Below are positions 1-64,000 of a stretch of 64,000 bases of DNA, one piece after another (position 1 is the stretch's first letter; each line of letters starts with the position of its first letter). The notes below the pieces were generated by a model. The model was not told the DNA's origin. It saw only the letters and a list, made by a program, of their open reading frames with translations, and did no database searches. A program made the position numbers and the translations under genes. This DNA is from Deltaproteobacteria bacterium. Its GTDB lineage: Bacteria > Myxococcota_A > UBA9160 > UBA6930. The stretch is taken from NCBI GenBank assembly GCA_029261795.1, contig JAJDAP010000064.1, positions 3,420 to 67,419 on the forward strand. The letters are read 5' to 3'.

Positions 1-231
1 GCACGAAATCCCGACCCGGAGAGCAAAGGCCCATTCCGCGGTCGCAAGGGAGCCTCAGCGGGCCCCTGGCACAAGGTGCGGCTGAGCAACTGCTGCGCAC
101 CACGCTGAGATCGGCCGAAAGAGGCGAGCCAGCTCGACGCAAGCTAGCTGCGCCGAATCAGGGTTGGCCCTCACATGGCGGTCGCACCGCGACCCCTTGG
201 ACCTTCAAGGTCGTAGCTACGCGCCAGGTCG

Positions 232-1560
232 TCATTCTTCCCCGGGCCGATCCACGACCTCGATCTCGAGGCGGCGGCGCTGCTCGGCGCGGAAGGCTTC
301 GATCTCCAGGCGTCGGCGCTGGATCTGCAGGTCCTGATTCTGGCGGCGGATTCGCTCGAGCTCGGCCACCTGACTGCGATCGCCGACATCCCGGTGGTCG
401 AATTCGAACTCGAACTCCGAATCTCCTCGGCGTCCGTCGCTCGCCAACGCGGTCACGCGTACGCGGTTCGAGCCCTCCTTCACCGGGATGTAACCGGTAA
501 AGGTGCCGTCGGGGTTGAGCTTCACGTCCGTCGACAGGTCGCCGGTGGTGAGATTCGTGAAGATCACGTCCTCGACGTCCGCAAACGTCACGCCGCCCAA
601 CAAAGCGATGATGCCAGCGGGGCGCTGCACCGGCGTGTAGGTCCCGCGAGAGATCCGGGCCATCTCGGTGAGGGCGCGCGGATAGTCGAGCGCGATGGGG
701 CCGAGGGCGTAGGTGTTGATCACGATACCTGCGCGGCGAGCCAGTTCGGCCGCTCGAATCGCGGCCTCCTCGTCGCCAGCGTCGGTCACGCTTCCCTTCC
801 CGATCGGAAAGGTCGGCAAGCCGTCGGACAGGAACAACATCACCTTCTCGCGTCCGGCGTCGCGTGAACTCTGGGCGCCGGTCAACGCCGCCAGCTCCAC
901 CATCGCCACACGCACCCCGGCCGCGTAGTTCGTGGCGCCATGCGCTCCGCGTGCGACGATCGCCCGAATCGTGCGTTCGACGGCCGTGTAGTCGGACGCC
1001 AGCGGGATCTCGACCCGGGCGTCTTCCTGCGTCGCCGTCTTTCGCTCGCCGGTGGTCGGATTCACGTCGCCGGAGAACGAGACGATTCCGACCCGGACGC
1101 GGCGGGGATCCAGATCGCGAAGCAGCGTGAGTGCTGCGGCGGCCTGGGCGTGGAGAATCGAATCCCCCGGGTCCGTGCTCCGCAGGTTCGCGGGAACCGC
1201 GCCCGGGGGCAGCTTGGCCGTGTACTCGTTATGCGGGTTGAGCCCGACCATGCCATCGCCGTCGACGTCCGCGCCGCTCGCCGTGGTCGTGGATTGCGAG
1301 ACATCGATCACCAGCATCACGTCATAGAGCGTGGCGCCCTTGCCGTGCGCCAGCGCGGTTCCGGAGACCCGCGCATGATGCAAGTTGCCCGAGACCGCGA
1401 CGCCGGGCGCCGGCGATTCGATCTGTACGGCAACGCCGCCGGCGGCTTCTGGGGGATTCTGGGCAGCGACCGCGAGCGGCGGCAGCAACAGCAGCGCGGA
1501 TGCAGCTACGAACGCCGCGACCCCCTTGCTAGCGGAGGCCGCGGCAGACGCCACTTCCAT
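232..1560 (-). CDS. VWA domain-containing exported protein
   Basis: Signal-like N-terminus; MIDAS motif DVSQS, later 'TNY' and 'FLSDG'; directly follows the OmpA gene. Confidence 0.8.
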   Translation of the reverse strand: MEVASAAASASKGVAAFVAASALLLLPPLAVAAQNPPEAAGGVAVQIESPAPGVAVSGNLHHARVSGTALAHGKGATLYDVMLVIDVSQSTTTASGADVDGDGMVGLNPHNEYTAKLPPGAVPANLRSTDPGDSILHAQAAAALTLLRDLDPRRVRVGIVSFSGDVNPTTGERKTATQEDARVEIPLASDYTAVERTIRAIVARGAHGATNYAAGVRVAMVELAALTGAQSSRDAGREKVMLFLSDGLPTFPIGKGSVTDAGDEEAAIRAAELARRAGIVINTYALGPIALDYPRALTEMARISRGTYTPVQRPAGIIALLGGVTFADVEDVIFTNLTTGDLSTDVKLNPDGTFTGYIPVKEGSNRVRVTALASDGRRGDSEFEFEFDHRDVGDRSQVAELERIRRQNQDLQIQRRRLEIEAFRAEQRRRLEIEVVDRPGEE

Positions 1561-2238
1561 CTAGTTGCCGCCGCCCTGCATGCCCTCGTCCACCTTGATC
1601 TCGACTTCGACGCGGCGGTTCTGCGCGCGTCCGATTGCCGTCGAGTTGGTGGAGACCGGGAACTGCTCGCCCATGCCGATCGAAGTGATGCGGTACGCGG
1701 CGACACCCTGAGCGATCAGCAGGTTCTTCACGTTGCGCGCACGGTCCTCGGAGAGCTGCAGGTTGCGCGACTCGTCACCCTGGGAATCCGTGTGTCCCTT
1801 GATCAGGACGTTGCTCTCGGGGTAGCGCACCAGCGTACTGCCGAGGCTATTCAGCTTCTGCACGGCGCCAGGCGCGAGCGTGCTCGATCCGGAATCGAAC
1901 AGGAGATCGCCCGGAAGACCCACCACGAGCGTGTCGCCACGTCCTTCGAGGTTGGCGTCCGGGATCGCGTCCTGGATTTCCTTGGCCTGGTTGTCGAGGT
2001 ATCGGCCCGCCGCGCCGCCGGCGAGTCCGCCCACCACGGCACCGATCAAAGCGCCGCGGCCGCGCTTGTTGCTATCGATGGCCGCGCCGGCGGCTGCGCC
2101 GACCACTGTGCCGATGACGGCGTCCCGGGTGGTTCGGTCCTGGAGTGCGGTCTGTGCGGTCTGGCAGCCGGCCAACGCCAGGGTGGCCAGCAAGCCAAGG
2201 GCGGCTCCAGCGGTACGGAGCGGGTTCGACGCGGTCAT
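1561..2238 (-). CDS. OmpA/MotB-family lipoprotein with glycine zipper
   Basis: Lipobox LAGC, Gly-zipper, GHTD...NLQLSEDRA and NRRVE motifs; ATG 2238 with GGAGG RBS. Confidence 0.9.
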   Translation of the reverse strand: MTASNPLRTAGAALGLLATLALAGCQTAQTALQDRTTRDAVIGTVVGAAAGAAIDSNKRGRGALIGAVVGGLAGGAAGRYLDNQAKEIQDAIPDANLEGRGDTLVVGLPGDLLFDSGSSTLAPGAVQKLNSLGSTLVRYPESNVLIKGHTDSQGDESRNLQLSEDRARNVKNLLIAQGVAAYRITSIGMGEQFPVSTNSTAIGRAQNRRVEVEIKVDEGMQGGGN

Positions 2239-2316
2239 ATCAACCTCCTTTGGTCTCGAGCGATGTTTCATTCGGTTTCGGTGTCCTCGGTTGGATGCGC
2301 GCGGACACCGTGAGAT

Positions 2317-3495
2317 TCATTCAGTCGGCGACAGGTCGCCCGGGGATTCGACGACCGCGCTCCCTGGCCGCGGCTCGCCTTCCGCGCTGTCTTCCCTAGG
2401 GGAGCCGGTGCCGTCGATGTTCTCGGGCTGGGTCTCTTCGGGCGCCTCCGGCTCCGAGCCTTCGGCTTCCGGCCCGTCGGCTTCCTGAACTTCCGGCACC
2501 GGGCGCTGTGAATGGGCGTCGACCCGCTGCAGATGGGCGGCGATATCTCGCAGGCCCTCCAGAACGACTTCACCCGCGATCGCGAGGCTCTCCTTCGAGA
2601 CGTGATCGAGATTGTCCTCGGCGGTGCGCCAGAAGTCTCCCGGAGGTTCGCTTCCGCCGTAGCGGATGTCCGAGAGCGCCACGACCTGGCGGAAGCCGTG
2701 TCGGAAGAGGAGCTGATGGCCGCCAGGAACCTGATCGAAACCGGCCTGGGTCGGGAAGGAAGCCGAGTGTCCGAGCCGGGCCGCGGTATGAAAGAATGAA
2801 TCCCGGAAGACGCGATGGGAAACGAGATCGCGACGGATCTCGAGATCCGCATCACCCACCTGGTGCACGTACACGAGCAAGCGTGCGTCGTGCTCGAACA
2901 GATCTGTGGCAGCGAGTTGGATCCCCAGATGCTGGCCGGCCTCGAAGACCTCGCCATCGAGAAAGATCAAGCGCGTCGGATACGCCAGCGGCGCCTGGTT
3001 CAGGGCGCGCGCCAACTCGAGCAGCAGCGCGGAACCGGAGCCGCCCTCGTTGGCTCCGAGCAGTTCGAAGCTCTCTGCGAGCGCGGTATCCAGCGGCGTC
3101 GCGACCGCGAGTTCGCCGACGGCATCGGCGGCAGTACCCGGAATCAGCACCGACAGGTTGACCAGATCGACCGGGTCGGAATCGCTCAGGTCGACCTCGC
3201 CGGTCCGCTCCTCGACCTCGAGGCCCAAGCCTTCGAGATGTGCACGGACGTAGCTGCGCGCTGCAGCCGCTCCTTCGCCTCCCATCACGCGGGGTCCGAG
3301 GGCAACGAGCTGCTCGAGGTGCTCCATGGCCTGGCCAGCATCGAAATCGTCGCCACTGACGACGTCGGGGGGGACGACAGCGGGCGCGTCGGCGGATGCT
3401 CCACCCAATGTGTCGCACGCCATCACGAGCCCGGCGAAAACCACCAGGGCCGCAACCCTATCGAGCCCGACCCGGCGCCTGTTTGCAACGCTCAT
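2317..3495 (-). CDS. M28 peptidase / glutaminyl cyclase-like lipoprotein (metal ligands look degenerate)
   Basis: LGPR..G, GANEGGSG, FLDGE, WRTAEDNLD motifs; lipobox VMAC; start chosen at ATG 3495. Confidence 0.65.
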   Translation of the reverse strand: MSVANRRRVGLDRVAALVVFAGLVMACDTLGGASADAPAVVPPDVVSGDDFDAGQAMEHLEQLVALGPRVMGGEGAAAARSYVRAHLEGLGLEVEERTGEVDLSDSDPVDLVNLSVLIPGTAADAVGELAVATPLDTALAESFELLGANEGGSGSALLLELARALNQAPLAYPTRLIFLDGEVFEAGQHLGIQLAATDLFEHDARLLVYVHQVGDADLEIRRDLVSHRVFRDSFFHTAARLGHSASFPTQAGFDQVPGGHQLLFRHGFRQVVALSDIRYGGSEPPGDFWRTAEDNLDHVSKESLAIAGEVVLEGLRDIAAHLQRVDAHSQRPVPEVQEADGPEAEGSEPEAPEETQPENIDGTGSPREDSAEGEPRPGSAVVESPGDLSPTE

Positions 3496-3773
3496 TCTCC
3501 CTCCCCCCGAAGAGCCGATCGGGGCATACGATAGCCGCTGCCCCGCGGGCAGCTCGATTTCCGACGGAACCGTCGCCCCTGGACTGACACTTTCGGCCCT
3601 CCCCGGCCACATACTGAGCAAGATGCCCCAACCCTGGCGGGGCTTCTCAAGGTGAGAAGACAGGGTCTGCTTCGGCGGGCCCTGTCTTCGTCGCCGACGC
3701 CTCTCCCGTCCGTGCCTCGCCCCATACTCGGCAACTGCAACCGGAAACTGAGAGGTCCCTGGAGTTCTGCGCC

Positions 3774-4819
3774 ATGTCGCGCGTCCTGGGTGCTGCCCTG
3801 CACGGGGTAGATGGTGTTCCGATCGAAGTCGAGGTCCGCCTCTCTTCCCAGCTTCCACGGGTGGATATCGTTGGGCTTCCCGAGGCGGCCGTTCGCGAGA
3901 GCGGGGCGCGCGTTCGGTCGGCGATCGGGGCCGTCGGGCAACCGTTTCCAGATCGGCGGATCACGGTAAATCTTGCCCCCGCGGGGATTCGGAAGTCCGG
4001 CGCAGGGCTGGATCTGCCCATCGCGATCGGAATCCTGGCGGCGGGAGGCGCCATCGAGCCGGAGGCCCTGACGGGACTCGGGCTGGTCGGCGAACTGGCC
4101 CTCGACGGGCGCCTACGCCCGGTCCGGGGTGCCCTTCCCCTGGTCCTCGCCCTGAAGGAAGCCGGCTGCCAGCGGATCATCGCCGCCACCGGCAACGAAG
4201 CCGAGCTGGCGCTCGCGCCGGGACAACCGGTGTTGATCGCAAGCGATCTGGTGCAGGTGCTCGCTGCGTTGATCGCCGGGCACGAGCTTCCGCGCGCAGA
4301 GCTTGCAACCCCAGCGGACATGCCGGCCTCGAACGGACCGGACCTCGCCACCGTGCGCGGCCAGCAAGGCCCGAAGCGAGCGCTCGAAATTGCCGCAGCC
4401 GGTGGACACGGGTTGCTGCTCCGCGGCGCGCCGGGCTCCGGCAAGACACTGCTTGCCCGCGTGCTGCCGAGCCTGCTGCCGCCCCTCTCTCGAGCCGAGG
4501 CACTCGAAACGACCCGTATCTGGAGTGCGGCCGGCAGCCTGGCGCCGCAGACACCGTTCGTTCGAGCCCGCCCCTTCCGCGCGCCCCACCATTCCGCCAC
4601 ACGCGCAGGCTTGTTAGGTGGCGGTACGCCTCCGCGCCCGGGCGAAGTCTCCTTGGCCCACAACGGTGTGCTCTTCCTCGACGAGCTCCCCGAGTTCGAA
4701 CGCGGCGCCCTCGAAGCGCTGCGTCAGATCCTCGAAGACGGCGAGATCGTCCTGGCGCGCGCCGCTACGCGTTTCTCCTTCCCGGCGCGGTTCCAGTGGA
4801 TCGCGGCGGCGAACCCATG
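3774..4819 (+). pseudogene. comM: comM/YifB Mg-chelatase-like ATPase, 5' part, interrupted at attL
   Basis: [52 protein letters not shown]; similarity stops at AANPC. Confidence 0.95.
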
Positions 4820-6349
4820 TTTGTGTGTTGCCTTGTTGCCACGATCTTCTGAGCTCTGCTCAGGGGGTCGTGGCTCGGTTGGTGGGCGTGGGGGCTCGTA
4901 GTAGAGCTGGATCTCGATGTCTCCGTCTCCCACTTCGATTCGCTCTACGATGGTTTCCGCAATCTCTCGCTTCTCCTCGAAAGCGAGTTCTGACCACCTC
5001 CCGTAGAGGTCCTGAGCCTCGCGTACGATCTCGTCGCTCGAGGCCCAGTGGATGCGCATCGCGTCCACCTGGCCTTTGAGTGTGGGGATCTCCTCGTCGA
5101 GTTGGCGACGTCGGGCTGTGAGTGGATCGTTCCGATCTCCGAAGCCGTCGGCGTCGATCCGACCCTTGATATAGAGGTCGTAGACCTGGTCCATCTCGGC
5201 CTGGACGCTGGCGTGTTCCTTCTCCAGGACCCGGATCTGCTCTTCTTTCACCTGAAGATCTGACTCGGTCTCTGCGAGCGCTGCAGCCACATCCTCGGGC
5301 GAAAGGAAGAAGCTGTGGAGTTGTTCTTGGAAGATCGCTTCCAGATCCCCCTCGGGGATCTTGTTGCGGCACTTGCCACAGATGTACTTGGGGCTGTTCG
5401 AAGGCACGTACATCTTCCCGCCGCAGCTGCAGAAAGCGAGCCCCGAGAACAGATGGACGGTTCGCCTCGCTGGCTTCCGGCCCCTGCGCTGCTCCTGGAG
5501 AATTGCGTTGGCTTCGTTCCAGAGTTCCTCTGAGACGATGGGCTCGATCTGATGCCAGACCCAATCCTTCTCGGGCTTGAGGCTCCAGGCCTTGCCGCTG
5601 CCTTCGCTCTTCGTGTAGTTGGCGCGTCTCCAGCCCTTGGCCGTGGGGTCTTCGAGGATGCGGCCGACCGTGCTGTCCGAGAACGGCTTCCCCCGCTTCG
5701 TCCTATATCCCCGCTCGTTCAGGATTCGCGCAACGCGTTTCTTCCGCTTCTCCTTCACGTACAGCTCGTAGATGAGGCGCCGCACCGGCGCTTCATCCTC
5801 GTCCGGGACCAGCTGACGATTCACCCACTGGTACCCGAAGGGCGCGCTTCCACCCAAGGGCTTGCCCAGCTGAGCCCGAATCGGAACGGAGGCCGCGACG
5901 CGCTCGGCGATTTCCTCCCGTTCCCACTCAGCCATCGCCGCGATCAGGGTGTAGAAGAAGCGACCGGCGGGCGTGCTCGTGTCGATGGACTCGTGGAGGC
6001 TGACGAGATCCGCTCCGCATTCGCGAAAGATGTCGGCAAAGTCCAAGAGTTCACGGGTGTTTCGAGCCAACCGAGCCAGCTTCGAGAAGATGAGCGCTTG
6101 GACTCTGCCGGAGTGAATGTCACCGAGCATCCGCTTCGCCTCTGGGTGCTCCATCACGCTCTTTCCGGAAACCCCCGACAGGTCGTAGAGTTCAACGACC
6201 TCCCACTCCTTGATCTGGGCGTAGGCTCGGGCGCGTCGCTCGTGGTGCTCGGGGCTCTCGCCGCGGGCTTGGTCCTCCGTCGAGACACGGATCCAGATCG
6301 CGACTCGCTTTGTATCCGGTTGTCCAGGCATCCTGACCCTTTCTATCAC
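4724..6349 (-). CDS. Large serine recombinase LSR1 (resolvase + recombinase + Zn ribbon/coiled coil); C-terminus reads through attL
   Basis: WIRVST catalytic Ser motif, SG, RLARN, PFGY, CSCG..CGKC, coiled coil; likely ATG at 6331. Confidence 0.95.
4803..4844. repeat. attL: comM arm + CCATG core + element arm GTTGCCTTGTTGCCA
   Basis: 4827-4841 is the inverted copy (1 mismatch) of TGGCAAGAAGGCAAC found at each attR. Confidence 0.85.
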
Positions 6350-6524
6350 ACGAAGAACTATGACTCTGCAGGACCGCCATCCCCGAGGGAATGGGCTAGA
6401 ACTTCGGACGTGATAAGTCGTAGGCAGCGATGGACGGACGCCCGGCTCTAGGGCGCGTTGTCCAGAATAGTGAGCAGCCCTCCGACATACTTTTCGCTAA
6501 CACTTTAATCGCGAGTAGCCGCTC

Positions 6525-6746
6525 GTGAGCCCGGTGAAGCCGCGAAAGCGCGCTCCGCAGATGGGTCGGCCCCCGCTCCCTCCGGAGGAGCGCCGAGACC
6601 ACCACGTTCGCCTCATGCTCCGCGAAGAGGACTACCGGGCACTTGAGGAAGTCGCCCGGGATCGAGATATCCGCGTCGCGACCGCAGCCTACGAGCTTCT
6701 TCGAGAAGCACTCGACGGGAAGAGCCGACGAGGCCGCCGCCGTTAG
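6525..6746 (+). CDS. Small ribbon-helix-helix/CopG-like DNA-binding protein
   Basis: GRPP..VRLML.EEDYRALEEVA pattern; divergent from LSR1. Confidence 0.55.
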   Translation: MSPVKPRKRAPQMGRPPLPPEERRDHHVRLMLREEDYRALEEVARDRDIRVATAAYELLREALDGKSRRGRRR

Positions 6747-6818
6747 GCCGGCTGGCTGGCCCTGCGAGGCTGGTACCAGCCTCTGAGTTAGCCTCGAATC
6801 GAGGCGACTGGAGGCGAG

Positions 6819-7085
6819 ATGAAGCGAGCGCGTTTCACGGAAGAGCAGATCATCGGGATTCTGAAGGCGGCGGAAGCGGCGGGGAACATTCGGGCCGTGT
6901 GTCAGGAGCACAATCTGTCGGAACAGACGTTCTATCGGTGGCGGCGGAAGTACGGCGGGATGGACGTGTCGGAGGCCCGGAAGCTTCGTGAGCTCGAGCG
7001 CGAGAACTCGGAGCTGAAGAAGATGGTGGCCGAGCTCTCGCTGGACAATCGGATGCTGAAGGAAGTGAACTCAAAAAAATGGTGA
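6819..7085 (+). CDS. IS3 transposase OrfA
   Basis: MKRARFTEEQIIGIL..TFYRWRRKYGG HTH; A-run then TGG at the OrfA/OrfB overlap, consistent with a -1 frameshift. Confidence 0.93.
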   Translation: MKRARFTEEQIIGILKAAEAAGNIRAVCQEHNLSEQTFYRWRRKYGGMDVSEARKLRELERENSELKKMVAELSLDNRMLKEVNSKKW

Positions 7086-7924
7086 GCCTGGCGGAACGAC
7101 GACGCGCGGCGGAGCACCTGGAGCGGACGTTCGCAGTCAGCGAACGGCGGTCTTGCAAGGTGGTCGAGATTGCGCGGAGCACGAAACGTCGCCCGTCAGG
7201 CCGAACCGATGAGTTGGAGTTGGTGGCCGCGATCCATCGGTTGTCGGAGCGCTTTCCGCGCTTCGGTTACCGCAAGATCTTTGATCGGCTGCGGCAGGAG
7301 GGATGGCGTGTGGGGCGGGAGCGTGTGCGCTTGCTGCGGCGGCAAGAGGGGCTGAGGGTCCCGCGAAAGGGCCCGAAACGGCGACGGTGCGGAACCAGCA
7401 CGACCGGTGCCGTCAAGGCGCTGTCCCCGAATCACGTGTGGAGCTACGACTTCGTGGCGGACCAGACGGTCGATGGGCGAACCCTTCGATTCCTGACGGT
7501 CATCGACGAGTACACGCGCCGGGGACTGTGGATCGAATGTGCTCGCCACCTGACTTCGGTCGACGTGATCCGAGTGCTCGAGCAGCTCGTCGAGCTGCAC
7601 GGGGCGCCATCGATCATCAAGAGCGACAACGGGAGCGAGTTCGTCGCGAAGGCGGTCCAGGAGTGGATCCAGAACCGGGGCATCGATGCCCGATTCATCG
7701 ACCCGGGGAGTCCGTGGCAGAACGGTCACAACGAGAGTTTCAACGGCGTCTTCCGAGATGGCTGCTTGAACCGCTGGCTCTTCGAGTCGGTGCGGGAAGC
7801 GCGGGAGGCCTCGGAAGCGTGGTTGCTCGAATACAACGAGGAACGACCCCATGGGTCGCTGGGCGGGCTGACGCCCGTCTCGTTCTTTGAACGAGGGAAG
7901 AATCAGGAAAGGGAAGCGGCCTGA
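7079..7924 (+). CDS. IS3 transposase OrfB (DDE core)
   Basis: WSYDF, DEYTR, SDNGSEF, PWQNGHNESFNG, YNEERPH. Confidence 0.95.
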   Translation: MVSLAERRRAAEHLERTFAVSERRSCKVVEIARSTKRRPSGRTDELELVAAIHRLSERFPRFGYRKIFDRLRQEGWRVGRERVRLLRRQEGLRVPRKGPKRRRCGTSTTGAVKALSPNHVWSYDFVADQTVDGRTLRFLTVIDEYTRRGLWIECARHLTSVDVIRVLEQLVELHGAPSIIKSDNGSEFVAKAVQEWIQNRGIDARFIDPGSPWQNGHNESFNGVFRDGCLNRWLFESVREAREASEAWLLEYNEERPHGSLGGLTPVSFFERGKNQEREAA

Positions 7925-7985
7925 GGGTCAGGCGCAAAACCCTAACCTTGAGGCTGGTACCGAAATCTTGGGCTTGCCACGGCGC

Positions 7986-8195
7986 CTAGCCAGTAAGCAT
8001 GATCGTCGTCCCGCACGTGTCGCATGTATAGTTCTTTGCGCGCTTGCTGAAGAACGTGATGTAGAGCCAGATCACGGCCCAGAATCCAAAGGTCATGACC
8101 GAGAGGATTCCGTGAAGCCAGTGGTTCACGCCGCCCCCTGAGAATACGCTCTGCTCATTGCAACTCGGGCAATGTGACTTCTTCTGGACGCGCAT
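7986..8195 (-). CDS. Small membrane protein with two CxxC pairs
   Basis: CPSC, hydrophobic segment, CDTCG; RBS-like GGAGG upstream. Confidence 0.55.
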   Translation of the reverse strand: MRVQKKSHCPSCNEQSVFSGGGVNHWLHGILSVMTFGFWAVIWLYITFFSKRAKNYTCDTCGTTIMLTG

Positions 8196-8265
8196 CGAAC
8201 ACCCTCCTGTTCTCTAGAGTCTGGCGAGTATATACTTTTAAGTTAGTGATATCTATCTAACTCGC

Positions 8266-9156
8266 TTGATGGGGAACAACATGCCTCGCACACCTCGCCC
8301 TCTCGTCCTTCTCGTCCTAGCTGCTTGCATCATCTTGTCCAACGGCGCCTGTAGCCCGTCGACCCTCTCGCGCGCCGATGCCGAGGCGCTCATCTCCGAG
8401 CTCCCGCACTTCGCCAAACAGGCATCGTCGGTACCTCTTCGAGAGGGAGGCGTTGAAGCGCTCCAGCAGTACGGCTACGCCAACTCGGCGGGGCTACCGC
8501 TCAATCGCGCCGGTGACTTTGCCAAGTCAATCACCTTGGTGCGGGGTAGTCGGGACTATCTCGGACTCGTCGCTCCCATTCCTCCGCCAATCATCAAGGT
8601 GACAGGTATCCAGGGCGAAGAAGGCGCGACGGACTTGAGCGTAGAGTTCGACTGGACCTGGGAGGACGGCATTGAACTCCCCCTCTCGCTCTTCGTCTCT
8701 CGGGGAGGAACCGGACGAGCCGTCATCACGCGATACGACGACGGATTTCGGCTGACCGACTCTTCCATTGAGATCGACCCGGAGGGGATTGAAATCTCAG
8801 AACGCGCCGCAGAGGAGGCGTCCGTACTCAGCGCCCGCGCGAAAGAGCGACTCCGAGAGGCTCACACTCCAACGACAACTCTCATCGATCGAACACCGCG
8901 GCTCGTTGTCTCGGACACCGGAGTGAGTGGCAGTTCGCAATGGCAGGGCCATGTGAACATCTCGTACGGGGAGATCAGCAGTTTCTCGGCTGAACCGGTA
9001 TTTCAACGAATCAACATCTTTCGCTACGGGGCCGATGTCGGAGTGATGATCGCGGGAATCCCGGATGCCAAAGCGGTTGTCGCCACCGCCCAGGAGCAAC
9101 GCTCAAAGTGGCGCGAGCGCTTCTCGGACCTACTGCTAGTCGGAGAGAAACCCTAG
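8266..9156 (+). CDS. Hypothetical lipoprotein
   Basis: Hydrophobic N-terminus with Cys; 296-aa ORF after an AT-rich intergenic region. Confidence 0.6.
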   Translation: MMGNNMPRTPRPLVLLVLAACIILSNGACSPSTLSRADAEALISELPHFAKQASSVPLREGGVEALQQYGYANSAGLPLNRAGDFAKSITLVRGSRDYLGLVAPIPPPIIKVTGIQGEEGATDLSVEFDWTWEDGIELPLSLFVSRGGTGRAVITRYDDGFRLTDSSIEIDPEGIEISERAAEEASVLSARAKERLREAHTPTTTLIDRTPRLVVSDTGVSGSSQWQGHVNISYGEISSFSAEPVFQRINIFRYGADVGVMIAGIPDAKAVVATAQEQRSKWRERFSDLLLVGEKP

Positions 9157-9230
9157 CTGCTCAGACATAGTGCGGTTCGGATCGTCCGCGCGCTCCCCGG
9201 TCAGAGACGGAGGATCTCCACGTAGGCAAC

Positions 9231-9266
9231 AAAAAGGGGGGATCCGGACCATCCGAATCCCCCCCC
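9231..9266 (-). terminator. Rho-independent terminator
   Basis: GGGGGGATCCGGA/TCCGAATCCCCCC stem followed by T5 on the minus strand, downstream of the 9393-10625 genes. Confidence 0.55.
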
Positions 9267-9392
9267 GAGGGCCCTGGGATACGCGATCCCGGTCCCGTTG
9301 GGATGCACGCATCCCCTGTGGGCCCCCTCCCGACGCAGCCCCACCCCTGGTTTATGCGCCGGGTAACCGAAGAACGATTGGCGGTGAGCGAC

Positions 9393-9746
9393 TCAGTACT
9401 CTTCGCTGAGCATCACCGTCAGCACACGCGTTGTGACCGCGGGGTTGCTCGGGTCCGGCGAGCCGAACTCGAGATCGCGGTCGTAGTAGTCGATCTTCCA
9501 GAAGAGCTTGTGCTCTCGGACGACCACAGCTCCGAAGTCGTGCTCCCCGTGCGGATCGTTTCCCTCGTTGAAGTCACGGAATCCCGAAACTTCCTGGAAA
9601 GCCTCAGCAACGAACTCGTCGCCGAGGCCCGCGACCCCGCGTGTCGTCAGGATCCGTCCACCTCTTCCACTTTTTCGAAACGAGTCGTTGAGATCTCGTG
9701 TTCGGATTGTCTTGTCCAACTCTTCTCTCCCCGTGTCCCAGATCAT
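9393..9746 (-). CDS. DUF3768-like protein
   Basis: NDPHGEHDFG, FWKIDYYD, SPDPS...RVLTVML.EEY. Confidence 0.8.
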   Translation of the reverse strand: MIWDTGREELDKTIRTRDLNDSFRKSGRGGRILTTRGVAGLGDEFVAEAFQEVSGFRDFNEGNDPHGEHDFGAVVVREHKLFWKIDYYDRDLEFGSPDPSNPAVTTRVLTVMLSEEY

Positions 9747-9783
9747 TGGTTGATCGGGGAATTCGAGGAGCGACGAGTTCGAA

Positions 9784-10278
9784 CTAGAGATGGGCCCTGT
9801 AGTAAGTGAACGCGAGCGCGGCGGCCTCGAAGATTCGCATTCGGCGGTCGTCACCCATCCAGGGCTTCCGCTTTCTCGGTAGCCGCGGCCGGAGTTCGGG
9901 CAGCTCTTCCGCAATGGCACTAGCGATCCCGTGCCGTGTCGAAGCTTCAAACGATTCGAAGCCACTCCGAACGGAGGAATCCTCTACCCGCTGAACCTTC
10001 ACACCCGAACTGCGAGCGAGGAGTGCAAAGAGCCGAAGCCTTCTGGCTGCCATTGCCGATCGACGTGCGTCGACCTCTGACGGGAGCACAAGGACTGCAG
10101 GGCGGTAGAAATGAAGAAGGTCCCGGAGTTCCGCAAGAAATGAGCGCTTCTTGCGTGGACCGAAGCCCCGTGTGCCCCAATCGATGGGGGACGCGGGCCC
10201 TTCGGCGACAAAGAATCCCCACCCGGAGCCGGTTGCCGAGATCGCCAGGACTCGGACGCCTGGTCCTGGACTACTCAT
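9784..10278 (-). CDS. RuvC/RNase H-fold-like protein
   Basis: RVLAI.....G.G N-terminal strand and final 'FEAAALA' helix; acidic catalytic residues not obvious. Confidence 0.45.
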   Translation of the reverse strand: MSSPGPGVRVLAISATGSGWGFFVAEGPASPIDWGTRGFGPRKKRSFLAELRDLLHFYRPAVLVLPSEVDARRSAMAARRLRLFALLARSSGVKVQRVEDSSVRSGFESFEASTRHGIASAIAEELPELRPRLPRKRKPWMGDDRRMRIFEAAALAFTYYRAHL

Positions 10279-10625
10279 TTGGGCCGCCGGACACCAACCC
10301 TCGTCGCGGCTCGAAGCAGCATCTGGAGCTTCCGGTCGAGCTCCTCTGATCGCGGCCGGCGCTGGAGCACGCGATACATGTACATGAGACGGTCCATGAG
10401 ATCACGCTCTTGCCTTGAGTAGAACTCCGGGAATAGGTCGCGCCCTTGGACGCCAAACATCATCTCGGTCGTTGCCACGAGCCTCAGATTGGGAGGTCGG
10501 CGATTGCGTTCGACACGAGAAATCTCGGACGGGTCGATGGGCCCAAGGAGGAAGCCGAGTTCGTCTTGCGTTAGGCCAGCGCGTCGCCGGTGCGCTCGCA
10601 AGTACGTTGGTAGTGGAGTGTGCAT
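10275..10625 (-). CDS. XRE-family HTH regulator
   Basis: LRAHRRRAGLTQDELGFLLG..ISRVERNRRPP. Confidence 0.85.
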   Translation of the reverse strand: MHTPLPTYLRAHRRRAGLTQDELGFLLGPIDPSEISRVERNRRPPNLRLVATTEMMFGVQGRDLFPEFYSRQERDLMDRLMYMYRVLQRRPRSEELDRKLQMLLRAATRVGVRRPK

Positions 10626-10936
10626 CAGATTCGAGATTGGAACTGATAATGGCCTCTTCCTTATCGACCACCATCGGAGAAGCTGATCTCAAGCCTATCA
10701 AAGTCGTCTGCAGTCGAAGAGGTGTCCGCGCGTGCCAGGTTCCCAAGTTCGAGTCTGGGGACGTGGGGGATGTTGGGGACGTGGGGTTGCAGCCCAGGGT
10801 TCTACTTGAAGTGACGAATGCGTCGCATATCAATGACGCGACAGGGAGGTCTTCGAGCAGGTCTCCCCTTGAAAACCGATCTAGGCAACACGGAAGCTAG
10901 GCCGTCAACTTCCGTAGTTCTTCATTTGCTGGCAGA

Positions 10937-11344
10937 ATGGACTCAATGAACAACGAGCCGCCATTAATCTCCCTCGAGGACCAACGACGAGACGTGTTCG
11001 CTTTTCTGATGAGAAGCCAAGGTGCTCGTCTGGGGCTCTCTGAATACTCGCGCGAGTGGCTGCTGCCTCGCTTGCGAAAGCTTGGGTTCGAAGCAGACCC
11101 GGAAGATGGGCCGACGCTCCGAGTACGAAATCCGCTCAACCAAGAATCAACGCGCATTCGTGGTGAAACCAAAGCGAGACGGGCCTACTTCTCCGCGACT
11201 TCGTTGGCCGAGCCTCTCTACCGACTCTGCTTTGGAAGGAGCCTTTGCATAAGCAATGACTTTGAACGACACGGCCGTGAGCGGTTTACTGAACTCGCAC
11301 TTCAGGCCTTCTCCTATGCCCTGGAAGCTGCCGAGGTCATCTGA
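10937..11344 (+). CDS. Hypothetical protein
   Basis: 135-aa ORF with globular composition. Confidence 0.45.
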   Translation: MDSMNNEPPLISLEDQRRDVFAFLMRSQGARLGLSEYSREWLLPRLRKLGFEADPEDGPTLRVRNPLNQESTRIRGETKARRAYFSATSLAEPLYRLCFGRSLCISNDFERHGRERFTELALQAFSYALEAAEVI

Positions 11345-11713
11345 ACGCGTTCACTCCTTCCGGCCTGTCTTCCTCGGCATCTCCCAGAGACCGAAGGCTG
11401 ACAATGCGTTGACTTCTTCAAGCGCTGGAAGAATCGCCTAAACTAAGTCGGCCCGATGGTCACTCCGGTTGCGGCCCCACCCCAGATTGAGTCGACTCAA
11501 ACAGATCGGCTTCCGCATCAGTCTCAAGGGACCTAGGCTCCTGGCATTGGAGCCCGTCCAGACCCAAGTGAGATTGGGCCCGATGTGCAGCTAGCGAAGC
11601 GGCGACGATGGCCACAGGACGACTAATGGACGCCGCAAAGGCGTTTCAGCAGAGAGGGATTCCGCGGTGGGGGCGGTGGCATGAACAACTCTTGAAGACC
11701 GGAAGGGGTTTAG

Positions 11714-13423
11714 ATGTGGCTACGAGAACTGCAGATAAGCAACTTCCGAAAGATCGACGAGCTCAATGTTACTTTTCCTCGTGGGCTCACTGTGCTGGTC
11801 GGAGAGAACAACTCGGGCAAGACAGCGATCGTCGATGCGCTGCGTCTCCTGTTGTACTCGAGTCGCGATTTCGATTCTCTTCGGCTGACGGAAGGTGATT
11901 TCCGCGCCGGCACGGACTACGCACCGATCGAGATCTCCTGCCGGTTCACCGGTCTCACAGACATCGACGAGGTTTACTTTCAGGAGTGTCTCGTTGACGT
12001 TGGGGATGGCAGGTTTGAGATACAGGTAAATGCCCGCGTCGAGTTCAACAAGACCACGAACCGCTGCAACGTGAAGCTGTGGGGCGGCGAGACAGAGGGT
12101 GCCGCGCTCCCGGTGAATCACTACGACCGCCTTGCGACAGTATATCTGCAACCACTCCGTGATCCCGAACGCGGACTGCGGCCCGGTCAGTACTCTCAGG
12201 TTTCCCGCCTTGTTGCCTGCCTCACTTCGGACGATCAGCATGCTGACTTCGAGGCGATCGCTACCGAAGCCAATACGAAGCTTCGTGACCTGCCGCCCGT
12301 CAAACGTGCCCGAGGTGACATCAACGCACAGATGGCGGCTATCGCAGGCGATGAGCTCACCCAAAGCACAGAGCTGATATTCGCTGACCCGTCGTTTCGG
12401 CGAATCGTCGCAGGGCTGCAGCCCGAGATCGATGGGCTCCCATTCGCCCTCAATGGACTGGGCTACAACAACCTGATCTTTACTTCCGCGACATTGGGGA
12501 CGCTCCGACGGAGCGCCCAATTTTCGTTTCGCTCAATCCTCGTCGAGGAGCCCGAAGCCCATCTCCATCCACAACTACAAGTGCTCCTACTCAAGCACTT
12601 CGCAAACGTGGCTGTAGATCAAGAGGGCCACGAGGTTCAAGTCATCGCCAGTAGCCACTCACCCATCCTGGCAAGTCAGGCCCCGATTGATTCGGTCGTG
12701 TCCGTGCACGAGGTTGAGGGCAAGGTCAGCGCCGTGTCGGTCTGCACAATCGAGATTGAGGACAAGATCAAGAAGAAGCTCCAGCGTTTTCTCGACGCCA
12801 CTCGTGGCGAGCTGTTCTTCGCTCGGCGCATCCTCATGGTAGAGGGAATCGCGGAGGCACTTCTGCTGCCCGTGCTTGCGAGGATTGCAGGCGGTAGCTT
12901 GAAGGACTCGGCGGTCACCGTGCTCAATGCGGATGGAATCAACTTCAACGCATTCCTACCGCTCTTCGGATTGAATCGGATTGGCGTGCCTGTAGTCATC
13001 CTCACGGATGGTGACGCGCATGAGCCTGGCGGGGAGAGGTCCGCAACTGCCGCGGGTTTGAAGGCGAAGGAAGCCGAACTATCCAACCTGCGCATCGAAA
13101 TGTCCGAACTCACGTTCGAACACGAGCTGAGCCGATCTGATGCGATCCTTCCTTACATGATATCTGCCTTCAAGGAGATCCATCCCATAAAGGGGGCCAC
13201 CCTCGAAGCCGACCTCGCAGCTCTTGGCTCCGCAGAAGAGAAGGCCCAGGAGTTCCTGGGAGTGTTTCTTGATATGCGGGTTTCGAAGGGTCGATTCGCT
13301 CAAGAACTTGCGGGCATCCTGGAAGAGCAGAAGCTATCGGGTGAAGCAGTGCCGATGTACATCCGCAATGCCCTTGCATACTTGGGTGTCATCTCCCAGG
13401 AGGCGGATGGTGGGCACAATTGA
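11714..13423 (+). CDS. gajA: OLD-family ATPase/TOPRIM nuclease (GajA-like)
   Basis: GENNSGKT, GLGYNN, VEEPEAHLHP, SHSP, VEGIAE, TDGD, SKGRFAQ. Confidence 0.85.
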   Translation: MWLRELQISNFRKIDELNVTFPRGLTVLVGENNSGKTAIVDALRLLLYSSRDFDSLRLTEGDFRAGTDYAPIEISCRFTGLTDIDEVYFQECLVDVGDGRFEIQVNARVEFNKTTNRCNVKLWGGETEGAALPVNHYDRLATVYLQPLRDPERGLRPGQYSQVSRLVACLTSDDQHADFEAIATEANTKLRDLPPVKRARGDINAQMAAIAGDELTQSTELIFADPSFRRIVAGLQPEIDGLPFALNGLGYNNLIFTSATLGTLRRSAQFSFRSILVEEPEAHLHPQLQVLLLKHFANVAVDQEGHEVQVIASSHSPILASQAPIDSVVSVHEVEGKVSAVSVCTIEIEDKIKKKLQRFLDATRGELFFARRILMVEGIAEALLLPVLARIAGGSLKDSAVTVLNADGINFNAFLPLFGLNRIGVPVVILTDGDAHEPGGERSATAAGLKAKEAELSNLRIEMSELTFEHELSRSDAILPYMISAFKEIHPIKGATLEADLAALGSAEEKAQEFLGVFLDMRVSKGRFAQELAGILEEQKLSGEAVPMYIRNALAYLGVISQEADGGHN

Positions 13424-15155
13424 ACAACTTCGAGAGGCGATTCTCTCCGAGAACCCAACAGACCAACAGCGGGCGGCGATCTTTTCCGAGGAACTAGAGT
13501 TTCTTCTGCGAGCGGCGCCTGGAAGCGGGAAGACGTGGACATCGTGCCGGCGATTCATATGGAGGGGAGCGAACTGGCCTCATCTAGTCGGCGGACTCGC
13601 CCTTCTGTCGTTCACGAATGTCGCAATCCGCGAATTTGGCATGGCCACGATCAAGGTGGGACGGCGCGATCTCTTGTTCGATCCCAACTACGTCGGCACG
13701 TTCGACTCTTTCGTTGAGCGCTACATCCTCGGCCCTTTCGGTCATCTGATAAACGGCCTAGAGAAGCGACCGAGGCTCTTCCCGGGGCCTCGGCCCAGCG
13801 ATTGGCACGACAAGAAGCTCACAACTTGGAGAGATGGCACGAGCAAGAAGAGGATTCCGGTGCGCGCATGGGAAGTCATTCCCTACCCAGATGGCACCAG
13901 GGTCCGATTCAAGACGCAAGGCGGCAATGAGGTTTCCGGCGGACCCGCCGTCGAAGCGCTCCTGCGGCGCGGGTTCTACACCCATGCCCAGCGCGTGTAC
14001 TGGGCATGCAAGCTCTTAGTCGATAGGCCTCACATTGCGAGGGTACTCGCAAGGCGGTTTCCCGAGATAATCGTCGATGAGGCGCAAGACACTAATGCGT
14101 GGCTTCTGATCCTCTTGAACATGTTGAGAGACAAGGGAACGAAGATCACACTCGTCGGCGACCCGGACCAGTGTATCTACGAGTTCAGCATGGCAGATGC
14201 CGCTTCTCTATCGAATCTCAGAGAGAGGTGGTCCATCGAGGAGAGGCACCTAGACGAGTCGTTTCGTTGCAACAATCAAATCGCCAGCGCTGTCCGAAGC
14301 CTCGGCGGCAATCCTGGATTCACTGGATGTGGCGACGCCATGAATGAACGGCATGGTGCATTCGTTGTAAGGGATGTCTCCAAGACATTTGCAGATGGGG
14401 TAGCCACTCTTCAAACGCTCGCTAGGCAGGCAAGCTTGAACCCGGCATCGGCCGCGATCGTGTGCAGAGGCCGCGGACAGCTCGATTCGATTCGAGGCAA
14501 GGTGAACTACGACAAACTTCAGGGCAAAACTAAGGAGCTGGCGATCGCTGCATTCCAGCGAGATACGCGTCACGACTATAGGGGAGCCTTCAAGGTGGTT
14601 TCGAGAGTTGTCCGCGATCTCACGGGTGACGATCCATTGTGGGAGCGAAGCGACGAGGCACCGCACACACCCGAAGCTATGGCAGTGGCGCTGTCGATCT
14701 GGCAATTCACGAAGGATCCGGATCGGCTCCCTCCCGTGTCCCAGATTGGCAAGGAGTGGATCGCTTCTGTGCGCGAGCACCTGGCGACGCTGATCAATGA
14801 AATCGGGCTGAAGTGCGACGCAAAGCTTGGGCACCACATCAGGAAGACGGGACTCGCGGATGATCAGATGGCGCTTCCACTCTTCGATGCGCACAACGCA
14901 TTTCCAGCGGCGCGTCAGGACACAATTCATCAAGTGAAAGGTGAGAGCATCGACGCCGTGCTCGTGATCGGAAGCTCGCAATTCTGGAACTCCGTGGTCA
15001 AGGCGGTGGGGGACGGAAACAGCTCGGAAGATAGACGTCTCGCATATGTAGCAATGACTCGAGCTCGCCATCTACTCCTAGTCGCGCTGCCGCACGGACA
15101 CTTCGACAAACATTCCGACACGTGGGTGGAGTGGGGTTTCCGGGTGGCCTCATAG
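13407..15155 (+). CDS. gajB: UvrD-like helicase (GajB-like)
   Basis: AAPGSGKT, DEAQD, GDPDQCIY, TIHQVKG, YVAMTRAR; ATG 13407 with GGAGG overlapping the upstream stop. Confidence 0.85.
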   Translation: MVGTIEQLREAILSENPTDQQRAAIFSEELEFLLRAAPGSGKTWTSCRRFIWRGANWPHLVGGLALLSFTNVAIREFGMATIKVGRRDLLFDPNYVGTFDSFVERYILGPFGHLINGLEKRPRLFPGPRPSDWHDKKLTTWRDGTSKKRIPVRAWEVIPYPDGTRVRFKTQGGNEVSGGPAVEALLRRGFYTHAQRVYWACKLLVDRPHIARVLARRFPEIIVDEAQDTNAWLLILLNMLRDKGTKITLVGDPDQCIYEFSMADAASLSNLRERWSIEERHLDESFRCNNQIASAVRSLGGNPGFTGCGDAMNERHGAFVVRDVSKTFADGVATLQTLARQASLNPASAAIVCRGRGQLDSIRGKVNYDKLQGKTKELAIAAFQRDTRHDYRGAFKVVSRVVRDLTGDDPLWERSDEAPHTPEAMAVALSIWQFTKDPDRLPPVSQIGKEWIASVREHLATLINEIGLKCDAKLGHHIRKTGLADDQMALPLFDAHNAFPAARQDTIHQVKGESIDAVLVIGSSQFWNSVVKAVGDGNSSEDRRLAYVAMTRARHLLLVALPHGHFDKHSDTWVEWGFRVAS

Positions 15156-15368
15156 CGCATGCATACGGTTGGTGTGCCGCGATCCGAGTGTGGTGCCGAG
15201 ACGTTCTTCCGGTGTCCGCATTGCGTGGGGCTTCTGCCCGTCTTCAATCAGGTGCCGAGATTCTGCGTGCGGGAAGGCGTCCCCTGGAATCGGGAGCCTC
15301 ACTCGTCGAGCGAGCTGTCCTCGGTGCCTACCTCGGCACCCTCCGTTCCGACTGGCGCAGTGCGTACC

Positions 15369-15549
15369 TGAGCTGACACCCAACTTAGGTCCGTTGGGAG
15401 TGAGAGATTCTCCGGTTAAGCGGCTTGCTGTGCGTACTCCTCGGGGGTGAGATTGCCGAGTGAGCTGTGCGGACTGACCTGGTTGTAGTCGATCCGCCAG
15501 GCGCCGAGCGCCCGGCAGGCATCGGCCACACGACGACCCGCCTCGGCCT
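15369..15549 (-). pseudogene. IS3-family remnant (transposase 3' end and terminal IR)
   Basis: WRIDYNQVSPHSSLGNLTPEEYAQQAA* followed by IR TGAGCTGACACCC. Confidence 0.7.
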
Positions 15550-15585
15550 CCTTGTGCGTAAGCGGTGCGCGAACCGCATCCCCTC

Positions 15586-17175
15586 TCAGCAGGAGCGGAG
15601 GCTCTCGCGATCGAGATTTTGCGGGAGCAGCGCGTCGAGTTGGTCCGCGGATGTGATCGCCGGCAGCACCTCGAACAGATGGGCGAGATAGCGGCCCGGC
15701 TCGATCGCGTTGGCCTTCGCTGTCTCGATCAGTCCGTAGAGGTTTGCGCTGGCCCGCGCCCCGGCCACCGTGTCGGCGAACAACCAGTTCTTGCGCCCGA
15801 CCACAAACGGACGGATCGCGTTCTCCACGAGGTTCGTGTCGAGCAGAATGCGTCCGTCGTCGAGCACGCGCATCAACTTCGGCCACTGGCGGTGCATGTA
15901 GTGCATCGCTTTTCCAGTAAGACTCTGGGGCGGTACCGTGTCGATCGACGCGTCGAGCCAGACGCGAAGTTTTTCCATGAGCGGCTTCGTTCGTTCCTGC
16001 CGAACTCGGAACCGCTCTTCGATCGATGCACCCTGCATCTCGCGCTCGATCTGGTACATCGCCTGGATCTGCGATAGCGCCTGGCGCGCACGGCTTTCTT
16101 TCGCCGTCCGCCTCGACCCCTTCTTCTTGACCTTCCCTTGGCCGCGAAGCGCCTCGTCGAACTTGCGGCGCGTATGCGCCCAACACCCCACGTGCACGAT
16201 CCCGGGCTCCGCGCCCAACGCCGTGTAACCCTCGTAGCCATCCGTTTGCAAGAAACCCTGGAACCCGCGGAGCAGCCGCTTGGGGACCTCCGCACTGCGC
16301 GTCGGGTCGTACGCGTAGTAGAGCAGCGGGTGTTCGCGAACGCCCCCGCGCAGCACCCACAGGTACGACTGGCTTTGTGCCGACTTCCCCGGCTCTTTGA
16401 GCACCTGGAACGGGGTCTCGTCGGCCTGCACGAACGAGCCGCTGCGGATCTCGAAAACGATCCGTTCGACCAGCGGCTCGACGAGTTCTCCCATCTGCAC
16501 CATCCAGCGCGCCAAGGTCCCCCGCCCGAGGTCCACCCCCAGACGCGCGAAGATCTTCTCCTGGCGGTACAGCGGCAGCGCATCGACGTACTTCGAAGTC
16601 GCCACGTGCGCCAACAGCGAAGGCGTCGCGAGGCTCTTGGGGATCGGAAGCTTCGGCATCGGCGCGATCCGGACGCCCTCCTTGCACGTCGGGCACGCGT
16701 ACTTCGGGCGGATGTGGCGGACGATCGCGACGGTCGCGGGGATGAACTTCAGTTGGTCGGAACTCTCACGGCCGATCTCCACGAGCCGGTGCGCGGGATC
16801 GTGGCCACAGACCTTGTCGGCCTCGGGCAGGTCGTGGAGGTGCTCTTCGACGGGCAGGAAGTCGGGCAGCGGGCGTCGCCCTCTCGGGCGGCGCGTGTGG
16901 GCCGGGACTTCGATCTCTGCGGCGTTGGGCTCGCCGTCCTCATCGTGGTCCGCTTCGAGTTCGGCTTCGTTGAACAGGCGGCCCTGCTCGGGCGGAATCT
17001 TCTCGCTTCGTGAACCGAAGCGCTGCGAGGTGATGAGGCGCTTCCACTCTTCGAGCAACGCGATCCGTTCGGCCTGCCGCTCGATCGTGATCTGCTTCGT
17101 ATCGAGCAGTGTCTGTTGTTGGAGAACGAGTTCTTGCAGCGCGTCGATCGAAGCAGGAAGTTCCGTGCGCGCCAT
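15586..17175 (-). CDS. tnpC: IS66 transposase TnpC
   Basis: RFGSRSEK, LPLYRQ, ADETP, TDGY, CWAHTRRKF, ENAIRP. Confidence 0.95.
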   Translation of the reverse strand: MARTELPASIDALQELVLQQQTLLDTKQITIERQAERIALLEEWKRLITSQRFGSRSEKIPPEQGRLFNEAELEADHDEDGEPNAAEIEVPAHTRRPRGRRPLPDFLPVEEHLHDLPEADKVCGHDPAHRLVEIGRESSDQLKFIPATVAIVRHIRPKYACPTCKEGVRIAPMPKLPIPKSLATPSLLAHVATSKYVDALPLYRQEKIFARLGVDLGRGTLARWMVQMGELVEPLVERIVFEIRSGSFVQADETPFQVLKEPGKSAQSQSYLWVLRGGVREHPLLYYAYDPTRSAEVPKRLLRGFQGFLQTDGYEGYTALGAEPGIVHVGCWAHTRRKFDEALRGQGKVKKKGSRRTAKESRARQALSQIQAMYQIEREMQGASIEERFRVRQERTKPLMEKLRVWLDASIDTVPPQSLTGKAMHYMHRQWPKLMRVLDDGRILLDTNLVENAIRPFVVGRKNWLFADTVAGARASANLYGLIETAKANAIEPGRYLAHLFEVLPAITSADQLDALLPQNLDRESLRSC

Positions 17176-17203
17176 GTACTGGAGGTAGCGTATGTTAGGC
17201 GAA

Positions 17204-17557
17204 CTACAAGACCGAATCGTACGAAAGAACTTTGTGCGGCTTCAATCGGAACCAGTCGATGCCGTCGAGCAGCCAGTTGAGCTCGCGACCCGTCACCGTG
17301 AGGGTCGCTTCATCGGGTCCGGGCCACGGAAAGCGCGCCTTCTCCAGACGCTTGAGCCACAGCGCGAACCCGGTGCGGTCCCAGTAAAGAAGCTTCACAC
17401 GGTCTCGCTTGCGGTTGGTGAAGGCAAAGATCCGCGGCGCAAAGGGATCGAGCGCCAGTTCCTGCTCCACGAGAATCGACAGACCGTTGATGGCCTTGCG
17501 GAAGTCGACCGGCTCACGGCACAGCAGAACCTCGACATCGTCGCTCGGGCGCATCAT
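17204..17557 (-). CDS. tnpB: IS66 accessory TnpB
   Basis: PVDFRKAINGL, KLLYWDRTGF, KRLEK. Confidence 0.95.
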   Translation of the reverse strand: MMRPSDDVEVLLCREPVDFRKAINGLSILVEQELALDPFAPRIFAFTNRKRDRVKLLYWDRTGFALWLKRLEKARFPWPGPDEATLTVTGRELNWLLDGIDWFRLKPHKVLSYDSVL

Positions 17558-17916
17558 GAAACGAGACCGATCAGCTCACGCAGCGCGTCGCCCTGCGGCG
17601 CCTCACTCCACTCGAGCAGCGCACCGCTGGCCAGACGAACCCGCAGCGAGATCACCAGCGACGTCTGGAGGGGTTCCACCGCGACCCGCGTGAAACGGGA
17701 CGGCGCGGCCTGGCGATGCGGGGCCGGCGCAATCAGCCCGTAGCCCCGCAGCCGGCGCTTCGCTTCGTACATCGAATGCGCGGACAGCCCCAACCGCTTC
17801 GCGTACGTCTTCAGCGGCTCGCCCTGGTGCTCGGCCGCACGGATGTGCTTCAGCCAGTAACGCTGCCGTTCGCTCAGGTCTTTCTCGGCCTTGGGACTTC
17901 GACTCCGTGCAGCCAT
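17554..17916 (-). CDS. tnpA: IS66 TnpA
   Basis: First ORF inside the IS66 IRs, HTH-like, overlaps tnpB start. Confidence 0.8.
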   Translation of the reverse strand: MAARSRSPKAEKDLSERQRYWLKHIRAAEHQGEPLKTYAKRLGLSAHSMYEAKRRLRGYGLIAPAPHRQAAPSRFTRVAVEPLQTSLVISLRVRLASGALLEWSEAPQGDALRELIGLVS

Positions 17917-18016
17917 CGCGCACCTCCTCGTCTCAATGGAGGTCTCATCCTGCGCGATCGACTGGCCCGGCGAAACATGCGGTTTGTCGACCGCTTACCC
18001 TTGTGCGACCCGCTGC

Positions 18017-19321
18017 TTAGAAGACATCTGCTCCGGACGGCGCGACTCCAAATCGCTCGCAGAGGAGCTCGATCCGTTCAAACTCGGTGAACGGAACCAC
18101 ATAGTTCCCGTGACTCTTGTAGCTCTTGATTCGAAGATTGCGACGAAGGAATCCCCCCACCCAGCGGTTCGAAAGCTTACGGCCTAAATCGCTCGCGAAG
18201 CGCTCCCGCAGCGCCTCCGTAATAACGCCTATCGAGAGGCCAGTACCCGTGGCAGTCGGAACCAGATCGCGAATGACTTCGAGAACCATCGCTTCGGTCT
18301 GAAGTCCGCGCTCAGCCAAGGCATCTGCTTGATATTCGTGGGCAAGCGAGGTGATCTCTTGGCGTGTGTCGTCGTCTTCAACTAGTGAGAGAATAGGTCC
18401 AAGAATCTGCCGCAGGCGGGGTTCTATCTCGACGGGGAGCTCCGGTTCCTTTGGAACAACTTCGTGATAGTTTCGAAAGCGCCACATGAGCAGCTTGCTG
18501 CGGATGACTCTCGCCTGATCCCGGTACGTGTTGTCCAGATTGATCGGTATGTCGGATCGTTTCGATCGTCCCATGTCCTCGGTGATGAAACGAGATTCGA
18601 GCGCTTGGTCATCGTAGAAGCCGCGCGTCGCAACGATCTTTGGCCCAAATACTTGGAAAGCACGGGGCGTGTAGTTGCCATCCTTTGTCACCTCCATTCG
18701 GAGAACGGGGAGCCCTCGGACGTTTCCGTTGTTGAGAATCTTTACGATGTCAGCCTTCTCGTCACTGGCTTTGAAGTCGCCTTCATCCAGGACGAGTGTC
18801 CCACCAAATGCGTTCAGTGAGTGAAAGATCGGAGCCACTGTCGATGCTCCCGACGCGAAGATCGGCCGGTAGCAAAGCGCACCGACAGTAAGGAGAAATC
18901 TCGTCTTCCCGCTGCCGTAGTCGCCACGAAGGCGCAGATATGGAAGCTCGTTGAATCGATCGAAAGCCCAGGTGAGCAGTACGTAGTACGCAGTGATCTG
19001 CTCGAAGCTCGGTGACACATCCACATGGCGGTGGATGTAGTCGCGAATCTCAGCAACGAGTTCTCGAGTTGTTCCGCATTCAACGGGCTCGCCCGGAATG
19101 AGCACAACTCCGTACCGGAGGAGTGCATTCTCTCCAGACCAAGGGATAAGCCGTCTCCCGCCGGCCGTCAGACCTCCCTCGATTGAAACGGCTCCGCGAT
19201 TGGCGATCGCGAACGCAGTCTTTCCATCGGATCTAGAAATCAGCTCAACGATGGATCCATCGGACAGCACGGTGGAAGCGATTCGGGCGGCCGGGATTGG
19301 TGGTTTCTTGTCTTTGTCCAT
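18017..19321 (-). CDS. Putative replication/primase-associated P-loop ATPase
   Basis: GDYGSGKT Walker A, LVLDE Walker B, ALESRFI, winged-helix-like C-terminus; divergent from LSR2. Confidence 0.6.
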   Translation of the reverse strand: MDKDKKPPIPAARIASTVLSDGSIVELISRSDGKTAFAIANRGAVSIEGGLTAGGRRLIPWSGENALLRYGVVLIPGEPVECGTTRELVAEIRDYIHRHVDVSPSFEQITAYYVLLTWAFDRFNELPYLRLRGDYGSGKTRFLLTVGALCYRPIFASGASTVAPIFHSLNAFGGTLVLDEGDFKASDEKADIVKILNNGNVRGLPVLRMEVTKDGNYTPRAFQVFGPKIVATRGFYDDQALESRFITEDMGRSKRSDIPINLDNTYRDQARVIRSKLLMWRFRNYHEVVPKEPELPVEIEPRLRQILGPILSLVEDDDTRQEITSLAHEYQADALAERGLQTEAMVLEVIRDLVPTATGTGLSIGVITEALRERFASDLGRKLSNRWVGGFLRRNLRIKSYKSHGNYVVPFTEFERIELLCERFGVAPSGADVF

Positions 19322-19426
19322 CCGAAGATTCTCCCATCCTCAACGGCTTGCAACAGTCGCCCCCCGATGCCCGATCGGCACACTGGGCCCACTCGTCGTC
19401 GCGGTGCCCATCCGTAGAATGATCGG

Positions 19427-19600
19427 ATGAACGCACAACCCCAACCTAAGAGCGACTCGCTCTTTGACACCCTGAAGCGTGAGTATCCTCATCGCTCAGA
19501 AGAAGAGCTGCGCGATGCTGAGCGCCGGGTGATCCGATTCGTCGCTTTGGTGTACGGATTCTCCGACTCCGAGTCTCATCGGGAGATGTGGATTGACTAA
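19427..19600 (+). CDS. Small protein (57 aa) upstream of LSR2
   Basis: Read by eye (MNAQPQ..EYPHRSEEELRDAERRV..); below the ORF-track cutoff. Confidence 0.4.
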   Translation: MNAQPQPKSDSLFDTLKREYPHRSEEELRDAERRVIRFVALVYGFSDSESHREMWID

Positions 19601-19772
19601 CATCTCTCGTGGTACAATCCGGGCTCAGGGCAATCGTCCGCCCTGGGGTTCTCCGTTCCCTATCTGGGTAGTCGAAGTGGAAACAAATTCAGGCGATATC
19701 TGGGCTTGAGAAGATTCGCGACGACTCAGAGGATCGCCAGAATGGGGAGCAGAAGACGTAATCAACTAACCT

Positions 19773-21329
19773 ATGCGCTACTTCGCATATTGCCGGAAAT
19801 CCACCGAGTCGGAGGACCGGCAGACACAATCGATCGAATCGCAGCGACAGGAGCTGGTCGCGTATGCACAGAAGGAAGAACTCACCATCGTCCGCTTCTT
19901 CGAGGAGGCGAAGAGTGCGAAGCAACCAGGGCGTCCAATCTTTCGACAGATGATGGACGCCCTTTCTCGTGGCGAGGCAGATGGAATCGTTGCTTGGCAC
20001 CCTGACCGCTTGGCCCGAAATTCAGTCGATGGGGGTGAGATCATCTACTGGTTGGACACGGGGAAGATCAAGGATCTTGCCTTCCCGACCGCTCAATTCG
20101 ACAACTCACCGCAGGGTCGATTCATGCTGGCCATTTCCTTTGGCCAGTCCAAGTACTATGTCGACAATCTCTCGCAGAACGTCCGCCGCGGATGCCGGAC
20201 GAAGGCGAGCAAGGGTTGGCGACCGACGGGAGTACCGGTCGGCTACCTGAATGATCCCGTCACCAAAGAGACGGTGGCTGACCCAGAACGATTCGCCTTG
20301 GTTCGTCGGCTCTGGGATGACCTTCTCGCTGGAGATTCAATCAGTGACATCCACGCGCGGGCCCGTGACGTCTATGGCCTTCGTACCCGAAAGAGACGAA
20401 GGCTCGGCGGTGGCCCGCTCTCGCTCGGCACTGTCTATAAGATATTCGGGAACCCCTTCTACATGGGAGTCTTCACCTGGGAGGGGAAACAGCACCAGGG
20501 GAAGCACCCAGCAATGGTTACGCGGTCCGAGTTTGCCCGAGCCCGGGAGGTCATCGGAAGGAAGGGAAAGCCGCAGCCGCATCGTCACGCGTTCACCTAC
20601 AGAGGCCTCATTCGCTGCGGGGCATGCGGTTCGGCGGTGACCTGCGAGCGGACTCGCAACCCCTATGGCATGGAGTACATCTACTACCACTGCACGTGGA
20701 AGAACGTTAGTCCTCGCTGTCGAGAGCGTTCGATTGAGGAACGGCAGGTGGACTCTCAGTTCCTCAGCTTTTTGAAGGCTCTTTCTCTGACAGAATCGCT
20801 CCGCCAGTGGGGATCCTTGGCACTCCGAAAGTTCGCGGACAAAGAGCGAGATGGAAGGACACTTGAGATCAGAGCTCAAGAGAAAGCAAGGGCAGCGACA
20901 GAAGCCCAGCTCTCCCGACTCACCGACCTTCACATTCGGGGGATGATAGACGAGGACGAGTTTGCGAAAAAGCGAAACCCGCTTCTCATCACTCGGGAAG
21001 CGCTGGCAGCTCGACAAGATCGCGGATCTGTGGCGCAAGAGTTCGAACTCTTGATTGCGACCTTTTGGCTGCGTAGCAGAGCCGTTTCTCTCTTCGAGAA
21101 GGGTGACGAAGCTACGAAGCGACTTCTCATTCAATTGGTGAGTTCGAACATTCTCTTGAAGTCGAAAATGTTGCGCATTGAGGCCGCGAAACCACTGACG
21201 CTCGACTTGAAATCGAGGTCACTTTCAACAGTGTGCACATCTTTAGAGGCTGTTAGAACTTTTTTGAGGAGTGAGGAGGGTAGGAAATTCCATTCCCAGC
21301 TGAAGGAGCTGCATCGACTAGCCCAATGA
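19773..21329 (+). CDS. Large serine recombinase LSR2
   Basis: YCRKST, DRLARN, PVGY, CGACG..YYHC, coiled coil. Confidence 0.95.
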   Translation: MRYFAYCRKSTESEDRQTQSIESQRQELVAYAQKEELTIVRFFEEAKSAKQPGRPIFRQMMDALSRGEADGIVAWHPDRLARNSVDGGEIIYWLDTGKIKDLAFPTAQFDNSPQGRFMLAISFGQSKYYVDNLSQNVRRGCRTKASKGWRPTGVPVGYLNDPVTKETVADPERFALVRRLWDDLLAGDSISDIHARARDVYGLRTRKRRRLGGGPLSLGTVYKIFGNPFYMGVFTWEGKQHQGKHPAMVTRSEFARAREVIGRKGKPQPHRHAFTYRGLIRCGACGSAVTCERTRNPYGMEYIYYHCTWKNVSPRCRERSIEERQVDSQFLSFLKALSLTESLRQWGSLALRKFADKERDGRTLEIRAQEKARAATEAQLSRLTDLHIRGMIDEDEFAKKRNPLLITREALAARQDRGSVAQEFELLIATFWLRSRAVSLFEKGDEATKRLLIQLVSSNILLKSKMLRIEAAKPLTLDLKSRSLSTVCTSLEAVRTFLRSEEGRKFHSQLKELHRLAQ

Positions 21330-23795
21330 GTCGATGCCAAAGACAAATGCTCGCTCGCACTTCTTGCAAATTGGAGCTGATACTCCCACTGGTCGCTGGT
21401 ACGACGCCGAACCGCAGTTGCACCTGAAGTATTCACGAAACTCCGTGAATTGCTTCCAGCGAATCTTCTCATCTCCCACCGAACTCCAGGCCTGGGGGTC
21501 ATCCCTAAAGTGTGCTGCGAAGTTCTCAAGCTCACCCCTTTGTAGACTTTCGAGAAAGGGGTTTGCATTGCCTTCGACCAACGGCATCGGAACTTTTGCT
21601 TTCGACTTCACGAATCGATGGATCGCACCGGCCAGTTCCGCCCGGTCGTATCTATACGGATGGTGCACTTCCCGAATTCGCACGTCGACTCCGAAGCCTC
21701 GCGCTAAATCAAGTAGCCACTCTTCCTCAATCTGCCGCATGTCTCTCGCGGCCGATTTGTCCTCCTCGTGTCGCCGTTCAACTTCTGCGTCTGGAACTCG
21801 ATGGTCGTGAAACTTCGGACCGAAGCCGCCCTTCAGATTGGTGATTCTCTTGAAGATCCATCGCTGCTGAGGAAGCTGATCCTTCAGATAGGCGAAGAAT
21901 CGCTCGTCATGTGAGACGACGATAATCTGAAAGTCGGAGAACTCCCTGACCAACATGGACGCGATGGCCAGTCGATGATCGGCATCGTACGACGTCACTA
22001 CGTCGTCGAGAACGATTACTGGGAAGTCCACATTGAGCAGTCGAATCGCCGCCAGCCTCAAGCTGAGCGCCAAAGTATGAATCTGCGAATCGCTGAGATA
22101 GCCCGATGGCACAACTGCTCTGCGATTGTCGGCAAAGTCGACGAACAGATTGAGGTAGGGCTGCTTCGTTTCTTCGTCCAGTTGCAACTGGATCTCAGGG
22201 ACCGATTCGGCGGTTGATTGAATCGCGCTATAGAGCCGAGAGGTGTCATCTTTCAAAGAGTCAACACGCTCTTGTAGTTCTCGTCGAAGTTCCTTCGCAA
22301 TTCGTGTTTCCATCCGCTCAAGATCACGATACTGCAGCTCCAAACTGATGTTGATGGACTCAATTTTCTTGAGGCCCTCCTTCAGCTCGACGAGATCTTG
22401 CACAACCTTGAGCGTCCTGGAGTACGCAGACGCCTCGGGGTTCTTCTCAAGCAGATCGATCTGATCGTCCACACGAACGCGGAGTTCGGACAGACGACCG
22501 CTCAGGGAGGTAAGACTCTCGGGAACCTCAGCACCAACGGACGCGAGAAGTTCCTTTCGCGCTGACTCCACGAACGAGGCGGCTTCGCTCTCTTGTATCG
22601 CGTCGAGAGAGCTACGAAGCGTCTCGAGATTGGCAGCGAGTGTGCTTTGACATGTGCGCCATGATTTCCGTCCCTGATCCAGCCGCTCCACTGACTTTTT
22701 GTAGTCGTCAAGCTCGTCAAGACAGCCGATCAAATGGGCTCGAACACCATCTATGGAGCCCGAAGTGGTCTGTTCGAGAGCGGTATTGCAAACTGGACAG
22801 GTATCCAAGGGGACCTGCTGCTCCAGAACCTGCTTGGCCGTCTCCCAGAGCTCGCGGAAGATCGCTCGTTGAGATTTCGCTTTCTCACGCTCCTCCTCTA
22901 CTTCGGCTCGCTTCAGCTCCTCGACCGCAACCACAAACTCCCGCAACGCCCCGGTTGGGTAGTCTTCCTCGACCTTGGCAGGCTGATCGACTGTAGAGAT
23001 TGCCTTCGCGGCCTCACGAACTGCGGCCAGGCCAATGCGCTTCTCGGCCTGTGCCGAGAGATGAGCAAGTTCCCGGTATCCGGGATCCATCGCAGACAGT
23101 TCACGGAGTTCTAGGTTGTCGCCTAGGACGCCAAGGTATTTCTTGTTCAGCCAATCGATGACCTGCGCATCGTCCCAACTAGAAATCTCACCGGTTGTGA
23201 GTCTCTTGAGGTCTCGGAGGCGCTCACTCTTAGCCATGGGGTCATCAATGGCTTGGCGGAGTGCAACCCGTAGCGCCCGAAGATTTCTCTGAACGTCGCG
23301 CAGCACGGAAAGACCGAACCAGTCGGATACTTCTTCGTATCGTTGCTGAGGGGTCTGGTGCTCGACAAACCCTCGGAGTTCGTGTCCACGCAGAATGAAC
23401 TGGGTCCTACAACGGTCCAACACTTCGGTAGCAGCAGGGGTTCGTGGCGAAGGAGGATTAGAGACCGCTCGCTCTCCCTCCAGTATCGTTCCGTGCTCAC
23501 CTCGCAACTTGAGAGATACGCCCGAAGCGATTCCTCTCTCGCGAGCCTCGATGTGTTCGAGCGCCTCAGGACCAGCTTTCGTCCCGGACCTCTTGGGCCC
23601 GATTCGATCTAGCGTACCTTCCTCCGAGAAGTAGAACTCGAGTGCATCGACAAGGCTGGACTTCCCCTTCGCATTCGGAGCAAACACCGCAAGACTGATG
23701 GGGATACGGCCTCGAAAGAGCGGGAACTGTTGCTCCGCGAGGTAGGCTCGGAAACCCCGCAGAAGGAGCGCTTCTATGAAGAGTTTTTCACTCAT
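21318..23795 (-). CDS. Rad50/RloC-like ABC ATPase with Zn-hook and putative C-terminal effector domain
   Basis: APNAKGKS, coiled coil with CPVC, LSDSQ signature, VLDD, SHD; C-terminal R...NFAAH and CxC..CxxC. Confidence 0.7.
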   Translation of the reverse strand: MSEKLFIEALLLRGFRAYLAEQQFPLFRGRIPISLAVFAPNAKGKSSLVDALEFYFSEEGTLDRIGPKRSGTKAGPEALEHIEARERGIASGVSLKLRGEHGTILEGERAVSNPPSPRTPAATEVLDRCRTQFILRGHELRGFVEHQTPQQRYEEVSDWFGLSVLRDVQRNLRALRVALRQAIDDPMAKSERLRDLKRLTTGEISSWDDAQVIDWLNKKYLGVLGDNLELRELSAMDPGYRELAHLSAQAEKRIGLAAVREAAKAISTVDQPAKVEEDYPTGALREFVVAVEELKRAEVEEEREKAKSQRAIFRELWETAKQVLEQQVPLDTCPVCNTALEQTTSGSIDGVRAHLIGCLDELDDYKKSVERLDQGRKSWRTCQSTLAANLETLRSSLDAIQESEAASFVESARKELLASVGAEVPESLTSLSGRLSELRVRVDDQIDLLEKNPEASAYSRTLKVVQDLVELKEGLKKIESINISLELQYRDLERMETRIAKELRRELQERVDSLKDDTSRLYSAIQSTAESVPEIQLQLDEETKQPYLNLFVDFADNRRAVVPSGYLSDSQIHTLALSLRLAAIRLLNVDFPVIVLDDVVTSYDADHRLAIASMLVREFSDFQIIVVSHDERFFAYLKDQLPQQRWIFKRITNLKGGFGPKFHDHRVPDAEVERRHEEDKSAARDMRQIEEEWLLDLARGFGVDVRIREVHHPYRYDRAELAGAIHRFVKSKAKVPMPLVEGNANPFLESLQRGELENFAAHFRDDPQAWSSVGDEKIRWKQFTEFREYFRCNCGSASYQRPVGVSAPICKKCERAFVFGIDSLG

Positions 23796-24043
23796 GAATC
23801 TGGCGACTTAGTCGCACGCTGCTCGGCCAGTTTCTGAATCGCGCGCAACGCGTCACTCACGCCACTCGAACTCGGATCCGTTCTCACGATGTGAGTCGTG
23901 ATGACGTCCAGGAGAGCGAGGTCCGTATCAGCCTGCCCTCGAACCTTTTCGACGATCTCCTGCAGGGTTTCTTCGACCGTCTTGGGTGTGGGAGAGTCAC
24001 TCATTGCGGTGATTATACCACGAGCGACATTGCCAATATGCAA
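23792..24043 (-). CDS. Small helical protein coupled to the ATPase gene
   Basis: Stop overlaps the ATPase start (ATGA); real start probably the internal Met (MSDSP). Confidence 0.55.
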   Translation of the reverse strand: MHIGNVARGIITAMSDSPTPKTVEETLQEIVEKVRGQADTDLALLDVITTHIVRTDPSSSGVSDALRAIQKLAEQRATKSPDS

Positions 24044-24431
24044 CAGCTCGGTCCAGAATTCCTTTTGTGCAGAAGATGCGCCTCGCAGCCCTTCAAGGGG
24101 CGCCGTGCTCTTCCAGAGTCCTCACTCTGCGAGGCACTAGCCAACATACTGTTATTCAAACGTTAGGTATCGGCCTTGGCTTCCGGATTCGGGACACCCC
24201 TGGCCAAGAGGAGGAGGAGCTGCGTGAGTCTCCATGCCTGTTCTTCTGCCTCGGCATCACTCAGTTCTTCTGAATAGGATTCCTTGTATGCAGCCTTGAA
24301 GGTCATGATGTCCTCGTTACTCATCTTCATGAAACCATTGTCTCGGGAAAACTAGGTGGAAGACAGTTGGCCTGGCTTGGCTAGGTCGCAGAATCTGGCC
24401 GCCCGTTGAGGAGGCCAGGTGTCCCAGACTC

Positions 24432-24459
24432 CGGGGAGCACTAGAGGACGTTCGAACCC
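24432..24459 (+). repeat. 28-bp direct repeat, copy 1 (att-like)
   Basis: CGGGGAGCACTAGAGGACGTTCGAACCC; 27/28 identical to 25887-25914. Confidence 0.85.
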
Positions 24460-24522
24460 TTGAAGAGAAACGGTATTCCTGACTCGCGCCGTTGTTGTCC
24501 AGATGGTCATACATGGTCGGTC

Positions 24523-25707
24523 TCACCTATCAATTGACTCTAGGAATCCGTGGTAGCGCTTCTTTGTGTCACTGATGAGGTTGGAGAACGGAAGCACGTG
24601 AAATGAGCGAGAACGATGTTTCATTCGTTGCCGCACCTCATCCCCGACCTTACTGCCAACCAAGTATCCGTCGTAGGAGCGGAACTTGAAGTACTTCTCT
24701 GCAACCGTGATGTACGTTTCGAGCTGATTGAGATCTTCAACACCCAAGGTGTGTCCCGGTCGTTTCAGCTCGAGAATGATGAGCCGTTCATCGACAGTCC
24801 CGCAGACGAAATCTGGACGTTTCTTGCCGAACCGCTTCTTGTCTTGCCGGCTCATTGCGTCTCCGATCTGTTTGCGAAGTGTTGAATTCGAGAACAACAA
24901 CCAATAGCGTTCGTCGACCAGCCACATAGCGCGCTCGAGGATTCGGTGGATCGAGTTCTCTCCCTTCAGTTCAAACGTTCGCGGATCCTGCACCTGCTTC
25001 TCGAAGAGTTCGATCGTCTCCAAGCGGCCTCTCACCTGCTGAGCGACGTTCGTCACCACACTCAGGCTCCAGCCTTGGAGTAGTAGGTCTAGGTCTTCAA
25101 GTGCCCGTTGCCTCTGCTTTGGAAGCTTGTTTACGACCGAGAGAAACGCCTCTCGAAAGCCTGCGTTGGCCGTCGTCGCGACGTCACTGATTTCGCCCAG
25201 CGTTTGAGTCAGCGCCTCGAAATCCTTGGGTGAGATCTTGGCCGGGTCAATTGCCGTTACGATCTGTTTGAGAACACCAGAACCTCCCCGAACAATGTCC
25301 GTCAGATCTCGATCGGCTTCGCTCTTCTTGGCCTCGGTCTTGATCTCATGGACAAGGTCCTCCGTCGCCTTCCAGCCGAGCCTCGGACCCAGATCCGACT
25401 GGATGATCTCGGCAATCCGGTCCCACTGCTCTTGATGTGGCAGATGAAATGTCGCCCGCCCGCCCGGCCACCACTTGCTGAGGGTTATGCGTTCCTGGAC
25501 ATCTCCGAACTCAGGGTTTGACTTCGTGACCTGGACACTCAACTGCCGATTGATTGGACGCTTTGCGACAACCCAATCGGGCTCAAATCGCACCTTGCCG
25601 CATTCACCGCAGTCGGCACGATTCAATGCGTTCTCCGCGCCACAAGAGCTGCAGACCTTTCGAGTTCTGCGTTTCTGCTTTGTGGGGTTCTTGCCTTTGT
25701 CCTTCAT
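24523..25707 (-). CDS. Zn-ribbon + PD-(D/E)XK nuclease-like protein
   Basis: CSSC..CGEC at the N-terminus; RPDF...IILELKRP and Q..TY at the C-terminus. Confidence 0.65.
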   Translation of the reverse strand: MKDKGKNPTKQKRRTRKVCSSCGAENALNRADCGECGKVRFEPDWVVAKRPINRQLSVQVTKSNPEFGDVQERITLSKWWPGGRATFHLPHQEQWDRIAEIIQSDLGPRLGWKATEDLVHEIKTEAKKSEADRDLTDIVRGGSGVLKQIVTAIDPAKISPKDFEALTQTLGEISDVATTANAGFREAFLSVVNKLPKQRQRALEDLDLLLQGWSLSVVTNVAQQVRGRLETIELFEKQVQDPRTFELKGENSIHRILERAMWLVDERYWLLFSNSTLRKQIGDAMSRQDKKRFGKKRPDFVCGTVDERLIILELKRPGHTLGVEDLNQLETYITVAEKYFKFRSYDGYLVGSKVGDEVRQRMKHRSRSFHVLPFSNLISDTKKRYHGFLESIDR

Positions 25708-25818
25708 ACTGCTCGAGTATACACCTGGAAGTATGTGTATGTTAAGCCTGGCGCTCGTTGGGTCGGAAAGCGCTCGTTCTTGTCGCCTCGGAGTGGCGAA
25801 CAGGCAAGAGGGACCACC

Positions 25819-25854
25819 AACGAAGAGCGCCCCAACTAAGGGGCGTTCTTCGTT
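25819..25854. terminator. Stem-loop downstream of the RNR gene
   Basis: AACGAAGAGCGCCC / GGGCGTTCTTCGTT. Confidence 0.5.
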
Positions 25855-25886
25855 CCTTGGGGATCTGACATGTTATTTCCTCATGG

Positions 25887-25914
25887 CGGGGAGCACTAGA
25901 GGATGTTCGAACCC
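25887..25914 (+). repeat. 28-bp direct repeat, copy 2 (att-like)
   Basis: CGGGGAGCACTAGAGGATGTTCGAACCC. Confidence 0.85.
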
Positions 25915-25939
25915 GAACCGGTCGCTTCCAGATTCGACG

Positions 25940-28228
25940 CTAGGAACAGTTCGAGTACCCACAACTCCAACACGTTGCACAACCCTCCTGGCTGTGGAAA
26001 GAGGTCGTGTTGCACTGTGGGCAGATCGCGCCGACGGTGTCCCCTCGTTTCGTGAGACCCTTCTGCTTTGGTTTCTCTACGAGTCCGATCTCAACAAGAT
26101 GCTCATCAATGATCTGGCCGATCACCTGGATCGGCGTGGAGACCATTTCGCCGTCGCGGAACGCGGTCTGCTGACCGAACACTTGTTTCAGTTCTTCTGC
26201 AACGAAAGCAACGTCACTAGTCCGCCTGAAGATCGCGCTGATCATCAGAGTCAATGCCGTAGTCCAATCGACGAACTTCCCGTTCTTCGTCATCGCGAAG
26301 ATCTCAAATGGCCGTTTCTGGCCGGTCTCGGGGTCCACGGTGTCGTTGATTGTGATGTAGAAGGCGTGCGGATTGTCGGGTGTATCAAGCTTGAACTTCG
26401 TGGTCTTTCCAGAGAGCGCAGGAGGACGAGGAAGAATCTCGCGGGACGTTGTTCCTTCGAGCGGCTTTATGACTCCTTCGATCGTCTTCGATGGCCGGAA
26501 GGTGGTGCAGCCCTTGCACCCGAGGTCGTAGGCTCGATCGTAAACAGAGGCGAAGTCGTCGAACTCCATCTCAGGGTGGCAGTTGATCGTCTTGGAGATG
26601 GATGCATCCACGTGCCGCTGGCAGGCCGCTTGGATCCGCAGGTGTGCCTCGACGTCGAGATTGTCGGATATGACCATGTAATCTGGCAGATCGTTTTCGT
26701 CGAATTCCCCTTCGGCCTCCAGTTGCGTCCGATACATCTGGTACCCGTAGTCCTCAACAGTATACGACTTCGTACTTCCGTCAGCCGTCAGAACTGACCG
26801 CCTAGCATTGTGGAAGAGGACCGGTTCGATCCCGCCGGAGATGTTCCCGTAGTAGATAGAAGTGGTCCCGGTCGGAGCGACTGTTAAGAGCACGCCGTTT
26901 CGAATCCCATATTGCCCGATCGCCGCCCGAATGTCTTCCGGAAGCTCCTTGACGAAGGGTCGACTGAGGAACTCATCTCGTGCGAACTCTGGGAATGAGC
27001 CTCGTTCCCTTGCGAGTTCCACTGACGTCCGATACGCCTCAACCTTGATGCTCTTCATGACCGCGTCGGTAACATCCACCGATTCCGGACTGCCGTAGAC
27101 GATGCAGAGCTGCTGCAGCATATTGGCAAGACCGGCCACGCCAAGACCAGTACGGCGCTTCGATTCCTCTTCTGACTTCTGAGCGTCGGTAGGGTATCGA
27201 CTAACGTCCACTACATTGTCTAGAAACCGCACACCGATTCGAGTCGTCTCGCGGATCGCCTCATGGTCGATCGTGGCGTTCTCCGAGAAGGGGTTCTTCA
27301 CCATCCGAGCGAGATTCACATGCCCGAGGTTGCATGCGCCGTGCGGCGGCAACGGCTGCTCTCCACACGGATTGGTTGCTCGGATCTCCTCGCAGTAGCC
27401 CAAGTTATTGGAGGCGTTGACGCGGTCGATGAAGATCACCCCGGGCTCCGAGTGCTCGTACGTTGACCGGAGGATCTGCTTCCAGAGGTCGCGTGCACTC
27501 AATCGCTCGTAGATGTACCACGGACTTCCCTTCGTTGTGGTTTTGTCTACGGGTTTCGAACTAGGAGGAATCGAGAACCCCAGATCCCACTGGCCATCGT
27601 TGCGAACTGCCTCCATGAAGTCGTCCGACACGAGGACAGAGAGGTTGAAGTTCGTGAGACGGCCCGTCCCTTGCTTCGCGCGAATGAAATCCATCAGGTC
27701 TGGATGGTTGTCGGCAAGAGTTGCCATCATGGCTCCACGGCGGGAACCCGAAGACATTATCGTCGCGCACATAGCATCCCAGAGACCCATGAACGCGACG
27801 GGACCAGCGGCGCTGGTCGCTGTTTCTGTTACTTCCGCTCCCTTCGGACGGAGTGTCGAGAAGTCCATTCCGATGCCGCCACCCTGATGCATCGTCAGCA
27901 TGGCCAGCCGAAGGGCATCAGCTACATCGCTGTGGCTGTCTCCGATCGCAGGGGATACGTAGCAGTTGATGAGCGTCACATCGCGCGGAGTCCCTGCGCC
28001 GGCATGGATTCGACCCCCTGGCATCCAGCGACCGGCGACGAGCGCTTCATACGCGAGTTCTCTCTGTTTTTCGTCTGGATCGTTCTCGTAAATGGCATCC
28101 GCCACGCGGCGATGAGATTGAAGAGGGGTCTCTTCGTCCGAGAAGCGGTACTTCTCACGCCAGATGTCCTCGATGATGTCCTGGTCGAAGCCTGTCCAAT
28201 CCAGGGTCTGTGCTGATCCATCCGCCAT
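25940..28228 (-). CDS. nrdJ: Class II (adenosylcobalamin-dependent) ribonucleotide reductase
   Basis: PGGRI, LINCYV, RRGA, TNPCGEQPL, CNLG, APTGT, SISKTIN, C-terminal CPQC..CWSCGYSNC; no beta-subunit gene nearby. Confidence 0.9.
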   Translation of the reverse strand: MADGSAQTLDWTGFDQDIIEDIWREKYRFSDEETPLQSHRRVADAIYENDPDEKQRELAYEALVAGRWMPGGRIHAGAGTPRDVTLINCYVSPAIGDSHSDVADALRLAMLTMHQGGGIGMDFSTLRPKGAEVTETATSAAGPVAFMGLWDAMCATIMSSGSRRGAMMATLADNHPDLMDFIRAKQGTGRLTNFNLSVLVSDDFMEAVRNDGQWDLGFSIPPSSKPVDKTTTKGSPWYIYERLSARDLWKQILRSTYEHSEPGVIFIDRVNASNNLGYCEEIRATNPCGEQPLPPHGACNLGHVNLARMVKNPFSENATIDHEAIRETTRIGVRFLDNVVDVSRYPTDAQKSEEESKRRTGLGVAGLANMLQQLCIVYGSPESVDVTDAVMKSIKVEAYRTSVELARERGSFPEFARDEFLSRPFVKELPEDIRAAIGQYGIRNGVLLTVAPTGTTSIYYGNISGGIEPVLFHNARRSVLTADGSTKSYTVEDYGYQMYRTQLEAEGEFDENDLPDYMVISDNLDVEAHLRIQAACQRHVDASISKTINCHPEMEFDDFASVYDRAYDLGCKGCTTFRPSKTIEGVIKPLEGTTSREILPRPPALSGKTTKFKLDTPDNPHAFYITINDTVDPETGQKRPFEIFAMTKNGKFVDWTTALTLMISAIFRRTSDVAFVAEELKQVFGQQTAFRDGEMVSTPIQVIGQIIDEHLVEIGLVEKPKQKGLTKRGDTVGAICPQCNTTSFHSQEGCATCWSCGYSNCS

Positions 28229-29076
28229 GAGACAACTCCTGATTGACGAAGAAGACGGAGCAATTCGCAGGTCCGAGTCTAAGGGTAGTGGTCTTCGTGT
28301 TGTTCGCCGAACTTACGATACGAAAAGGCCGCTCCCTGAAGGGGGAGCGGCCGCGTCAACGGAATAGACGTAGCGGGACGACCTTCTGGTCCGTGCCGCG
28401 AGAGTTGAGCCGTAGGCGCGACTCGTATGAAGTCAAACGTCTCCATTGTGATTCTCGTGCTTCATGGCGCTGCTTGATTGCAGCAAGATCGTACCCATGA
28501 GCCCCGGCGAACTCAAAAAGATCTGAGAGTTCCTGCCTGACGAAGACCTTTCTCCAGTGGTCACAGAACCCGGCCTGTTCGCAAAGGAAGTCGACTGTGG
28601 CCTCCGCGCTCGAAACCGTATCTACTTCACAGACCATGCAACCCTCCTGTTTCTGTTCGAGTCGAGGGCTCACCTCCTTGTGACGTGGGCCCTCTATCGA
28701 ACAGAAACCGGAACGGCGGCCTTTCCGACTCAAGTATACACCATATTGTGTTAGTCGGCTATCTCGTGAGTGGCACGAGCGCCGCGTACCCTGAGAGGGC
28801 GCTGTGCTCACACTATTGTTCGCAGGACTGCCATACCAACTACGCCGTCCTGGACATCGTTCCGTTCTCCCATGCATTCGCGTCGCGACCGAATCGCAGT
28901 ACGCTGACTTGTACGAAAAATCGGCGGTCTTCCTCGTCCACTCGGTCTAGCCCCGTCGAAGTCGGCGATTGGATCCACCTAACGTTTCGCGAGCGATCCA
29001 TGTTCTCTGGATCCGTTGGGGAACCGCCACAGAGCATCCACTTTCATTGGCGGCGCTCGTAGCGCACCATGGACCC

Positions 29077-30303
29077 ATGAAAGCACCACCTTGCTACTTG
29101 GGTCGCACCACGCACCGAGCCAGATTTGCGCCCTTCGGGATTCAATCCCGGGACCGCCTGAGCCACATCTACGTGGTTGGAAGAACGGGCACCGGCAAGT
29201 CCACTCTCCTCGAATCGATGGTGCTGCAAGATCTACTTGTAGGAACCGGCGTTGCGCTCTTGGACCCACATGGCGATCTCGCCCAGAGGATCCATTCCTT
29301 CGCGAGCCGTCTCGGCCGCAACGTGGTTCTCCTGGATCCGGTTCGCGCTCCAGGCTCCTTCGGGCTGAACCCGTTGCGACCCGTCGCAGCTCCGCTCCGA
29401 CCCCTTGCGGCATCGGGTCTCCTTGAGGTTCTTCGCAAGCTCTGGGACGAGAAGGCCTGGGGACCGCGGATGGAGCACATCCTCCGAAACGCGATCCTTG
29501 CTCTTCTCGACCATGGCGACGCGACCATTGCCGACATTCCGCGCCTCTTTCGAGATCGTAGTTTTCGAAACTCAGTGGCGCGTGGGTGCCAAAACCCGGA
29601 GGTCCGCACCTTCTGGTTGGAAGAGTTCTCGGGCTACTCGCATCGGATGAGAGCCGAAGCGGTTGCGCCGATACTGAACAAGGTTGGCGCATTCCTCTCA
29701 GATCCTCGCGTCCTGCAAGTCCTCACCAAGAACAAGAACCAGCTTTCTCTTCGCCGGACCATGGACGAAGGGAAGGTGTTGATTGCGAACCTCTCAAAGG
29801 GCGAGTTGGGATCGGACTCGTCCAACCTTCTCGGTGGGCTCCTCGTTTCCACCATCGGACTCGCTGCGCTCTCTCGGGCCTCAATCCCGGAAGAGGAGCG
29901 CAGGCCCTTCTTTGTCTACGTCGACGAGTTTCAGAGCTTCTCGACTCGCTCGATCGGTGATATGGCGGCGGAATTGAGGAAGTACCGCGTCGGTCTGGTC
30001 CTGGCGCACCAGTTCCTACACCAACTGGATCCGGAGGTTCGGTACTCCGTCCTGGGCAATGCCGGAACGATCATCTCTTTCCGGGTCGGCCCGCAGGACG
30101 CTTCGCTCATTGCCAGCGAGTTCGACCCGGTTCTATCCGCGATGAACGTCCTCAACCTTCCGAACTATCACATCTATCTGAAGCTGATGATCGACGGAGC
30201 GCCGAGTCGTCCGTTCTCAGCGGTCACCCTGCAGCCCGAGGAGGCACTCCGTTTGGGTCAGAAACAGCGTGTGAGAGAATTGTCTCGCCATCTGGTTCTG
30301 TAG
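29077..30303 (+). CDS. VirD4/TraD/HerA-like ATPase (coupling-protein-like)
   Basis: GRTGTGKST, LDPHGDL, YVDEFQ, RKYRVGLVLAHQ. Confidence 0.85.
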   Translation: MKAPPCYLGRTTHRARFAPFGIQSRDRLSHIYVVGRTGTGKSTLLESMVLQDLLVGTGVALLDPHGDLAQRIHSFASRLGRNVVLLDPVRAPGSFGLNPLRPVAAPLRPLAASGLLEVLRKLWDEKAWGPRMEHILRNAILALLDHGDATIADIPRLFRDRSFRNSVARGCQNPEVRTFWLEEFSGYSHRMRAEAVAPILNKVGAFLSDPRVLQVLTKNKNQLSLRRTMDEGKVLIANLSKGELGSDSSNLLGGLLVSTIGLAALSRASIPEEERRPFFVYVDEFQSFSTRSIGDMAAELRKYRVGLVLAHQFLHQLDPEVRYSVLGNAGTIISFRVGPQDASLIASEFDPVLSAMNVLNLPNYHIYLKLMIDGAPSRPFSAVTLQPEEALRLGQKQRVRELSRHLVL

Positions 30304-30337
30304 TCAAATAGCATCCTCTGCAGAGGAGGATCCCGCC

Positions 30338-31072
30338 ATGGAAGAACAAGACATCCGAATTCCGACGGTTCGAGGCCCGCTCGCGGCCGCGGGACTAGCG
30401 ATCGCCAAGGTCAGCGCGGGGTTATTCGCGGGCAACCTGGCCTCGGCGTTGTTCGTTGCGGCGTTCGCTCCATCCCCATCAGGACTGGTGATCGTGCTCG
30501 GGCTCGTGATCTTGGTTGGAGTCACCTGGGCTGCCGTGCGGGGGATCAACCGGTTCTTTCCGACTTCGGGTGTGGGCCTGGTGCCGGCAGCCATCGTCGG
30601 ACGCTGGAGTCAGATGATCGAAGGGCTCGTGATGAGCCCGTCCTCGTTCTATGAATCGTTTCGAGAAGCGATTGCTGAGAAACAGATCCCGGATCTGGAG
30701 ATCGGTGAAGTGTATGCCCACGAAGGCGGGGTCTTCTCATCGAAGCGTCTCTATCTGACTGTAAAGCGCGGAGAGCTCGTCTACCTCATCTGCGGAGCGC
30801 CCTTTGGGAATGGATTCTTCGTTTCATCGTGGCTTGGACCGCGAGCGAGTACGTGGCTCATCCTGGCCTCGATCATGCCGCTTGGAAGCCTCATGTTTCC
30901 CTGGCTCTTTCGAGACAAGACGTACCACGAGTACGACACCACCTCCATGTTCCAAAGCCTCGTCCATAGCGCGCTCACGGGAACCGTGGACGGCATGGTC
31001 GAGACCAAGGGCCTGCGGCCTCTGACGGACAACGACCGAAAGCCGATCCTCCGAGAGTTCTTCGCGAACTAA
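30338..31072 (+). CDS. Hypothetical membrane protein
   Basis: Multiple hydrophobic segments; same orientation between the two ATPase genes. Confidence 0.65.
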   Translation: MEEQDIRIPTVRGPLAAAGLAIAKVSAGLFAGNLASALFVAAFAPSPSGLVIVLGLVILVGVTWAAVRGINRFFPTSGVGLVPAAIVGRWSQMIEGLVMSPSSFYESFREAIAEKQIPDLEIGEVYAHEGGVFSSKRLYLTVKRGELVYLICGAPFGNGFFVSSWLGPRASTWLILASIMPLGSLMFPWLFRDKTYHEYDTTSMFQSLVHSALTGTVDGMVETKGLRPLTDNDRKPILREFFAN

Positions 31073-31076
31073 CCCC

Positions 31077-34004
31077 ATGGACCGAGAGGCGCTGATCCAG
31101 GAGTTCTACGACTGGGAGCTCCGTGGTAGGGGGTGGGATGCGTGGCCCTACCGGGTGACCCTCGAGCCTCCGTTCCGACCGTTCATTGGCCACGGCCTGA
31201 CCATCCGCACGCCCCCGGTCGATGACGGACAGGTCCCGTCGCTTGCGCACAGGATCGGACAGCGATTGGGCCTGCTCGTGGGGGCTGCCGATGAACCGAC
31301 TCCTGACGTGGAGCTGACTGAACTCGAGGCGCTGGATGCAGAGGCCGCCGACGTTCAAGAGTTCGTCAGTTTTCGGTTGCGGAGTCCAGAGGGGGTCGTC
31401 GTACCGAGGGAGACGCTCGACCGTTTTCTCCTTGCCGCGACGTACCCGCACCACCTGGTGGCATTCGATGTTGTCGCGGAAGGAGGGGAAATCTCGTTCT
31501 CCTTCTCTTGCCCCGCGCGTGTGAGCGATCACTTCGAGAGCATCCTTGCTGTATATGTGCCGGAACTCGTCGCCGAGAAGTGCGATTGCCTAAAGGCCGG
31601 ATGGGACGAGGCCGAGGGACTCGGCTTCGTTATCGAGTTTGGATTATCGGAGGAATTCCTTCTTCCGCTCGGGAGCAATCACGATCCCGTCCTGTTTCCC
31701 GCCTTGCTCGCTGCGCTTTCCCGTCTCGATTCGACCGAGTGCGGTGTCTTCCAAGTCCTCCTTCAGCCCGTCGCCAAGCCCTGGAGTCCATCGATTCTGC
31801 AGATTGCGGGCGACGGCACGGGGGGTTGCTTCTTTTCGGATGCCCCCGAAATCCTCAACGGAGCGAAGGTCAAAACACGATCCCCTCTATACGCCACCGT
31901 CGTGCGGATCGGGGTGCGATCCCTCAATGGAAAGCGAGCCGCTTCGGTTCTCCGCGGCATTGGTGGAGGCCTCTTCCAACTCGGGACTCCAAGCGGCAAC
32001 GCCTTCATGCCGCTCGACTTCTCGGGGGAGCATGCCGAGTGGCATGAAGCGGACCTGTTAGAACGCACGACCCACCGCAGTGGAATGATCCTGTCCGGCG
32101 AAGAGGTGAGTGGGCTCCTCGCATTCCCAGACGACTCCGTCGCGACCGAGAAGCTCGCCCGAGTCGATGCACGGACGAAGGCGATTGGCGAACGAGTTCC
32201 GGGCGAACTTGTCCTCGGAACGAACGTCCATCGCGGAGTGACGCGTGAGGTGACGCTCAGCGCAGAAGAGCGCTCCCGGCACCTGCACGTCATCGGGGCA
32301 TCCGGAACCGGGAAGACCGTGTTCCTGGAATCTCTCATCACGCAAGACATCAAGGCCGGCAGAGGCTGCGCCGTCCTGGATCCGCACGGTGACTTGGTCG
32401 ATTCGCTCACGGGGAGGATTCCGAATGAGCGAATCGACGAAACCATCGTGTTCGATCCGTCTGATCTCGAACATCCCGTTGGCTTCAACATCTTGGAAGC
32501 GAAGGGCGCGATCGAAGCCCAAGTCCTCGAGAGCGACCTTGTCGGGATCTTCCGGAGATTCGCCACGAGCTGGGGCGATCAGATGACCGCAGTCCTCGGC
32601 AACGCCGTGGGTGCCATCCTGTCTTCGCCACGCGGTGGATCCATCCTTGAACTCCGCGAACTGCTTCGGAACAAGGAGTTCCGATCCGAGTACCTGTCTT
32701 CCGTCACCGACGACGAAGTTCGGCAGTTCTGGGCCTTGGAGTTTCCGAAGCTCTCAGGTCGACCCGAGAGTTCGATCTTGAGCCGCCTCAATGCCTTCCT
32801 GCGCCCGAAGCCGATCCGCAACGTCGTCGGCCAGACGGAGCAGACACTCGACCTCGAGGACATTGTATCCGCGGGGAAGATCCTCCTCGTGCGACTTCCG
32901 GTGGGCCTCATTGGCGAAGAGAACGCTCATCTCCTGGGTAGTCTTCTTGTTGCCAAGATTCACCAAGTGGCACTCATGCGACAGCGCGTTGACGTTGCTG
33001 ACCGACCGCCCTTCCATCTCTTCGTCGATGAATTCCACCACTTCGCAACTCCTTCGATCGCATCTATTCTGGAGGGGGCAAGGAAGTACGGGCTCGGCCT
33101 CGTTCTCGCGCACCAGAGCTTGCACCAAGTTCGTAACGAAGAAGCAGTACATGCGGCACTCGCGAATGCCCACACGCGAGTGGCGTTCCGACTGGGTGAC
33201 GATGACTCACGAAGGCTTGAAGGGGGCTTCGCATCCTTCTCTCGAACCGATCTTGAAGATCTCGGGATGGGCCGCGCGATCGCGCGGATTGGCGAAGCGA
33301 GAAGTGACTTCACACTCCAGACAGAGATGCTCCCAGAGTCGGATCAGGAGCAACGACTGCATGTCCTGCAGCGATCGGCTCAAAACTTCGGAGGGGATCC
33401 GCTCGAGCAGGGCGCCTCGACGGTGCAGAGTGACGGACCCCCAGACGACCCTCCCCACGTCCCCGAGGTCCCCCGAGTCCCCGCGGAAAAGAAGCCGCGA
33501 GCGAAACCCACTCCGGGACGGGGCGGGCCGGAGCACAAGTACATTCAACAACTAACCAAGCGTCTCGCCGAAGAGCGAGGCTGGCGCGCCGTGATTGAGG
33601 AACACCTTCCGGATGGCGGTCGCGTCGATGTCGCTCTCTCTCAGGGCACTGAGCGTATTGCGATCGAGATCTCTGTCACGACAGATCCTTCGCACGAGCT
33701 TGGGAATGTTCGAAAATGCCTAGAGGCAGGGTTCCCGCGTGTCGTTCTCGTCGGCCGAGATGAGGCGACTGCCGCTAGACTTCGGAAGGCCATTGAACGG
33801 GATTGGGCCGACGCTCCAGTAGAGGTCGTGACCCCGGGTGAGCTATCGTCAGTCATCCCGGCGACGACACAAGAGAGCATTGGTTCAACAGTGCGCGGCT
33901 ATCGGGTGCGCGTGAGCCACAAGGCGGGTGCGAACTCGCCGGACGAGGCGCTTGCACGAATTGTGGCCGAGTCTGTTCGCCGGCGAACGAAGGACCGCAA
34001 GTAG
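31077..34004 (+). CDS. Large VirD4/TraD-like ATPase with C-terminal nuclease-like domain
   Basis: GASGTGKT, LDPHGDL, FVDEFH, RKYGLGLVLAHQ; C-terminal RVDVAL...IAIEIS. Confidence 0.8.
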   Translation: MDREALIQEFYDWELRGRGWDAWPYRVTLEPPFRPFIGHGLTIRTPPVDDGQVPSLAHRIGQRLGLLVGAADEPTPDVELTELEALDAEAADVQEFVSFRLRSPEGVVVPRETLDRFLLAATYPHHLVAFDVVAEGGEISFSFSCPARVSDHFESILAVYVPELVAEKCDCLKAGWDEAEGLGFVIEFGLSEEFLLPLGSNHDPVLFPALLAALSRLDSTECGVFQVLLQPVAKPWSPSILQIAGDGTGGCFFSDAPEILNGAKVKTRSPLYATVVRIGVRSLNGKRAASVLRGIGGGLFQLGTPSGNAFMPLDFSGEHAEWHEADLLERTTHRSGMILSGEEVSGLLAFPDDSVATEKLARVDARTKAIGERVPGELVLGTNVHRGVTREVTLSAEERSRHLHVIGASGTGKTVFLESLITQDIKAGRGCAVLDPHGDLVDSLTGRIPNERIDETIVFDPSDLEHPVGFNILEAKGAIEAQVLESDLVGIFRRFATSWGDQMTAVLGNAVGAILSSPRGGSILELRELLRNKEFRSEYLSSVTDDEVRQFWALEFPKLSGRPESSILSRLNAFLRPKPIRNVVGQTEQTLDLEDIVSAGKILLVRLPVGLIGEENAHLLGSLLVAKIHQVALMRQRVDVADRPPFHLFVDEFHHFATPSIASILEGARKYGLGLVLAHQSLHQVRNEEAVHAALANAHTRVAFRLGDDDSRRLEGGFASFSRTDLEDLGMGRAIARIGEARSDFTLQTEMLPESDQEQRLHVLQRSAQNFGGDPLEQGASTVQSDGPPDDPPHVPEVPRVPAEKKPRAKPTPGRGGPEHKYIQQLTKRLAEERGWRAVIEEHLPDGGRVDVALSQGTERIAIEISVTTDPSHELGNVRKCLEAGFPRVVLVGRDEATAARLRKAIERDWADAPVEVVTPGELSSVIPATTQESIGSTVRGYRVRVSHKAGANSPDEALARIVAESVRRRTKDRK

Positions 34005-34290
34005 GCGCACCGCTCGGGCCTGCGCCGCTGGTTGACGTCCAAGTCAGCGCAGCGCTAGCTGCCGTAGTCCAACCACTCGGCCTCAATATCGTCCTCGACG
34101 CCCCGGGTCGTCACGACGATATTGCCGCTAGTGGCTGTGTTGAAGATTGCCTCGGAGAAGTCGTTCCGAACGGTTTGCCGAGAGGCTACGCAACGCGGAC
34201 GGCTGAAAGTACTACTCCTACGCGGAAAGGGAACCATCACCGGCACCGTAGGGGCGGGCGCGACGGTGTAGAATCGGCGCGGCACATCGG

Positions 34291-34539
34291 TTGGAGGGGT
34301 CAGTGGCGAAGGCGAAGTGTCTAGACGCAGCGTACGCGGTCTTGAAGCAGGCCGGGGAGCCGCTCCATGTTCAGGAGCTCACCCGTCGCATGCTGGATAA
34401 CGGTGCGTGGGAGAGCAACGGCAAGACGCCGATGGATTCGGTGAACGCGAGAATCGCTGTTGATATCAAGAAGAACGGGAGCTTCTCGAGGTTCAAACGC
34501 GTAGCGGGGTCGACGTACGAACTTTCCGGAAGGGGCTAG
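34291..34539 (+). CDS. Stand-alone HARE-HTH (winged helix) protein
   Basis: DAAYAVLKQAGEPLH..EL, GKTP..SVNARI, SRFKRV. Confidence 0.7.
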   Translation: MEGSVAKAKCLDAAYAVLKQAGEPLHVQELTRRMLDNGAWESNGKTPMDSVNARIAVDIKKNGSFSRFKRVAGSTYELSGRG

Positions 34540-35486
34540 TCGCCGCCGAGAATCTTTGCGACCTCAGCGAAGTGGTCTCGGATTTCTTCCACCTGGTCGG
34601 GTGAGGGCGCCTTCTTCTGCTTGGCCACCTGGTCCGCGATGCGCTCAAGTCGCCTTGCGATGACGTCTTCGGCGCGGTCTTCGACAAAGAGTGCGAGGAA
34701 CCGATTCCAGTACTCAAGGGGAACGCCGAGGAGGTCCCGCGTAAAGAGCTCTGTCATGTAGTCGTCCATGATGCGAACGCGAGCGATTCGGCCGAAGTTG
34801 CCGCCTCCATCTTTCTTCGGGACGTCTGAAATCTCATCCGATTTCGTAGGGTAGGGCTCTGTGACGGTCGAGAGGGTAATGCCTGTGTCGCCGCCCTTGC
34901 CTTTCTTGCCGAACTCCCAGAACCAGTTCCGGTACGCAGCGGCGTAACGCGCCTGCTCGACGTAGGGCTTGAAGAGTTGCGGTGACCCGGCAACGACGTT
35001 GCTAAGCGCCCAGGGATAAACGACTAGAAGGTCCTGAGGTGCGCAGACCGCTGGCGTTACCTTGAATCGGAAGCTGGGTTCATGCTCCTTGGCGAGCACG
35101 AACCAGCCCTTCAGCTCGATTCCCATAAGGACTGGCGGGCGGGTTTCGGGAGCAACGGCTCGCAGTGTTACGTCCGGGAACGTCTGTGGCTGCCGGACGA
35201 ACGTGTAGCCCGTATACTCCTCGTCCGGGTCCCAGCTTGAGCGAAGGCTGTTGAGCGCATCCACGACCTGGCTCTCGATGGTGGCGCCGAGCGAGGTGTT
35301 GAACGTGTGGAGGTCGGTGGCAAGAACTCCAGAGATGTGAAGGTCGGAGTCGAAAAATGAGGGGAGTGCATAGATGGTGTCCCGAACCGCCTCGTGGAGC
35401 TTCTGGTGTGGCCACCCCGGCGGAAGTGCCTCAGGTTCGGGCGGATTCGGTGCGCCAGGCGGAACGTCGACGTCAGGAGGCGACAT
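34536..35486 (-). CDS. Putative restriction endonuclease (PD-(D/E)XK)
   Basis: FPDV....GIELKGW; overlaps the end of the methyltransferase gene. Confidence 0.6.
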   Translation of the reverse strand: MSPPDVDVPPGAPNPPEPEALPPGWPHQKLHEAVRDTIYALPSFFDSDLHISGVLATDLHTFNTSLGATIESQVVDALNSLRSSWDPDEEYTGYTFVRQPQTFPDVTLRAVAPETRPPVLMGIELKGWFVLAKEHEPSFRFKVTPAVCAPQDLLVVYPWALSNVVAGSPQLFKPYVEQARYAAAYRNWFWEFGKKGKGGDTGITLSTVTEPYPTKSDEISDVPKKDGGGNFGRIARVRIMDDYMTELFTRDLLGVPLEYWNRFLALFVEDRAEDVIARRLERIADQVAKQKKAPSPDQVEEIRDHFAEVAKILGGD

Positions 35487-36621
35487 TCTTCGCCTTTAGT
35501 GCCTTGGCCTCGGTCTTCAGGCGGTCGGAAGCTGCCTCGAAGAAGGACCGCTGGATTTCAGCGCCATAGCACTTTCGCCCGGTTCGAAGGGCTGCAATAG
35601 CAGCCGTGGAGAGACCACCGAAGGGTTCCCAGACGATGTCTCCAGGGTCCGTCGAGGCAAGGACTGTCTGCTCGATGAGACGGAGAGGCTTCTGGTTCGT
35701 GTGGACAATCTTCGAGTCGCGGCCGCGCAGTCGCTCAGAGTTCCGAAGTGCGGGCTCCCTAAAGACGTTAGTTACACCGTGCGTGTGGTTCCATTTCGCA
35801 CGGAGCTTCGCCCACTGGTCCGCGTTGAGAGGCGTCTTCCCGTCTAGCGAAAAGTAGGGTCGTCCGGTGAGTTTCCCATGCTTCTTCGCGTACGCGGCAA
35901 GCCGGACCATCATCTCCGGGGGCGGGAAATACCAAAGGTGGCACTGGGTGAAGTACTTGCGCGTGGCGGCGTTCTTCACTCCGCAGGCTTCGTTTGTGAC
36001 GCAGAGCGGAAGGCCAGTCCGGAGCCACTCTTCGCGAAGCCATCGCTTCAGGGGCTGCGGGTTCCCGTTGGCGTCGGCAAGCCGAACGTCGCGGATGTAC
36101 TGCACGCAGACTTCCGTTACGACCGGGAAGCGCCTGATGGTGTTCCCGTTGCAGTTCCCGGCAACGTGGGCGACGCCCTTGTCCCAGATGTTGCAGGTCT
36201 TGTACTCCCAGCCGTGGAGCTTTAGGACGGGGTGAACCTCGGCCCAGCCGAGCTCTGTACCCCAGAACCAGAGGGTGGTCTCAGGAAGTGAGTACTTAGC
36301 CCAGGCGGCGGCGTGCGGTGCATACCATTCAGCCAGGCCCTCCGTGGTCGGGAGATCACCTTTGAAGCCGCGCACGCCGTACGGTCCATCGGCGATTATC
36401 GCTGTGGGTGCCGGCCACGTTGCGTAGCAGTCAGCCGCATCAGCGAGGTCGAGGCGAACCTGGTCGATCTTGAGGAACGTCGTCTTCGGTTTTCGAGTGC
36501 GGGGGCGCGAGCGCGCCGTCGACGTCGTGCGCTTCTTCTTCGCTCCAGGCTCTAGCTTTGTGACCTTGCGGGGCATTTCCAACCGGAGATAGATGTCTTG
36601 GTCCCATGCCCACACTCGCAC
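35473..36621 (-). CDS. N4/N6 DNA methyltransferase (beta-class motif order)
   Basis: DGPY motif IV before HTNQKP and EPFGG motif I. Confidence 0.85.
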   Translation of the reverse strand: MRVWAWDQDIYLRLEMPRKVTKLEPGAKKKRTTSTARSRPRTRKPKTTFLKIDQVRLDLADAADCYATWPAPTAIIADGPYGVRGFKGDLPTTEGLAEWYAPHAAAWAKYSLPETTLWFWGTELGWAEVHPVLKLHGWEYKTCNIWDKGVAHVAGNCNGNTIRRFPVVTEVCVQYIRDVRLADANGNPQPLKRWLREEWLRTGLPLCVTNEACGVKNAATRKYFTQCHLWYFPPPEMMVRLAAYAKKHGKLTGRPYFSLDGKTPLNADQWAKLRAKWNHTHGVTNVFREPALRNSERLRGRDSKIVHTNQKPLRLIEQTVLASTDPGDIVWEPFGGLSTAAIAALRTGRKCYGAEIQRSFFEAASDRLKTEAKALKAKNVAS

Positions 36622-36730
36622 GATACGACGGGGCCGGATAGAACTATCCTAGATGTCTACCTTGCGGAGGATTGCTTGCGGGGCGGGATGCGTTGCCAGT
36701 CTACGACCGGCCTAGATGCACGGCAAGGAC

Positions 36731-37099
36731 CTAGGTGTCCTTCCGCGCCTGGTACTGGCAGTGGCACTCCTGGGGCGTGTCGTTGACGACCGCCTGTACC
36801 AGGTCGGTCATCTCCCGCCGGTCCTCGAAGACGTCCGTTCGCTCGTCACCGTGGCTGATGAGCCAGTTCCCGAGCCGGTACGCGTCTTCGAAGTTCCAGG
36901 AGAGCGGGTCGTGGTGGTCGCCGCAGTAGCTGCAGCGCTCGAGGAGGCCGACCTGGACGGCGATGGCCCTGGCGACGGCGCGAGCGTCTTCGAGGCGGTC
37001 AAGTTCGCGTTTCGCAAAGCTCAATGGGGGTACCTCCGGAGCCTCATAGTCTAGCGATCTCACGTGTCCCGGCATGGGTGGCGGGACTGTCAAGGGCAC
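36731..37099 (-). CDS. Hypothetical Cys-containing protein
   Basis: CSYC..H and terminal CHC; upstream of the methyltransferase. Confidence 0.45.
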   Translation of the reverse strand: MPLTVPPPMPGHVRSLDYEAPEVPPLSFAKRELDRLEDARAVARAIAVQVGLLERCSYCGDHHDPLSWNFEDAYRLGNWLISHGDERTDVFEDRREMTDLVQAVVNDTPQECHCQYQARKDT

Positions 37100-37200
37100 G
37101 TCAGCGTTACGTTTTCAGCATGGAATCGAGGGGAGCGTGCGAAGCTACGGCGAGGCAGACATCCTGGTGCGGGACAGAATCTGCGGAAAGGTCCGGCACT

Positions 37201-37430
37201 TCACCTCTCCCAGCGCGCAGTCGCACCACGCCTCGAGCTGACGCTCGAAGTGACCCTGGTCGAGACTAACGACGCCCTGCCAGGGCTCGAGGAGGCGGTG
37301 CCGTTCGCGGCCGCAGCGAGCATGCTCAAGAATCTCCTGCGACGAGCCTCCGATAGTGGCATTGGCGTCCTTCGGCCCGACTCCCAGGTCTGCCAGCTCG
37401 ACTCGCCCACTCCTGCTTCCCTTTACCTCG
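37201..37430 (-). pseudogene. Degraded copy of the triple-HTH module
   Basis: ESSWQTWESGRRTPMPLSEARRRRFL matches the 38966 and 46457 ORFs; DNA ~37325-37420 resembles ~39197-39290. Confidence 0.7.
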
Positions 37431-37939
37431 GCGAGGTACTCGGGCGGAGCTTCGCATTGCATGGGAGCTTGTCCGATTCGCCAGCGTTGGCGGCACGCTA
37501 TCCGATGCGCGGGCGTTCCGACGCAGCAGGTTACAGCGCAATAGCTTCCCTCTGTCGCGGGAAGACGCAGCTGCCTTGGCGACTCTGGGATTCAGCGGTG
37601 GATCGCCCGAAGCAGCTCACCTACTTCGAACAGAGGCTCACGTGGATCGAGGCTACGCCCACGTTTTCGAAGCCCGGCCCATCAGCGTTTTCGTTTGCTC
37701 TGCCCACGGACTACCGGTCCGCGGGGCACGATGGAGAATCACCGCGCGGCGTCCGGCCTCATGCTGAAGAAGGAAAACGATGCGGCAGCGGTCGCGATTC
37801 CGACCGTGACTACCACTACCACCAAACCTACGGTCACGATCGGGAGAGAACTGGGACCAAATGGGGTATGTCAGTGAGCGTATCGCGAGGACATCAGGGA
37901 CTTTCGTCAATAGGCAGCGAGCTACTGGTCGGTTCTGAT

Positions 37940-38611
37940 TCAGGGCTGCTCGGGTGCCGGTTTTCTGCACGCACCGACGTGGTCCTGCTGGACCTTCGCC
38001 TTGCGCCGCTCGCAATCGTTGGAGTAGGTCACTCCGTTGCAACCGCAAACCGGCCAGTATTGGGTCGTGCACTGCCCAGGTTTGTCGACGCACACTCCTT
38101 GAAGGTCGACTGCTCCACAGTATCCGGGATCGAGGTCGCACCATCTCCCGCCACGGCACGCGCGGCCGTCGATGCCGCCGCAAGCCTCTGCAGGTGCAAC
38201 ACCACGCTTGGCGACTGGAGCCGAGAGGCAGTCTGCGAGCGATACGGTCTGTACGCCCCTACCGACCCCGTACACTCGGACTCCCTCGACGTCGGCTTCG
38301 GGGAATCGCGTCCATGAATGTGATGCCTTGACTTCCGAGATGACCCACAACACGATGCCAGTCGGTCTCTTGGCCACGAGATCGTATTCCCAAATCCCGT
38401 CCGGCGGAGGCTGGACATAGACACGGCGAAGCAGCTGTACGTCAGACCAACCGCTGCTGGGGACCAGACCAGTCACATCGAGTCGGAGGTTCGGTGGGCT
38501 GCTCTTCTCTAGAGAGCATTGAACCTCGACGACATCGCGAACGTGCTCGAGCGCAGCTGCGGCGTTTGGCATGAACAACAACGTAAGCAACAAGGGTAGT
38601 ACGGTTCGCAT
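37940..38611 (-). CDS. Secreted protein with Kazal-type domain
   Basis: Signal peptide; CTTQYWPVCGCNGVTYSNDC..C. Confidence 0.8.
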   Translation of the reverse strand: MRTVLPLLLTLLFMPNAAAALEHVRDVVEVQCSLEKSSPPNLRLDVTGLVPSSGWSDVQLLRRVYVQPPPDGIWEYDLVAKRPTGIVLWVISEVKASHSWTRFPEADVEGVRVYGVGRGVQTVSLADCLSAPVAKRGVAPAEACGGIDGRACRGGRWCDLDPGYCGAVDLQGVCVDKPGQCTTQYWPVCGCNGVTYSNDCERRKAKVQQDHVGACRKPAPEQP

Positions 38612-38900
38612 AGAATTCCTTTCGTTAGTAGGCCAGCAACAACCTAGCATCTCCAGCTGTCCACGGATCACAGAAACAATGGCGAGAGGTACGCGGGGTG
38701 CAGAACTTCACGACCCCAGTCGACCCAAATGGGGTGCAATAAGATTCACTCACTTGTATCCGTATCGCCGTCTGCATAGCGTGCGATATGTCGAATAGCA
38801 GCCATAGAGTTCCAGCCGATCGATGTCGGCGTAGAGCTTGGCGAGCCGGTCGCGGACCGTGTCATCGGCGATCAGATCCGAAGGAGCTTCGCAGCCGACG

Positions 38901-38965
38901 TGACCTGACACCCAACGTAGGGCCGTTGGAAGTGAGAGATTCGTGCCCCTTGGGCGTCAGGAGCC
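38901..38965 (-). repeat. IS3-like terminal remnant
   Basis: TGACCTGACACCCAACGTAGGGCCGTTGGAAGTGAGAGATTC, similar to 15369-15410. Confidence 0.6.
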
Positions 38966-39628
38966 TCAGTGGTTCTTGCGTCGCTGCTCGTCGTGTGGGC
39001 GATCCGGGAAGCAACCTGCAATTCTCTCGTGAGCCGAGTTCGAGGGGATATTGTGTCCCAGCTCCCAAGACCGAACTGTATTCGTGTGGACGCCCAGCAG
39101 GAGACCAAGGTCTCGCTGCGAGAGACCCTTGGCGAGTCGAGCTGCTCGTAGACGCTCCCCAAAGGAATCCCCGGAATCAGGCTCAGCGGGTATTCCCAAG
39201 AACCTCCTGAGACGAGCCTCCGAAAGTGGCGTTGGCTTCCTTCGGCCCGATTCCCAAGCCTGCCAGCTAGACTCGTCCACCCCTGCTTCGTCGGCTGCCT
39301 TCTCCTGAGAGAATCCTCGCAGTTGTCGGAAACTGGCCATGTGCTCCTTGAGCGTCTCACACTCTCGCTTCGGGCCTGGGTCGTAACCGAGGTAGTCGAC
39401 CGTCCGCCCACGTAGACCGATGGGTGGCACGGTCCGGTTCTTCTCCCAGTTGAGAATCGTCCAAGGACTCACCCCTAGTTTCTTCCCGAGATCCCCGTGG
39501 GTGAGACGCTCTTCGAGCCGCTTGGCCTTGATGTGATCTCCGAAGGTCTGAGGGCCATCCGGAAAGGGACCCGGAATCGGGCACTTACGGCTGACCCGCC
39601 TCGATGGCAAGAAGGCAACGCATCCATG
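38966..39628 (-). CDS. Triple XRE-HTH module, copy A, open from the att core
   Basis: Three cro/C1-type HTH repeats; frame begins HGCVAFLPSRR at the core; no conserved ATG. Confidence 0.8.
   Translation of the reverse strand, partial: HGCVAFLPSRRVSRKCPIPGPFPDGPQTFGDHIKAKRLEERLTHGDLGKKLGVSPWTILNWEKNRTVPPIGLRGRTVDYLGYDPGPKRECETLKEHMASFRQLRGFSQEKAADEAGVDESSWQAWESGRRKPTPLSEARLRRFLGIPAEPDSGDSFGERLRAARLAKGLSQRDLGLLLGVHTNTVRSWELGHNIPSNSAHERIAGCFPDRPHDEQRRKNH
39601..39628. repeat. attR-like site 1 (not followed by comM)
   Basis: TCGATGGCAAGAAGGCAACGCATCCATG, identical to 47071-47098; identity stops right after CCATG. Confidence 0.85.
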
Positions 39629-40320
39629 AGAACCTGCGAGGTGGAAGAACTGGAAGCGGGCGGGGATCCACGCCGCTCATTGTTAGGTCGATTCGAACTC
39701 GCGCTTCGGGCAACTGAGGTGGCGATCAAGGTACGCAGTACCTCACGCGGGCCACGGCCGGGTAGTTCGAAGACGGAGTCCCATTTGGATGTTTGGCGCT
39801 AGCGACTGCTACGCAGAAAGTACCTCCGCATCGAAACTAGGTCCTCTGCGTCGAGTTGAGCGCACAGACCCAAATGCTAGGGCGCTCAATGCCCATGCGC
39901 AGGGCCGGTGGAAACCGGTTCGAGAGGCGCCGCATCGCGAGGAGTTGTCGAAGTCTCTTCGGACTGGAGCTGCCGGCTCTCCCTCGGTTGAAGTCCCTCT
40001 GATTGTGGCAGGCCCAGGTTCGCCGACTCGATCTACGCAGCGGGCCGCCGTGCCAACCACGCCTCCTGTTCTGGACGATCAACGTGATGACTACGCCCGC
40101 TCGCTCCGCCAGTGACCCGAGCTCCGAAACCCGATCCCGATCTCAGCGGTCCAGCCCAATGGTGCGCCGCAGCGCGGATGCGCGCCGCCCGCGAAAACTC
40201 CTAGCCCAAATGGGTCAGAAGCTGTGCCCGGCTAGCTCTCCGCGAATTGCGCCGATCATTGAGCTACTCCGAGGTCGGGCGCCATGTTAGGGTCACGCCA
40301 ACCGATTTGGAGGCCTGTCG

Positions 40321-43119
40321 ATGAGTCGAACTCGGATCGCCGCAGCCGTTGCTGTCATCACGCTCGTGGCAGCAGTACCCGGATATGGAAGTCCCCGATC
40401 GGAGATCGATGAATCCGATTCAGTCGTTTCGGCGATTTGGTTCGAGCCGAACCATGGGCAGGCTCCAGCATCTACCCGATTCATCGCGCGTACGGGGCAG
40501 GTCCAGTATCACTTCTCGGAGGCCGGTCCCGTGATCCTGGCCTGGGATCCGTCGACGGAAGAGTTCCGGCCGATCACCCTTGAGTTCGCAGGGGCGAACT
40601 CGCCAGCTGCTGTCAACTCCAGCGACAAGCGGGACGGCGCCAGCAACTACTACGGCTTGGGTAGTCGAGGTGGAATCCTTGGCGTGCCTCACTACGGCCG
40701 CGTGCGTTACGAGAGCCTACTCCCTGGAATCGCCGCTTCCTTCTACGGAGCCGGAGCCGACCTGGAGTACGACCTGGAGCTCGAACCGGGAGTCGATGTG
40801 AGAGCGGTCCGGCTCCGCTTCGCGGGCGCCGATGCGACGCAGCTCGTTGGCGACCATGTGGTCGTTCGAACAGGAGGGGTGGAGCTCACGCAGAAGGCGC
40901 CGGTCGTCTATCAAGTCGACAGCCATGGTATGAGGTCGCAGGTCGCCGCCGGCTATTCCCTTCGAGACGGATGGCTCTCCTTTGAGGTCGACGCCCAGGC
41001 AATCGACGAAACGAAGCGGCTCGTGATCGACCCGGTGATCGAGTTCTCTCAATATCTAGGCAGCAGCGACAAACATGACACCCCCGCGCACCCAGGACTT
41101 GAGGTGGACGGCGATGGCAACGCGTTCGTACTCGGATACACCAAATCCACCAACTACATTCCGATCACTGGAGGTTCGACCCTCGCTGGCGCGCTGGACA
41201 TCGTCCTGACGAAGGTAAGACCAGATGGCTCGATCGCGTACTCCACCTACATCGGTGGGCCGGCGGACGATGCGGGTCATGCCCTTACGACGGACTCGCT
41301 CGGGAACGCCTACCTGACCGGATTCACCAAGTCGTCCACAGGCTTCCCTCACGATTACGATCTGCGTTCTACAGCGGCGTGCACCCGGCCCGGCGGCTGC
41401 AATCCGGCTGACCTCTACATGACGAAGCTGGACCCATCGGGCGTGATCGTGTTGTCGACGCTCATGGGCGGGGCGGATCGCGAAGAGGGCCAAGGAATCG
41501 TCATCGGGCCGGGTGGAGATATCTTCCTCACCGGAATCACAACCTCGGTCGACTTGCCGACTGGCAGTCCGTCCGGAAGTCCCTACCAGGATGTGTCTTT
41601 GGCGGGGTTCACCGGCGCCGGCTTCGTCATCAGGCTATCCGCGGGCGGTGATCAGCTCGTGTACTCGACGTATCTCTCCGGCAGTGGCGTGACGGTCGGA
41701 ACAGGGATCGCCGTCGATCCAGCTGGGAACGCGTTCGTGGCTGGGCAGACATTCGCAGCTGACTTCGTCGCCGGCGTGACCGCTCCGTCACCACTTCAGG
41801 CATCGTACGGCGGAGAAGGCGACGCGTTCGTGACTGGCCTCAACGCGACGGGGTCCGCGCTCATCTTCTCGACCTTCTGGGGCGGCGCTGGCCACGACTC
41901 CGCAAGGGACGTTGTCCTCGATTCGTCGGGGAACGTTGTCGTGGTAGGAGAAACGAAGTCAGCACTGCTGCCCCAACGAGACGCGGTGAAGACGCTCACG
42001 CCGGCGGAAATCCTGCCCAATGACCGCATTCCCCAGGACGGTTGGGTCACGGTCTTCTTGCCGGACGGAACCGACTATCTTACGTCAAGCTTCATCGGGG
42101 GAGCCAAGTCGGAGTGGATCTATGCGGTCGACGCGGACGCCTCGGGCAACCTCTACCTGGGGGGACAAACCTCGTCCACGAACTTCCCCGATCCGAGTAC
42201 AAATTTTCCGGTCGTCGATCAGATTCCAGGATCCTCTGCAACCACCCAGGAGAATGCGGAAGCGTTTGCAGTCAAGCTCGGCCCCCTTGGGAAGTCGGTG
42301 GTGTACGCGACACTGATCGGCGGAAGCCTCGGAGAGATCGGGCTTGGGATCGCGTCCAATGACGCCGGCTCGACGTGGCTCTCCGGCACTACCGCATCGC
42401 CCGATTTCCCAGGTGCCGTGACGGCGTGCCAGGGGGCGTGTCAGGGTCTCTCTGACATCTTTGTCGTAAAGATCGCTGACGGCGGCGCGCCGGACATCTT
42501 TGTTGCGCCCGATCCCGTCGATTTTGGCTCCGTCGCCCTCCCGGGCTCCTCGGACCTACTCCTCACGATCTCCAACCTTGGCCCGTTGGATCTCGAGATT
42601 ACTGACATCCAGCTCAACGACTTGACCAACGCGTTCTCGATCTCAGGGGCCACGGCAGCGACGATTCCACCGGATGGCTCCATTGACATCTCTCTGACCT
42701 TCGCCCCGACCAGCTTCACTCCATTCAGCGGAATCGTGACTATCGCTAGCGACGATCCCGATGAGAGTCTGCTCTCGATCGTGTTGTTCGGGACCGGCGC
42801 CGGGTCGGAGGACCCGCCACTCGACCAGATCGCGACGATCCTCGACTTCATTGACAGCTCGGTGGTTGACGGATCGCTCCAAGGCTCCGGGCCGAACTCA
42901 AATTCCGCTGCCAACCGCTTGGCCGCGCTGATCAATCAGATCGAAGCCGCCGGGGATCTGATCTCAGCTGGGATGACAGCCGAAGGCTGCGATCAACTGG
43001 TCGATGTTCTCAACAGGACCGATGGTGTACATCCACCACCTGACTTCGTCGGGGGCGATGCTGCCACCGTGCTGTTCCTGCTGGTCGACAATCTGATTGT
43101 TCAGGAGTGCTCACCATAA
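40321..43119 (+). CDS. Secreted SBBP-type beta-propeller protein with Ig-like and helical C-terminal domains
   Basis: Signal peptide; FEPNHGQ, LVIDP, repeated YSTYxGG / DxxGNAYxTG; PDIxV..DFG..SDDPDE domain. Confidence 0.85.
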   Translation: MSRTRIAAAVAVITLVAAVPGYGSPRSEIDESDSVVSAIWFEPNHGQAPASTRFIARTGQVQYHFSEAGPVILAWDPSTEEFRPITLEFAGANSPAAVNSSDKRDGASNYYGLGSRGGILGVPHYGRVRYESLLPGIAASFYGAGADLEYDLELEPGVDVRAVRLRFAGADATQLVGDHVVVRTGGVELTQKAPVVYQVDSHGMRSQVAAGYSLRDGWLSFEVDAQAIDETKRLVIDPVIEFSQYLGSSDKHDTPAHPGLEVDGDGNAFVLGYTKSTNYIPITGGSTLAGALDIVLTKVRPDGSIAYSTYIGGPADDAGHALTTDSLGNAYLTGFTKSSTGFPHDYDLRSTAACTRPGGCNPADLYMTKLDPSGVIVLSTLMGGADREEGQGIVIGPGGDIFLTGITTSVDLPTGSPSGSPYQDVSLAGFTGAGFVIRLSAGGDQLVYSTYLSGSGVTVGTGIAVDPAGNAFVAGQTFAADFVAGVTAPSPLQASYGGEGDAFVTGLNATGSALIFSTFWGGAGHDSARDVVLDSSGNVVVVGETKSALLPQRDAVKTLTPAEILPNDRIPQDGWVTVFLPDGTDYLTSSFIGGAKSEWIYAVDADASGNLYLGGQTSSTNFPDPSTNFPVVDQIPGSSATTQENAEAFAVKLGPLGKSVVYATLIGGSLGEIGLGIASNDAGSTWLSGTTASPDFPGAVTACQGACQGLSDIFVVKIADGGAPDIFVAPDPVDFGSVALPGSSDLLLTISNLGPLDLEITDIQLNDLTNAFSISGATAATIPPDGSIDISLTFAPTSFTPFSGIVTIASDDPDESLLSIVLFGTGAGSEDPPLDQIATILDFIDSSVVDGSLQGSGPNSNSAANRLAALINQIEAAGDLISAGMTAEGCDQLVDVLNRTDGVHPPPDFVGGDAATVLFLLVDNLIVQECSP

Positions 43120-43239
43120 TCAACAGCAGCGTTCCAGTCATTGCAACTCCCTTCGCCGGTAGCGTCCCCAAGTTCGGCCACGGGCGAGACGTTAGGGAGG
43201 CCTAAGTGAAGATGACAGTCTGCTTCGCCAGACTAACGC

Positions 43240-43324
43240 TCGCTGTGCCCGAGGAGTACGCGCACCAAGCCGCTTAACCGGAGAATCTCTCATTTCGAAT
43301 GACCCTACGTTGGGGGTCAGGTCC
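43240..43324 (+). repeat. IS3-like terminal remnant, inverted relative to the 15369 copy
   Basis: PEEYAHQAA* followed by CCGGAGAATCTCTCA...GTTGGGGGTCAGG. Confidence 0.65.
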
Positions 43325-43752
43325 GTCAGTCCGCGTCGTCGCTCGGTGCACGAAGCGAGAGGTTGCAGCCAGCGCTGACTCGTGGGAACCAGAGTAGGCA
43401 GCGGTGGCGAGCGGAGGCTTTGCGATGGTCGGGTGGTTAGTTCAGGTGAGGATGGCGACGTGCTCCGCCTGGCGCTCGACGAACTCGCGGCAGAGACCGA
43501 AGGGAAGCCGCCGCAACCTCGAGGTGCTGTGGTGCTTGTCCGCCTCAAGCGGGGGTTCCTCGACCAGAGGAAAGAGGTGCCGTGGGCCAAGAGCAAGGCG
43601 GGAGGACGCGTACTTTAGTCCTAGGTGGACAGGGTCTTCGTCCCGAGGTCCACTCGAGCACCCATCGGGTGCATCCGCGGCACCGACGAACGCGAGGCGA
43701 TCCTCCCGATACGGTGTGAACTCTTTCACACTGTTCCGCAGCCCGCGGTCGT

Positions 43753-45690
43753 ATGCTGGTTGATTCGGAGGAATGGCACATGGACCTGTCGATTCGTATC
43801 TCAACGCACTTCCGTCCGCTGCAGTTGGCTGAGGGGGTCGCGCTGGCGGTGGCGCTAGCCTCGGCGGCAGTTCTCTTCGGCGAGCTCCCGGCTTCCGCGG
43901 CCCCGATCGATTTCGTGCGCGTCGTAGATACGAACACAACGATCCCAGGCACAAGCGGGACGTTCAATCTCTTCGGAGGCCCCACGATTAGCAACACCTC
44001 CTCCGATGTGATCGGCTTCGAGGGTGCGGGCTCAACGACCAATGGCGTCTACCGTTCAGATGCGGGAGTGACTACCACGATCGTGGACTCCAACGACCAG
44101 ATCCCGGGAGGAACCCACAAATTTGCCGTTCACGGAGCTGGACCGTGGATCGATGGACCGGACTCCGTTTTCGCCGGAAGGGATCGGGTGGTGGGTCCGA
44201 CCGACGCCGGAATTTTCGCTGTCACGAACGGCACACTGTCAGCGGTGGTTCTCGCGACTGACACGACGCCTGCGGGCAGCCCGTACATCGGTTTCGTGGA
44301 CCGACCCTCCCTCGATGGCGGGCTCGTCGTCTTCGGGGCGACCTCGGGAAGTCCAGGGAACCCAGATCCCGGGATCTATGGCGCGACGGCAGGGCAGCCA
44401 AACTCTGTGTTCTTGGTCGCTGATGAGGGGACCGACATTCCCGATGGTAGTGGCAACAAGTACTTGGAATTCTCGTTGCGTCCGGTCGGCGCCGACAACA
44501 CCATTGCATTCCGTGGGCTCGGTCCCATGAGTGATGGCGTCTACACCTACGACGTGCCATCGGCCGAGCTGAGTATCGTGGCCGACACGGCCACTCCGGT
44601 TCCGGACGCGTACGGGTCCGACGGAATGGACACATTCGCCGCGTTCGGACAAGCCACGACCGACGCTGGCGACGTGGTGTTCATCGCTTCGGCACCAACC
44701 GGGGGACCCGGAATCTACGCGAAGATAGACGGCACGCTCAGACTCGTGGTGGACACCAACACCAAGGTTCCGGGCGGCGTTCCAACCACAACCTTCCTCA
44801 ACCTAGACAGCGGCCTCTTCGCGATCGATGACGGCGAAGTCCTGTTCCTCGCCAACGACACCAGCGGCGGGCGGGCCGCCTACCTGTACCGAAATCGGAA
44901 GATAGCTCGGGTCCTCGGAGTGGGCGATTTCCTCGACGGCGAGTTCGTTCTCGACATGGTCGTTCGCCCTGGGGGGCTCCGGGAGTCGACGGCCGCGGTG
45001 AGGGTGACGTTCGCGAGCTCGACAGCAATCTATCTCGTCACCGTCCCAAATCCAGAACCAGATATTGTCGTGTCACCCTTCTCACTTGACTTCGGAGACG
45101 TGGAACTTCCGGGTTCGAATGCGCTCATGGTGTCGATCTCGAATGTTGGAGCGCTGGATCTCGAGGTGATGAATATCGACTTCCAGATGGGGAGTAGTGG
45201 AGCATTCGCGTCCACCTCCGTGCCCAGCCCGGTCGTGGTACTAGCGCCAGGAGCATCCGCCGACGTTGGAATCACCTTCACACCAACCACCCTTGGCGTG
45301 TTCTCTGGCACTCTAGAGATCGGCAGCGATGACCCGGACGAAAGTCTTGTCGTAGTGGATCTCGTCGGGACCGGTGTGGTGTCCGATGACCCGCCCTCAC
45401 AGCAAATCATGGACATCCTGAACTTCATCGACGATTCGGTTGCGGCAGGAACACTTGAGGGGAGCGGTCCCGGTAGTTCCGGTACGGGTCGCCTGAACGC
45501 ACTGAAGAACCAAATTGAGGCCGCGGGCGATCTCTTCGGCGATGGACTCGTCGCCGAAGGCTGTGATCAGCTTCTGGATGCGCTGGAACGCACAGACGGG
45601 GAGTTTCCACCGCCGGACTTTGTTGAGGGACATGTCGCCGCCGAGCTGGAGTTGCTGATCGAGATTCTTCTCGACCAGGAATGCAGTTGA
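43753..45690 (+). CDS. Secreted repeat (propeller-like) protein with the same C-terminal module as 40321-43119
   Basis: Signal peptide; repeated (V/I)(V/A)DTxTxIP..GIY units; shared ~200-aa tail. Confidence 0.8.
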   Translation: MLVDSEEWHMDLSIRISTHFRPLQLAEGVALAVALASAAVLFGELPASAAPIDFVRVVDTNTTIPGTSGTFNLFGGPTISNTSSDVIGFEGAGSTTNGVYRSDAGVTTTIVDSNDQIPGGTHKFAVHGAGPWIDGPDSVFAGRDRVVGPTDAGIFAVTNGTLSAVVLATDTTPAGSPYIGFVDRPSLDGGLVVFGATSGSPGNPDPGIYGATAGQPNSVFLVADEGTDIPDGSGNKYLEFSLRPVGADNTIAFRGLGPMSDGVYTYDVPSAELSIVADTATPVPDAYGSDGMDTFAAFGQATTDAGDVVFIASAPTGGPGIYAKIDGTLRLVVDTNTKVPGGVPTTTFLNLDSGLFAIDDGEVLFLANDTSGGRAAYLYRNRKIARVLGVGDFLDGEFVLDMVVRPGGLRESTAAVRVTFASSTAIYLVTVPNPEPDIVVSPFSLDFGDVELPGSNALMVSISNVGALDLEVMNIDFQMGSSGAFASTSVPSPVVVLAPGASADVGITFTPTTLGVFSGTLEIGSDDPDESLVVVDLVGTGVVSDDPPSQQIMDILNFIDDSVAAGTLEGSGPGSSGTGRLNALKNQIEAAGDLFGDGLVAEGCDQLLDALERTDGEFPPPDFVEGHVAAELELLIEILLDQECS

Positions 45691-46456
45691 GACCGTCGTC
45701 CCCAGCCCCGCATGGCCATATTTCACTTTCAGCCAATCAGACCGGTCCACCCGTCGTCGCCGCAACGCGAAAGAGTTCCGAGACTTCACGTGCTGGAAAG
45801 CCGTAGCCGAGGGGCTCGCAAGGGGTCTCGGCAAGCTTGAGTGTGGTCTCTAGCGATGTTAGTCCAGAAACATTCGAAGCCGCCTCAAACCAACGCCTCT
45901 GAGTGTCTAGGAAACTGGGGGAAGTCCACTGAGGGTCTGCCCCTGTCCACGACAGCAAGGAAGTCATCCTCAGCTGGCTTCCGCGGACGCTGGATCCGGC
46001 GATATCCAGCTCCCGTCAGGAAACGCGTTCAAGCTTCCAACGGACCGGATCGCCTCTCTCGGATTTGGGGATTCAAAGACCTGCCTTCCCCTCCAGGTGT
46101 CGGACTGTCTTGCGACCATCGGTCGAGTCGTAGTGACTGATTGCAAGAACCCCGCATCCCACCGGGCTGCGCAGTTTCAACCCGTGCTGCAGAGCTTGTT
46201 CGAGTGTCGGAGTGGAGACGGTTTCCCGTTTGCCATCGGGCCGCTCTCGTGGCAGCCGCACGCGTTCGGAGCCCTATCAGGTTTGGGGTTCCCGCCCGGG
46301 AGGTGATCTCTGGAACTGCGGGTCGGAATAGCAGTAGGTGAGAAGTACCTCGGCTGCGTGAGGTCTCATGCAGCCGTCGGACCATTGCCCGGCCCGACGG
46401 CGGACACGATCACGGTCTGGCGAGTACGGGATACGTAGGTACGGTCGGAGTCTCCA

Positions 46457-47098
46457 TCAAGGCGCGTCCAGCTCCGGAAAGAGACCGACGAGCTGTCGAA
46501 GACGAATGGTGGACGGCTCATGGCGACCGGCCTCCCAGGCACAGACTTGGGTCGCTTGCGCTTCGAGAATCAGTCCTACTTCCTTTTGCGTAAGCCCCGC
46601 CGCGAGGCGAGCCGCCCGAAGCTGAGCTGAAAAAGACCCAGCTGGATCTGGAGTCGCCGGGAGACCAAGGAACGCCCTGAGTCGAGCGTCCGAGAGTGGC
46701 ATTGGCTTCTTCCGCCCTGACTCCCATGACTGCCAGGTTGTTTCGTCGATCCCGGCCTGGAGGGCCGCCTTTTCCTGAGACAGCCCACCCATCCGTCGAT
46801 ACTCCGCCATGTGCTCTGCGAGAGTTTCTGATTGCGACATTTGCTCAGGGTCGAAGCCGAGGAGGGCGACTATCCGCCCGTAGAAGTCGATCCGTGGTCT
46901 GGAATTTCCGTTCTCCCAGTTCAGAACAGTCCATTGATTCACGCCCAGCTTCTTCCCAAGCTGGGCGTGAGTGAGCCCCTCTTCCAGCCGCTTCATCTTG
47001 ATGTGATCGCCAAAGCTTTGGGGGCCATCCGGAAAGGGACCGGGAATCAAGCACTTACGGCTCACACGTCTCGATGGCAAGAAGGCAACGCATCCATG
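46457..47098 (-). CDS. Triple XRE-HTH module, copy B, open from the att core
   Basis: Paralog of 38966-39628; ORF-track residues upstream of HGCVAF are antisense comM. Confidence 0.8.
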   Translation of the reverse strand, partial: HGCVAFLPSRRVSRKCLIPGPFPDGPQSFGDHIKMKRLEEGLTHAQLGKKLGVNQWTVLNWENGNSRPRIDFYGRIVALLGFDPEQMSQSETLAEHMAEYRRMGGLSQEKAALQAGIDETTWQSWESGRKKPMPLSDARLRAFLGLPATPDPAGSFSAQLRAARLAAGLTQKEVGLILEAQATQVCAWEAGRHEPSTIRLRQLVGLFPELDAP

Positions 47099-47110
47099 CA
47101 AGTGCGGCTT
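47071..47110. repeat. attR site 2 (element arm + CCATG + comM arm)
   Basis: TGGCAAGAAGGCAACGCAT-CCATG-CAAGTGCGGC. Confidence 0.9.
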
Positions 47111-47570
47111 CTTCCAGTCCGGCGTCCGCGATTGCCGCTGCGACGAGGGATCCATCGCGAACTACAACGCCAAGCTATCCGGCCCGTTGCTCGACCGCGT
47201 GGATCTCCACGTCGCAGTACAGCCGGTTCCCTGGCGCGAACTCCAGTCGCCTAACATTCCCGGTATTGAAGAGGGTAGCGTCGCGGTCCGCCGCAGGGTC
47301 GAGAGGGCGCGCGTGGTCCAGACCGAGCGTCTCGAGCAGCTCGGTGTCGAGGCACGAATCAATGCAACCGTGCCCGTGGAGGCCCTGGACGCCGTGGTTC
47401 TTGCGTCCCCAGATGCGCGGGACTTGTTAGGCCGTGCCGTCGACAGGATCGGTCTCTCTGCGCGCGCCGCACACCGGACAATGCGCGTAGCGCGGACGAT
47501 CGCGGACCTCGCCGGCGAGCACCGCGTCGGCGAGACCCAGATGGCCGAGGCGATTGGATTTCGATCGTAG
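47094..47570 (+). pseudogene. comM: comM 3' half, copy 1
   Basis: PCKCG..CRC..YNAKLSGPLLDRVDL..LSARAAHR..RVARTIADL..EAIGFR. Confidence 0.92.
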
Positions 47571-47807
47571 GCATGTTCCAGCCATTCGATCCACGCCGCC
47601 GGCACGCTTTCACCCTCTCAGAACTCCGAATCGGGTCCGAGTCGAAGACGATCCGTGCCGGCAAGCCGTTCCTTCCATCGCGAGGTCCGCTGCAGACGAT
47701 CCGAAGTCTGTCCGGCAGCAACGTGCACTGGCCGTCTCGCTCCGCGTCGTGATTCCACCTCTGGATGTCCAGCGCTCGCGGCTGACGAGCGCTGTCCAGA
47801 GTGGACC

Positions 47808-49991
47808 CTAGTTCCCGTCGCTCGATGGCTCCCGGCAGAGCCGCGTTCCGACCCAGCTCCCAGTCGAGCCCTGCTCGATCAGGAATCTCGAAAACTCCTT
47901 TGCTGGAAGCGGCGGGCTGAGCAGGTACCCCTGGATTTCGTCGCAGTGGCGCCCCTCCAGGAAACGGAGCTGTGTCTCGTTCTCGATCCCCTCAGCAACG
48001 ACCCGCAAATTGAGGTCGCGGGCGATCGAAAGGATTGCGGCGGTGATCGTCTCGTCCTCACTACCCGTACCGATTCCGGCGGTGAACGATTTGTCGATCT
48101 TCAGGGTTTGGACCGGGAAGCGCTTCAGGTAGCTGAGTGATGAGTACCCGGTTCCGAAGTCGTCCAGGCTGATCCGGATGCCCCGTTCCCGGAGTTCTTC
48201 GAGCACAGCAAGGCTCTGCTCCTCGCTGTGGATCAGGGCCGTTTCGGTAATCTCCAGCTCCAGCATTCGGGGGTCAAAACCGGTTTCTCGAAGCACATCG
48301 TCAATCGTGGCTACGAGCCGATCGTCTCTCAGCTGGCGCGGCGAGAGGTTCACCGCCAGTCGGAAGTCGTCTAGTCCACCCGCCTGCCAGGCTCCGACCT
48401 GGCGGCAAGCCTTGCGCAAGACGCACTCTCCCAGCGCTGAGATCAGGCCCGTAGACTCCGCCATCGGGATGAACTCGTCGGGGTAGATCATGCCGCGCTC
48501 GGATGTGGTCCAGCGAACCAGTGCTTCGCACCCGGTGACGCGCCCGCTCGCGAGTTCCATCTTCGGCTGGTAGTAGACGACCAGCTCGTCCTCCTGGATC
48601 GCGTGCCGCAGCAACCCCTCGAGCTCCAGTCGCTCGAGCGCGTGCGCGTTGAGGGATTCTCGATAGTACTGGAAATTCGCACGGCCCCGTTCCTTGGCGT
48701 GGTACATCGCCAGGTCGGCGTTCCGGAGCAGGGACTCGTGGTCATCGCCATCGCTCGGCCAGACGGCGATCCCGATGCTGGCGGTGACCAGGACCTCGTG
48801 GCCCTCGAGGAGGATCGGACGAGAGATCGAGTCGAGGACTCGCCTTGCTACTCCACCGGCCTCGCTGGGATCATCCATACCTTCCAGGAGGACCGTGAAC
48901 TCGTCGCCACCCAGCCTCGAAATCATCACATCCGAGTTCTCCGCCGCGTTGCGCGCCACGCAGTCGCTCCCGCGGATACAGCTGATCAACTGGTCGGCGA
49001 CGTGTTGGAGCAGCTGATCTCCGGAGGAATGACCAAGCGTGTCATTGATTCGTTTGAAGTGGTCGAGGTCTAGAAAGAGGACGGCGAGCGACTTCTGCGT
49101 CCGGCGCTGACTCTGGATCGCGGATCCTAGCCGGTGTTTGAAGGCGGCACGGTTCGAGAGTCCCGTAAGGCTGTCGCTATACGCGAGGAACCGGATTCGC
49201 TCTTCCGCGTGTCTGCGGTCCGTGATGTCCTGGCTGAAGCCTTCCAGCGTGGAAGCCTTGCCGTCGGTTTGTCTGTGGACTCGGCCTTCGGTGTGAAAGA
49301 TGTACTCGGTTCCTTCGACCGCAACGACGCGGTGGTCAATACTGAAGACCGATCCCTCCCGGATTGTCTCGAGGACCAGGTCGGCCACGGCGGTGCGATC
49401 GCGAGGATGGATCCAATCGAGCAGGTCTCTCGCGAGCGGCAGCTCGGCTTGGCCCGGTAGCCCCGTCAGTTCCCGCAATCCGTCGGAACCCCAGGTTTCG
49501 CCCGACGCGAGGTCTATCTCCCAACTTCCCAATCGCGCGTAGCGTTGCACGTCGTCGAGGCGGATCTGTTGCGACCGCACCTCCTGGAAACTCTCACCGG
49601 CCCGCAGCATGTAACGGATGCGGTGCACCAGGAGCGTCCAATTGAGGGGCTTCGAGACGAAGTCCGTCGCGCCTACGTCGAACGCCTGCTCGATCGACGT
49701 GACGTCGTCCAGACCCGTGAGAATCAGGATTGGGACGTGCCGACCCAAGGGCGTGGAGCGAATCGCGTCACAGGCCCCGAATCCATCGAGACCGGGCATC
49801 TCGACATCGAGGAGGATGAGGTCAGGCTTGAAGTCAGTAAAGGCGACGATTCCATCTTCCCCGTTAGGCGCTTCCCCGACCTCGAAGCCCGCCGCGGTGA
49901 GTCGCTCGCATGCGACGAGACGGATCAGCGGATCGTCGTCGACGATCAGCAGTCGAGACGAGGGAGCGTGGCTGGATCCCATTCGGCTCAT
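47808..49991 (-). CDS. REC-PAS-GGDEF-EAL protein
   Basis: [32 protein letters not shown]; ATGA overlap with the kinase gene. Confidence 0.93.
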
Positions 49992-52885
49992 CGTGACAGA
50001 CCGCGAACGACAGAGCAGCCGCGTCCCTCGAGTCTCCGGCGAAGACGACCCAGTTCGATCTCGAGTTCGTCGGCCTTCGTCCCGTTTACGGAACCCGACC
50101 GAGCCACCTGTTCGATCTCCTCGCAAAGCGCTCCGACCCGCTTCGCGCCGATCTCGAAGCTGCTCGATTTGAGCCGGTGGGCGGCGCGCGCCACCTCCTC
50201 GGCGTTTCCGCATGCGACTGCGGCGCAGATGACCTCCCCCAACGGGAACGATGTCTCCAGATAGAGGGAGACCACGCGCTCGACGAGGCCCGAGTCGACG
50301 GCACCAGGGATCTCTTCAAGCTGCTCCAAGACGGACTCATCGAGAACCTCTTTGGCCTCGACTCGCAGCTCGACATCGCGAGATTCGGGCGGCGCCCCTC
50401 CCGCGTCCGAGCGGGTGTCTTCGGGTACCCAGCGAGTGACCATGGCCGCGAGACCCGAGCGTGAGAACGGCTTCGTCAGGAAGTCGTCCATGCCCGCCTC
50501 CATACAGCGGTCCCGATCTTCTTGCATCGCGTGCGCGGTCAACGCGACGATCGGTGTGCGTGGTGCAGGCGTCGACCCGTCTTGTCCGCGCTCCCAGCGG
50601 CGAATGCACTCCGTGGCGCTGAAGCCGTCCAACTCCGGCATCTGGCAGTCCATGAAGACGAGATCGTAGAGGGAGTTGCACACGGCCTCGAACGCGAGGC
50701 GTCCATCGCTGACGACAGTCACGATGCAGCCGAGGTCTTCGAGCATCGCGGAGGCAACCTCCTGGTTCACCTCGTTGTCCTCGGCGAGGAGCACTCGCCG
50801 GGCGAAGGTTGGGTGTTCTCGCGGCTCAGAATCATCCGCGCGCTCGGGTCGGTTCGCATCGGGCGCGAGTTCGACACGACCCTGGACTACGCTCAAGAGT
50901 GCCCGGCGCAGGTCCCTTCTCCGGATGGGCTTGGTCAGATGTGCAGCGACGTTGAGATCGGCCAGCTCTGGGCCGGACAATCCGACGCCCACTGAGGTCA
51001 ATAGAACCAGCCTGGTGTCGGCCAGGGCCGCGTCGTCGCGAATCGCCTCGGCCGCTTCCAATCCGGTCATTCCAGGCATCATCATGTCGAGCAGCACGAT
51101 CTCGTAGGGCTCTCCCGCCCCCGCAGCGAGCCGCAGCTCGTCGAGGGCGTTCCAGCCGTTCGACGCCATGCCAACGCGGCAACCCCAGCCGGCGAGGTGT
51201 TGGCACAGGATTCGCCGATTGGTTGTGTTGTCGTCGACGATCAGCGCGCGAAGATCCTCGAGCGCCGGGCTCACGTCCGGCAGGTCGTCGACCGCGACGA
51301 CCTGGGCCGGCACCGTGAACCAGAAGTGGGAACCGCCCGTCGGCCGGTTCTGCAAGCCGATTTCACCAGCCATGAGGTCGACGAGCTGTTGGCAGATTGC
51401 CAGCCCCAAGCCCGTACCGCCGAAGCGCCTCGCCATGGACTCGTCGACTTGGGTGAAGGCGCCGAAGATCCGCGATCGATCGGCGTCCGGGACCCCGACG
51501 CCGGTGTCCAATACGTCGAAGCGAATCGTAGTCGGCGATCCCCAGCTCTCGTCATCAGGGCCATCGGCACGAACCTCGATGACCACCTCGCCCGCGTCAG
51601 TGAACTTGAGGGCATTGCCAACGAGATTGGTGAGGATCTGGCGAAGTCTGAGTGGATCGACTCGGACGCACGGGGGGACCGAGTCGTCGATGGCACAAAC
51701 CATCTCGATCCTCTTGCGTCCTGCTGGTTCCGCTAGCAGGTCGACCACGTCCTCGACTAGCTCTCGAACGTCGGTGTCCGCGTGCTCGAGCGTCAGCCTG
51801 CCCGCCTCTGCCTTGGAGAAGTCCAGGATCTCGTTGATTACCGCGAGTAGACTCTCTGCAGATGTCTGAATCGTGCGCGCGAACTTCCTCTGGCTCGGGC
51901 CGAGTTCGGTCTCGAGAAGCAGCTCGGTCATCCCGAGGACGCCGTTCATGGGTGTCCGGATCTCGTGACTCATGTTCGCGAGGAATTGGGACTTCGCCTG
52001 GTTCGCGGCCTCCGCCTGCTCTGCCAGCGCAACTGCCTTTTCGGTGGCACTCTGGAGATCGAGGGTCCGCTCCTCCACCTTCATCTCGAGGCTTTGGCGA
52101 TAGCTCTCCACCTCGGTCCGGTAGCCACGCAGGTGCTCGAGCATTCGGTTGAAGGCGCGCGAAAGCTCACCGATCTCGGCGTCACCCGAGATCTTCAGGT
52201 CCTGGTCGAAGCGACCTTGAGCGATGTCGTGAGTCACTCGTGCGAGTTCTTGGATCGGCGCGGCGATGCGCCGGGTCAAGAGCACCGTCAGGGCGGTTCC
52301 GAACAGCACGAGCACCGTGGTAACAAGCAGCGTCGAGAGCTGGTACTCACGCGTTTCCACTCGCATCCGCTCGTGGCTGAGACCGAGCTGCACGAAACCA
52401 ACCAGCTCCTTTGTCCCAGGCGAGTCGGGGAACAGGACATCGGGCCGCTGGTGCACCTGACTGACGACGGGCATCAGAATCGACGTGTAGTTCTTTCGGC
52501 TGGTGGGACTCTGGAAGTCCTCATACCGCACTTCGGATGGAGGGGCGCCCACGTGGGTGGGGACCTTCACATCGCGCGCCATCAGCTCGCTCGTCAACAT
52601 GCGCATCTCATCGTCGAAGATGGCGACGAACGCGATGTCCTCATCCGCCTCCAGACTCTGCGCGATCCCACGGAGGATCGTCGGGTCCGCCGTGTAGATC
52701 CCGTACTCGGAGTTCTGGGCCAGCATCGCGGCCGTGGTCGTGCCCTTTCGAACTAGCTTGTCGTAGTTGTTGATGCGGCCCTGGACCGTGACGTAGGTCC
52801 CGATCCCGAGCGATGTGGTGACGATGAGCGCGATCGTGAGTGCGTTGAACTTGCTAGACAAGCCCATCCGAAGTCGGAACGTCAT
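49988..52885 (-). CDS. Hybrid sensor histidine kinase (HAMP, HisKA, HATPase, 2 REC, Hpt)
   Basis: [50 protein letters not shown]. Confidence 0.95.
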
Positions 52886-52898
52886 TGTTGACCTCCCA

Positions 52899-53846
52899 TC
52901 ATCGGAAAACCATGTCGGCGTCGCGCACGAGATCCGGGGGAAGGTCGATCTTCAGATGCTCGGCAGTCCGAAGATTGAGCGCGTAGAGCACCTTGCGAGG
53001 AGTGGCAGGGGGGATCGAAGTGGCGCGTCTGCCGCCGAGGACCTGTGTGGCCATCTCTCCGCACTGTGCGCCCAGGTCTTCGTAGTCGCGATCGAGCGCG
53101 TAGAGGGCGCCGGCCTTGACCCACGAAGCCGACAGTCCAGAGAACGGAATCCGATGGCGGAAGGAGAAGAGGAGGATTGCCTGCGCAGTCTGCCTCGACA
53201 GCACCATCTGATCGGTCACTCCCCAGAGCAGATCGGCCTCTCGGGACAGATCGTCTAGCGCGTCGGGTAGATCCTGGGGCCGATGCACCTCGCGAGCGAT
53301 GAGCTCCAGCCCGAGCCGCTTGGCAATCTTCCGCGCAGCGCGGATCTCGTCGTCATTCTCACCCGGGTTGTAGACGACACCGATCGTGCGGCTCTCGGGC
53401 GAGAACTTGCGGATCCACTCGAGCTGGGTTTCCAACGGGAAGTCGAGCAGAACGCCAGTCGCGTTCTCCGCCCCCCGTAGTTCGTGGGAGTCGACCACCA
53501 TGCACGCGATAATGGGTGCGTCACCTGGCGACTCCAGGGCCGCGCGGGTAGCCACCGAGCCAATCGTGAGAATCGGATGGCCCCTCTGTTGGCGAGCGAG
53601 CCTCAACGCGTCCATCGCTTCGTCAGGCTCCAGTTGGATGGAGTGCACCTCGATGGGCCTGGCCAGACCCGACTCCCGAAGGGAGCGCTGGATCCCGGAA
53701 ACCACGGCTTGGTACGGCCCGTCCTGTCGGCTTGTCACCACGACAACGGGAGGGTCCGGATCTCCGTACGCTCCGCTCGACAGCGCGGCCGGCGTGAACA
53801 TCAGTACTGCGATCAAGGCAGCTGTCAGATGGCGGGTTCTGTTCAA
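52899..53846 (-). CDS. ABC-type substrate-binding-like periplasmic protein
   Basis: Signal peptide, IGVVYNP, VKAGAL, LNLRTA. Confidence 0.8.
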
Positions 53847-53865
53847 GACACGTGCTCTGGTTGGC

Positions 53866-55956
53866 TCAGAAAGCGTATTTGATCTTCAGCCAGTAGCTAC
53901 GGCCGTCCTGCCGGATCCGGTCCTGGACATGCTCACCAGATCCTGGGTCCCAGAAGACTTCGCCGAAGAGGTTCCTGACGTTTGCAGAGAGCTCCAGGCC
54001 CTTGAGCAGGTTGGTACTCAGCAGTGTTAGGTTGGTCGTGGAGTAGCCGCCTGTCGTGTCTCGAGCCAACGTCGTTCGCTCACTCACATAGGCAATCTCG
54101 AGACCCGCCGTTAGGCGATCCTCGATGATGGGAACGCTGGCTGTCAGATTCGCGAGGTGTGTGGGCGAGTTCGTCAAGCCCTTGCCCGTGCGTCGATCCA
54201 TCGCCTCCTGGATCGCGTAGCTGAATCTTCCGGAGACTCCGTAGATTTCCGGTCCTCCGAACTCGAGCTGGAGTTCGAGACCCTTGGCCTCGGTATTTCC
54301 CCTGTTCTGGAACACCAGCAGTCCGTCCGAGGGATCCGCCTCCTGACTGATCAGATCGTCGATCCGGTAGAAGTAGACGGTCGCGGTCGCTCGGAGATGC
54401 TTGGCGAGGGCGTGCTCCACAACCAGCTCGTAGGTCGCAATGTTCTCCGGATCGAGATCGGGGTTCGCTTTGAACCCGGTGCCTACGTAGAAGCGCTCAT
54501 AGGCGTTGGGAGCGCGGAACGCCTCGCCGTAGAGCGCCTTCACCGTGGTCTGATCGAAATGCCGGATCAGGGCCACCCGCGGACTGACCGTGCCGCCGAA
54601 CGACTCGTATTGGTCGTAGCGAACACCCGCGTTGAGAATCAGGTTCTCCGAGATCTGGAACTGATCCTGAGTGAAGAGTGCCCAGCTCCTGTGGGATCCC
54701 TTCTCGTCCAAGTAGACGATCTCCGGATCGGTGTCGGCGTTCCAGAGGTCCTGGCGGAAGTTGTCGCGGAACTCCAGGCCGGCCGTGACGTTGTGCCGAT
54801 CGAAGGCCCTCGACTCCACCATCAGCTCCGTACCCCACCACTCTCCCGTCGACCTGTCCTGATTCAGGACGAGGTCCGGGGTGGCCGTGCCGGAGACATC
54901 GTAGAGGTAGTCGCCTTGGTAGTAGAACCGGTCGTAATAGATCCGGCCCTCGAAGTCGGTCTCCTGCGAGATCTCGGTCTCGTACTTCAGCGAGAGATAG
55001 CCGTGCTCATCGGTCGAGCGCGTCTCCGTCGTCGGGAAGAAGGTGCCGTACGAGGCGGTGGGGATACCCTTCTCGCGGGACACGAAGCCGCCCTGAAGAG
55101 TGAACTCGCGGAACGAAAGCTTCCCAAAGAAGCTCGGGTACTTGTCGTCATCCGCGTCACGGGTGACCCCGTTGCCCGTCTGCGGGTCGTCGAACTCCCT
55201 GAAGTAGAGACGCCCGCGCCCTTCGCTGTCGAAGTAGGAGCCGGAGAGGATCAGCTCGGCTCCGTTCGAGAACTTGTCGCCATAGGTCCCCCGAACTTTT
55301 CGTGAGGACCAGCTTCCGAGCTCACTCGAGATCTCGAGGCCCCGAAGGTCGCGACCTCGCTTCGTGACGACGTTGATGACTCCGAAGAAAGCGTTCGTTC
55401 CATAGAGTGAGGAACTCGGTCCTCGGATCACCTCGATGCGATCGATCAGGTCGACGTCGACGAGGGATTCGGTACCCAGGCCCGCCTGATCGTAGAGGTT
55501 GTCGTTCAGCCGGTGGCCGTCGACGAGAAGGAGTACGCGTGTGTTGAAGTCGCCCGGGCGGTTGAACCCGCGAACACCGAGGTAGTTGTAGTTGCGATCG
55601 TAGGTGACGAAGAACCCGGGAACGCTCTGCAAGACTTCCGCGACCGTCCGGTAGCCATGCACCTTGATGTCGTTCGACGTGACGAGCGTGACGAAGGAGG
55701 GGGCCTCCGTCACCTTCTGCTCGAACTTCGACGCCCCGTAGACTGACGGTATCTCCTGGAAGATGATGGCTTCTTCTCCCGCAGGAGCAGGCTCGATATC
55801 AGCATAGGCGGCCGTGCCAAGACCGACAGCGAGCAGCTGTGAGCCGACGATCAGACCCACCGCGAAGTCACGTCGAACCGCGCGCACTGTTTCGGACCAG
55901 TGGATACCGTGGACGATGTTAGGTTGTCTGCCTTGCATGGTGACCGCCTTGTGCAC
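53866..55956 (-). CDS. TonB-dependent receptor
   Basis: Plug motif IDRIEVIRGPSSSLYG..GVIN; C-terminal Phe. Confidence 0.92.
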   Translation of the reverse strand: MHKAVTMQGRQPNIVHGIHWSETVRAVRRDFAVGLIVGSQLLAVGLGTAAYADIEPAPAGEEAIIFQEIPSVYGASKFEQKVTEAPSFVTLVTSNDIKVHGYRTVAEVLQSVPGFFVTYDRNYNYLGVRGFNRPGDFNTRVLLLVDGHRLNDNLYDQAGLGTESLVDVDLIDRIEVIRGPSSSLYGTNAFFGVINVVTKRGRDLRGLEISSELGSWSSRKVRGTYGDKFSNGAELILSGSYFDSEGRGRLYFREFDDPQTGNGVTRDADDDKYPSFFGKLSFREFTLQGGFVSREKGIPTASYGTFFPTTETRSTDEHGYLSLKYETEISQETDFEGRIYYDRFYYQGDYLYDVSGTATPDLVLNQDRSTGEWWGTELMVESRAFDRHNVTAGLEFRDNFRQDLWNADTDPEIVYLDEKGSHRSWALFTQDQFQISENLILNAGVRYDQYESFGGTVSPRVALIRHFDQTTVKALYGEAFRAPNAYERFYVGTGFKANPDLDPENIATYELVVEHALAKHLRATATVYFYRIDDLISQEADPSDGLLVFQNRGNTEAKGLELQLEFGGPEIYGVSGRFSYAIQEAMDRRTGKGLTNSPTHLANLTASVPIIEDRLTAGLEIAYVSERTTLARDTTGGYSTTNLTLLSTNLLKGLELSANVRNLFGEVFWDPGSGEHVQDRIRQDGRSYWLKIKYAF

Positions 55957-56092
55957 GCGGGTGCCCTGGACTCAGTGAGCTGGGTCACAGACACTCCGCC
56001 TTGGTCTTATCGTGCGGAGCGGGGTCGACCTTGAGAGGCCCCGGGCTTGGGCGCGCAACCACCAGGCAACTCGGCGAAGAAGTCGCGGAAGT

Positions 56093-56458
56093 TCAACCTG
56101 AAGTTCGAGTGATCAGCCAGCCGAGACAGACCATCACATTGGCGGCGACGACCTGATCCAGAAGCTGCCATTGGAGGAACCTGCCCTCGAGGACCGCGAC
56201 TCCCACGATCGTGACGGTGAACCACACAAGGGCTTGGATCTCTGCGAACACGATACCTGCCTCAGCTAGGTACCGGACCGCACCGAAGTAGAGACCTATC
56301 CCGACGACGAAGCTCCCGGTCGCGCGCGCGGCTTCGATCCAGACCACCTTCCCTTCGCGCCACATGCCGGCTGCGTACGAGAATGCCAATGCGTCAAAGA
56401 TCCCCGATGCGACCGTCAGCACCACGATGAAGCCCGCGAGTTGCAGGGTCGGCGGCAA
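56093..56458 (-). CDS. Small four-TM membrane protein (SMR/DMT-like)
   Basis: Four hydrophobic segments in the last ~120 aa of ORF 56093-56842; start uncertain. Confidence 0.55.
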   Translation of the reverse strand: MPPTLQLAGFIVVLTVASGIFDALAFSYAAGMWREGKVVWIEAARATGSFVVGIGLYFGAVRYLAEAGIVFAEIQALVWFTVTIVGVAVLEGRFLQWQLLDQVVAANVMVCLGWLITRTSG

Positions 56459-56460
56459 GA

Positions 56461-57246
56461 TCAGCGACCGTCCGTGGATTCGCTTTGCTTTGTCGCGACG
56501 GCGAATATCAGGCCCGAGTAGTCGCGCGTCGGTCGATCCGCCTGGACCGAACGAATCTCGATGGTCTTCCTCTTGAAGCCCTCTTCGTCGAGAACCTCGA
56601 AGAGATCCTCTTCTGAGATGTCGACGGCTGGGAACCACCTGGATCCCACCGAGTAACTGGTGGCCCCGCTGAGTGCGGACATGATGAGTGTCCCTCCAGG
56701 CTTCAGGAGCGAAACGATATTGGCGAAGAAAGACCGCCACTCGCTTCGGTCCGAGGTTGCCGATTCGGCGCAGAAATTCGTCACGAGGACGTCGTAGGCG
56801 CTTTCCGGCCCGTCGATCGAGTGGAGCCGGGAGGCGTCGCAACGCAGGAGTTGGGTCACCTTCGAACGGATCTCATCCTCGCGCCGGGCAACGGCCGCAT
56901 CGGAGCAGGGCGGTCCGGTCTCGAGTTCGAGTACCTCCCGGACGAACGCGGTCCAGTCGAATGCAGCAGCGTCGCGCGCGAGCCAACGCTCGACCTCTTT
57001 CAAGTTCGACGCGAGGAAATCGCAGAAGTGGATCTCGTCGACCTTGGCGACCGCCGAGATCAGCGGGTAGATGGTGGGCCCGCCACCAAAGTCGAGCATC
57101 CGCCCGCCCGCGGGCAGGTCCCGGTACGAGTCGAACAGGAATCGAAGGAGAGCCCGGTTCTCAGCACCAACGTCTCCGTAGTACTCGTTCAGATAGGCTG
57201 CGGGATCGAACTGATCCCAATCGAGAAGGGGGACCTCTGCGGCCAT
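56461..57246 (-). CDS. NNMT/PNMT/TEMT-family SAM methyltransferase
   Basis: FDPAAYLNEYY, LDFGGGPTIY, AFDW, FCAESA, LLKPGG, Y.VG..F. Confidence 0.85.
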   Translation of the reverse strand: MAAEVPLLDWDQFDPAAYLNEYYGDVGAENRALLRFLFDSYRDLPAGGRMLDFGGGPTIYPLISAVAKVDEIHFCDFLASNLKEVERWLARDAAAFDWTAFVREVLELETGPPCSDAAVARREDEIRSKVTQLLRCDASRLHSIDGPESAYDVLVTNFCAESATSDRSEWRSFFANIVSLLKPGGTLIMSALSGATSYSVGSRWFPAVDISEEDLFEVLDEEGFKRKTIEIRSVQADRPTRDYSGLIFAVATKQSESTDGR

Positions 57247-57247
57247 C

Positions 57248-57721
57248 TCAGTCGTCCCAACCCTGGCTCGAGTAGATCGCGATGGCCAGCGCACAGACCG
57301 GCTGACCCTCACACGTAACACCCGTGACTTCGCGCTCGTTCTTGCCGTAGTCGTAGACTCTCGATTCCTTCATCGATTCGAGGGTCGTGTCGATTGCGTT
57401 CTCGACGGCCCGACGGCTCGACCCGTGCAACTCGACGAACAGTCCTCGACCGGTCTCGCTCTCCTGCGTCCACCCCAGCCCGGCCCAAGCCTCTTCACCC
57501 ACGCAAGTAGCTCCCTCTCTCGCCATCACCACGTAGAGCCGGTGCCCATATTCGGCGGGAGGCGTGCAGAACCGCGCCCGCTCCAGCTTGCCACCGGGTG
57601 GAATAACCGAGGAGAGCTGAATCAAGTTGTAGTTCTCGACTCCGGCGTTCTGCAGGGCAGCGTCGAAGGCCCCAAGCGGAGTAGGCCCGGTACCGGTTGC
57701 CGAGACGATACGAATCCGCAT
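57248..57721 (-). CDS. Pyruvoyl-dependent arginine decarboxylase
   Basis: AFDAAL..AGVENYNLIQLSSVIP (Ser-Ser self-cleavage motif). Confidence 0.85.
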   Translation of the reverse strand: MRIRIVSATGTGPTPLGAFDAALQNAGVENYNLIQLSSVIPPGGKLERARFCTPPAEYGHRLYVVMAREGATCVGEEAWAGLGWTQESETGRGLFVELHGSSRRAVENAIDTTLESMKESRVYDYGKNEREVTGVTCEGQPVCALAIAIYSSQGWDD

Positions 57722-58051
57722 TCAGTCCTTCCATGCTCGCGCGGTCGCCTTTTGTGGGGCGGAGATGCGGCGTTATGACTCGTATCGGTGCCATCCACCG
57801 TGATCTTGAGCACGAGCGCATCTCTGACCGAGCAGCCAATGTGGTGCGGCCGGTCGTCGAACTTTGCCTGTCTGCTGGGAGCTGCTCTCATCTATGCGAG
57901 AACATCCTCGAGATCCGACTCCCAGCCGCACCAGCTGTGTGTTCGAATCGTGGCGGAATCGGTTCGGTCATCGACCGCGCTCGCTGAGTCGTCGGGCGAA
58001 CGTACGGCACACGGTTACAACGCGGGCAGCGATAGCGGAGCGGTTGCCTAG

Positions 58052-58361
58052 CTATTGCTGGCGCTTGGCGAGCTTCCCGCAAGACTCAAGTCCCATCAAA
58101 GGTCTCTCACCTCCGATGGCAATGAAGCTGTTCCCCACGGAACTCCTTGGAGTCATTGGGGAAACTTGGCACGCCAGGAGGGACGGAATCGTCCAAGGAC
58201 TCAACCCCGGTTTCTTCCCGAGATCCCCGTGGTTGAGGCGCTCTTCGAGCCGCTTGACTTTGATGTGATCGCCGAACGTCTGAGGGCCATTCGGAAAGGG
58301 ACCGGGAATCAAGCACTTACGGCTGACCCGTCTCGATGGCAAGAAGGCAAACGCACCCATG
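58052..58361 (-). pseudogene. Truncated HTH module, copy C
   Basis: AFLPSRRVSRKCLIPGPFPNGPQTFGDHIK.. then similarity is lost after SPWTI. Confidence 0.8.
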
Positions 58362-58373
58362 CAAGTGCGGCTT
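58333..58373. repeat. attR site 3 (1-bp insertion in the element arm)
   Basis: TGGCAAGAAGGCAAACGCAC-CCATG-CAAGTGCGGC. Confidence 0.85.
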
Positions 58374-58845
58374 CTTCCAGTCCGGCGTCCGCGATTGCCG
58401 CTGCGACGAGGGATCCATCGCGAACGACAACGCCAAGCTATCCGGCCCGTTGCTCGACCGCGTGGATCTCCACGTCGCAGTACAGCCGGTTCCCTGGCGC
58501 GAGTTGAACAGCGCCGATCGCCCGGTCGGGGATTCCAGTGCCGTGGTCCGCGACCGCGTGATACTCGCGCGAGAGATCCAGACCCGGCGCCTCTCCGGCC
58601 TGACCCGCGCGGACCAGACGCCCTACACCACCAACGCGAGCATCCCGGTCGACCGGCTCGATGCGCTCATCCGTCCGACGCCGGACGCGCGTCAGTTGCT
58701 AGGCCGAGCCGTCGAGCGCCTCGGCCTCTCGGCCAGGGCCGCCCACCGCAGCCTGCGCGTGGCGCGCACGATCGCGGACCTGGCCGGCGAGGAGCGGATT
58801 CGAGCCGAGGCGATGGCGGAAGCGGTGGGGCTGCGGAGCGGCTGA
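58357..58845 (+). pseudogene. comM: comM 3' half, copy 2
   Basis: 58357-58502 near-identical to 47094-47239, then diverged but still homologous (LSARAAHR..RVARTIADL). Confidence 0.92.
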
Positions 58846-59119
58846 TCAACGAGATGGCTTTGCGTTCAGGGCGTTCGGCATCCGCCTCCTCGAACCGCCA
58901 CACCCCCGCGGGGCTGAACATCCTGGGCGCCCGGAGTGTCGGAGATTGTGCCTGGGCGCCGAGAATCGTCACTTTCGAACCGGTCGGTCAGACCCGGAAA
59001 AGAGCGAAATGTCCATGAAACCGAGGAGTTGGAAGAAGTGGGAGGCACTGGCACGCGGCCTGCAAAACCACATCAACACGGGAGCCCGGCAGACCGTAGA
59101 GGGCCCAGGGGGACTTGAG

Positions 59120-59329
59120 ATGGCACATAGCGCAGCGATCAACTTCGAGGGCCTGGCTCATGCCGAGGCAGAGCAGGCGGTTCAGACGACACTCCTCGAG
59201 CTGGTCCAGACCGTGGGCGAATTGACCGAAGACGACCGCGAAGTCGTGCAGACCGTCGTAGAACTACTCCGCAGCGGGCGCGTCCGATTGATCGGGAACT
59301 TTCGCGGGCAGCGGCTCGCCGAAGCCTGA
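59120..59329 (+). CDS. Small hypothetical protein
   Basis: TTLLELVQTV..DDREVV..V.ELLRSGRVRLIGNFRG; host-like codon usage. Confidence 0.6.
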   Translation: MAHSAAINFEGLAHAEAEQAVQTTLLELVQTVGELTEDDREVVQTVVELLRSGRVRLIGNFRGQRLAEA

Positions 59330-59508
59330 CACCCGAGTCCCGCCGGGATCCACGAAACGGGCCATACGCCTCCATTTCAGCCTCGATCGGGGCGCTGGAG
59401 CCGGAGCCACCCCGGAAGGCCCCGCGGGGGAGAGTGAGGCGGCTGGGGCATCCGAGCCTTGCCGCCACCCCGTCAGGTGAGGATCATCCTCGCCCAGGGG
59501 GTTCGAGG

Positions 59509-61296
59509 ATGAGCAAGCAGGGGAGCTTCGCCTTCGGTGAGAAGGGCGGGAGCGCCGCGGTCACCGCTGCGGGCGCCAAGAGCGGCAGCAGTTCGCGGAA
59601 GGCCACCAAGAAGAAGGCGGCAAAGCCGGCCAAACGCAAGACGGCGCGCAAAGCGCCGAAGGCCTCTACGCCTGCCGCGAAGAGACCGGCCGCCAAGCCG
59701 GCGGCCAAACCGGCGGCCAAGCGCGAGCGTACGCGTTCCGACGCGACCGAGATGGCGACGAAGCAACGAGACATCTCGGTCTCGGAATTCTTCGCCAAGA
59801 ATCGCCACCTGCTCGGCTTCGACAATCCCTCGAAGGCCCTGCTCACGACCGTGAAGGAAGGCGTCGACAACTCGCTCGATGCCTGTGAAGAAGCCGGCAT
59901 CCTTCCGGACATCCGCGTCGAGATCCATCAGCTCGACGAAACGCGCTTCCGGATCGCGATCGAGGACAACGGCCCGGGGATCGTCAAGGCCCAGGTGCCC
60001 AAAATCTTCGGACGTTTGTTGTACGGCTCGAAGTTCCACCGCTTGCGTCAGAGCCGCGGCCAACAAGGCATCGGCATCAGCGCCGCCGGCATGTATGGCC
60101 TGCTGACAACCGGAAAGCCCGTCCGGATCGTGACGCGCACGGGCAGGAGAAAGCCTGCACATCTGTTCGAACTCGTGATGGACACCAAGACCAACGACCC
60201 GAAGGTGAAGCGCGACGAGACCCTCGACGATTGGCACAAGGAGCACGGCACCCGCGTCGAGATCGAGCTCGAGGGCTCCTACCGAGGCGGCCAGCATTCC
60301 GTCGAGGCGTACATCCGACAGATCTCGCTGGCGAACCCGCATGCGGCGATCGAATACCTGCCGCCGAATCCGAGCAAGACGAACGGAACGGTGGAGCTGG
60401 TGCGCGTCACCAATGAACTCCCGCCCGAGACCGCCGAGATCAAACCCCACCCCTACGGCGTGGAACTCGGTGTGCTGATGCAGATGTTCCGGGACACGCG
60501 CGCGCGCAACGTTCGTGGTTGCCTACACACGGATTTCAGTCGTGTCTCGGGAAGGACCGCCGACGATATCTGCGCGCGCGCCGGCGTGAAGAACACGCGG
60601 AGGCCTTCGGAGGTCACCCGCGATCAGGCCGAGAGCATCTACAAGGCGATCCAGAAGACGAAGCTGATGGCGCCGCCGACGGATTGCATCGCACCGATCG
60701 GAGAGGATCTCCTCGAGGCCGCACTGAAGGCCGAGGTGAAGGCCGACTTCTATGCCTCGGTCACCCGCAAGCCGACGGTCTATCGCGGCAATCCCTTCAT
60801 GATCGAAGCGGCCATCGCTTATGGCGGTGAGCTTTCCGGCGACGATTCCGCCACGGTCTATCGCTTCGCGAACCGCGTGCCGTTGCAATACCAGCAGGGC
60901 GCCTGCGCCGTGACCAAGGCCGTCACCGGCACCGACTGGAAGTCCTACCAGATGCAGCAGCCCCGGGGCGCATTGCCGGTGGGTCCGATGGTAGTCATGG
61001 TGCACATCGCATCGGTCTGGGTGCCCTTCACTTCCGAGAGCAAGGAAGCGGTCGCGCACTACCCTGAGATCATCAAGGAGATGCGCCTGGCGTTGCAGGA
61101 GTGCGGGCGACGCGTCGCCACCCACATCCGCAAGCGCCGCCGCGAAGCCGACGAAGCCAAGAAGCGCGCCTACATCGAGAAGTACATTCCCCAGGTCGCC
61201 GTCGGCCTGCAGGAGATCCTGGGCTTCTCGGACAAGGAACGCGACAAGGTGGTCACGAACCTCACCGACGTCCTCGAAAAAAGCAGGAAGCTCTAG
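59509..61296 (+). CDS. top6B: DNA topoisomerase VI subunit B
   Basis: SVSEFF.KN..LLGF, KEGVDNSLDA, EDNGPGI, SRGQQGIG, RFANRVPL, VPFTSESKE. Confidence 0.95.
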   Translation: MSKQGSFAFGEKGGSAAVTAAGAKSGSSSRKATKKKAAKPAKRKTARKAPKASTPAAKRPAAKPAAKPAAKRERTRSDATEMATKQRDISVSEFFAKNRHLLGFDNPSKALLTTVKEGVDNSLDACEEAGILPDIRVEIHQLDETRFRIAIEDNGPGIVKAQVPKIFGRLLYGSKFHRLRQSRGQQGIGISAAGMYGLLTTGKPVRIVTRTGRRKPAHLFELVMDTKTNDPKVKRDETLDDWHKEHGTRVEIELEGSYRGGQHSVEAYIRQISLANPHAAIEYLPPNPSKTNGTVELVRVTNELPPETAEIKPHPYGVELGVLMQMFRDTRARNVRGCLHTDFSRVSGRTADDICARAGVKNTRRPSEVTRDQAESIYKAIQKTKLMAPPTDCIAPIGEDLLEAALKAEVKADFYASVTRKPTVYRGNPFMIEAAIAYGGELSGDDSATVYRFANRVPLQYQQGACAVTKAVTGTDWKSYQMQQPRGALPVGPMVVMVHIASVWVPFTSESKEAVAHYPEIIKEMRLALQECGRRVATHIRKRRREADEAKKRAYIEKYIPQVAVGLQEILGFSDKERDKVVTNLTDVLEKSRKL

Positions 61297-62580
61297 ATGG
61301 CAGCGCGCAAGAAGACCGCGAAGAAGGCATCGAAGAAGACCACCAGGAAGGCTGCCAGCAAGAAGGCACCGCGCGGCGCCCAGAAAGCGCGCAAGAAGGC
61401 GCCGGCCTCCAAGAAGCAGATCGCGGCTTCGGACGCCGAGGCCGAACGACGCGCGGCTGCGGTCAAGAAGCAGAACGAGCGGATGAACGCGGTCACGGTC
61501 TCGGCGATCGAGAAGACCGCGACCGGCGTGCACGGGCGCATCAACAAGAAGGGGAAGCCGGACCTGGCCTTCCCGATCCGCTCGCTGAAGAACGTCTCGT
61601 ACTCCCAGAAGAAGGGCTACTTCGAGATCGGCAAGCAGAAGAAGACGCGGACGCTCACGGTCAACACCGTGAAGAACTTCGCGCAGACGTTGCGCATGAT
61701 GGGGCTCTCGAAAGAACTCGTCGAAACAAACGACTTCGCCACCAAGCGAGACGCCTACTACCAGAGCAAGAATTGGGACGACGCGCGCTTCAGCGAGCAG
61801 AGCGAGAGCGACGCCGTGATGGACGATATCGAGGCGATGTTCTCGGTCGACAGCGTCTCCCGCGAGCAGCTGCGCTTCATTCCGGACGAGGCTTCGAACG
61901 GCTCCGTGGCCGGCCAGTTGATGGTGCTCGACCCGGACCGCGATACTGGCGAGATCATCCGCATCGATTGCACGGGCTTCGGCTCGGGCGCCTACGCGAT
62001 CCCGTCCTCGGTCGAGCAGCTCTCCTTCGAAACCGACGCCGAGTTCATCCTCTGCGTCGAGACCGGCGGCATCTTCCAGCGCCTCCAGAGCCACAAGTTC
62101 TGGCAGAGCTCGAACTGCGTGTTGATCTCGATGGGCGGTGTCCCCTCCCGGGCCTGCCGGCGTTTCGTGCGCAAGCTTTCGGATGAAGCTCGCATCCCAG
62201 TCTACGCGTTCGTGGATTGCGACCCCTACGGCATCTCGAACATCTACCGAACCCTCAAGGTCGGGTCGGGCAATGCCGCCCACCTTTCCCAGTTCTTCTG
62301 TGTGCCCCAGGCGCACTTCCTGGGCGTGACACCCCAGGACATCGTCGACTATCAACTGCCCACCCATCCGCTTCAGGATGTCGACATCAAACGCGCCCGC
62401 GATGCCCTCAAGAACGATCCGTTCTTCCAGGCCCACAAGCCCTGGCAGAAGGCGCTGAACGATCTGCTCAAGATGGGTGTGCGCGCCGAGCAGCAGGCGT
62501 TGGCCAAGTGGGGACTCAACTACGTGATCGAGGAATACCTGCCGGCCAAGCTCGAGAACCCGGGGCAATTCTTGCCGTGA
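61297..62580 (+). CDS. top6A: DNA topoisomerase VI subunit A
   Basis: TKRDAYY (catalytic Tyr region), [27 protein letters not shown]. Confidence 0.95.
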
Positions 62581-63464
62581 GTGGAACGCCCAAGGGAATC
62601 GTCCTCGCGGGCGGCTCCGGGACGCGCCTCTATCCGATCACCAAGGGCGTCTCGAAGCAGCTACTTCCGGTCTATGACAAGCCGATGGTGTACTACCCGC
62701 TGTCCATCCTGATGCTCGCGGGGATTCGCGAAGTTCTGCTCATCTCGACGCCGCACGATCTTCCGGCTTTCGAGCAGTTGCTAGGCGATGGTTCGCATGT
62801 CGGGCTCTCCATCCAGTACGCAGCCCAGCCGGAGCCGGACGGCATCGCCCAGGCCTTCCGGATCGGGCGTGACTTCATCGGTTCGAAGCCCGTGGCACTC
62901 GCCCTCGGCGACAACGTCTTCTACGGTCATGGTCTCACGGAACAGCTTCGCCATGCCGCGGCTCGGGAAAGCGGCGGCACGGTGTTCGGCTACTGGGTGC
63001 GCGACCCCGAGCGCTACGGCGTCGTCGAGTTCGACGGCGACGGACGCGTCCTTTCGATCGAGGAGAAGCCCGAGAGGCCGCGCTCACCGTGGGCCGTGAC
63101 CGGGCTCTACTTCTATGATTCCGACGTCGTCGCGATAGCGGATTCGATCAAGCCCTCCGCGCGCGGGGAACTCGAGATCACGGACGTCAACAAGGCCTAC
63201 CTCGAACGCGGTGATCTCCACGTCGAGAAACTCGGCCGCGGCTTCGCATGGCTCGATACCGGAACCCACGAATCCCTGCACCAGGCCGGCGCCTTCATCC
63301 AGGCCGTGCAGGAACGCCAGGGCCTGATGGTCTCATGCATCGAAGAGATCGCCTGGCGCATGGGCTACATCGACGATGCCGCGCTCCAGAGGCTCGCCAA
63401 GGAGATGGAGAAGAACGCCTACGGCGCCTATCTCTCGCGGATCCTGAGCGAGACCCGACCATGA
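62577..63464 (+). CDS. rfbA: Glucose-1-phosphate thymidylyltransferase
   Basis: [39 protein letters not shown]; GTG start overlapping the top6A stop. Confidence 0.97.
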
Positions 63465-64000
63465 AGTTTCGCCCGACGGTGATTCCCGACGTCGTGGCCA
63501 TCGAGCCCGACGTGCACGGCGACGCCCGTGGGTTCTTTCTCGAAACCTGGCACGCCGAGAGGTACGCCGAGGGCGGCGTGGGCGCCCACTTCGTTCAGGA
63601 CAACTGGTCGCGCTCCGAACACGGCATCCTGCGCGGTCTCCACGCACAACTCGACCCGATGATGGGAAAGCTCGTACGCTGTACGGCCGGCGAGATCTTC
63701 GACGTCGCCGTCGACATTCGTCAAGGCTCGCCCAGCTACGGAAAGCACGTCGTAGCGACCCTCAGCGGCGAGAACTACATACAACTCTGGATCCCACCGG
63801 GTTTCCTGCATGGCTTCCTGGTCCTTTCGGAATCCGCCGATGTCGAATACAAGTGCACTTCGATCTACCGCCCCGAAGGCGAGATCGCGGTCGCCTGGAA
63901 CGATCCGACCCTCGCGATCGACTGGCCGCTGTCCGAGCCGAAACTCTCCGAACGCGACCGCGACGCTCCGCCGCTCGCGAGGCTCGAGGATCAGCTTCCT
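63461..64000 (+). CDS. rfbC: dTDP-4-dehydrorhamnose 3,5-epimerase (runs off the window)
   Basis: Read by eye from ATG 63461: [41 protein letters not shown]. Confidence 0.93.

Follow-up and report, generated by a model that had tools for sequence, protein, structure and literature searches.

The window analysed here, a 64,000-nt stretch of a Deltaproteobacteria contig, contains a comM gene that is split by a 42.3-kb island between positions 4819 and 47098. The 5' part of comM (3774..4819, plus strand) encodes the ChlI and Mg_chelatase AAA domains and ends at the crossover TG (4818-4819), in the Cys codon of ..AANPC, and the 3' part (copy A, 47099..47570, plus strand) carries Mg_chelatase_C (Pfam, 1e-25) and is the 3' end typical of the lineage. 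Joining both halves by script gave a 505-aa ComM ORF reading ..AANPCKCG.., with PF13541 and PF01078 (3774-4901) followed by PF13335 (47187-47570), the domain order of ComM/YifB proteins. The predicted crossover CA corresponds to the TG of the Cys codon in the ..NPC.. motif of ComM. We also found a second 3' part (copy B, 58362..58844, plus strand) with an open frame; it matches copy A at 99% over the first ~140 nt and at ~71% over the remainder. Copy A shares 57-64% identity with the comM of four of the five relatives searched and 48% with that of the fifth; copy B finds matches in two of these five, at 46-48% identity, and is foreign or old.

The island body (4820..47096) spans 42,279 bp between the crossovers, with a GC content of 0.55-0.61 vs 0.62-0.67 in the flanks. 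Pfam matches in its cargo include IS3, IS66, a Gabija-like OLD nuclease with a UvrD helicase, a second and unrelated large serine recombinase (LSR), an SMC-like gene, a ribonucleotide reductase, two HerA/TrwB-like ATPases and a DNA methylase, and large secreted repeat proteins are encoded as well. The backbone genes are rearranged relative to those of relatives. With its IS3 and IS66 insertions, this rearranged backbone and an internal extra HTH copy described below, the island looks worn, and it may no longer be mobile. The genome is a 139-contig assembly, and the locus is present in Logan contigs from four runs of one biofilm study. Contigs of three runs cover 39000-58900 and show no differences at the junction; no joint from the att core to elsewhere was seen in this interval, and as such contigs drop rare variants they are silent on excision. 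Run X4 has nearly no depth over 39000-46967 and ~9x on 47210-58160, and the match of one of its contigs (4592 nt) ends exactly at the core at 58355, with 4444 nt continuing outside 39000-58900. These observations hint that the strain in X4 lacks the island and may have an empty comM.

At the left end of the island lies the gene of a serine recombinase, LSR1. As the original prediction had claimed, its ORF (6349..4724, minus strand, 541 aa) has no stop ahead of the crossover and is open through the CCATG core, the C-terminus reading ..GNKATHK-H-G with codon CAT at 4819-4817. LSR1 proper (4817..6349, minus strand, ~511 aa) comprises resolvase and recombinase domains, a putative zinc-ribbon/coiled-coil region and a Pro-rich tail ending in ..GNKATHKH, and the host-encoded tail of the integrated form (4724..4816, minus strand) adds 30 residues of antisense comM before a stop. 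The attL site (4793..4845, minus strand) is composed of a P arm formed by the last LSR1 codons, the crossover CA (4819-4818) and a comM arm. Pfam recognizes the N-terminal resolvase catalytic domain with its Ser nucleophile (PF00239, 2.9e-31, residues 17-155) and the Recombinase domain (PF07508, 2.6e-21), while Zn_ribbon_recom (PF13408, 2.6e-4) stays at 21.7 bits, under its cut-off of 25.3; a PHROG integrase matches at 1.9e-119, and the motif ..IRVSTEDQ.. is invariant across a 51-row alignment. LSR1 occurs as one copy within its own genome and was not found in the 40 relatives searched.

At the right end, attR (47071..47124, minus strand) joins the comM 3' arm, the crossover CA (47098-47097) and a P' arm. 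Across it runs an HTH frame (47155..46457, minus strand) with three HTH_3/HTH_31 stretches in Pfam, in which CAT at 47098-47096 is followed by GCVAFLPS.. in a phase identical to that of LSR1. Counted from the core, HTH module 1 (46457..47098, minus strand) has 213 aa, consists of a linker and three Cro/C1-type HTH domains, contains the P' arm within its first ~9 codons and would form the C-terminal part of the fusion ORF. An internal copy, HTH module 2 (38966..39628, minus strand), has 61% amino acid identity to module 1, whose P' arm and core it repeats without change. Its left side corresponds to neither comM nor the end of an LSR, and the module probably remains from a tandem or accreted island that lost its LSR. 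Both full copies match HTH_31 (1.6e-24) and HTH_3 (1.4e-25) in three stretches each, which places them among Cro/C1 (Xre) proteins, and the domains also match PDB profiles of P22 C2, the 434 repressor, HipB and SinR, and an Xre regulator of ICEBs1. The dN/dS between both modules is 0.21 overall and 0.06 in linker codons 8-33 (8.5 synonymous and 2.5 non-synonymous differences), which argues that the region directly past the core is translated. A third HTH fragment (58173..58360, minus strand), limited to the first ~60 codons, adjoins comM copy B and gives the sole out-of-phase junction seen, owing to one extra T (a +1 frameshift).

When LSR1 was joined in script to the HTH frame at 47098, a single ORF of 723 aa without internal stop resulted, and joining it to the copy at 39628 gave 730 aa, also without internal stop, so the single ORF of ~723 or ~730 aa that had been expected from joining the cores is recovered and the frame across the core is intact in both complete, diverged copies. 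Aligned attL/attR pairs have only CA in common, at one comM position. The rebuilt attP of the window shows dyad symmetry about this CA at 17/26 positions, and over 24 pairings the rebuilt attP has a mean of 15.4/26 complementary positions vs 5.3 for the host arms; LSR att sites are organized in this way, the attP being short and dyad-symmetric around a 2-bp crossover at its centre and the attB being simple and devoid of arm sites. The AlphaFold2 model of a natural LSR-HTH fusion homologous to LSR1 (P0084) has beta strands at 318-345 and long helices at 364-467, and its att-encoded motif, at residue 510, falls in a segment of pLDDT <50 (residues 498-527) with confident LSR and HTH domains on both sides. 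In this sense, the att DNA is predicted to encode a disordered linker. Complex prediction with LSR1 residues 150-510 and the HTH module scored 0.07 and 0.08, under the mark of 0.32, values that carry no information on binding in either direction.

Members of the comM-island LSR family are frequent among Proteobacteria, Bacteroidota and Acidobacteriota. We surveyed how the best 120 of 5430 LSR homologues read across the core: 77 share one phase into antisense comM and 31 use a different one; of the others, four are LSR-HTH fusions, one enters sense comM and seven behave otherwise. Among these best 120 the core is read through in at least 113 and no stop ahead of the core was found; the antisense-comM tails are very variable in length. 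Fusion genes, for which a search had been suggested, are represented by those four homologues, and fused ORFs appear at 5/75 genome loci. Genome G004 shows the order HTH / LSR-HTH / LSR on one contig between comM halves, an arrangement of two tandem islands with the fusion gene at the inner junction. The HTH module is also present in 40/50 LSR-bearing genomes. Searches with HTH1 beyond these genomes were less productive: a metagenome scan yielded nothing but generic Xre-type HTH genes, at 23-48% identity and in no case preceded by an LSR, and tblastn against plasmid and phage collections did not find the family at that sensitivity, the hits being partial matches (29-31%) to a regulator on a Prescottella equi plasmid and to the repressor of one Streptococcus phage.

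In agreement with the original prediction that start-less HTH frames at attR would be in frame with the LSR among relatives, phase matched in 25/25 attL/attR pairings from 24 genomes, and each rebuilt attP was open into the HTH HMM match. A random frame across att, which would have spoken against the idea, was seen in no evaluable relative. The junction follows codon position x.7 in 3 genomes, x.3 in 19 genomes and x.0 in a single genome; one further element has the opposite polarity (TG), and LSR and HTH share a frame in all these cases. Across clades, the three frames are used on one and the same att site, in which neither the CA nor its 5-nt distance to the half-site motif changes. Since 19 of the 24 genomes belong to one Bacteroidota clade, the independent support amounts to 3 to 4 frame/orientation classes and not to 24 events. 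The count leaves aside 10/50 genomes without an HTH match, 25/56 HTH loci without a recognisable comM flank, five HTH loci flanked by comM that had no likewise flanked LSR partner in the set (L080, L083, L084, L150, L152) and three LSR loci without a usable partner (L010, L023, L074); outside it, the pairs L006/L193, L037/L194 and L039/L171 are also in phase by eye. Acidobacteriota relatives with other target genes were left out as well, because the crossover cannot be placed without attB; their tails read such as ..KGPPIP... The split arrangement is not universal: at comM 5', ~230 nt away from the core, L060 and L065 each contain an entire LSR-HTH gene that ends at a stop of its own, and the LSR of L073 likewise ends at its own stop, 307 nt ahead of comM.

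We consider it probable, judging from sequence, that this is a comM-targeting island whose LSR gene spans its own attP and whose HTH regulator is made only or mainly when the island is excised. In the excised circle or at a tandem junction, one ORF would encode a complete LSR, an att-encoded flexible linker and two to three Cro/C1-type HTH domains. Recombination at the CA dinucleotide would cut this ORF inside the linker, and therefore the integrated island would make an LSR that retains its full catalytic apparatus and ends in a short tail encoded by the host, leaving the HTH frame stranded 42 kb away with neither the LSR promoter nor a conserved start codon. The HTH part would be a sequence-specific DNA-binding regulator, and by being produced on excision the protein would report the recombination state. 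The two states originally proposed, a short LSR plus a detached HTH frame when integrated and an LSR-HTH protein in the circle or tandem, are backed by the read-through, the fusions, the tandem junctions and the shared phase. Besides this anatomy and its conservation, the compensated frame changes, with LSR and HTH frames shifting together in every class, point to selection for the fusion rather than to an accident.

A different explanation may be a natural integrase-RDF fusion, in which the HTH part acts on the LSR itself as a directionality factor (RDF) or its opposite and both proteoforms catalyse opposite reactions. Artificial C-terminal integrase-RDF fusions are described as switching LSRs to attLxattR and blocking attPxattB (PMC12286644), the join modelled here is likewise at the LSR C-terminus through a predicted flexible linker, and no separate RDF was identified in the island. 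However, an RDF present in the circle would favour excision chemistry just when integration is needed, so this logic would fit only an inhibitor of excision, and the module has an ordinary Cro/C1-type DNA-binding fold; RDFs themselves are reported to have no defining sequence signature (PMC12286644). We regard this possibility as unlikely.

Less credible to us is that two independent genes abut at attP, the HTH protein being made from its own start in or near the P' arm and the shared frame being a frozen accident. Under this explanation indels would be forbidden by the att-arm spacing and by both coding regions, and the LSR would simply end at the next stop. The start codons bear directly on it. 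An in-frame ATG lies exactly at the junction in 6/24 loci and anywhere in 15/24, and both full window copies have a TTG in the P' arm, at codon 6 past the core, so an HTH protein could be translated separately in the integrated state; many database gene calls are indeed stand-alone HTH proteins of 130-230 aa, and the concentration of 19/24 matched genomes in one clade would also suit a frozen accident. Nevertheless, no start codon is conserved in the HTH part: the three window copies read IKMKR / IKAKR / IKVKR, so the earlier claim that they share no ATG holds, and in HTH module 2 the 16 open codons upstream have no in-frame start, the TTG is the sole start and neither ATG nor GTG precedes the first HTH. 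In addition, the integrated frame faces antisense comM and has no LSR promoter, and the att DNA is read in three frames and once inverted with LSR and HTH shifting together, which demands matched changes on both sides and is unlike the expectation for independent genes. The erratic ends and starts of LSR and HTH genes in databases are explained by the splitting of the gene at the att site. Lastly, a decayed or mis-assembled locus, in which either a mutation removed the stop of LSR1 or a chimeric contig was assembled, with the frames matching by chance, could appeal to the IS elements, the frameshifted third HTH copy and the 139 contigs, but it is already contradicted by the comparative data, namely the read-through and phase counts given above and the agreement of the three runs at the junction, and is very hard to credit.

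If the LSR gene does span its own attP, the role of the fusion that we favour, at slightly under an even chance, is transcriptional regulation or autoregulation of island genes that is specific to the circle. That the fusion directly modulates the direction of recombination would be unlikely, extra DNA binding near att somewhat less likely still, and the remaining weight goes to no state-specific role. More tentatively than the split gene itself, and at less than even odds, recombination may constitute a protein-domain switch: as the att site lies in the linker-coding stretch, each recombination would swap the C-terminal module of the recombinase, a host-encoded stub when integrated and a Cro/C1 HTH array when excised or in tandem, and the proteoforms may differ in direction or regulation, giving the LSR a memory of its state without a separate RDF. 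In the inverted-polarity subclade recombination would also make in-frame ComM(N)-HTH and LSR-ComM(C) chimeras, and the ComM(N)-HTH chimera, if formed, would wire the island regulator to the host competence promoter.

To our knowledge, the choice between integration and excision is understood for few phages with serine integrases, and for most such elements no directionality factor has been found. In myxophage Mx8 (intP/intX), attP lies in the 3' part of a tyrosine-type integrase gene and integration alters the integrase C-terminus, as in LSR1; the change in Mx8 is a tail swap in which no folded DNA-binding module is lost or gained, whereas LSR1 would lose or gain such a module. In mycobacteriophages BPs and Brujita attP is inside the repressor gene, and integration rewrites its product and sets a genetic switch. 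There the repressor and the tyrosine integrase are separate genes, while here the regulator-like module belongs to the recombinase ORF. The closest analogues of the split LSR gene are tyrosine-integrase cases such as the SSV-type suicidal integrases of viral and plasmid elements in archaea (SSV1, pTN3 and pT26-2), which also have att inside the integrase gene and are partitioned by integration (PMC8371274). The review describing them likens the intact gene to a directionality factor and states self-disrupting recombinases to be archaea-only (PMC8371274). Those are archaeal tyrosine recombinases in which the cut falls within the enzyme proper, presumably inactivating it (PMC8371274); LSR1, in contrast, is a serine recombinase with its catalytic and att-binding domains all on one side, and only the appended HTH module is detached. 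Riemerella RAP44-like prophages are bacterial and also have attP inside an integrase gene that is divided on integration, but theirs is an XerD-type tyrosine integrase with a tRNA-Ser target, cut at nucleotides 25-43 and described with no domain exchange (PMC12169736). The engineered integrase-RDF fusions (phiC31, Bxb1, Nm60 and others) resemble LSR-HTH in that a partner on the LSR C-terminus alters the LSR through a flexible linker (PMC12286644); they differ in being man-made, in carrying a known RDF instead of a Cro/C1 HTH array and in having no coupling to recombination state. Our literature search, which covered mainly openly available main texts, returned no LSR ORF crossing attP, no LSR-HTH split gene and no comM-targeting LSR island.

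That all three frames of a linker predicted to be disordered can accommodate an att site may be useful for designing recombination-switchable fusion proteins. If our reading is true, LSR1 and its relatives would be the first serine recombinases from bacteria to parallel the archaeal integrases with att in their own gene, in a family that disrupts a natural-transformation gene and whose integrase protein would itself change with the recombination state.

The island interrupts comM in the window, as an insert of 42,279 bp of lower GC. On the forward strand the 5' part of this gene begins at 3774 and breaks off behind ..AANPC, and the 3' part runs from 47099, with Mg_chelatase_C within 47187-47570 (open reading frames and Pfam); joining the halves in script restored a 505-aa ComM. 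The last gene before the comM 5' part is LSR1, a large serine recombinase of 541 aa on the minus strand (6349..4724) with Resolvase (2.9e-31) and Recombinase (2.6e-21) domains and a zinc ribbon match slightly below the Pfam cut-off. It has no stop ahead of the junction and reads ..GNKATHK, CAT (4819-4817), GG. and then 30 codons of antisense comM. At the far island end, also on the minus strand, a frame with three Cro/C1-type HTH domains (47155..46457) is open in the LSR1 phase, with CAT at 47098-47096 and next GCVAFLPS... Joining the ends in silico gives a single ORF of 723 aa, or of 730 aa with the internal HTH copy at 39628. The original observation, of a recombinase frame and a triple-HTH frame in one phase at the two att cores, was thus right in each element, both by sequence and by our in-script joins.

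A second copy of the comM 3' part (copy B, 58362-58844) lies 11.3 kb downstream of the first one (copy A), with a frameshifted HTH fragment (58173-58360) and an att core just before it. The first ~150 nt of both copies are 99% identical and the remainder ~71% (47087-47239; 58350-58502). Copy A matches the comM of four out of five relatives at 57-64% and that of the fifth at 48%, and copy B is much lower, at 46-48%. The stretch 47099-58360 looks like a unit flanked at one end by a piece of comM 3' and at the other by an HTH/P' arm (P' being an island-side att arm), and units of this kind also occur in L060 and L065.

Since the comM frame is continuous through attB, we used it as a phase ruler across genomes: an in-frame fusion requires the LSR at attL and the HTH module at attR to have equal phases relative to comM. 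A profile search found the HTH module in 40 of 50 LSR-bearing genomes, and loci were fetched for 47 places besides 8 earlier ones. For 23 genomes, that of the window among them, the LSR end and the HTH end could both be mapped to antisense comM, which yielded 24 pairings. The two phases are equal in 24/24, a raw count that overstates independence because 19 of the 24 phase-tested genomes form a single clade. In every pairing the rebuilt attP is open from the LSR through to the HTH profile match. An additional genome with an oppositely oriented island (L009/L178) is likewise in frame, and among the loci outside the phase count none is out of phase save the window's own decayed third HTH copy.

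The HTH frame has no conserved start codon of its own, in agreement with what had been noticed in the window: of the 24 attR loci, 6 have an ATG at the junction, 15 have an in-frame ATG at some position and 9 lack one. In codons 8-33, which link the P' arm to the first HTH domain, the two full window copies (HTH1, at 47098, and HTH2, at 39628) differ by 8.5 synonymous and 2.5 non-synonymous changes, and this dN/dS of 0.06 shows that the segment is translated. Codons 8-33 of HTH2 contain no ATG or GTG, and the sole TTG falls inside the P' arm.

Once rebuilt, attP forms an imperfect inverted repeat around CA on the minus strand, with 17 of 26 positions symmetric in the window, and this crossover CA is the TG of a Cys codon on the comM strand. 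When attL and attR of the 23 genomes were aligned on comM coordinates, only CA was always common, at a constant comM position. Over the 24 pairings the rebuilt attP arms have on average 15.4/26 complementary positions versus 5.3 in the host arms. Judged by sequence, this is how the attP of a serine integrase with a 2-bp crossover should look. The crossover CA is constant, as is its distance of 5 nt from the half-site motif, yet the DNA is translated in all three frames, clade by clade: in the window clade (3 genomes, plus 2 Caulobacter by eye) CA occupies codon positions 1-2, with the junction, the place of crossover within the codon, after x.7; in a large Bacteroidota clade (19 genomes) A is codon position 1 (x.3); and in a Chitinophagaceae genome CA occupies positions 2-3 (x.0). 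The inverted element has TG as central dinucleotide on the LSR strand, and its arm symmetry is still 17/26. Each change of frame calls for matching alterations on the outer sides of both arms, before P and beyond P', which independent genes would not need, and this is the stronger argument for selection. HTH translation without a conserved start and the dN/dS of the linker point the same way. We regard it as very probable that the att site lies within a selected LSR-HTH ORF.

In the subclade of G010 (L009 with L178; protein P0052), the island is inverted in comM and every frame coincides with the comM frame. Here the LSR runs in frame into the ComM C-terminal domain and the comM 5' part into the HTH module (open frame of ~490-504 aa); therefore, integration would form two reciprocal chimeric ORFs.

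A protein search with LSR1 returned 5430 matches, and C-termini were inspected in the best 120, none of which terminates ahead of the core. Among these 120 homologues, 77 continue into antisense comM with one phase (..GF[IM]AA..) and 31 with another (..[RK][GD]S[SWY]..PPA), one enters sense comM (P0052, with Mg_chelatase_C), 4 go on into HTH domains (P0080, P0084, P0117 and P0120) and 7 end otherwise. The junction of the four natural fusions is as the window predicts, ..KAT...H and next RVAFLP... When each species was scanned by a single genome, 75 LSR loci with 40-58% identity came up, chiefly from Bacteroidota, Acidobacteriota and Proteobacteria, and the LSR-HTH fusion genes whose existence had been raised were found as fused ORFs at 5 of them. 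Carriers of a relative include Mucilaginibacter, Pedobacter and Chitinophaga isolates, to which the loci L029, L040 and L072 belong. All five fusion-bearing genomes also have stand-alone HTH modules, and some also unfused LSRs. In one of them (G004) a single contig carries, in order, an HTH module, an LSR-HTH fusion and an LSR, with comM 3' adjoining the first and comM 5' the last, and we read this order as two tandem islands with the fused gene at the inner attP-like junction. The LSR-HTH arrangement is a family trait and no accident of the window island. At two loci (L060, L065) the LSR-HTH gene is complete, stop codon included, and lies ~230 nt away from the core at comM 5', and at another (L073) the LSR ends at a stop of its own; therefore, the split is common, not universal.

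In these three loci (L060:4380-5160, L065:3430-4215 and L073:2960-3360) the gene is followed by ~230-300 nt ending in a ~35-nt remnant similar to antisense comM 3', the core and comM 5'. An attP-like and an attB-like site stand a few hundred bases apart here, possibly as the product of an attLxattR exchange with another copy. Among the closest relatives of the HTH module are proteins of up to 4162 aa with 5-17 tandem Cro/C1 HTH units (P0122, P0124, P0130, P0138), which may be genuine poly-HTH proteins or may stem from translation through att-end modules stacked one after another.

The window island is worn, and neither a circle nor an attP read nor the fusion protein was seen for it. An IS3 lies beside the LSR promoter region, an IS66 is also in the island, and the left neighbour of HTH2 is neither comM nor an LSR. 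In relatives (loci L005-L079), the backbone directly upstream of the LSR encodes a ~122-aa HTH protein, a ~174-aa protein and a ~635-aa HerA/TrwB-like P-loop ATPase (26 loci); the window homologues are displaced (9805-10625 on the minus strand; 29077-30123 and 32256-33995 on the plus strand), with the ATPase genes on the other strand. LSR1 was not found in the 40 relatives searched. In X4, a sequencing run of one biofilm study, depth is near zero over 39000-46967, in the right part of the island, and ~9x on 47210-58160, to the right of the island, and one 4592-nt contig breaks exactly at the att core. This coverage is compatible with recent gain or loss of the island, and an island-free strain probably coexists in the biofilm study.

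The island also holds a second large serine recombinase of 518 aa (Resolvase, Recombinase, Zn_ribbon_recom; 19773-21329, plus strand), without relation to LSR1 by tblastn, that may mark a nested element. At 11714-15155 a UvrD-type helicase comes after an OLD-family nuclease (AAA_15 and OLD-like TOPRIM), two genes that typically pair in Gabija anti-phage systems. The gene for the large subunit of a ribonucleotide reductase is found at 25940-28228 on the minus strand (barrel domain, 1e-114). A ~45-nt motif occurs thrice with ~89% identity (15366-15410, 38898-38942 and, inverted, 43248-43292); one copy is directly downstream of HTH2, and contigs of two runs break there.

Our literature search, whose coverage was incomplete, returned no published serine-recombinase case, LSR-HTH split gene or comM-targeting LSR islands, in line with the first impression of an undescribed architecture. 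An att site in its own integrase gene is described for archaeal SSV-type tyrosine recombinases, and a review states that it occurs in archaea only (PMC8371274). For Riemerella phages, a bacterial tyrosine integrase gene cut in its 5' part is reported (PMC12169736). The SSV-type systems and the window island have in common an att site inside a gene and a product rewritten by recombination; however, the window island uses another enzyme class, a serine recombinase, and swaps a folded accessory module while the enzyme remains whole. Further analogues are Mx8 intP/intX and the integration-dependent immunity of mycobacteriophages.

The natural fusion P0084 was modelled with AlphaFold2 from a 40-row alignment (mean pLDDT 82.7): the LSR domains are confident to ~residue 497, residues 498-527 have pLDDT < 50 and two HTH domains follow from residue 545 onward with pLDDT > 90. 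The att-encoded motif begins at residue 510. The att DNA hence codes for a Pro-rich and probably disordered linker, which would explain why each of the three frames of the same att DNA is usable. The best PDB profile matches of the HTH domains are P22 C2, 434 repressor, HipB, SinR and an ICEBs1 Xre regulator, and by these matches they are predicted to be common Cro/C1-class domains that bind DNA in a sequence-specific manner. Recombination state had been proposed to rewrite the recombinase itself, into a short LSR when integrated and LSR-3xHTH in the circle; the structural part of this proposal is supported by the phase test, the natural fusions and the G004 tandem. Once the island is integrated, antisense comM adjoins the HTH frame and the LSR promoter is 42 kb away, and for this reason we think that the module is made mainly in the excised or tandem state. 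A live alternative is that the appended HTH module would act directly on LSR direction, given that in engineered C-terminal integrase-RDF fusions an added partner can flip it (PMC12286644). As a whole, a selected LSR-HTH ORF across att together with a state-specific role seems to us fairly likely. In an excised or tandem island, the HTH module would then be produced mainly as a tail of the LSR and, borne by it, may regulate island genes or the recombination reaction.

Follow-up and report, generated by a model that had tools for sequence, protein, structure and literature searches.

The interrupted comM gene

In the window (the whole 64,000-nt stretch of DNA analysed here, from a MAG of 139 contigs), the bacterial DNA-uptake gene comM is interrupted at a TG dinucleotide (4818-4819). 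A large serine recombinase (LSR) gene, int, adjoins the left junction and is followed by several blocks of cargo genes. The comM parts, int and the cargo are as follows.

3774..4819, plus strand: comM 5' part, native allele, 348 codons plus TG (Pfam ChlI and Mg_chelatase)
4724..6349, minus strand: LSR gene int (Pfam Resolvase, Recombinase and a weak Zn_ribbon_recom)
6819..36621, unstranded: cargo and backbone of the front element (Pfam, PADLOC), including the next eight entries
6819-7924: IS3
11714-15155: Gabija GajA/GajB (Pfam/PADLOC)
15586-17916: IS66
19773-21329: second LSR, unrelated to the comM Int
21318-23795: LmuB-like SMC
25940-28228: ribonucleotide reductase
28969-34004: HerA/T4CP-like ATPases
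35473-36621: DNA methylase
37940..38671, minus strand: Kazal-domain secreted protein (Pfam Kazal_1/2)
40321..45690, plus strand: two large secreted proteins, one with DUF7948, SBBP propeller and Ig-like domains and one Ig-like (Pfam)
47099..47570, plus strand: comM 3' end copy A (Pfam Mg_chelatase_C), in frame with comM 5'
47808..57721, minus strand: distal-unit cargo (Pfam), namely GGDEF-EAL response regulator, hybrid histidine kinase, ABC substrate-binding protein, TonB-dependent receptor, NNMT-like methyltransferase and pyruvoyl arginine decarboxylase
58362..58845, plus strand: copy B of the comM 3' end, together with a small ORF and topo VI genes in native synteny

The comM 5' part shows 80% amino-acid identity to that of a genome of the same genus (G001), and is present in a single copy across the whole assembly. 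The insertion point falls in conserved codons (..NP|C..), and its flanks together restore an intact ORF such as the relatives possess. We identified a comM 3' match in 28 of 32 relatives, typically inside an open frame of ~500-600 aa. In both G001 and a further relative, G014, the gene order is VWA-(M28)-comM, with a small ORF and topo VI B downstream as in the window; these two lie directly after comM in G001 and after ~6 kb of other ORFs in G014. Thus, with an intact comM and native downstream genes in the relatives, the whole of 4820-58361 is inserted DNA, and the comparison of comM loci that the preliminary description had proposed bears out the insertion. Its cargo calls (Kazal, SBBP propeller and Ig-like, GGDEF-EAL and hybrid kinase, pyruvoyl arginine decarboxylase with methyltransferase) were likewise recovered with Pfam. 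The distal-unit cargo was not contiguous in any of the 32 relatives.

HTH tails and attachment sites

We identified three modules on the same strand, each consisting of an ORF with three HTH domains (3xHTH), a P' half-site and TG, and ending at 39628, 47098 and 58361, respectively.

4790..4840, unstranded: attL, with comM-side (B) half-site, crossover TG 4818-4819, 7-nt spacer and P arm 4827-4840
37145..37462, minus strand: fourth HTH-tail relic, middle HTH only, no att, 86% in the D2 repeat
38966..39628, minus strand: HTH tail a, 220 codons, three XRE HTH, open from the core, in frame with int
39606..39663, unstranded: internal site 1, with P' arm 39606-39619, TG 39627-39628, then a 35-nt flank X
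46457..47098, minus strand: HTH tail b, 213 codons, three XRE HTH, open from the core, in frame with int
47076..47125, unstranded: attR2, with intact P' arm, TG 47097-47098 and true comM 3' half-site
58173..58361, minus strand: HTH tail c relic and apparently dead attR3, with P' arm 58338-58351 (1 mismatch) and TG 58360-58361

The modules share repeat D1 (39441-39628, with copies at 46911-47098, 83%, and 58173-58360, 82%), and similarity between the copies ends immediately after CCATG. Repeat D2 (37314-37419) has copies at 39184-39289 (86%) and 46654-46759 (67%), and the relic in which it lies, with its HTH at about 37270-37428, matches tail residues 111-163 in tblastn at 57%, with one stop. 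These repeats, together with the arms and ORFs, confirm the same-orientation HTH and att units reported previously at 38966-39628, 46457-47098 and (decayed) 58052-58361, and the att-less relic placed near 37201-37430.

The 14-nt P' arm GGCAAGAAGGCAAC is found exactly at 39606 and 47076, and with one mismatch at 58338; its inverted partner, the P arm GTTGCCTTGTTGCC, has its sole site at 4827, and is unique in the window. In each arm scan one further two-mismatch match (61357; 60059) was regarded as chance. This gave five matches at ≤2 mismatches, a number reached by 0 of 100 shuffles. The P arm at attL and the P' arms are symmetrical in the form arm-7 nt-TG-7 nt-arm, giving short imperfect inverted half-sites round a 2-bp crossover, the presumed point of cleavage. 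Junctions of a P' arm with a comM 3' end were additionally found in eight of 14 metagenome pattern hits, and in one of three genome hits.

The three right-hand sites had been described as alternative element ends; by their sequences they are not equivalent. Site 39628 has no comM 3' flank, and is followed by the non-random flank X, which imitates, in register, the half-site of the comM 5' side in inverted form; scored with a PWM from 15 inverted comM B arms against all 35-mers of the window, it falls in the top 0.06%, the likeness being limited to its distal 17 nt, with the proximal 18 nt unlike comM arms. Site 58361 has a spoiled P' arm and an 8-nt spacer instead of 7, a 1-nt insertion that causes a frameshift relative to int. 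Tail c, read from the core, stops after 14 codons, and the ORF at 58052-58360 retains only ~60 tail codons; the decay had been recognised in the preliminary description, the frameshift had not.

A second comM 3' end (47099-47570), absent from that description, follows 47098. Copies A and B are nearly identical over their first 141 nt, with 70% amino-acid identity overall and ~57% outside the first 47 residues, and the GC3 of copy A is 0.755 versus 0.877; judged by its composition and divergence, copy A appears foreign. Joined to the comM 5' part, it would make a full attB.

Tails a and b share 61% amino-acid identity (dN 0.30, dS 1.38), values that mark them as tails diverged under purifying selection and not as local duplicates. 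No promoter-like site was found upstream of the HTH tails, suggesting that they may be silent in the integrated state, and upstream of the first HTH the tail ORFs lack both a start codon and a promoter of their own, except for a TTG within the arm.

The integrase and its fused homologues

The int product contains a catalytic domain (PF00239, E 2.9e-31, residues 17-155) with an RVSTEDQ motif in its translation, a PF07508 domain (E 2.6e-21) and a possible zinc ribbon (PF13408), which at 21.7 bits lies under the 25.3-bit cut-off. Its sequence matches TP901-1, SPbeta and phiC31 integrase chains in the PDB. The ORF crosses attL, such that 510 codons (6349-4820) are encoded by the element and the final 31 are read-through into antisense comM. 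It is the one member of the comM-type Int family in the whole assembly, so that the earlier account of a single matching attL and integrase stands, although it overlooked the second, unrelated LSR at 19773-21329.

The frames (6349-4820+1 = 1530 = 3x510; 39628-38968 = 660 = 3x220) and translations show that, once circularised, int would read in frame into an HTH ORF, as had been predicted. Natural fused Int-HTH proteins bearing the identical junction peptide are present in public data. One of these, P0091, shares 59% identity with Int across 518 aa, ending at the core-encoded HG, and, beginning with this HG, 44% identity with tail a across 128 aa, switching from Int-like to tail-like exactly at this point. 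Among the 120 best of 5427 Int homologues, four carry HTH Pfam domains, and an att-encoded VAFLP motif lies near the start of 18 of the 28 stand-alone tail homologues inspected. Thus, given the frames and the contiguous Int-tail homologues, an att core inside the int ORF means that the integrated and free forms encode different proteins. We found no paper in the literature describing this split Int/HTH design, or comM cassette arrays, in serine integrases.

A second multi-module array

We additionally identified a second multi-module case in a genome of another genus (G005), which contains one true attR, four further fragments of tails, an int that has decayed and a surplus fragment of comM 3', with sites that share TG alone with its own comM. 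Two of its orphan sites (C53 and C481) carry an X-type flank, ranking in the top 0.13% and top 0.016%, respectively, against inverted comM B arms. The X motif is absent from a third orphan in this genome (C503) and from the orphan site in G241, so that the term "B-type half-site" is based on three sites that are related. In the phylum the tail family is rare, being found in four of 401 genomes sampled.

Proposed growth of the island

We consider 4820-58361 to be, on balance, probably a composite comM island, built layer by layer by a comM-specific LSR family with an int that spans attP; accretion at comM as in SCC, and not an integron, is in our analysis the best reading of the locus. The crossover TG would fall in the linker that joins the 510-codon recombinase core to the C-terminal tail of three XRE-type HTH, so that each integration would leave the core at the comM 5' junction, and at the far end a promoter-less module of tail ORF, P' half-site and TG. 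Each unit left behind would start with a B-type half-site, represented by the captured comM 3' end at 47099 and the comM-5'-arm mimic at 39629. When a front element departs, comM 5' and this half-site could form a usable attB again, into which the next element would insert, shifting older units downstream, as in SCC stacking at rlmH. The accretion of units of cargo, HTH and att at comM, as originally proposed, is supported, and past use of more than one right end is upheld by the foreign-looking comM 3' end lying in frame at a perfect core inside the insertion, and by the relatives, against which the whole 53.5 kb is inserted. The locus would present a 53-kb stack of mobile-element layers within comM, each ending in a DNA-binding tail split off from a serine integrase, the gene for which is cut upon insertion, and would record the layer-by-layer growth of such islands.

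The 42.3 kb between 4820 and 47098 looks like the current mobile element: it has an intact int, two perfect arms and an in-frame tail, and a comM of 505 codons would be restored by its excision. In a public run, X4, a contig of 4592 nt aligns to 58355-58502, beyond which it carries on in sequence that resembles no tail; the bases at the end of the match (...AACCCATG) fit comM 5', and the other 4444 nt lie outside the match. Site 39628 may still be usable, site 58361 is by all appearances a dead scar, and alternative right ends were probably in use in the past. We guess that the tail switches the activity or expression of Int according to the state of integration, as in Mx8 IntP. Canonical LSRs recombine attP with attB only, or attL with attR together with a directionality factor; no directionality factor was identified at the island. 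A bolder and rather unlikely possibility is a working system in which the recombinase pairs attL with more than one right end, swapping its own C-terminal HTH tail, and in which recombinase-less units, starting with a B-type half-site and ending in a tail and P' arm, are satellites that stay behind, are acquired or are mobilised in trans. If this were true, comM would hold a growing, exchangeable stack, and the tail would be a built-in record and regulator of integration state.

Alternative explanations

An assembly artefact, in which strain variants or a separate molecule were threaded through a 210-bp repeat and the true locus has fewer units, is suggested by the genome being a MAG of 139 contigs, and by the location of the G005 tail modules at contig ends. 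The near-identical stretch 47030-47239/58293-58502 forms a two-in, two-out node in k=31 contigs, which break at both copies, and the placement of 47240-58292 therefore rests on assembler phasing of five differences. Against an artefact, contigs of public runs from the probable source study place the 39628 junction and all of 15.3-47.06 kb on one independent 31.7-kb contig in two runs, and 47210-58321 on a single contig (X4 contigs also span 47210-58160). All parts have equal depth (about 32 and about 19), and the five differing positions let ordinary reads phase the repeat copies. Junction sequences would be unchanged by any re-threading, and at least three modules are therefore real, leaving the artefact, which the preliminary description had named as a possible refutation, very improbable. 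Scarcely credible, and largely refuted, is the idea that the HTH ORFs are ordinary paralogous XRE regulators with shared 5' ends from gene duplication: XRE HTH are indeed ubiquitous, and at E≤1e-3 the tail query matches 4615 representative proteins, of which many have several HTH, but what the ORFs share is the int-adjoining arm in inverted form, ending at the TG where comM is cut, the ORFs lack a start codon or promoter of their own ahead of the first HTH, apart from the TTG in the arm, and contiguous Int-tail ORFs exist.

Two further explanations were considered. Newer elements might have entered pseudo-attB sites inside older ones, with homologous recombination between directly repeated attL-int modules deleting the older fronts, to leave one int and a series of distal ends that, except for attL and attR2, are non-functional scars. 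The single int of the family, the diverged tails, the exact stop of similarity at TG in every module, as site-specific events predict, and the use of pseudo-attB sites reported for LSRs (PMC5937489) are in keeping with this, yet it requires one extra deletion per layer, and leaves unexplained both why a 35-nt sequence, aligned in register to the arm of comM 5', recurs in the flanks of three orphan sites from two genera, and why a complete in-frame comM 3' end stands at the start of the distal unit; we regard it as unlikely. Quite unlikely, in our estimate, is an active integron-like array, in which Int regularly excises with any right end and gains a different HTH tail each time. The circles of ~35, ~42 and ~54 kb envisaged for it do follow from the coordinates (34.8, 42.3 and 53.5 kb), tails a and b are both intact, in frame and different at 39% of residues, with perfect P' arms, the comM 3' end within the island implies past excision via a distal end, and SCC composites are reported to excise using alternative ends (PMC7029739). 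Site 58361, with its spoiled arm and frameshifted 14-codon tail, speaks against such an array, as do the lack of integron hallmarks in the Pfam scan and units that are multigene blocks of mixed orientation without a shared promoter; among the contigs of public runs, no attP, empty-attB or circle junction, including any from alternative excision, was seen directly.

Comparison with known systems

The proposed accretion at comM most resembles that of the SCC islands at rlmH/orfX in staphylococci (CcrAB/CcrC; SCCmec with ACME/COMER, pseudo-SCC), which are likewise LSR-driven. In both, units lie in tandem within a single target gene with repeated att cores at their borders, a recombinase is absent from many of them, and new units sit beside the target gene; the comM island has three modules of P' and TG for one int of the family, that is, more units than recombinases. 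SCCmec alone or SCCmec with ACME is described as excising as circles (PMC7029739). In contrast, SCC inserts at the rlmH 3' end without destroying the gene, and its recombinase gene does not span att, whereas at comM the insertion interrupts the target within its ORF, a severed piece of the recombinase gene is found in each unit, and regeneration of the landing site would rely on a B-type half-site in the older unit.

The tandem LSR islands at Dehalococcoides ssrA (DsiB, CcrB-like LSR; PMC3146451) also lie downstream of one target with the integrase adjoining attL. According to that report, each is bounded by a repeat of the target 3' end, and cis-mobilisation by accretion was proposed for those units that have no integration module. 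Unlike at comM, their target is a tmRNA that is kept intact, the repeat is a 20-bp target fragment and not a piece of integrase gene, and most units still have their own integrase.

An attP inside the integrase ORF is shared with the "suicidal" SSV-type integrases of archaeal viruses and plasmids and with Mx8 IntP of Myxococcus, and in all of these integration therefore alters the protein. In Mx8 the new 3' end is reported to change enzyme properties (PMC6070905), and in the SSV type the gene for the integrase is divided into two parts (PMC8371274), self-disrupting recombinases being placed in archaea only by the latter review. These are tyrosine recombinases, and the serine recombinase at comM works similarly without being a member; SSV-type splitting separates the catalytic part and inactivates the enzyme, whereas at comM the catalytic and core DNA-binding domains stay whole and the accessory HTH tail alone is removed.

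LSR elements in comM/yifB genes (annotated "Mg chelatase" or "ATP-dependent protease") share the target and the NP|C codon position. One such gene family is given as the target of 12.4% of predicted site-specific LSRs (preprint 10.1101/2021.11.05.467528), and sr1WO of phage WO is reported to insert in the Wolbachia Mg chelatase gene (PMC9203015). The accessible portions of these reports describe single insertions, with no mention of an int crossing attP, detachable HTH tails or stacked units.

Finally, as in integrons, units accumulate beside one recombinase. Integrons rely on the tyrosine recombinase IntI and on attC sites that fold as single strands; their units are mostly single genes that lack promoters, and a common promoter, Pc, is used. 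The comM island has none of IntI, attC, single-gene cassettes or Pc, and no phage-integrase-type recombinase was found by Pfam among the 54 ORFs scanned. Its units are multigene, of mixed orientation and bounded by LSR half-sites. Thus, the integron likeness first drawn for this locus does not hold, and by this comparison SCC-type composite islands provide the better analogue.

The comM gene is split by inserted DNA

The window belongs to a 70.9-kb contig of a MAG of 139 contigs, in which comM is represented by one 5' part and two 3' parts. The 5' part is 80% identical to its counterpart in a genome of the same genus (G001), where the gene order is VWA, M28 peptidase, comM, small ORF and topo VI B. 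In G014 the flanking genes are the same and comM is intact, with ~6 kb of other ORFs between comM and the small ORF plus topo VI B. A comM 3' match was found in 28 of 32 relatives, typically inside an open frame of ~500-600 aa. The whole of 4820-58361 is inserted DNA. GC content is ~0.67 in the flanks of the window and 0.54-0.65 between ~5 and 58 kb. A tRNA search returned none.

Features of the comM locus (window positions)
From 3774: comM 5' part, with ChlI and Mg_chelatase domains; comM ends at ...AACCCATG, position 4819 (attL)
6349-4724, minus strand: large serine recombinase ORF (Int), 541 codons, directly after comM; Resolvase, Recombinase and weak zinc-ribbon domains
~37270-37428: fourth HTH fragment, matching the middle HTH only and containing a stop
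38966-39628, minus strand: HTH tail a, 220 codons, three XRE-type HTH domains
46457-47098, minus strand: HTH tail b, 213 codons, three HTH domains, 61% identity to tail a
58052-58360, minus strand: HTH tail c, decayed

HTH modules mark three right ends that are not equivalent

Three direct repeats (188 nt, 82-83% identity) end in CCATG at 39628, 47098 and 58361, similarity between the aligned copies ceasing exactly after this motif, and each forms the 5' end of a minus-strand HTH ORF. The repeats, the ORFs and the single Int bear out the preliminary description, which had reported one integrase, several HTH modules and CCATG ends. A 14-nt element-side arm (P') occurs exactly at 39606 and 47076 and with one mismatch at 58338, and its inverted partner (P) occurs once, at 4827. 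Each arm scan also gave one match with two mismatches outside the island (61357; 60059), which we take as chance; the observed number of matches, 5, was reached by 0 of 100 shuffles. The geometry of the att sites, arm-7 nt-TG-7 nt-arm, places the crossover at TG (4818-19, 39627-28, 47097-98 and 58360-61), and the junctions in G005, a relative of another genus in the same family, have only TG in common with the comM of that genome.

The three right ends are not equivalent. Position 47098 is a complete attR, its P' arm being intact and its other half a genuine comM 3' half-site, and excision with attL would rebuild a comM of 505 codons. At 58361 the spacer is 8 nt because of a 1-nt insertion in the arm, and the tail c ORF read from the core meets a stop after 14 codons; we consider this site to be probably dead. 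At 39628 the P' arm and the tail are intact, and the adjoining flank is not comM 3'. No Rfam families were found in 36.5-59.5 kb. We additionally observed a 45-nt repeat (15366-15410 and 38898-38942, 89% identity) that contains a hairpin (CCCAAC..GTTGGG). One copy lies just past the tail a stop and the other between GajB and IS66; the repeat could be a terminator common to both places or a short sequence that is itself mobile.

The integrase gene and its detached tail

The product of 6349-4724, which matches the TP901-1, SPbeta and phiC31 integrases, is a large serine recombinase (LSR), and is the only Int of its family in the whole assembly. The element-encoded part of the gene, 6349-4820, is exactly 510 codons long, the last 31 codons of the ORF being antisense comM. 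Starting at the core-adjacent base, each of the two long HTH ORFs is open and in the frame of int. Thus, an excised circle would encode Int with a tail of 220 or 213 residues.

The Int family is very large (E<=1e-3 for 5427 of 8000 scored candidates), and HTH Pfam domains were found in 4 of the best 120 homologues, proteins of 644-669 aa. One of these four, P0091, shares 59% identity with Int across 518 residues ending at the core-encoded HG, and from that HG onwards 44% with tail a across 128 residues. Natural fused Int-HTH ORFs therefore exist, indicating that the fusion of Int and tail is more than a paper construct. The remaining homologues mostly stop soon past the core, or read through into antisense comM, and 18 of 28 stand-alone tail ORFs inspected in public data start with an unrelated read-in followed by the arm-encoded motif VAFLP. 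Close relatives of the fused Int were not found in plasmid, phage and viral collections, where matches were absent or below 28% identity, and none of 6574 candidates from a word-index search proved to be a longer protein containing the tail, a result of little weight; the fused forms were found via the Int search.

Other arrangements were seen among the public proteins. The ORF of P0063, an Int homologue of 61% identity, runs from the arm-encoded GNKATH into the sense comM 3' end (..CPCGW..), which suggests that some lineages may lie in the opposite orientation in comM; this would require the orientation of the crossover dinucleotide to be reversed with respect to the arms. Some very long proteins, reaching 4162 aa (P0132, P0137, P0149, P0156 and others), contain many tandem XRE-type HTH units, and three distant LSRs (P0169, P0171 and P0194) carry 3-6 C-terminal HTH units.

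No sigma-70-like promoter was found ahead of tails a and b, and the sole start codon of an integrated tail is a TTG inside the arm, so that the tail is expected to act only when fused, in the free form. There it could add a further module for DNA binding or autoregulation, and Int would behave differently once this is lost, by analogy with Mx8 IntP, for which a new 3' end of the gene is reported to alter the properties of the enzyme (PMC6070905).

Two comM 3' ends of probably different origin

Copy B of the comM 3' end (58362-58845) is in native synteny, and copy A (47099-47570) lies inside the insertion, as an in-frame fusion at a perfect core. Over a stretch reaching from ~58 nt ahead of the core to 141 nt past it the copies show 5 differences, beyond which identity falls abruptly to ~65-70% (nucleotide) and ~57% (amino acid), like comM of different genera. 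Both are 55-62% identical to relatives, so similarity does not pick the native copy; synteny, together with the GC3 of the divergent part (0.755 in copy A vs 0.877 in copy B), favours copy B.

The near-identical tract, 47041-47239 vs 58304-58502, extends over the core together with the P' arm and 141 nt of comM, and past it the sequences diverge sharply; it appears to mark gene conversion or crossover with the att site at its centre. Tail c is mosaic, resembling tail a distally and, in its proximal part and the first 141 nt of comM, tail b and copy A, which points to gene conversion or crossover among modules. Tails a and b differ by a dS of 1.38 and a dN of 0.30, indicating different element lineages under purifying selection rather than local duplication.

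The flank at 39629 resembles an inverted comM 5' half-site

The 35 nt from 39629 are not random. Offsets 19-35 from the crossover match the comM 5'-side half-site (PARFQ codons), inverted and in register, and when all 35-mers of the window are scored with a weight matrix built from 15 inverted comM 5' arms the flank falls within the top 0.06%. Of the three orphan sites in G005, two score within the top 0.13% and 0.016% on the same matrix; the third does not stand out. The proximal 18 nt of the flank are unlike comM, and the longer flank 39629-40320 is unique in the genome.

We rejected two other origins for this flank. A comM 3' (B') half-site is excluded by matrix ranks of 21-99%, neither this flank nor those of the G005 orphan sites being like the comM 3' arm. 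A decayed comM 5' gene left by inverted integration is excluded as no ComM similarity was found past the 35 nt, and, by reasoning, crossover at the adjacent CA would move the register by 2 nt.

Relatives and metagenomes

The tail family was found in 4 of 401 sampled genomes of the phylum (HMM search, 8 candidates scored per genome), with several copies in 2 of those 4. G005 repeats the pattern of the window: one true attR adjoins comM 3' and topo VI, comM 5' is flanked by a decayed int, and there are four more fragments of the tail, most of them at contig ends, besides an additional comM 3' fragment. A sister species, G014, has an intact comM. The G005 assembly breaks at these modules (contigs C286, C503, C53, C481, C390, C82 and C172; loci L033, L034, L064, L011, L012, L065 and L063). 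An ordinary attR was found in G349, and an orphan site without the motif of the 39629 flank in G241. DNA pattern scans yielded attR-type junctions or chance matches only, and no attP.

Among public metagenomes, the region is present in four runs from a single biofilm study, from which the MAG probably derives, and in part in one sediment run of another study. In runs X1 and X2 a single 31.7-kb contig covers 38700-47059, crossing 39628, its length implying a start at ~15.3 kb, and another contig covers 47210-58321, with equal depth for all parts. The only breaks between these contigs fall in the near-identical stretch of 210 bp, for which the repeat contig (210 nt) has an uninformative depth of 1.35-1.7x. 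Contigs of run X4 cover 47210-58160, and a further contig of 4592 nt matches 58355-58502, followed by 4444 nt unlike anything in 38700-58699. The bases at the end of its match, ACCCATG, are those expected of comM 5', a hint that an empty or differently occupied core may exist in the same habitat. In the sediment run, X5, 47806-57827 is matched at ~96% identity by contigs whose two ends extend into dissimilar sequence, indicating that the block of signalling, TonB-receptor and methyltransferase genes exists in another genomic context. Uncovered stretches (38700-46703 in X4; the copy A comM 3' end and the tail c flanks in X5) were not counted as absence.

Cargo of the island

The cargo named in the preliminary description was confirmed. 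No contiguous counterpart of the signalling/decarboxylase block between the comM 3' copies was found in 32 relatives. The front element contains a complete Gabija pair (11714-15155; GajA, E 1.6e-145; GajB, E 2.2e-92). A second, unrelated LSR, 29% identical to the comM LSR, lies in 19773-25707 beside an 825-aa LmuB-like SMC protein and a 394-aa ORF without assigned function; this segment may represent a nested element or else a defence module resembling Lamassu. The island also carries the large subunit of a ribonucleotide reductase (25940-28228), with a TSCPD domain at its C-terminus.

Proposed growth of the island by accretion

All junctions are most simply accounted for by accretion of the kind seen in SCC elements. 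An element would integrate beside comM 5', by attP x attB recombination, and later leave via a proximal right end, so that DNA past that end stays. The stranded DNA would start with a B-type (comM-side) half-site, either a captured comM 3' end (47099) or an arm mimic (39629), which together with comM 5' would form attB anew for the next element. No directionality factor was identified here. Accretion would explain the single int beside comM 5', the newest-to-oldest order, the internal junctions of P' arm, TG and B-type flank, and a foreign comM 3' end travelling in the island, the last of which requires that, in an earlier host, excision once took place at a distal right end.

The preliminary description had proposed an integron-like array of selectable ends. 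This proposal is supported in part: accretion and the historical use of more than one end are borne out; an array of equivalent, currently selectable ends is not, as 58361 appears dead and the flank of 39628 is not comM 3'. We regard the locus as an SCC-like composite island distinguished by a self-splitting serine integrase gene.

Significance and comparison with known systems

Serine integrases are prized for genome engineering, and are thought to be simple systems of one protein, two short sites and a separate direction factor. If our interpretation is true, integration cuts int and removes its DNA-binding tail, which would be a new, self-contained means of coupling the activity or expression of the recombinase to whether the element is integrated. 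The stacked tails would likewise be datable scars from which the history of a hotspot can be read, and the stack would suggest how islands in comM, the commonest LSR target gene, grow and exchange cargo, which here comprises defence systems and signalling and metabolic operons.

Insertion of LSR elements into comM/Mg-chelatase genes has precedents: one gene family is reported as the target of 12.4% of site-specific LSRs (preprint 10.1101/2021.11.05.467528), and sr1WO of phage WO is described as inserting in a Mg-chelatase gene (PMC9203015). Stacked LSR islands with recombinase-less units are likewise known, with alternative excision documented for SCC (PMC7029739) and proposed for the ssrA islands of Dehalococcoides (PMC3146451). 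Neither a serine integrase gene spanning attP nor tail-marked comM arrays were found in the openly accessible literature searched, and the cut-on-integration design appeared there in tyrosine enzymes only. Self-disrupting recombinases are, as stated in one review, exclusive to archaea (PMC8371274). The archaeal SSV-type integrases and that of Mx8 have the att site within the integrase gene, as here; they are, however, tyrosine recombinases, and the enzyme at comM is a serine recombinase.
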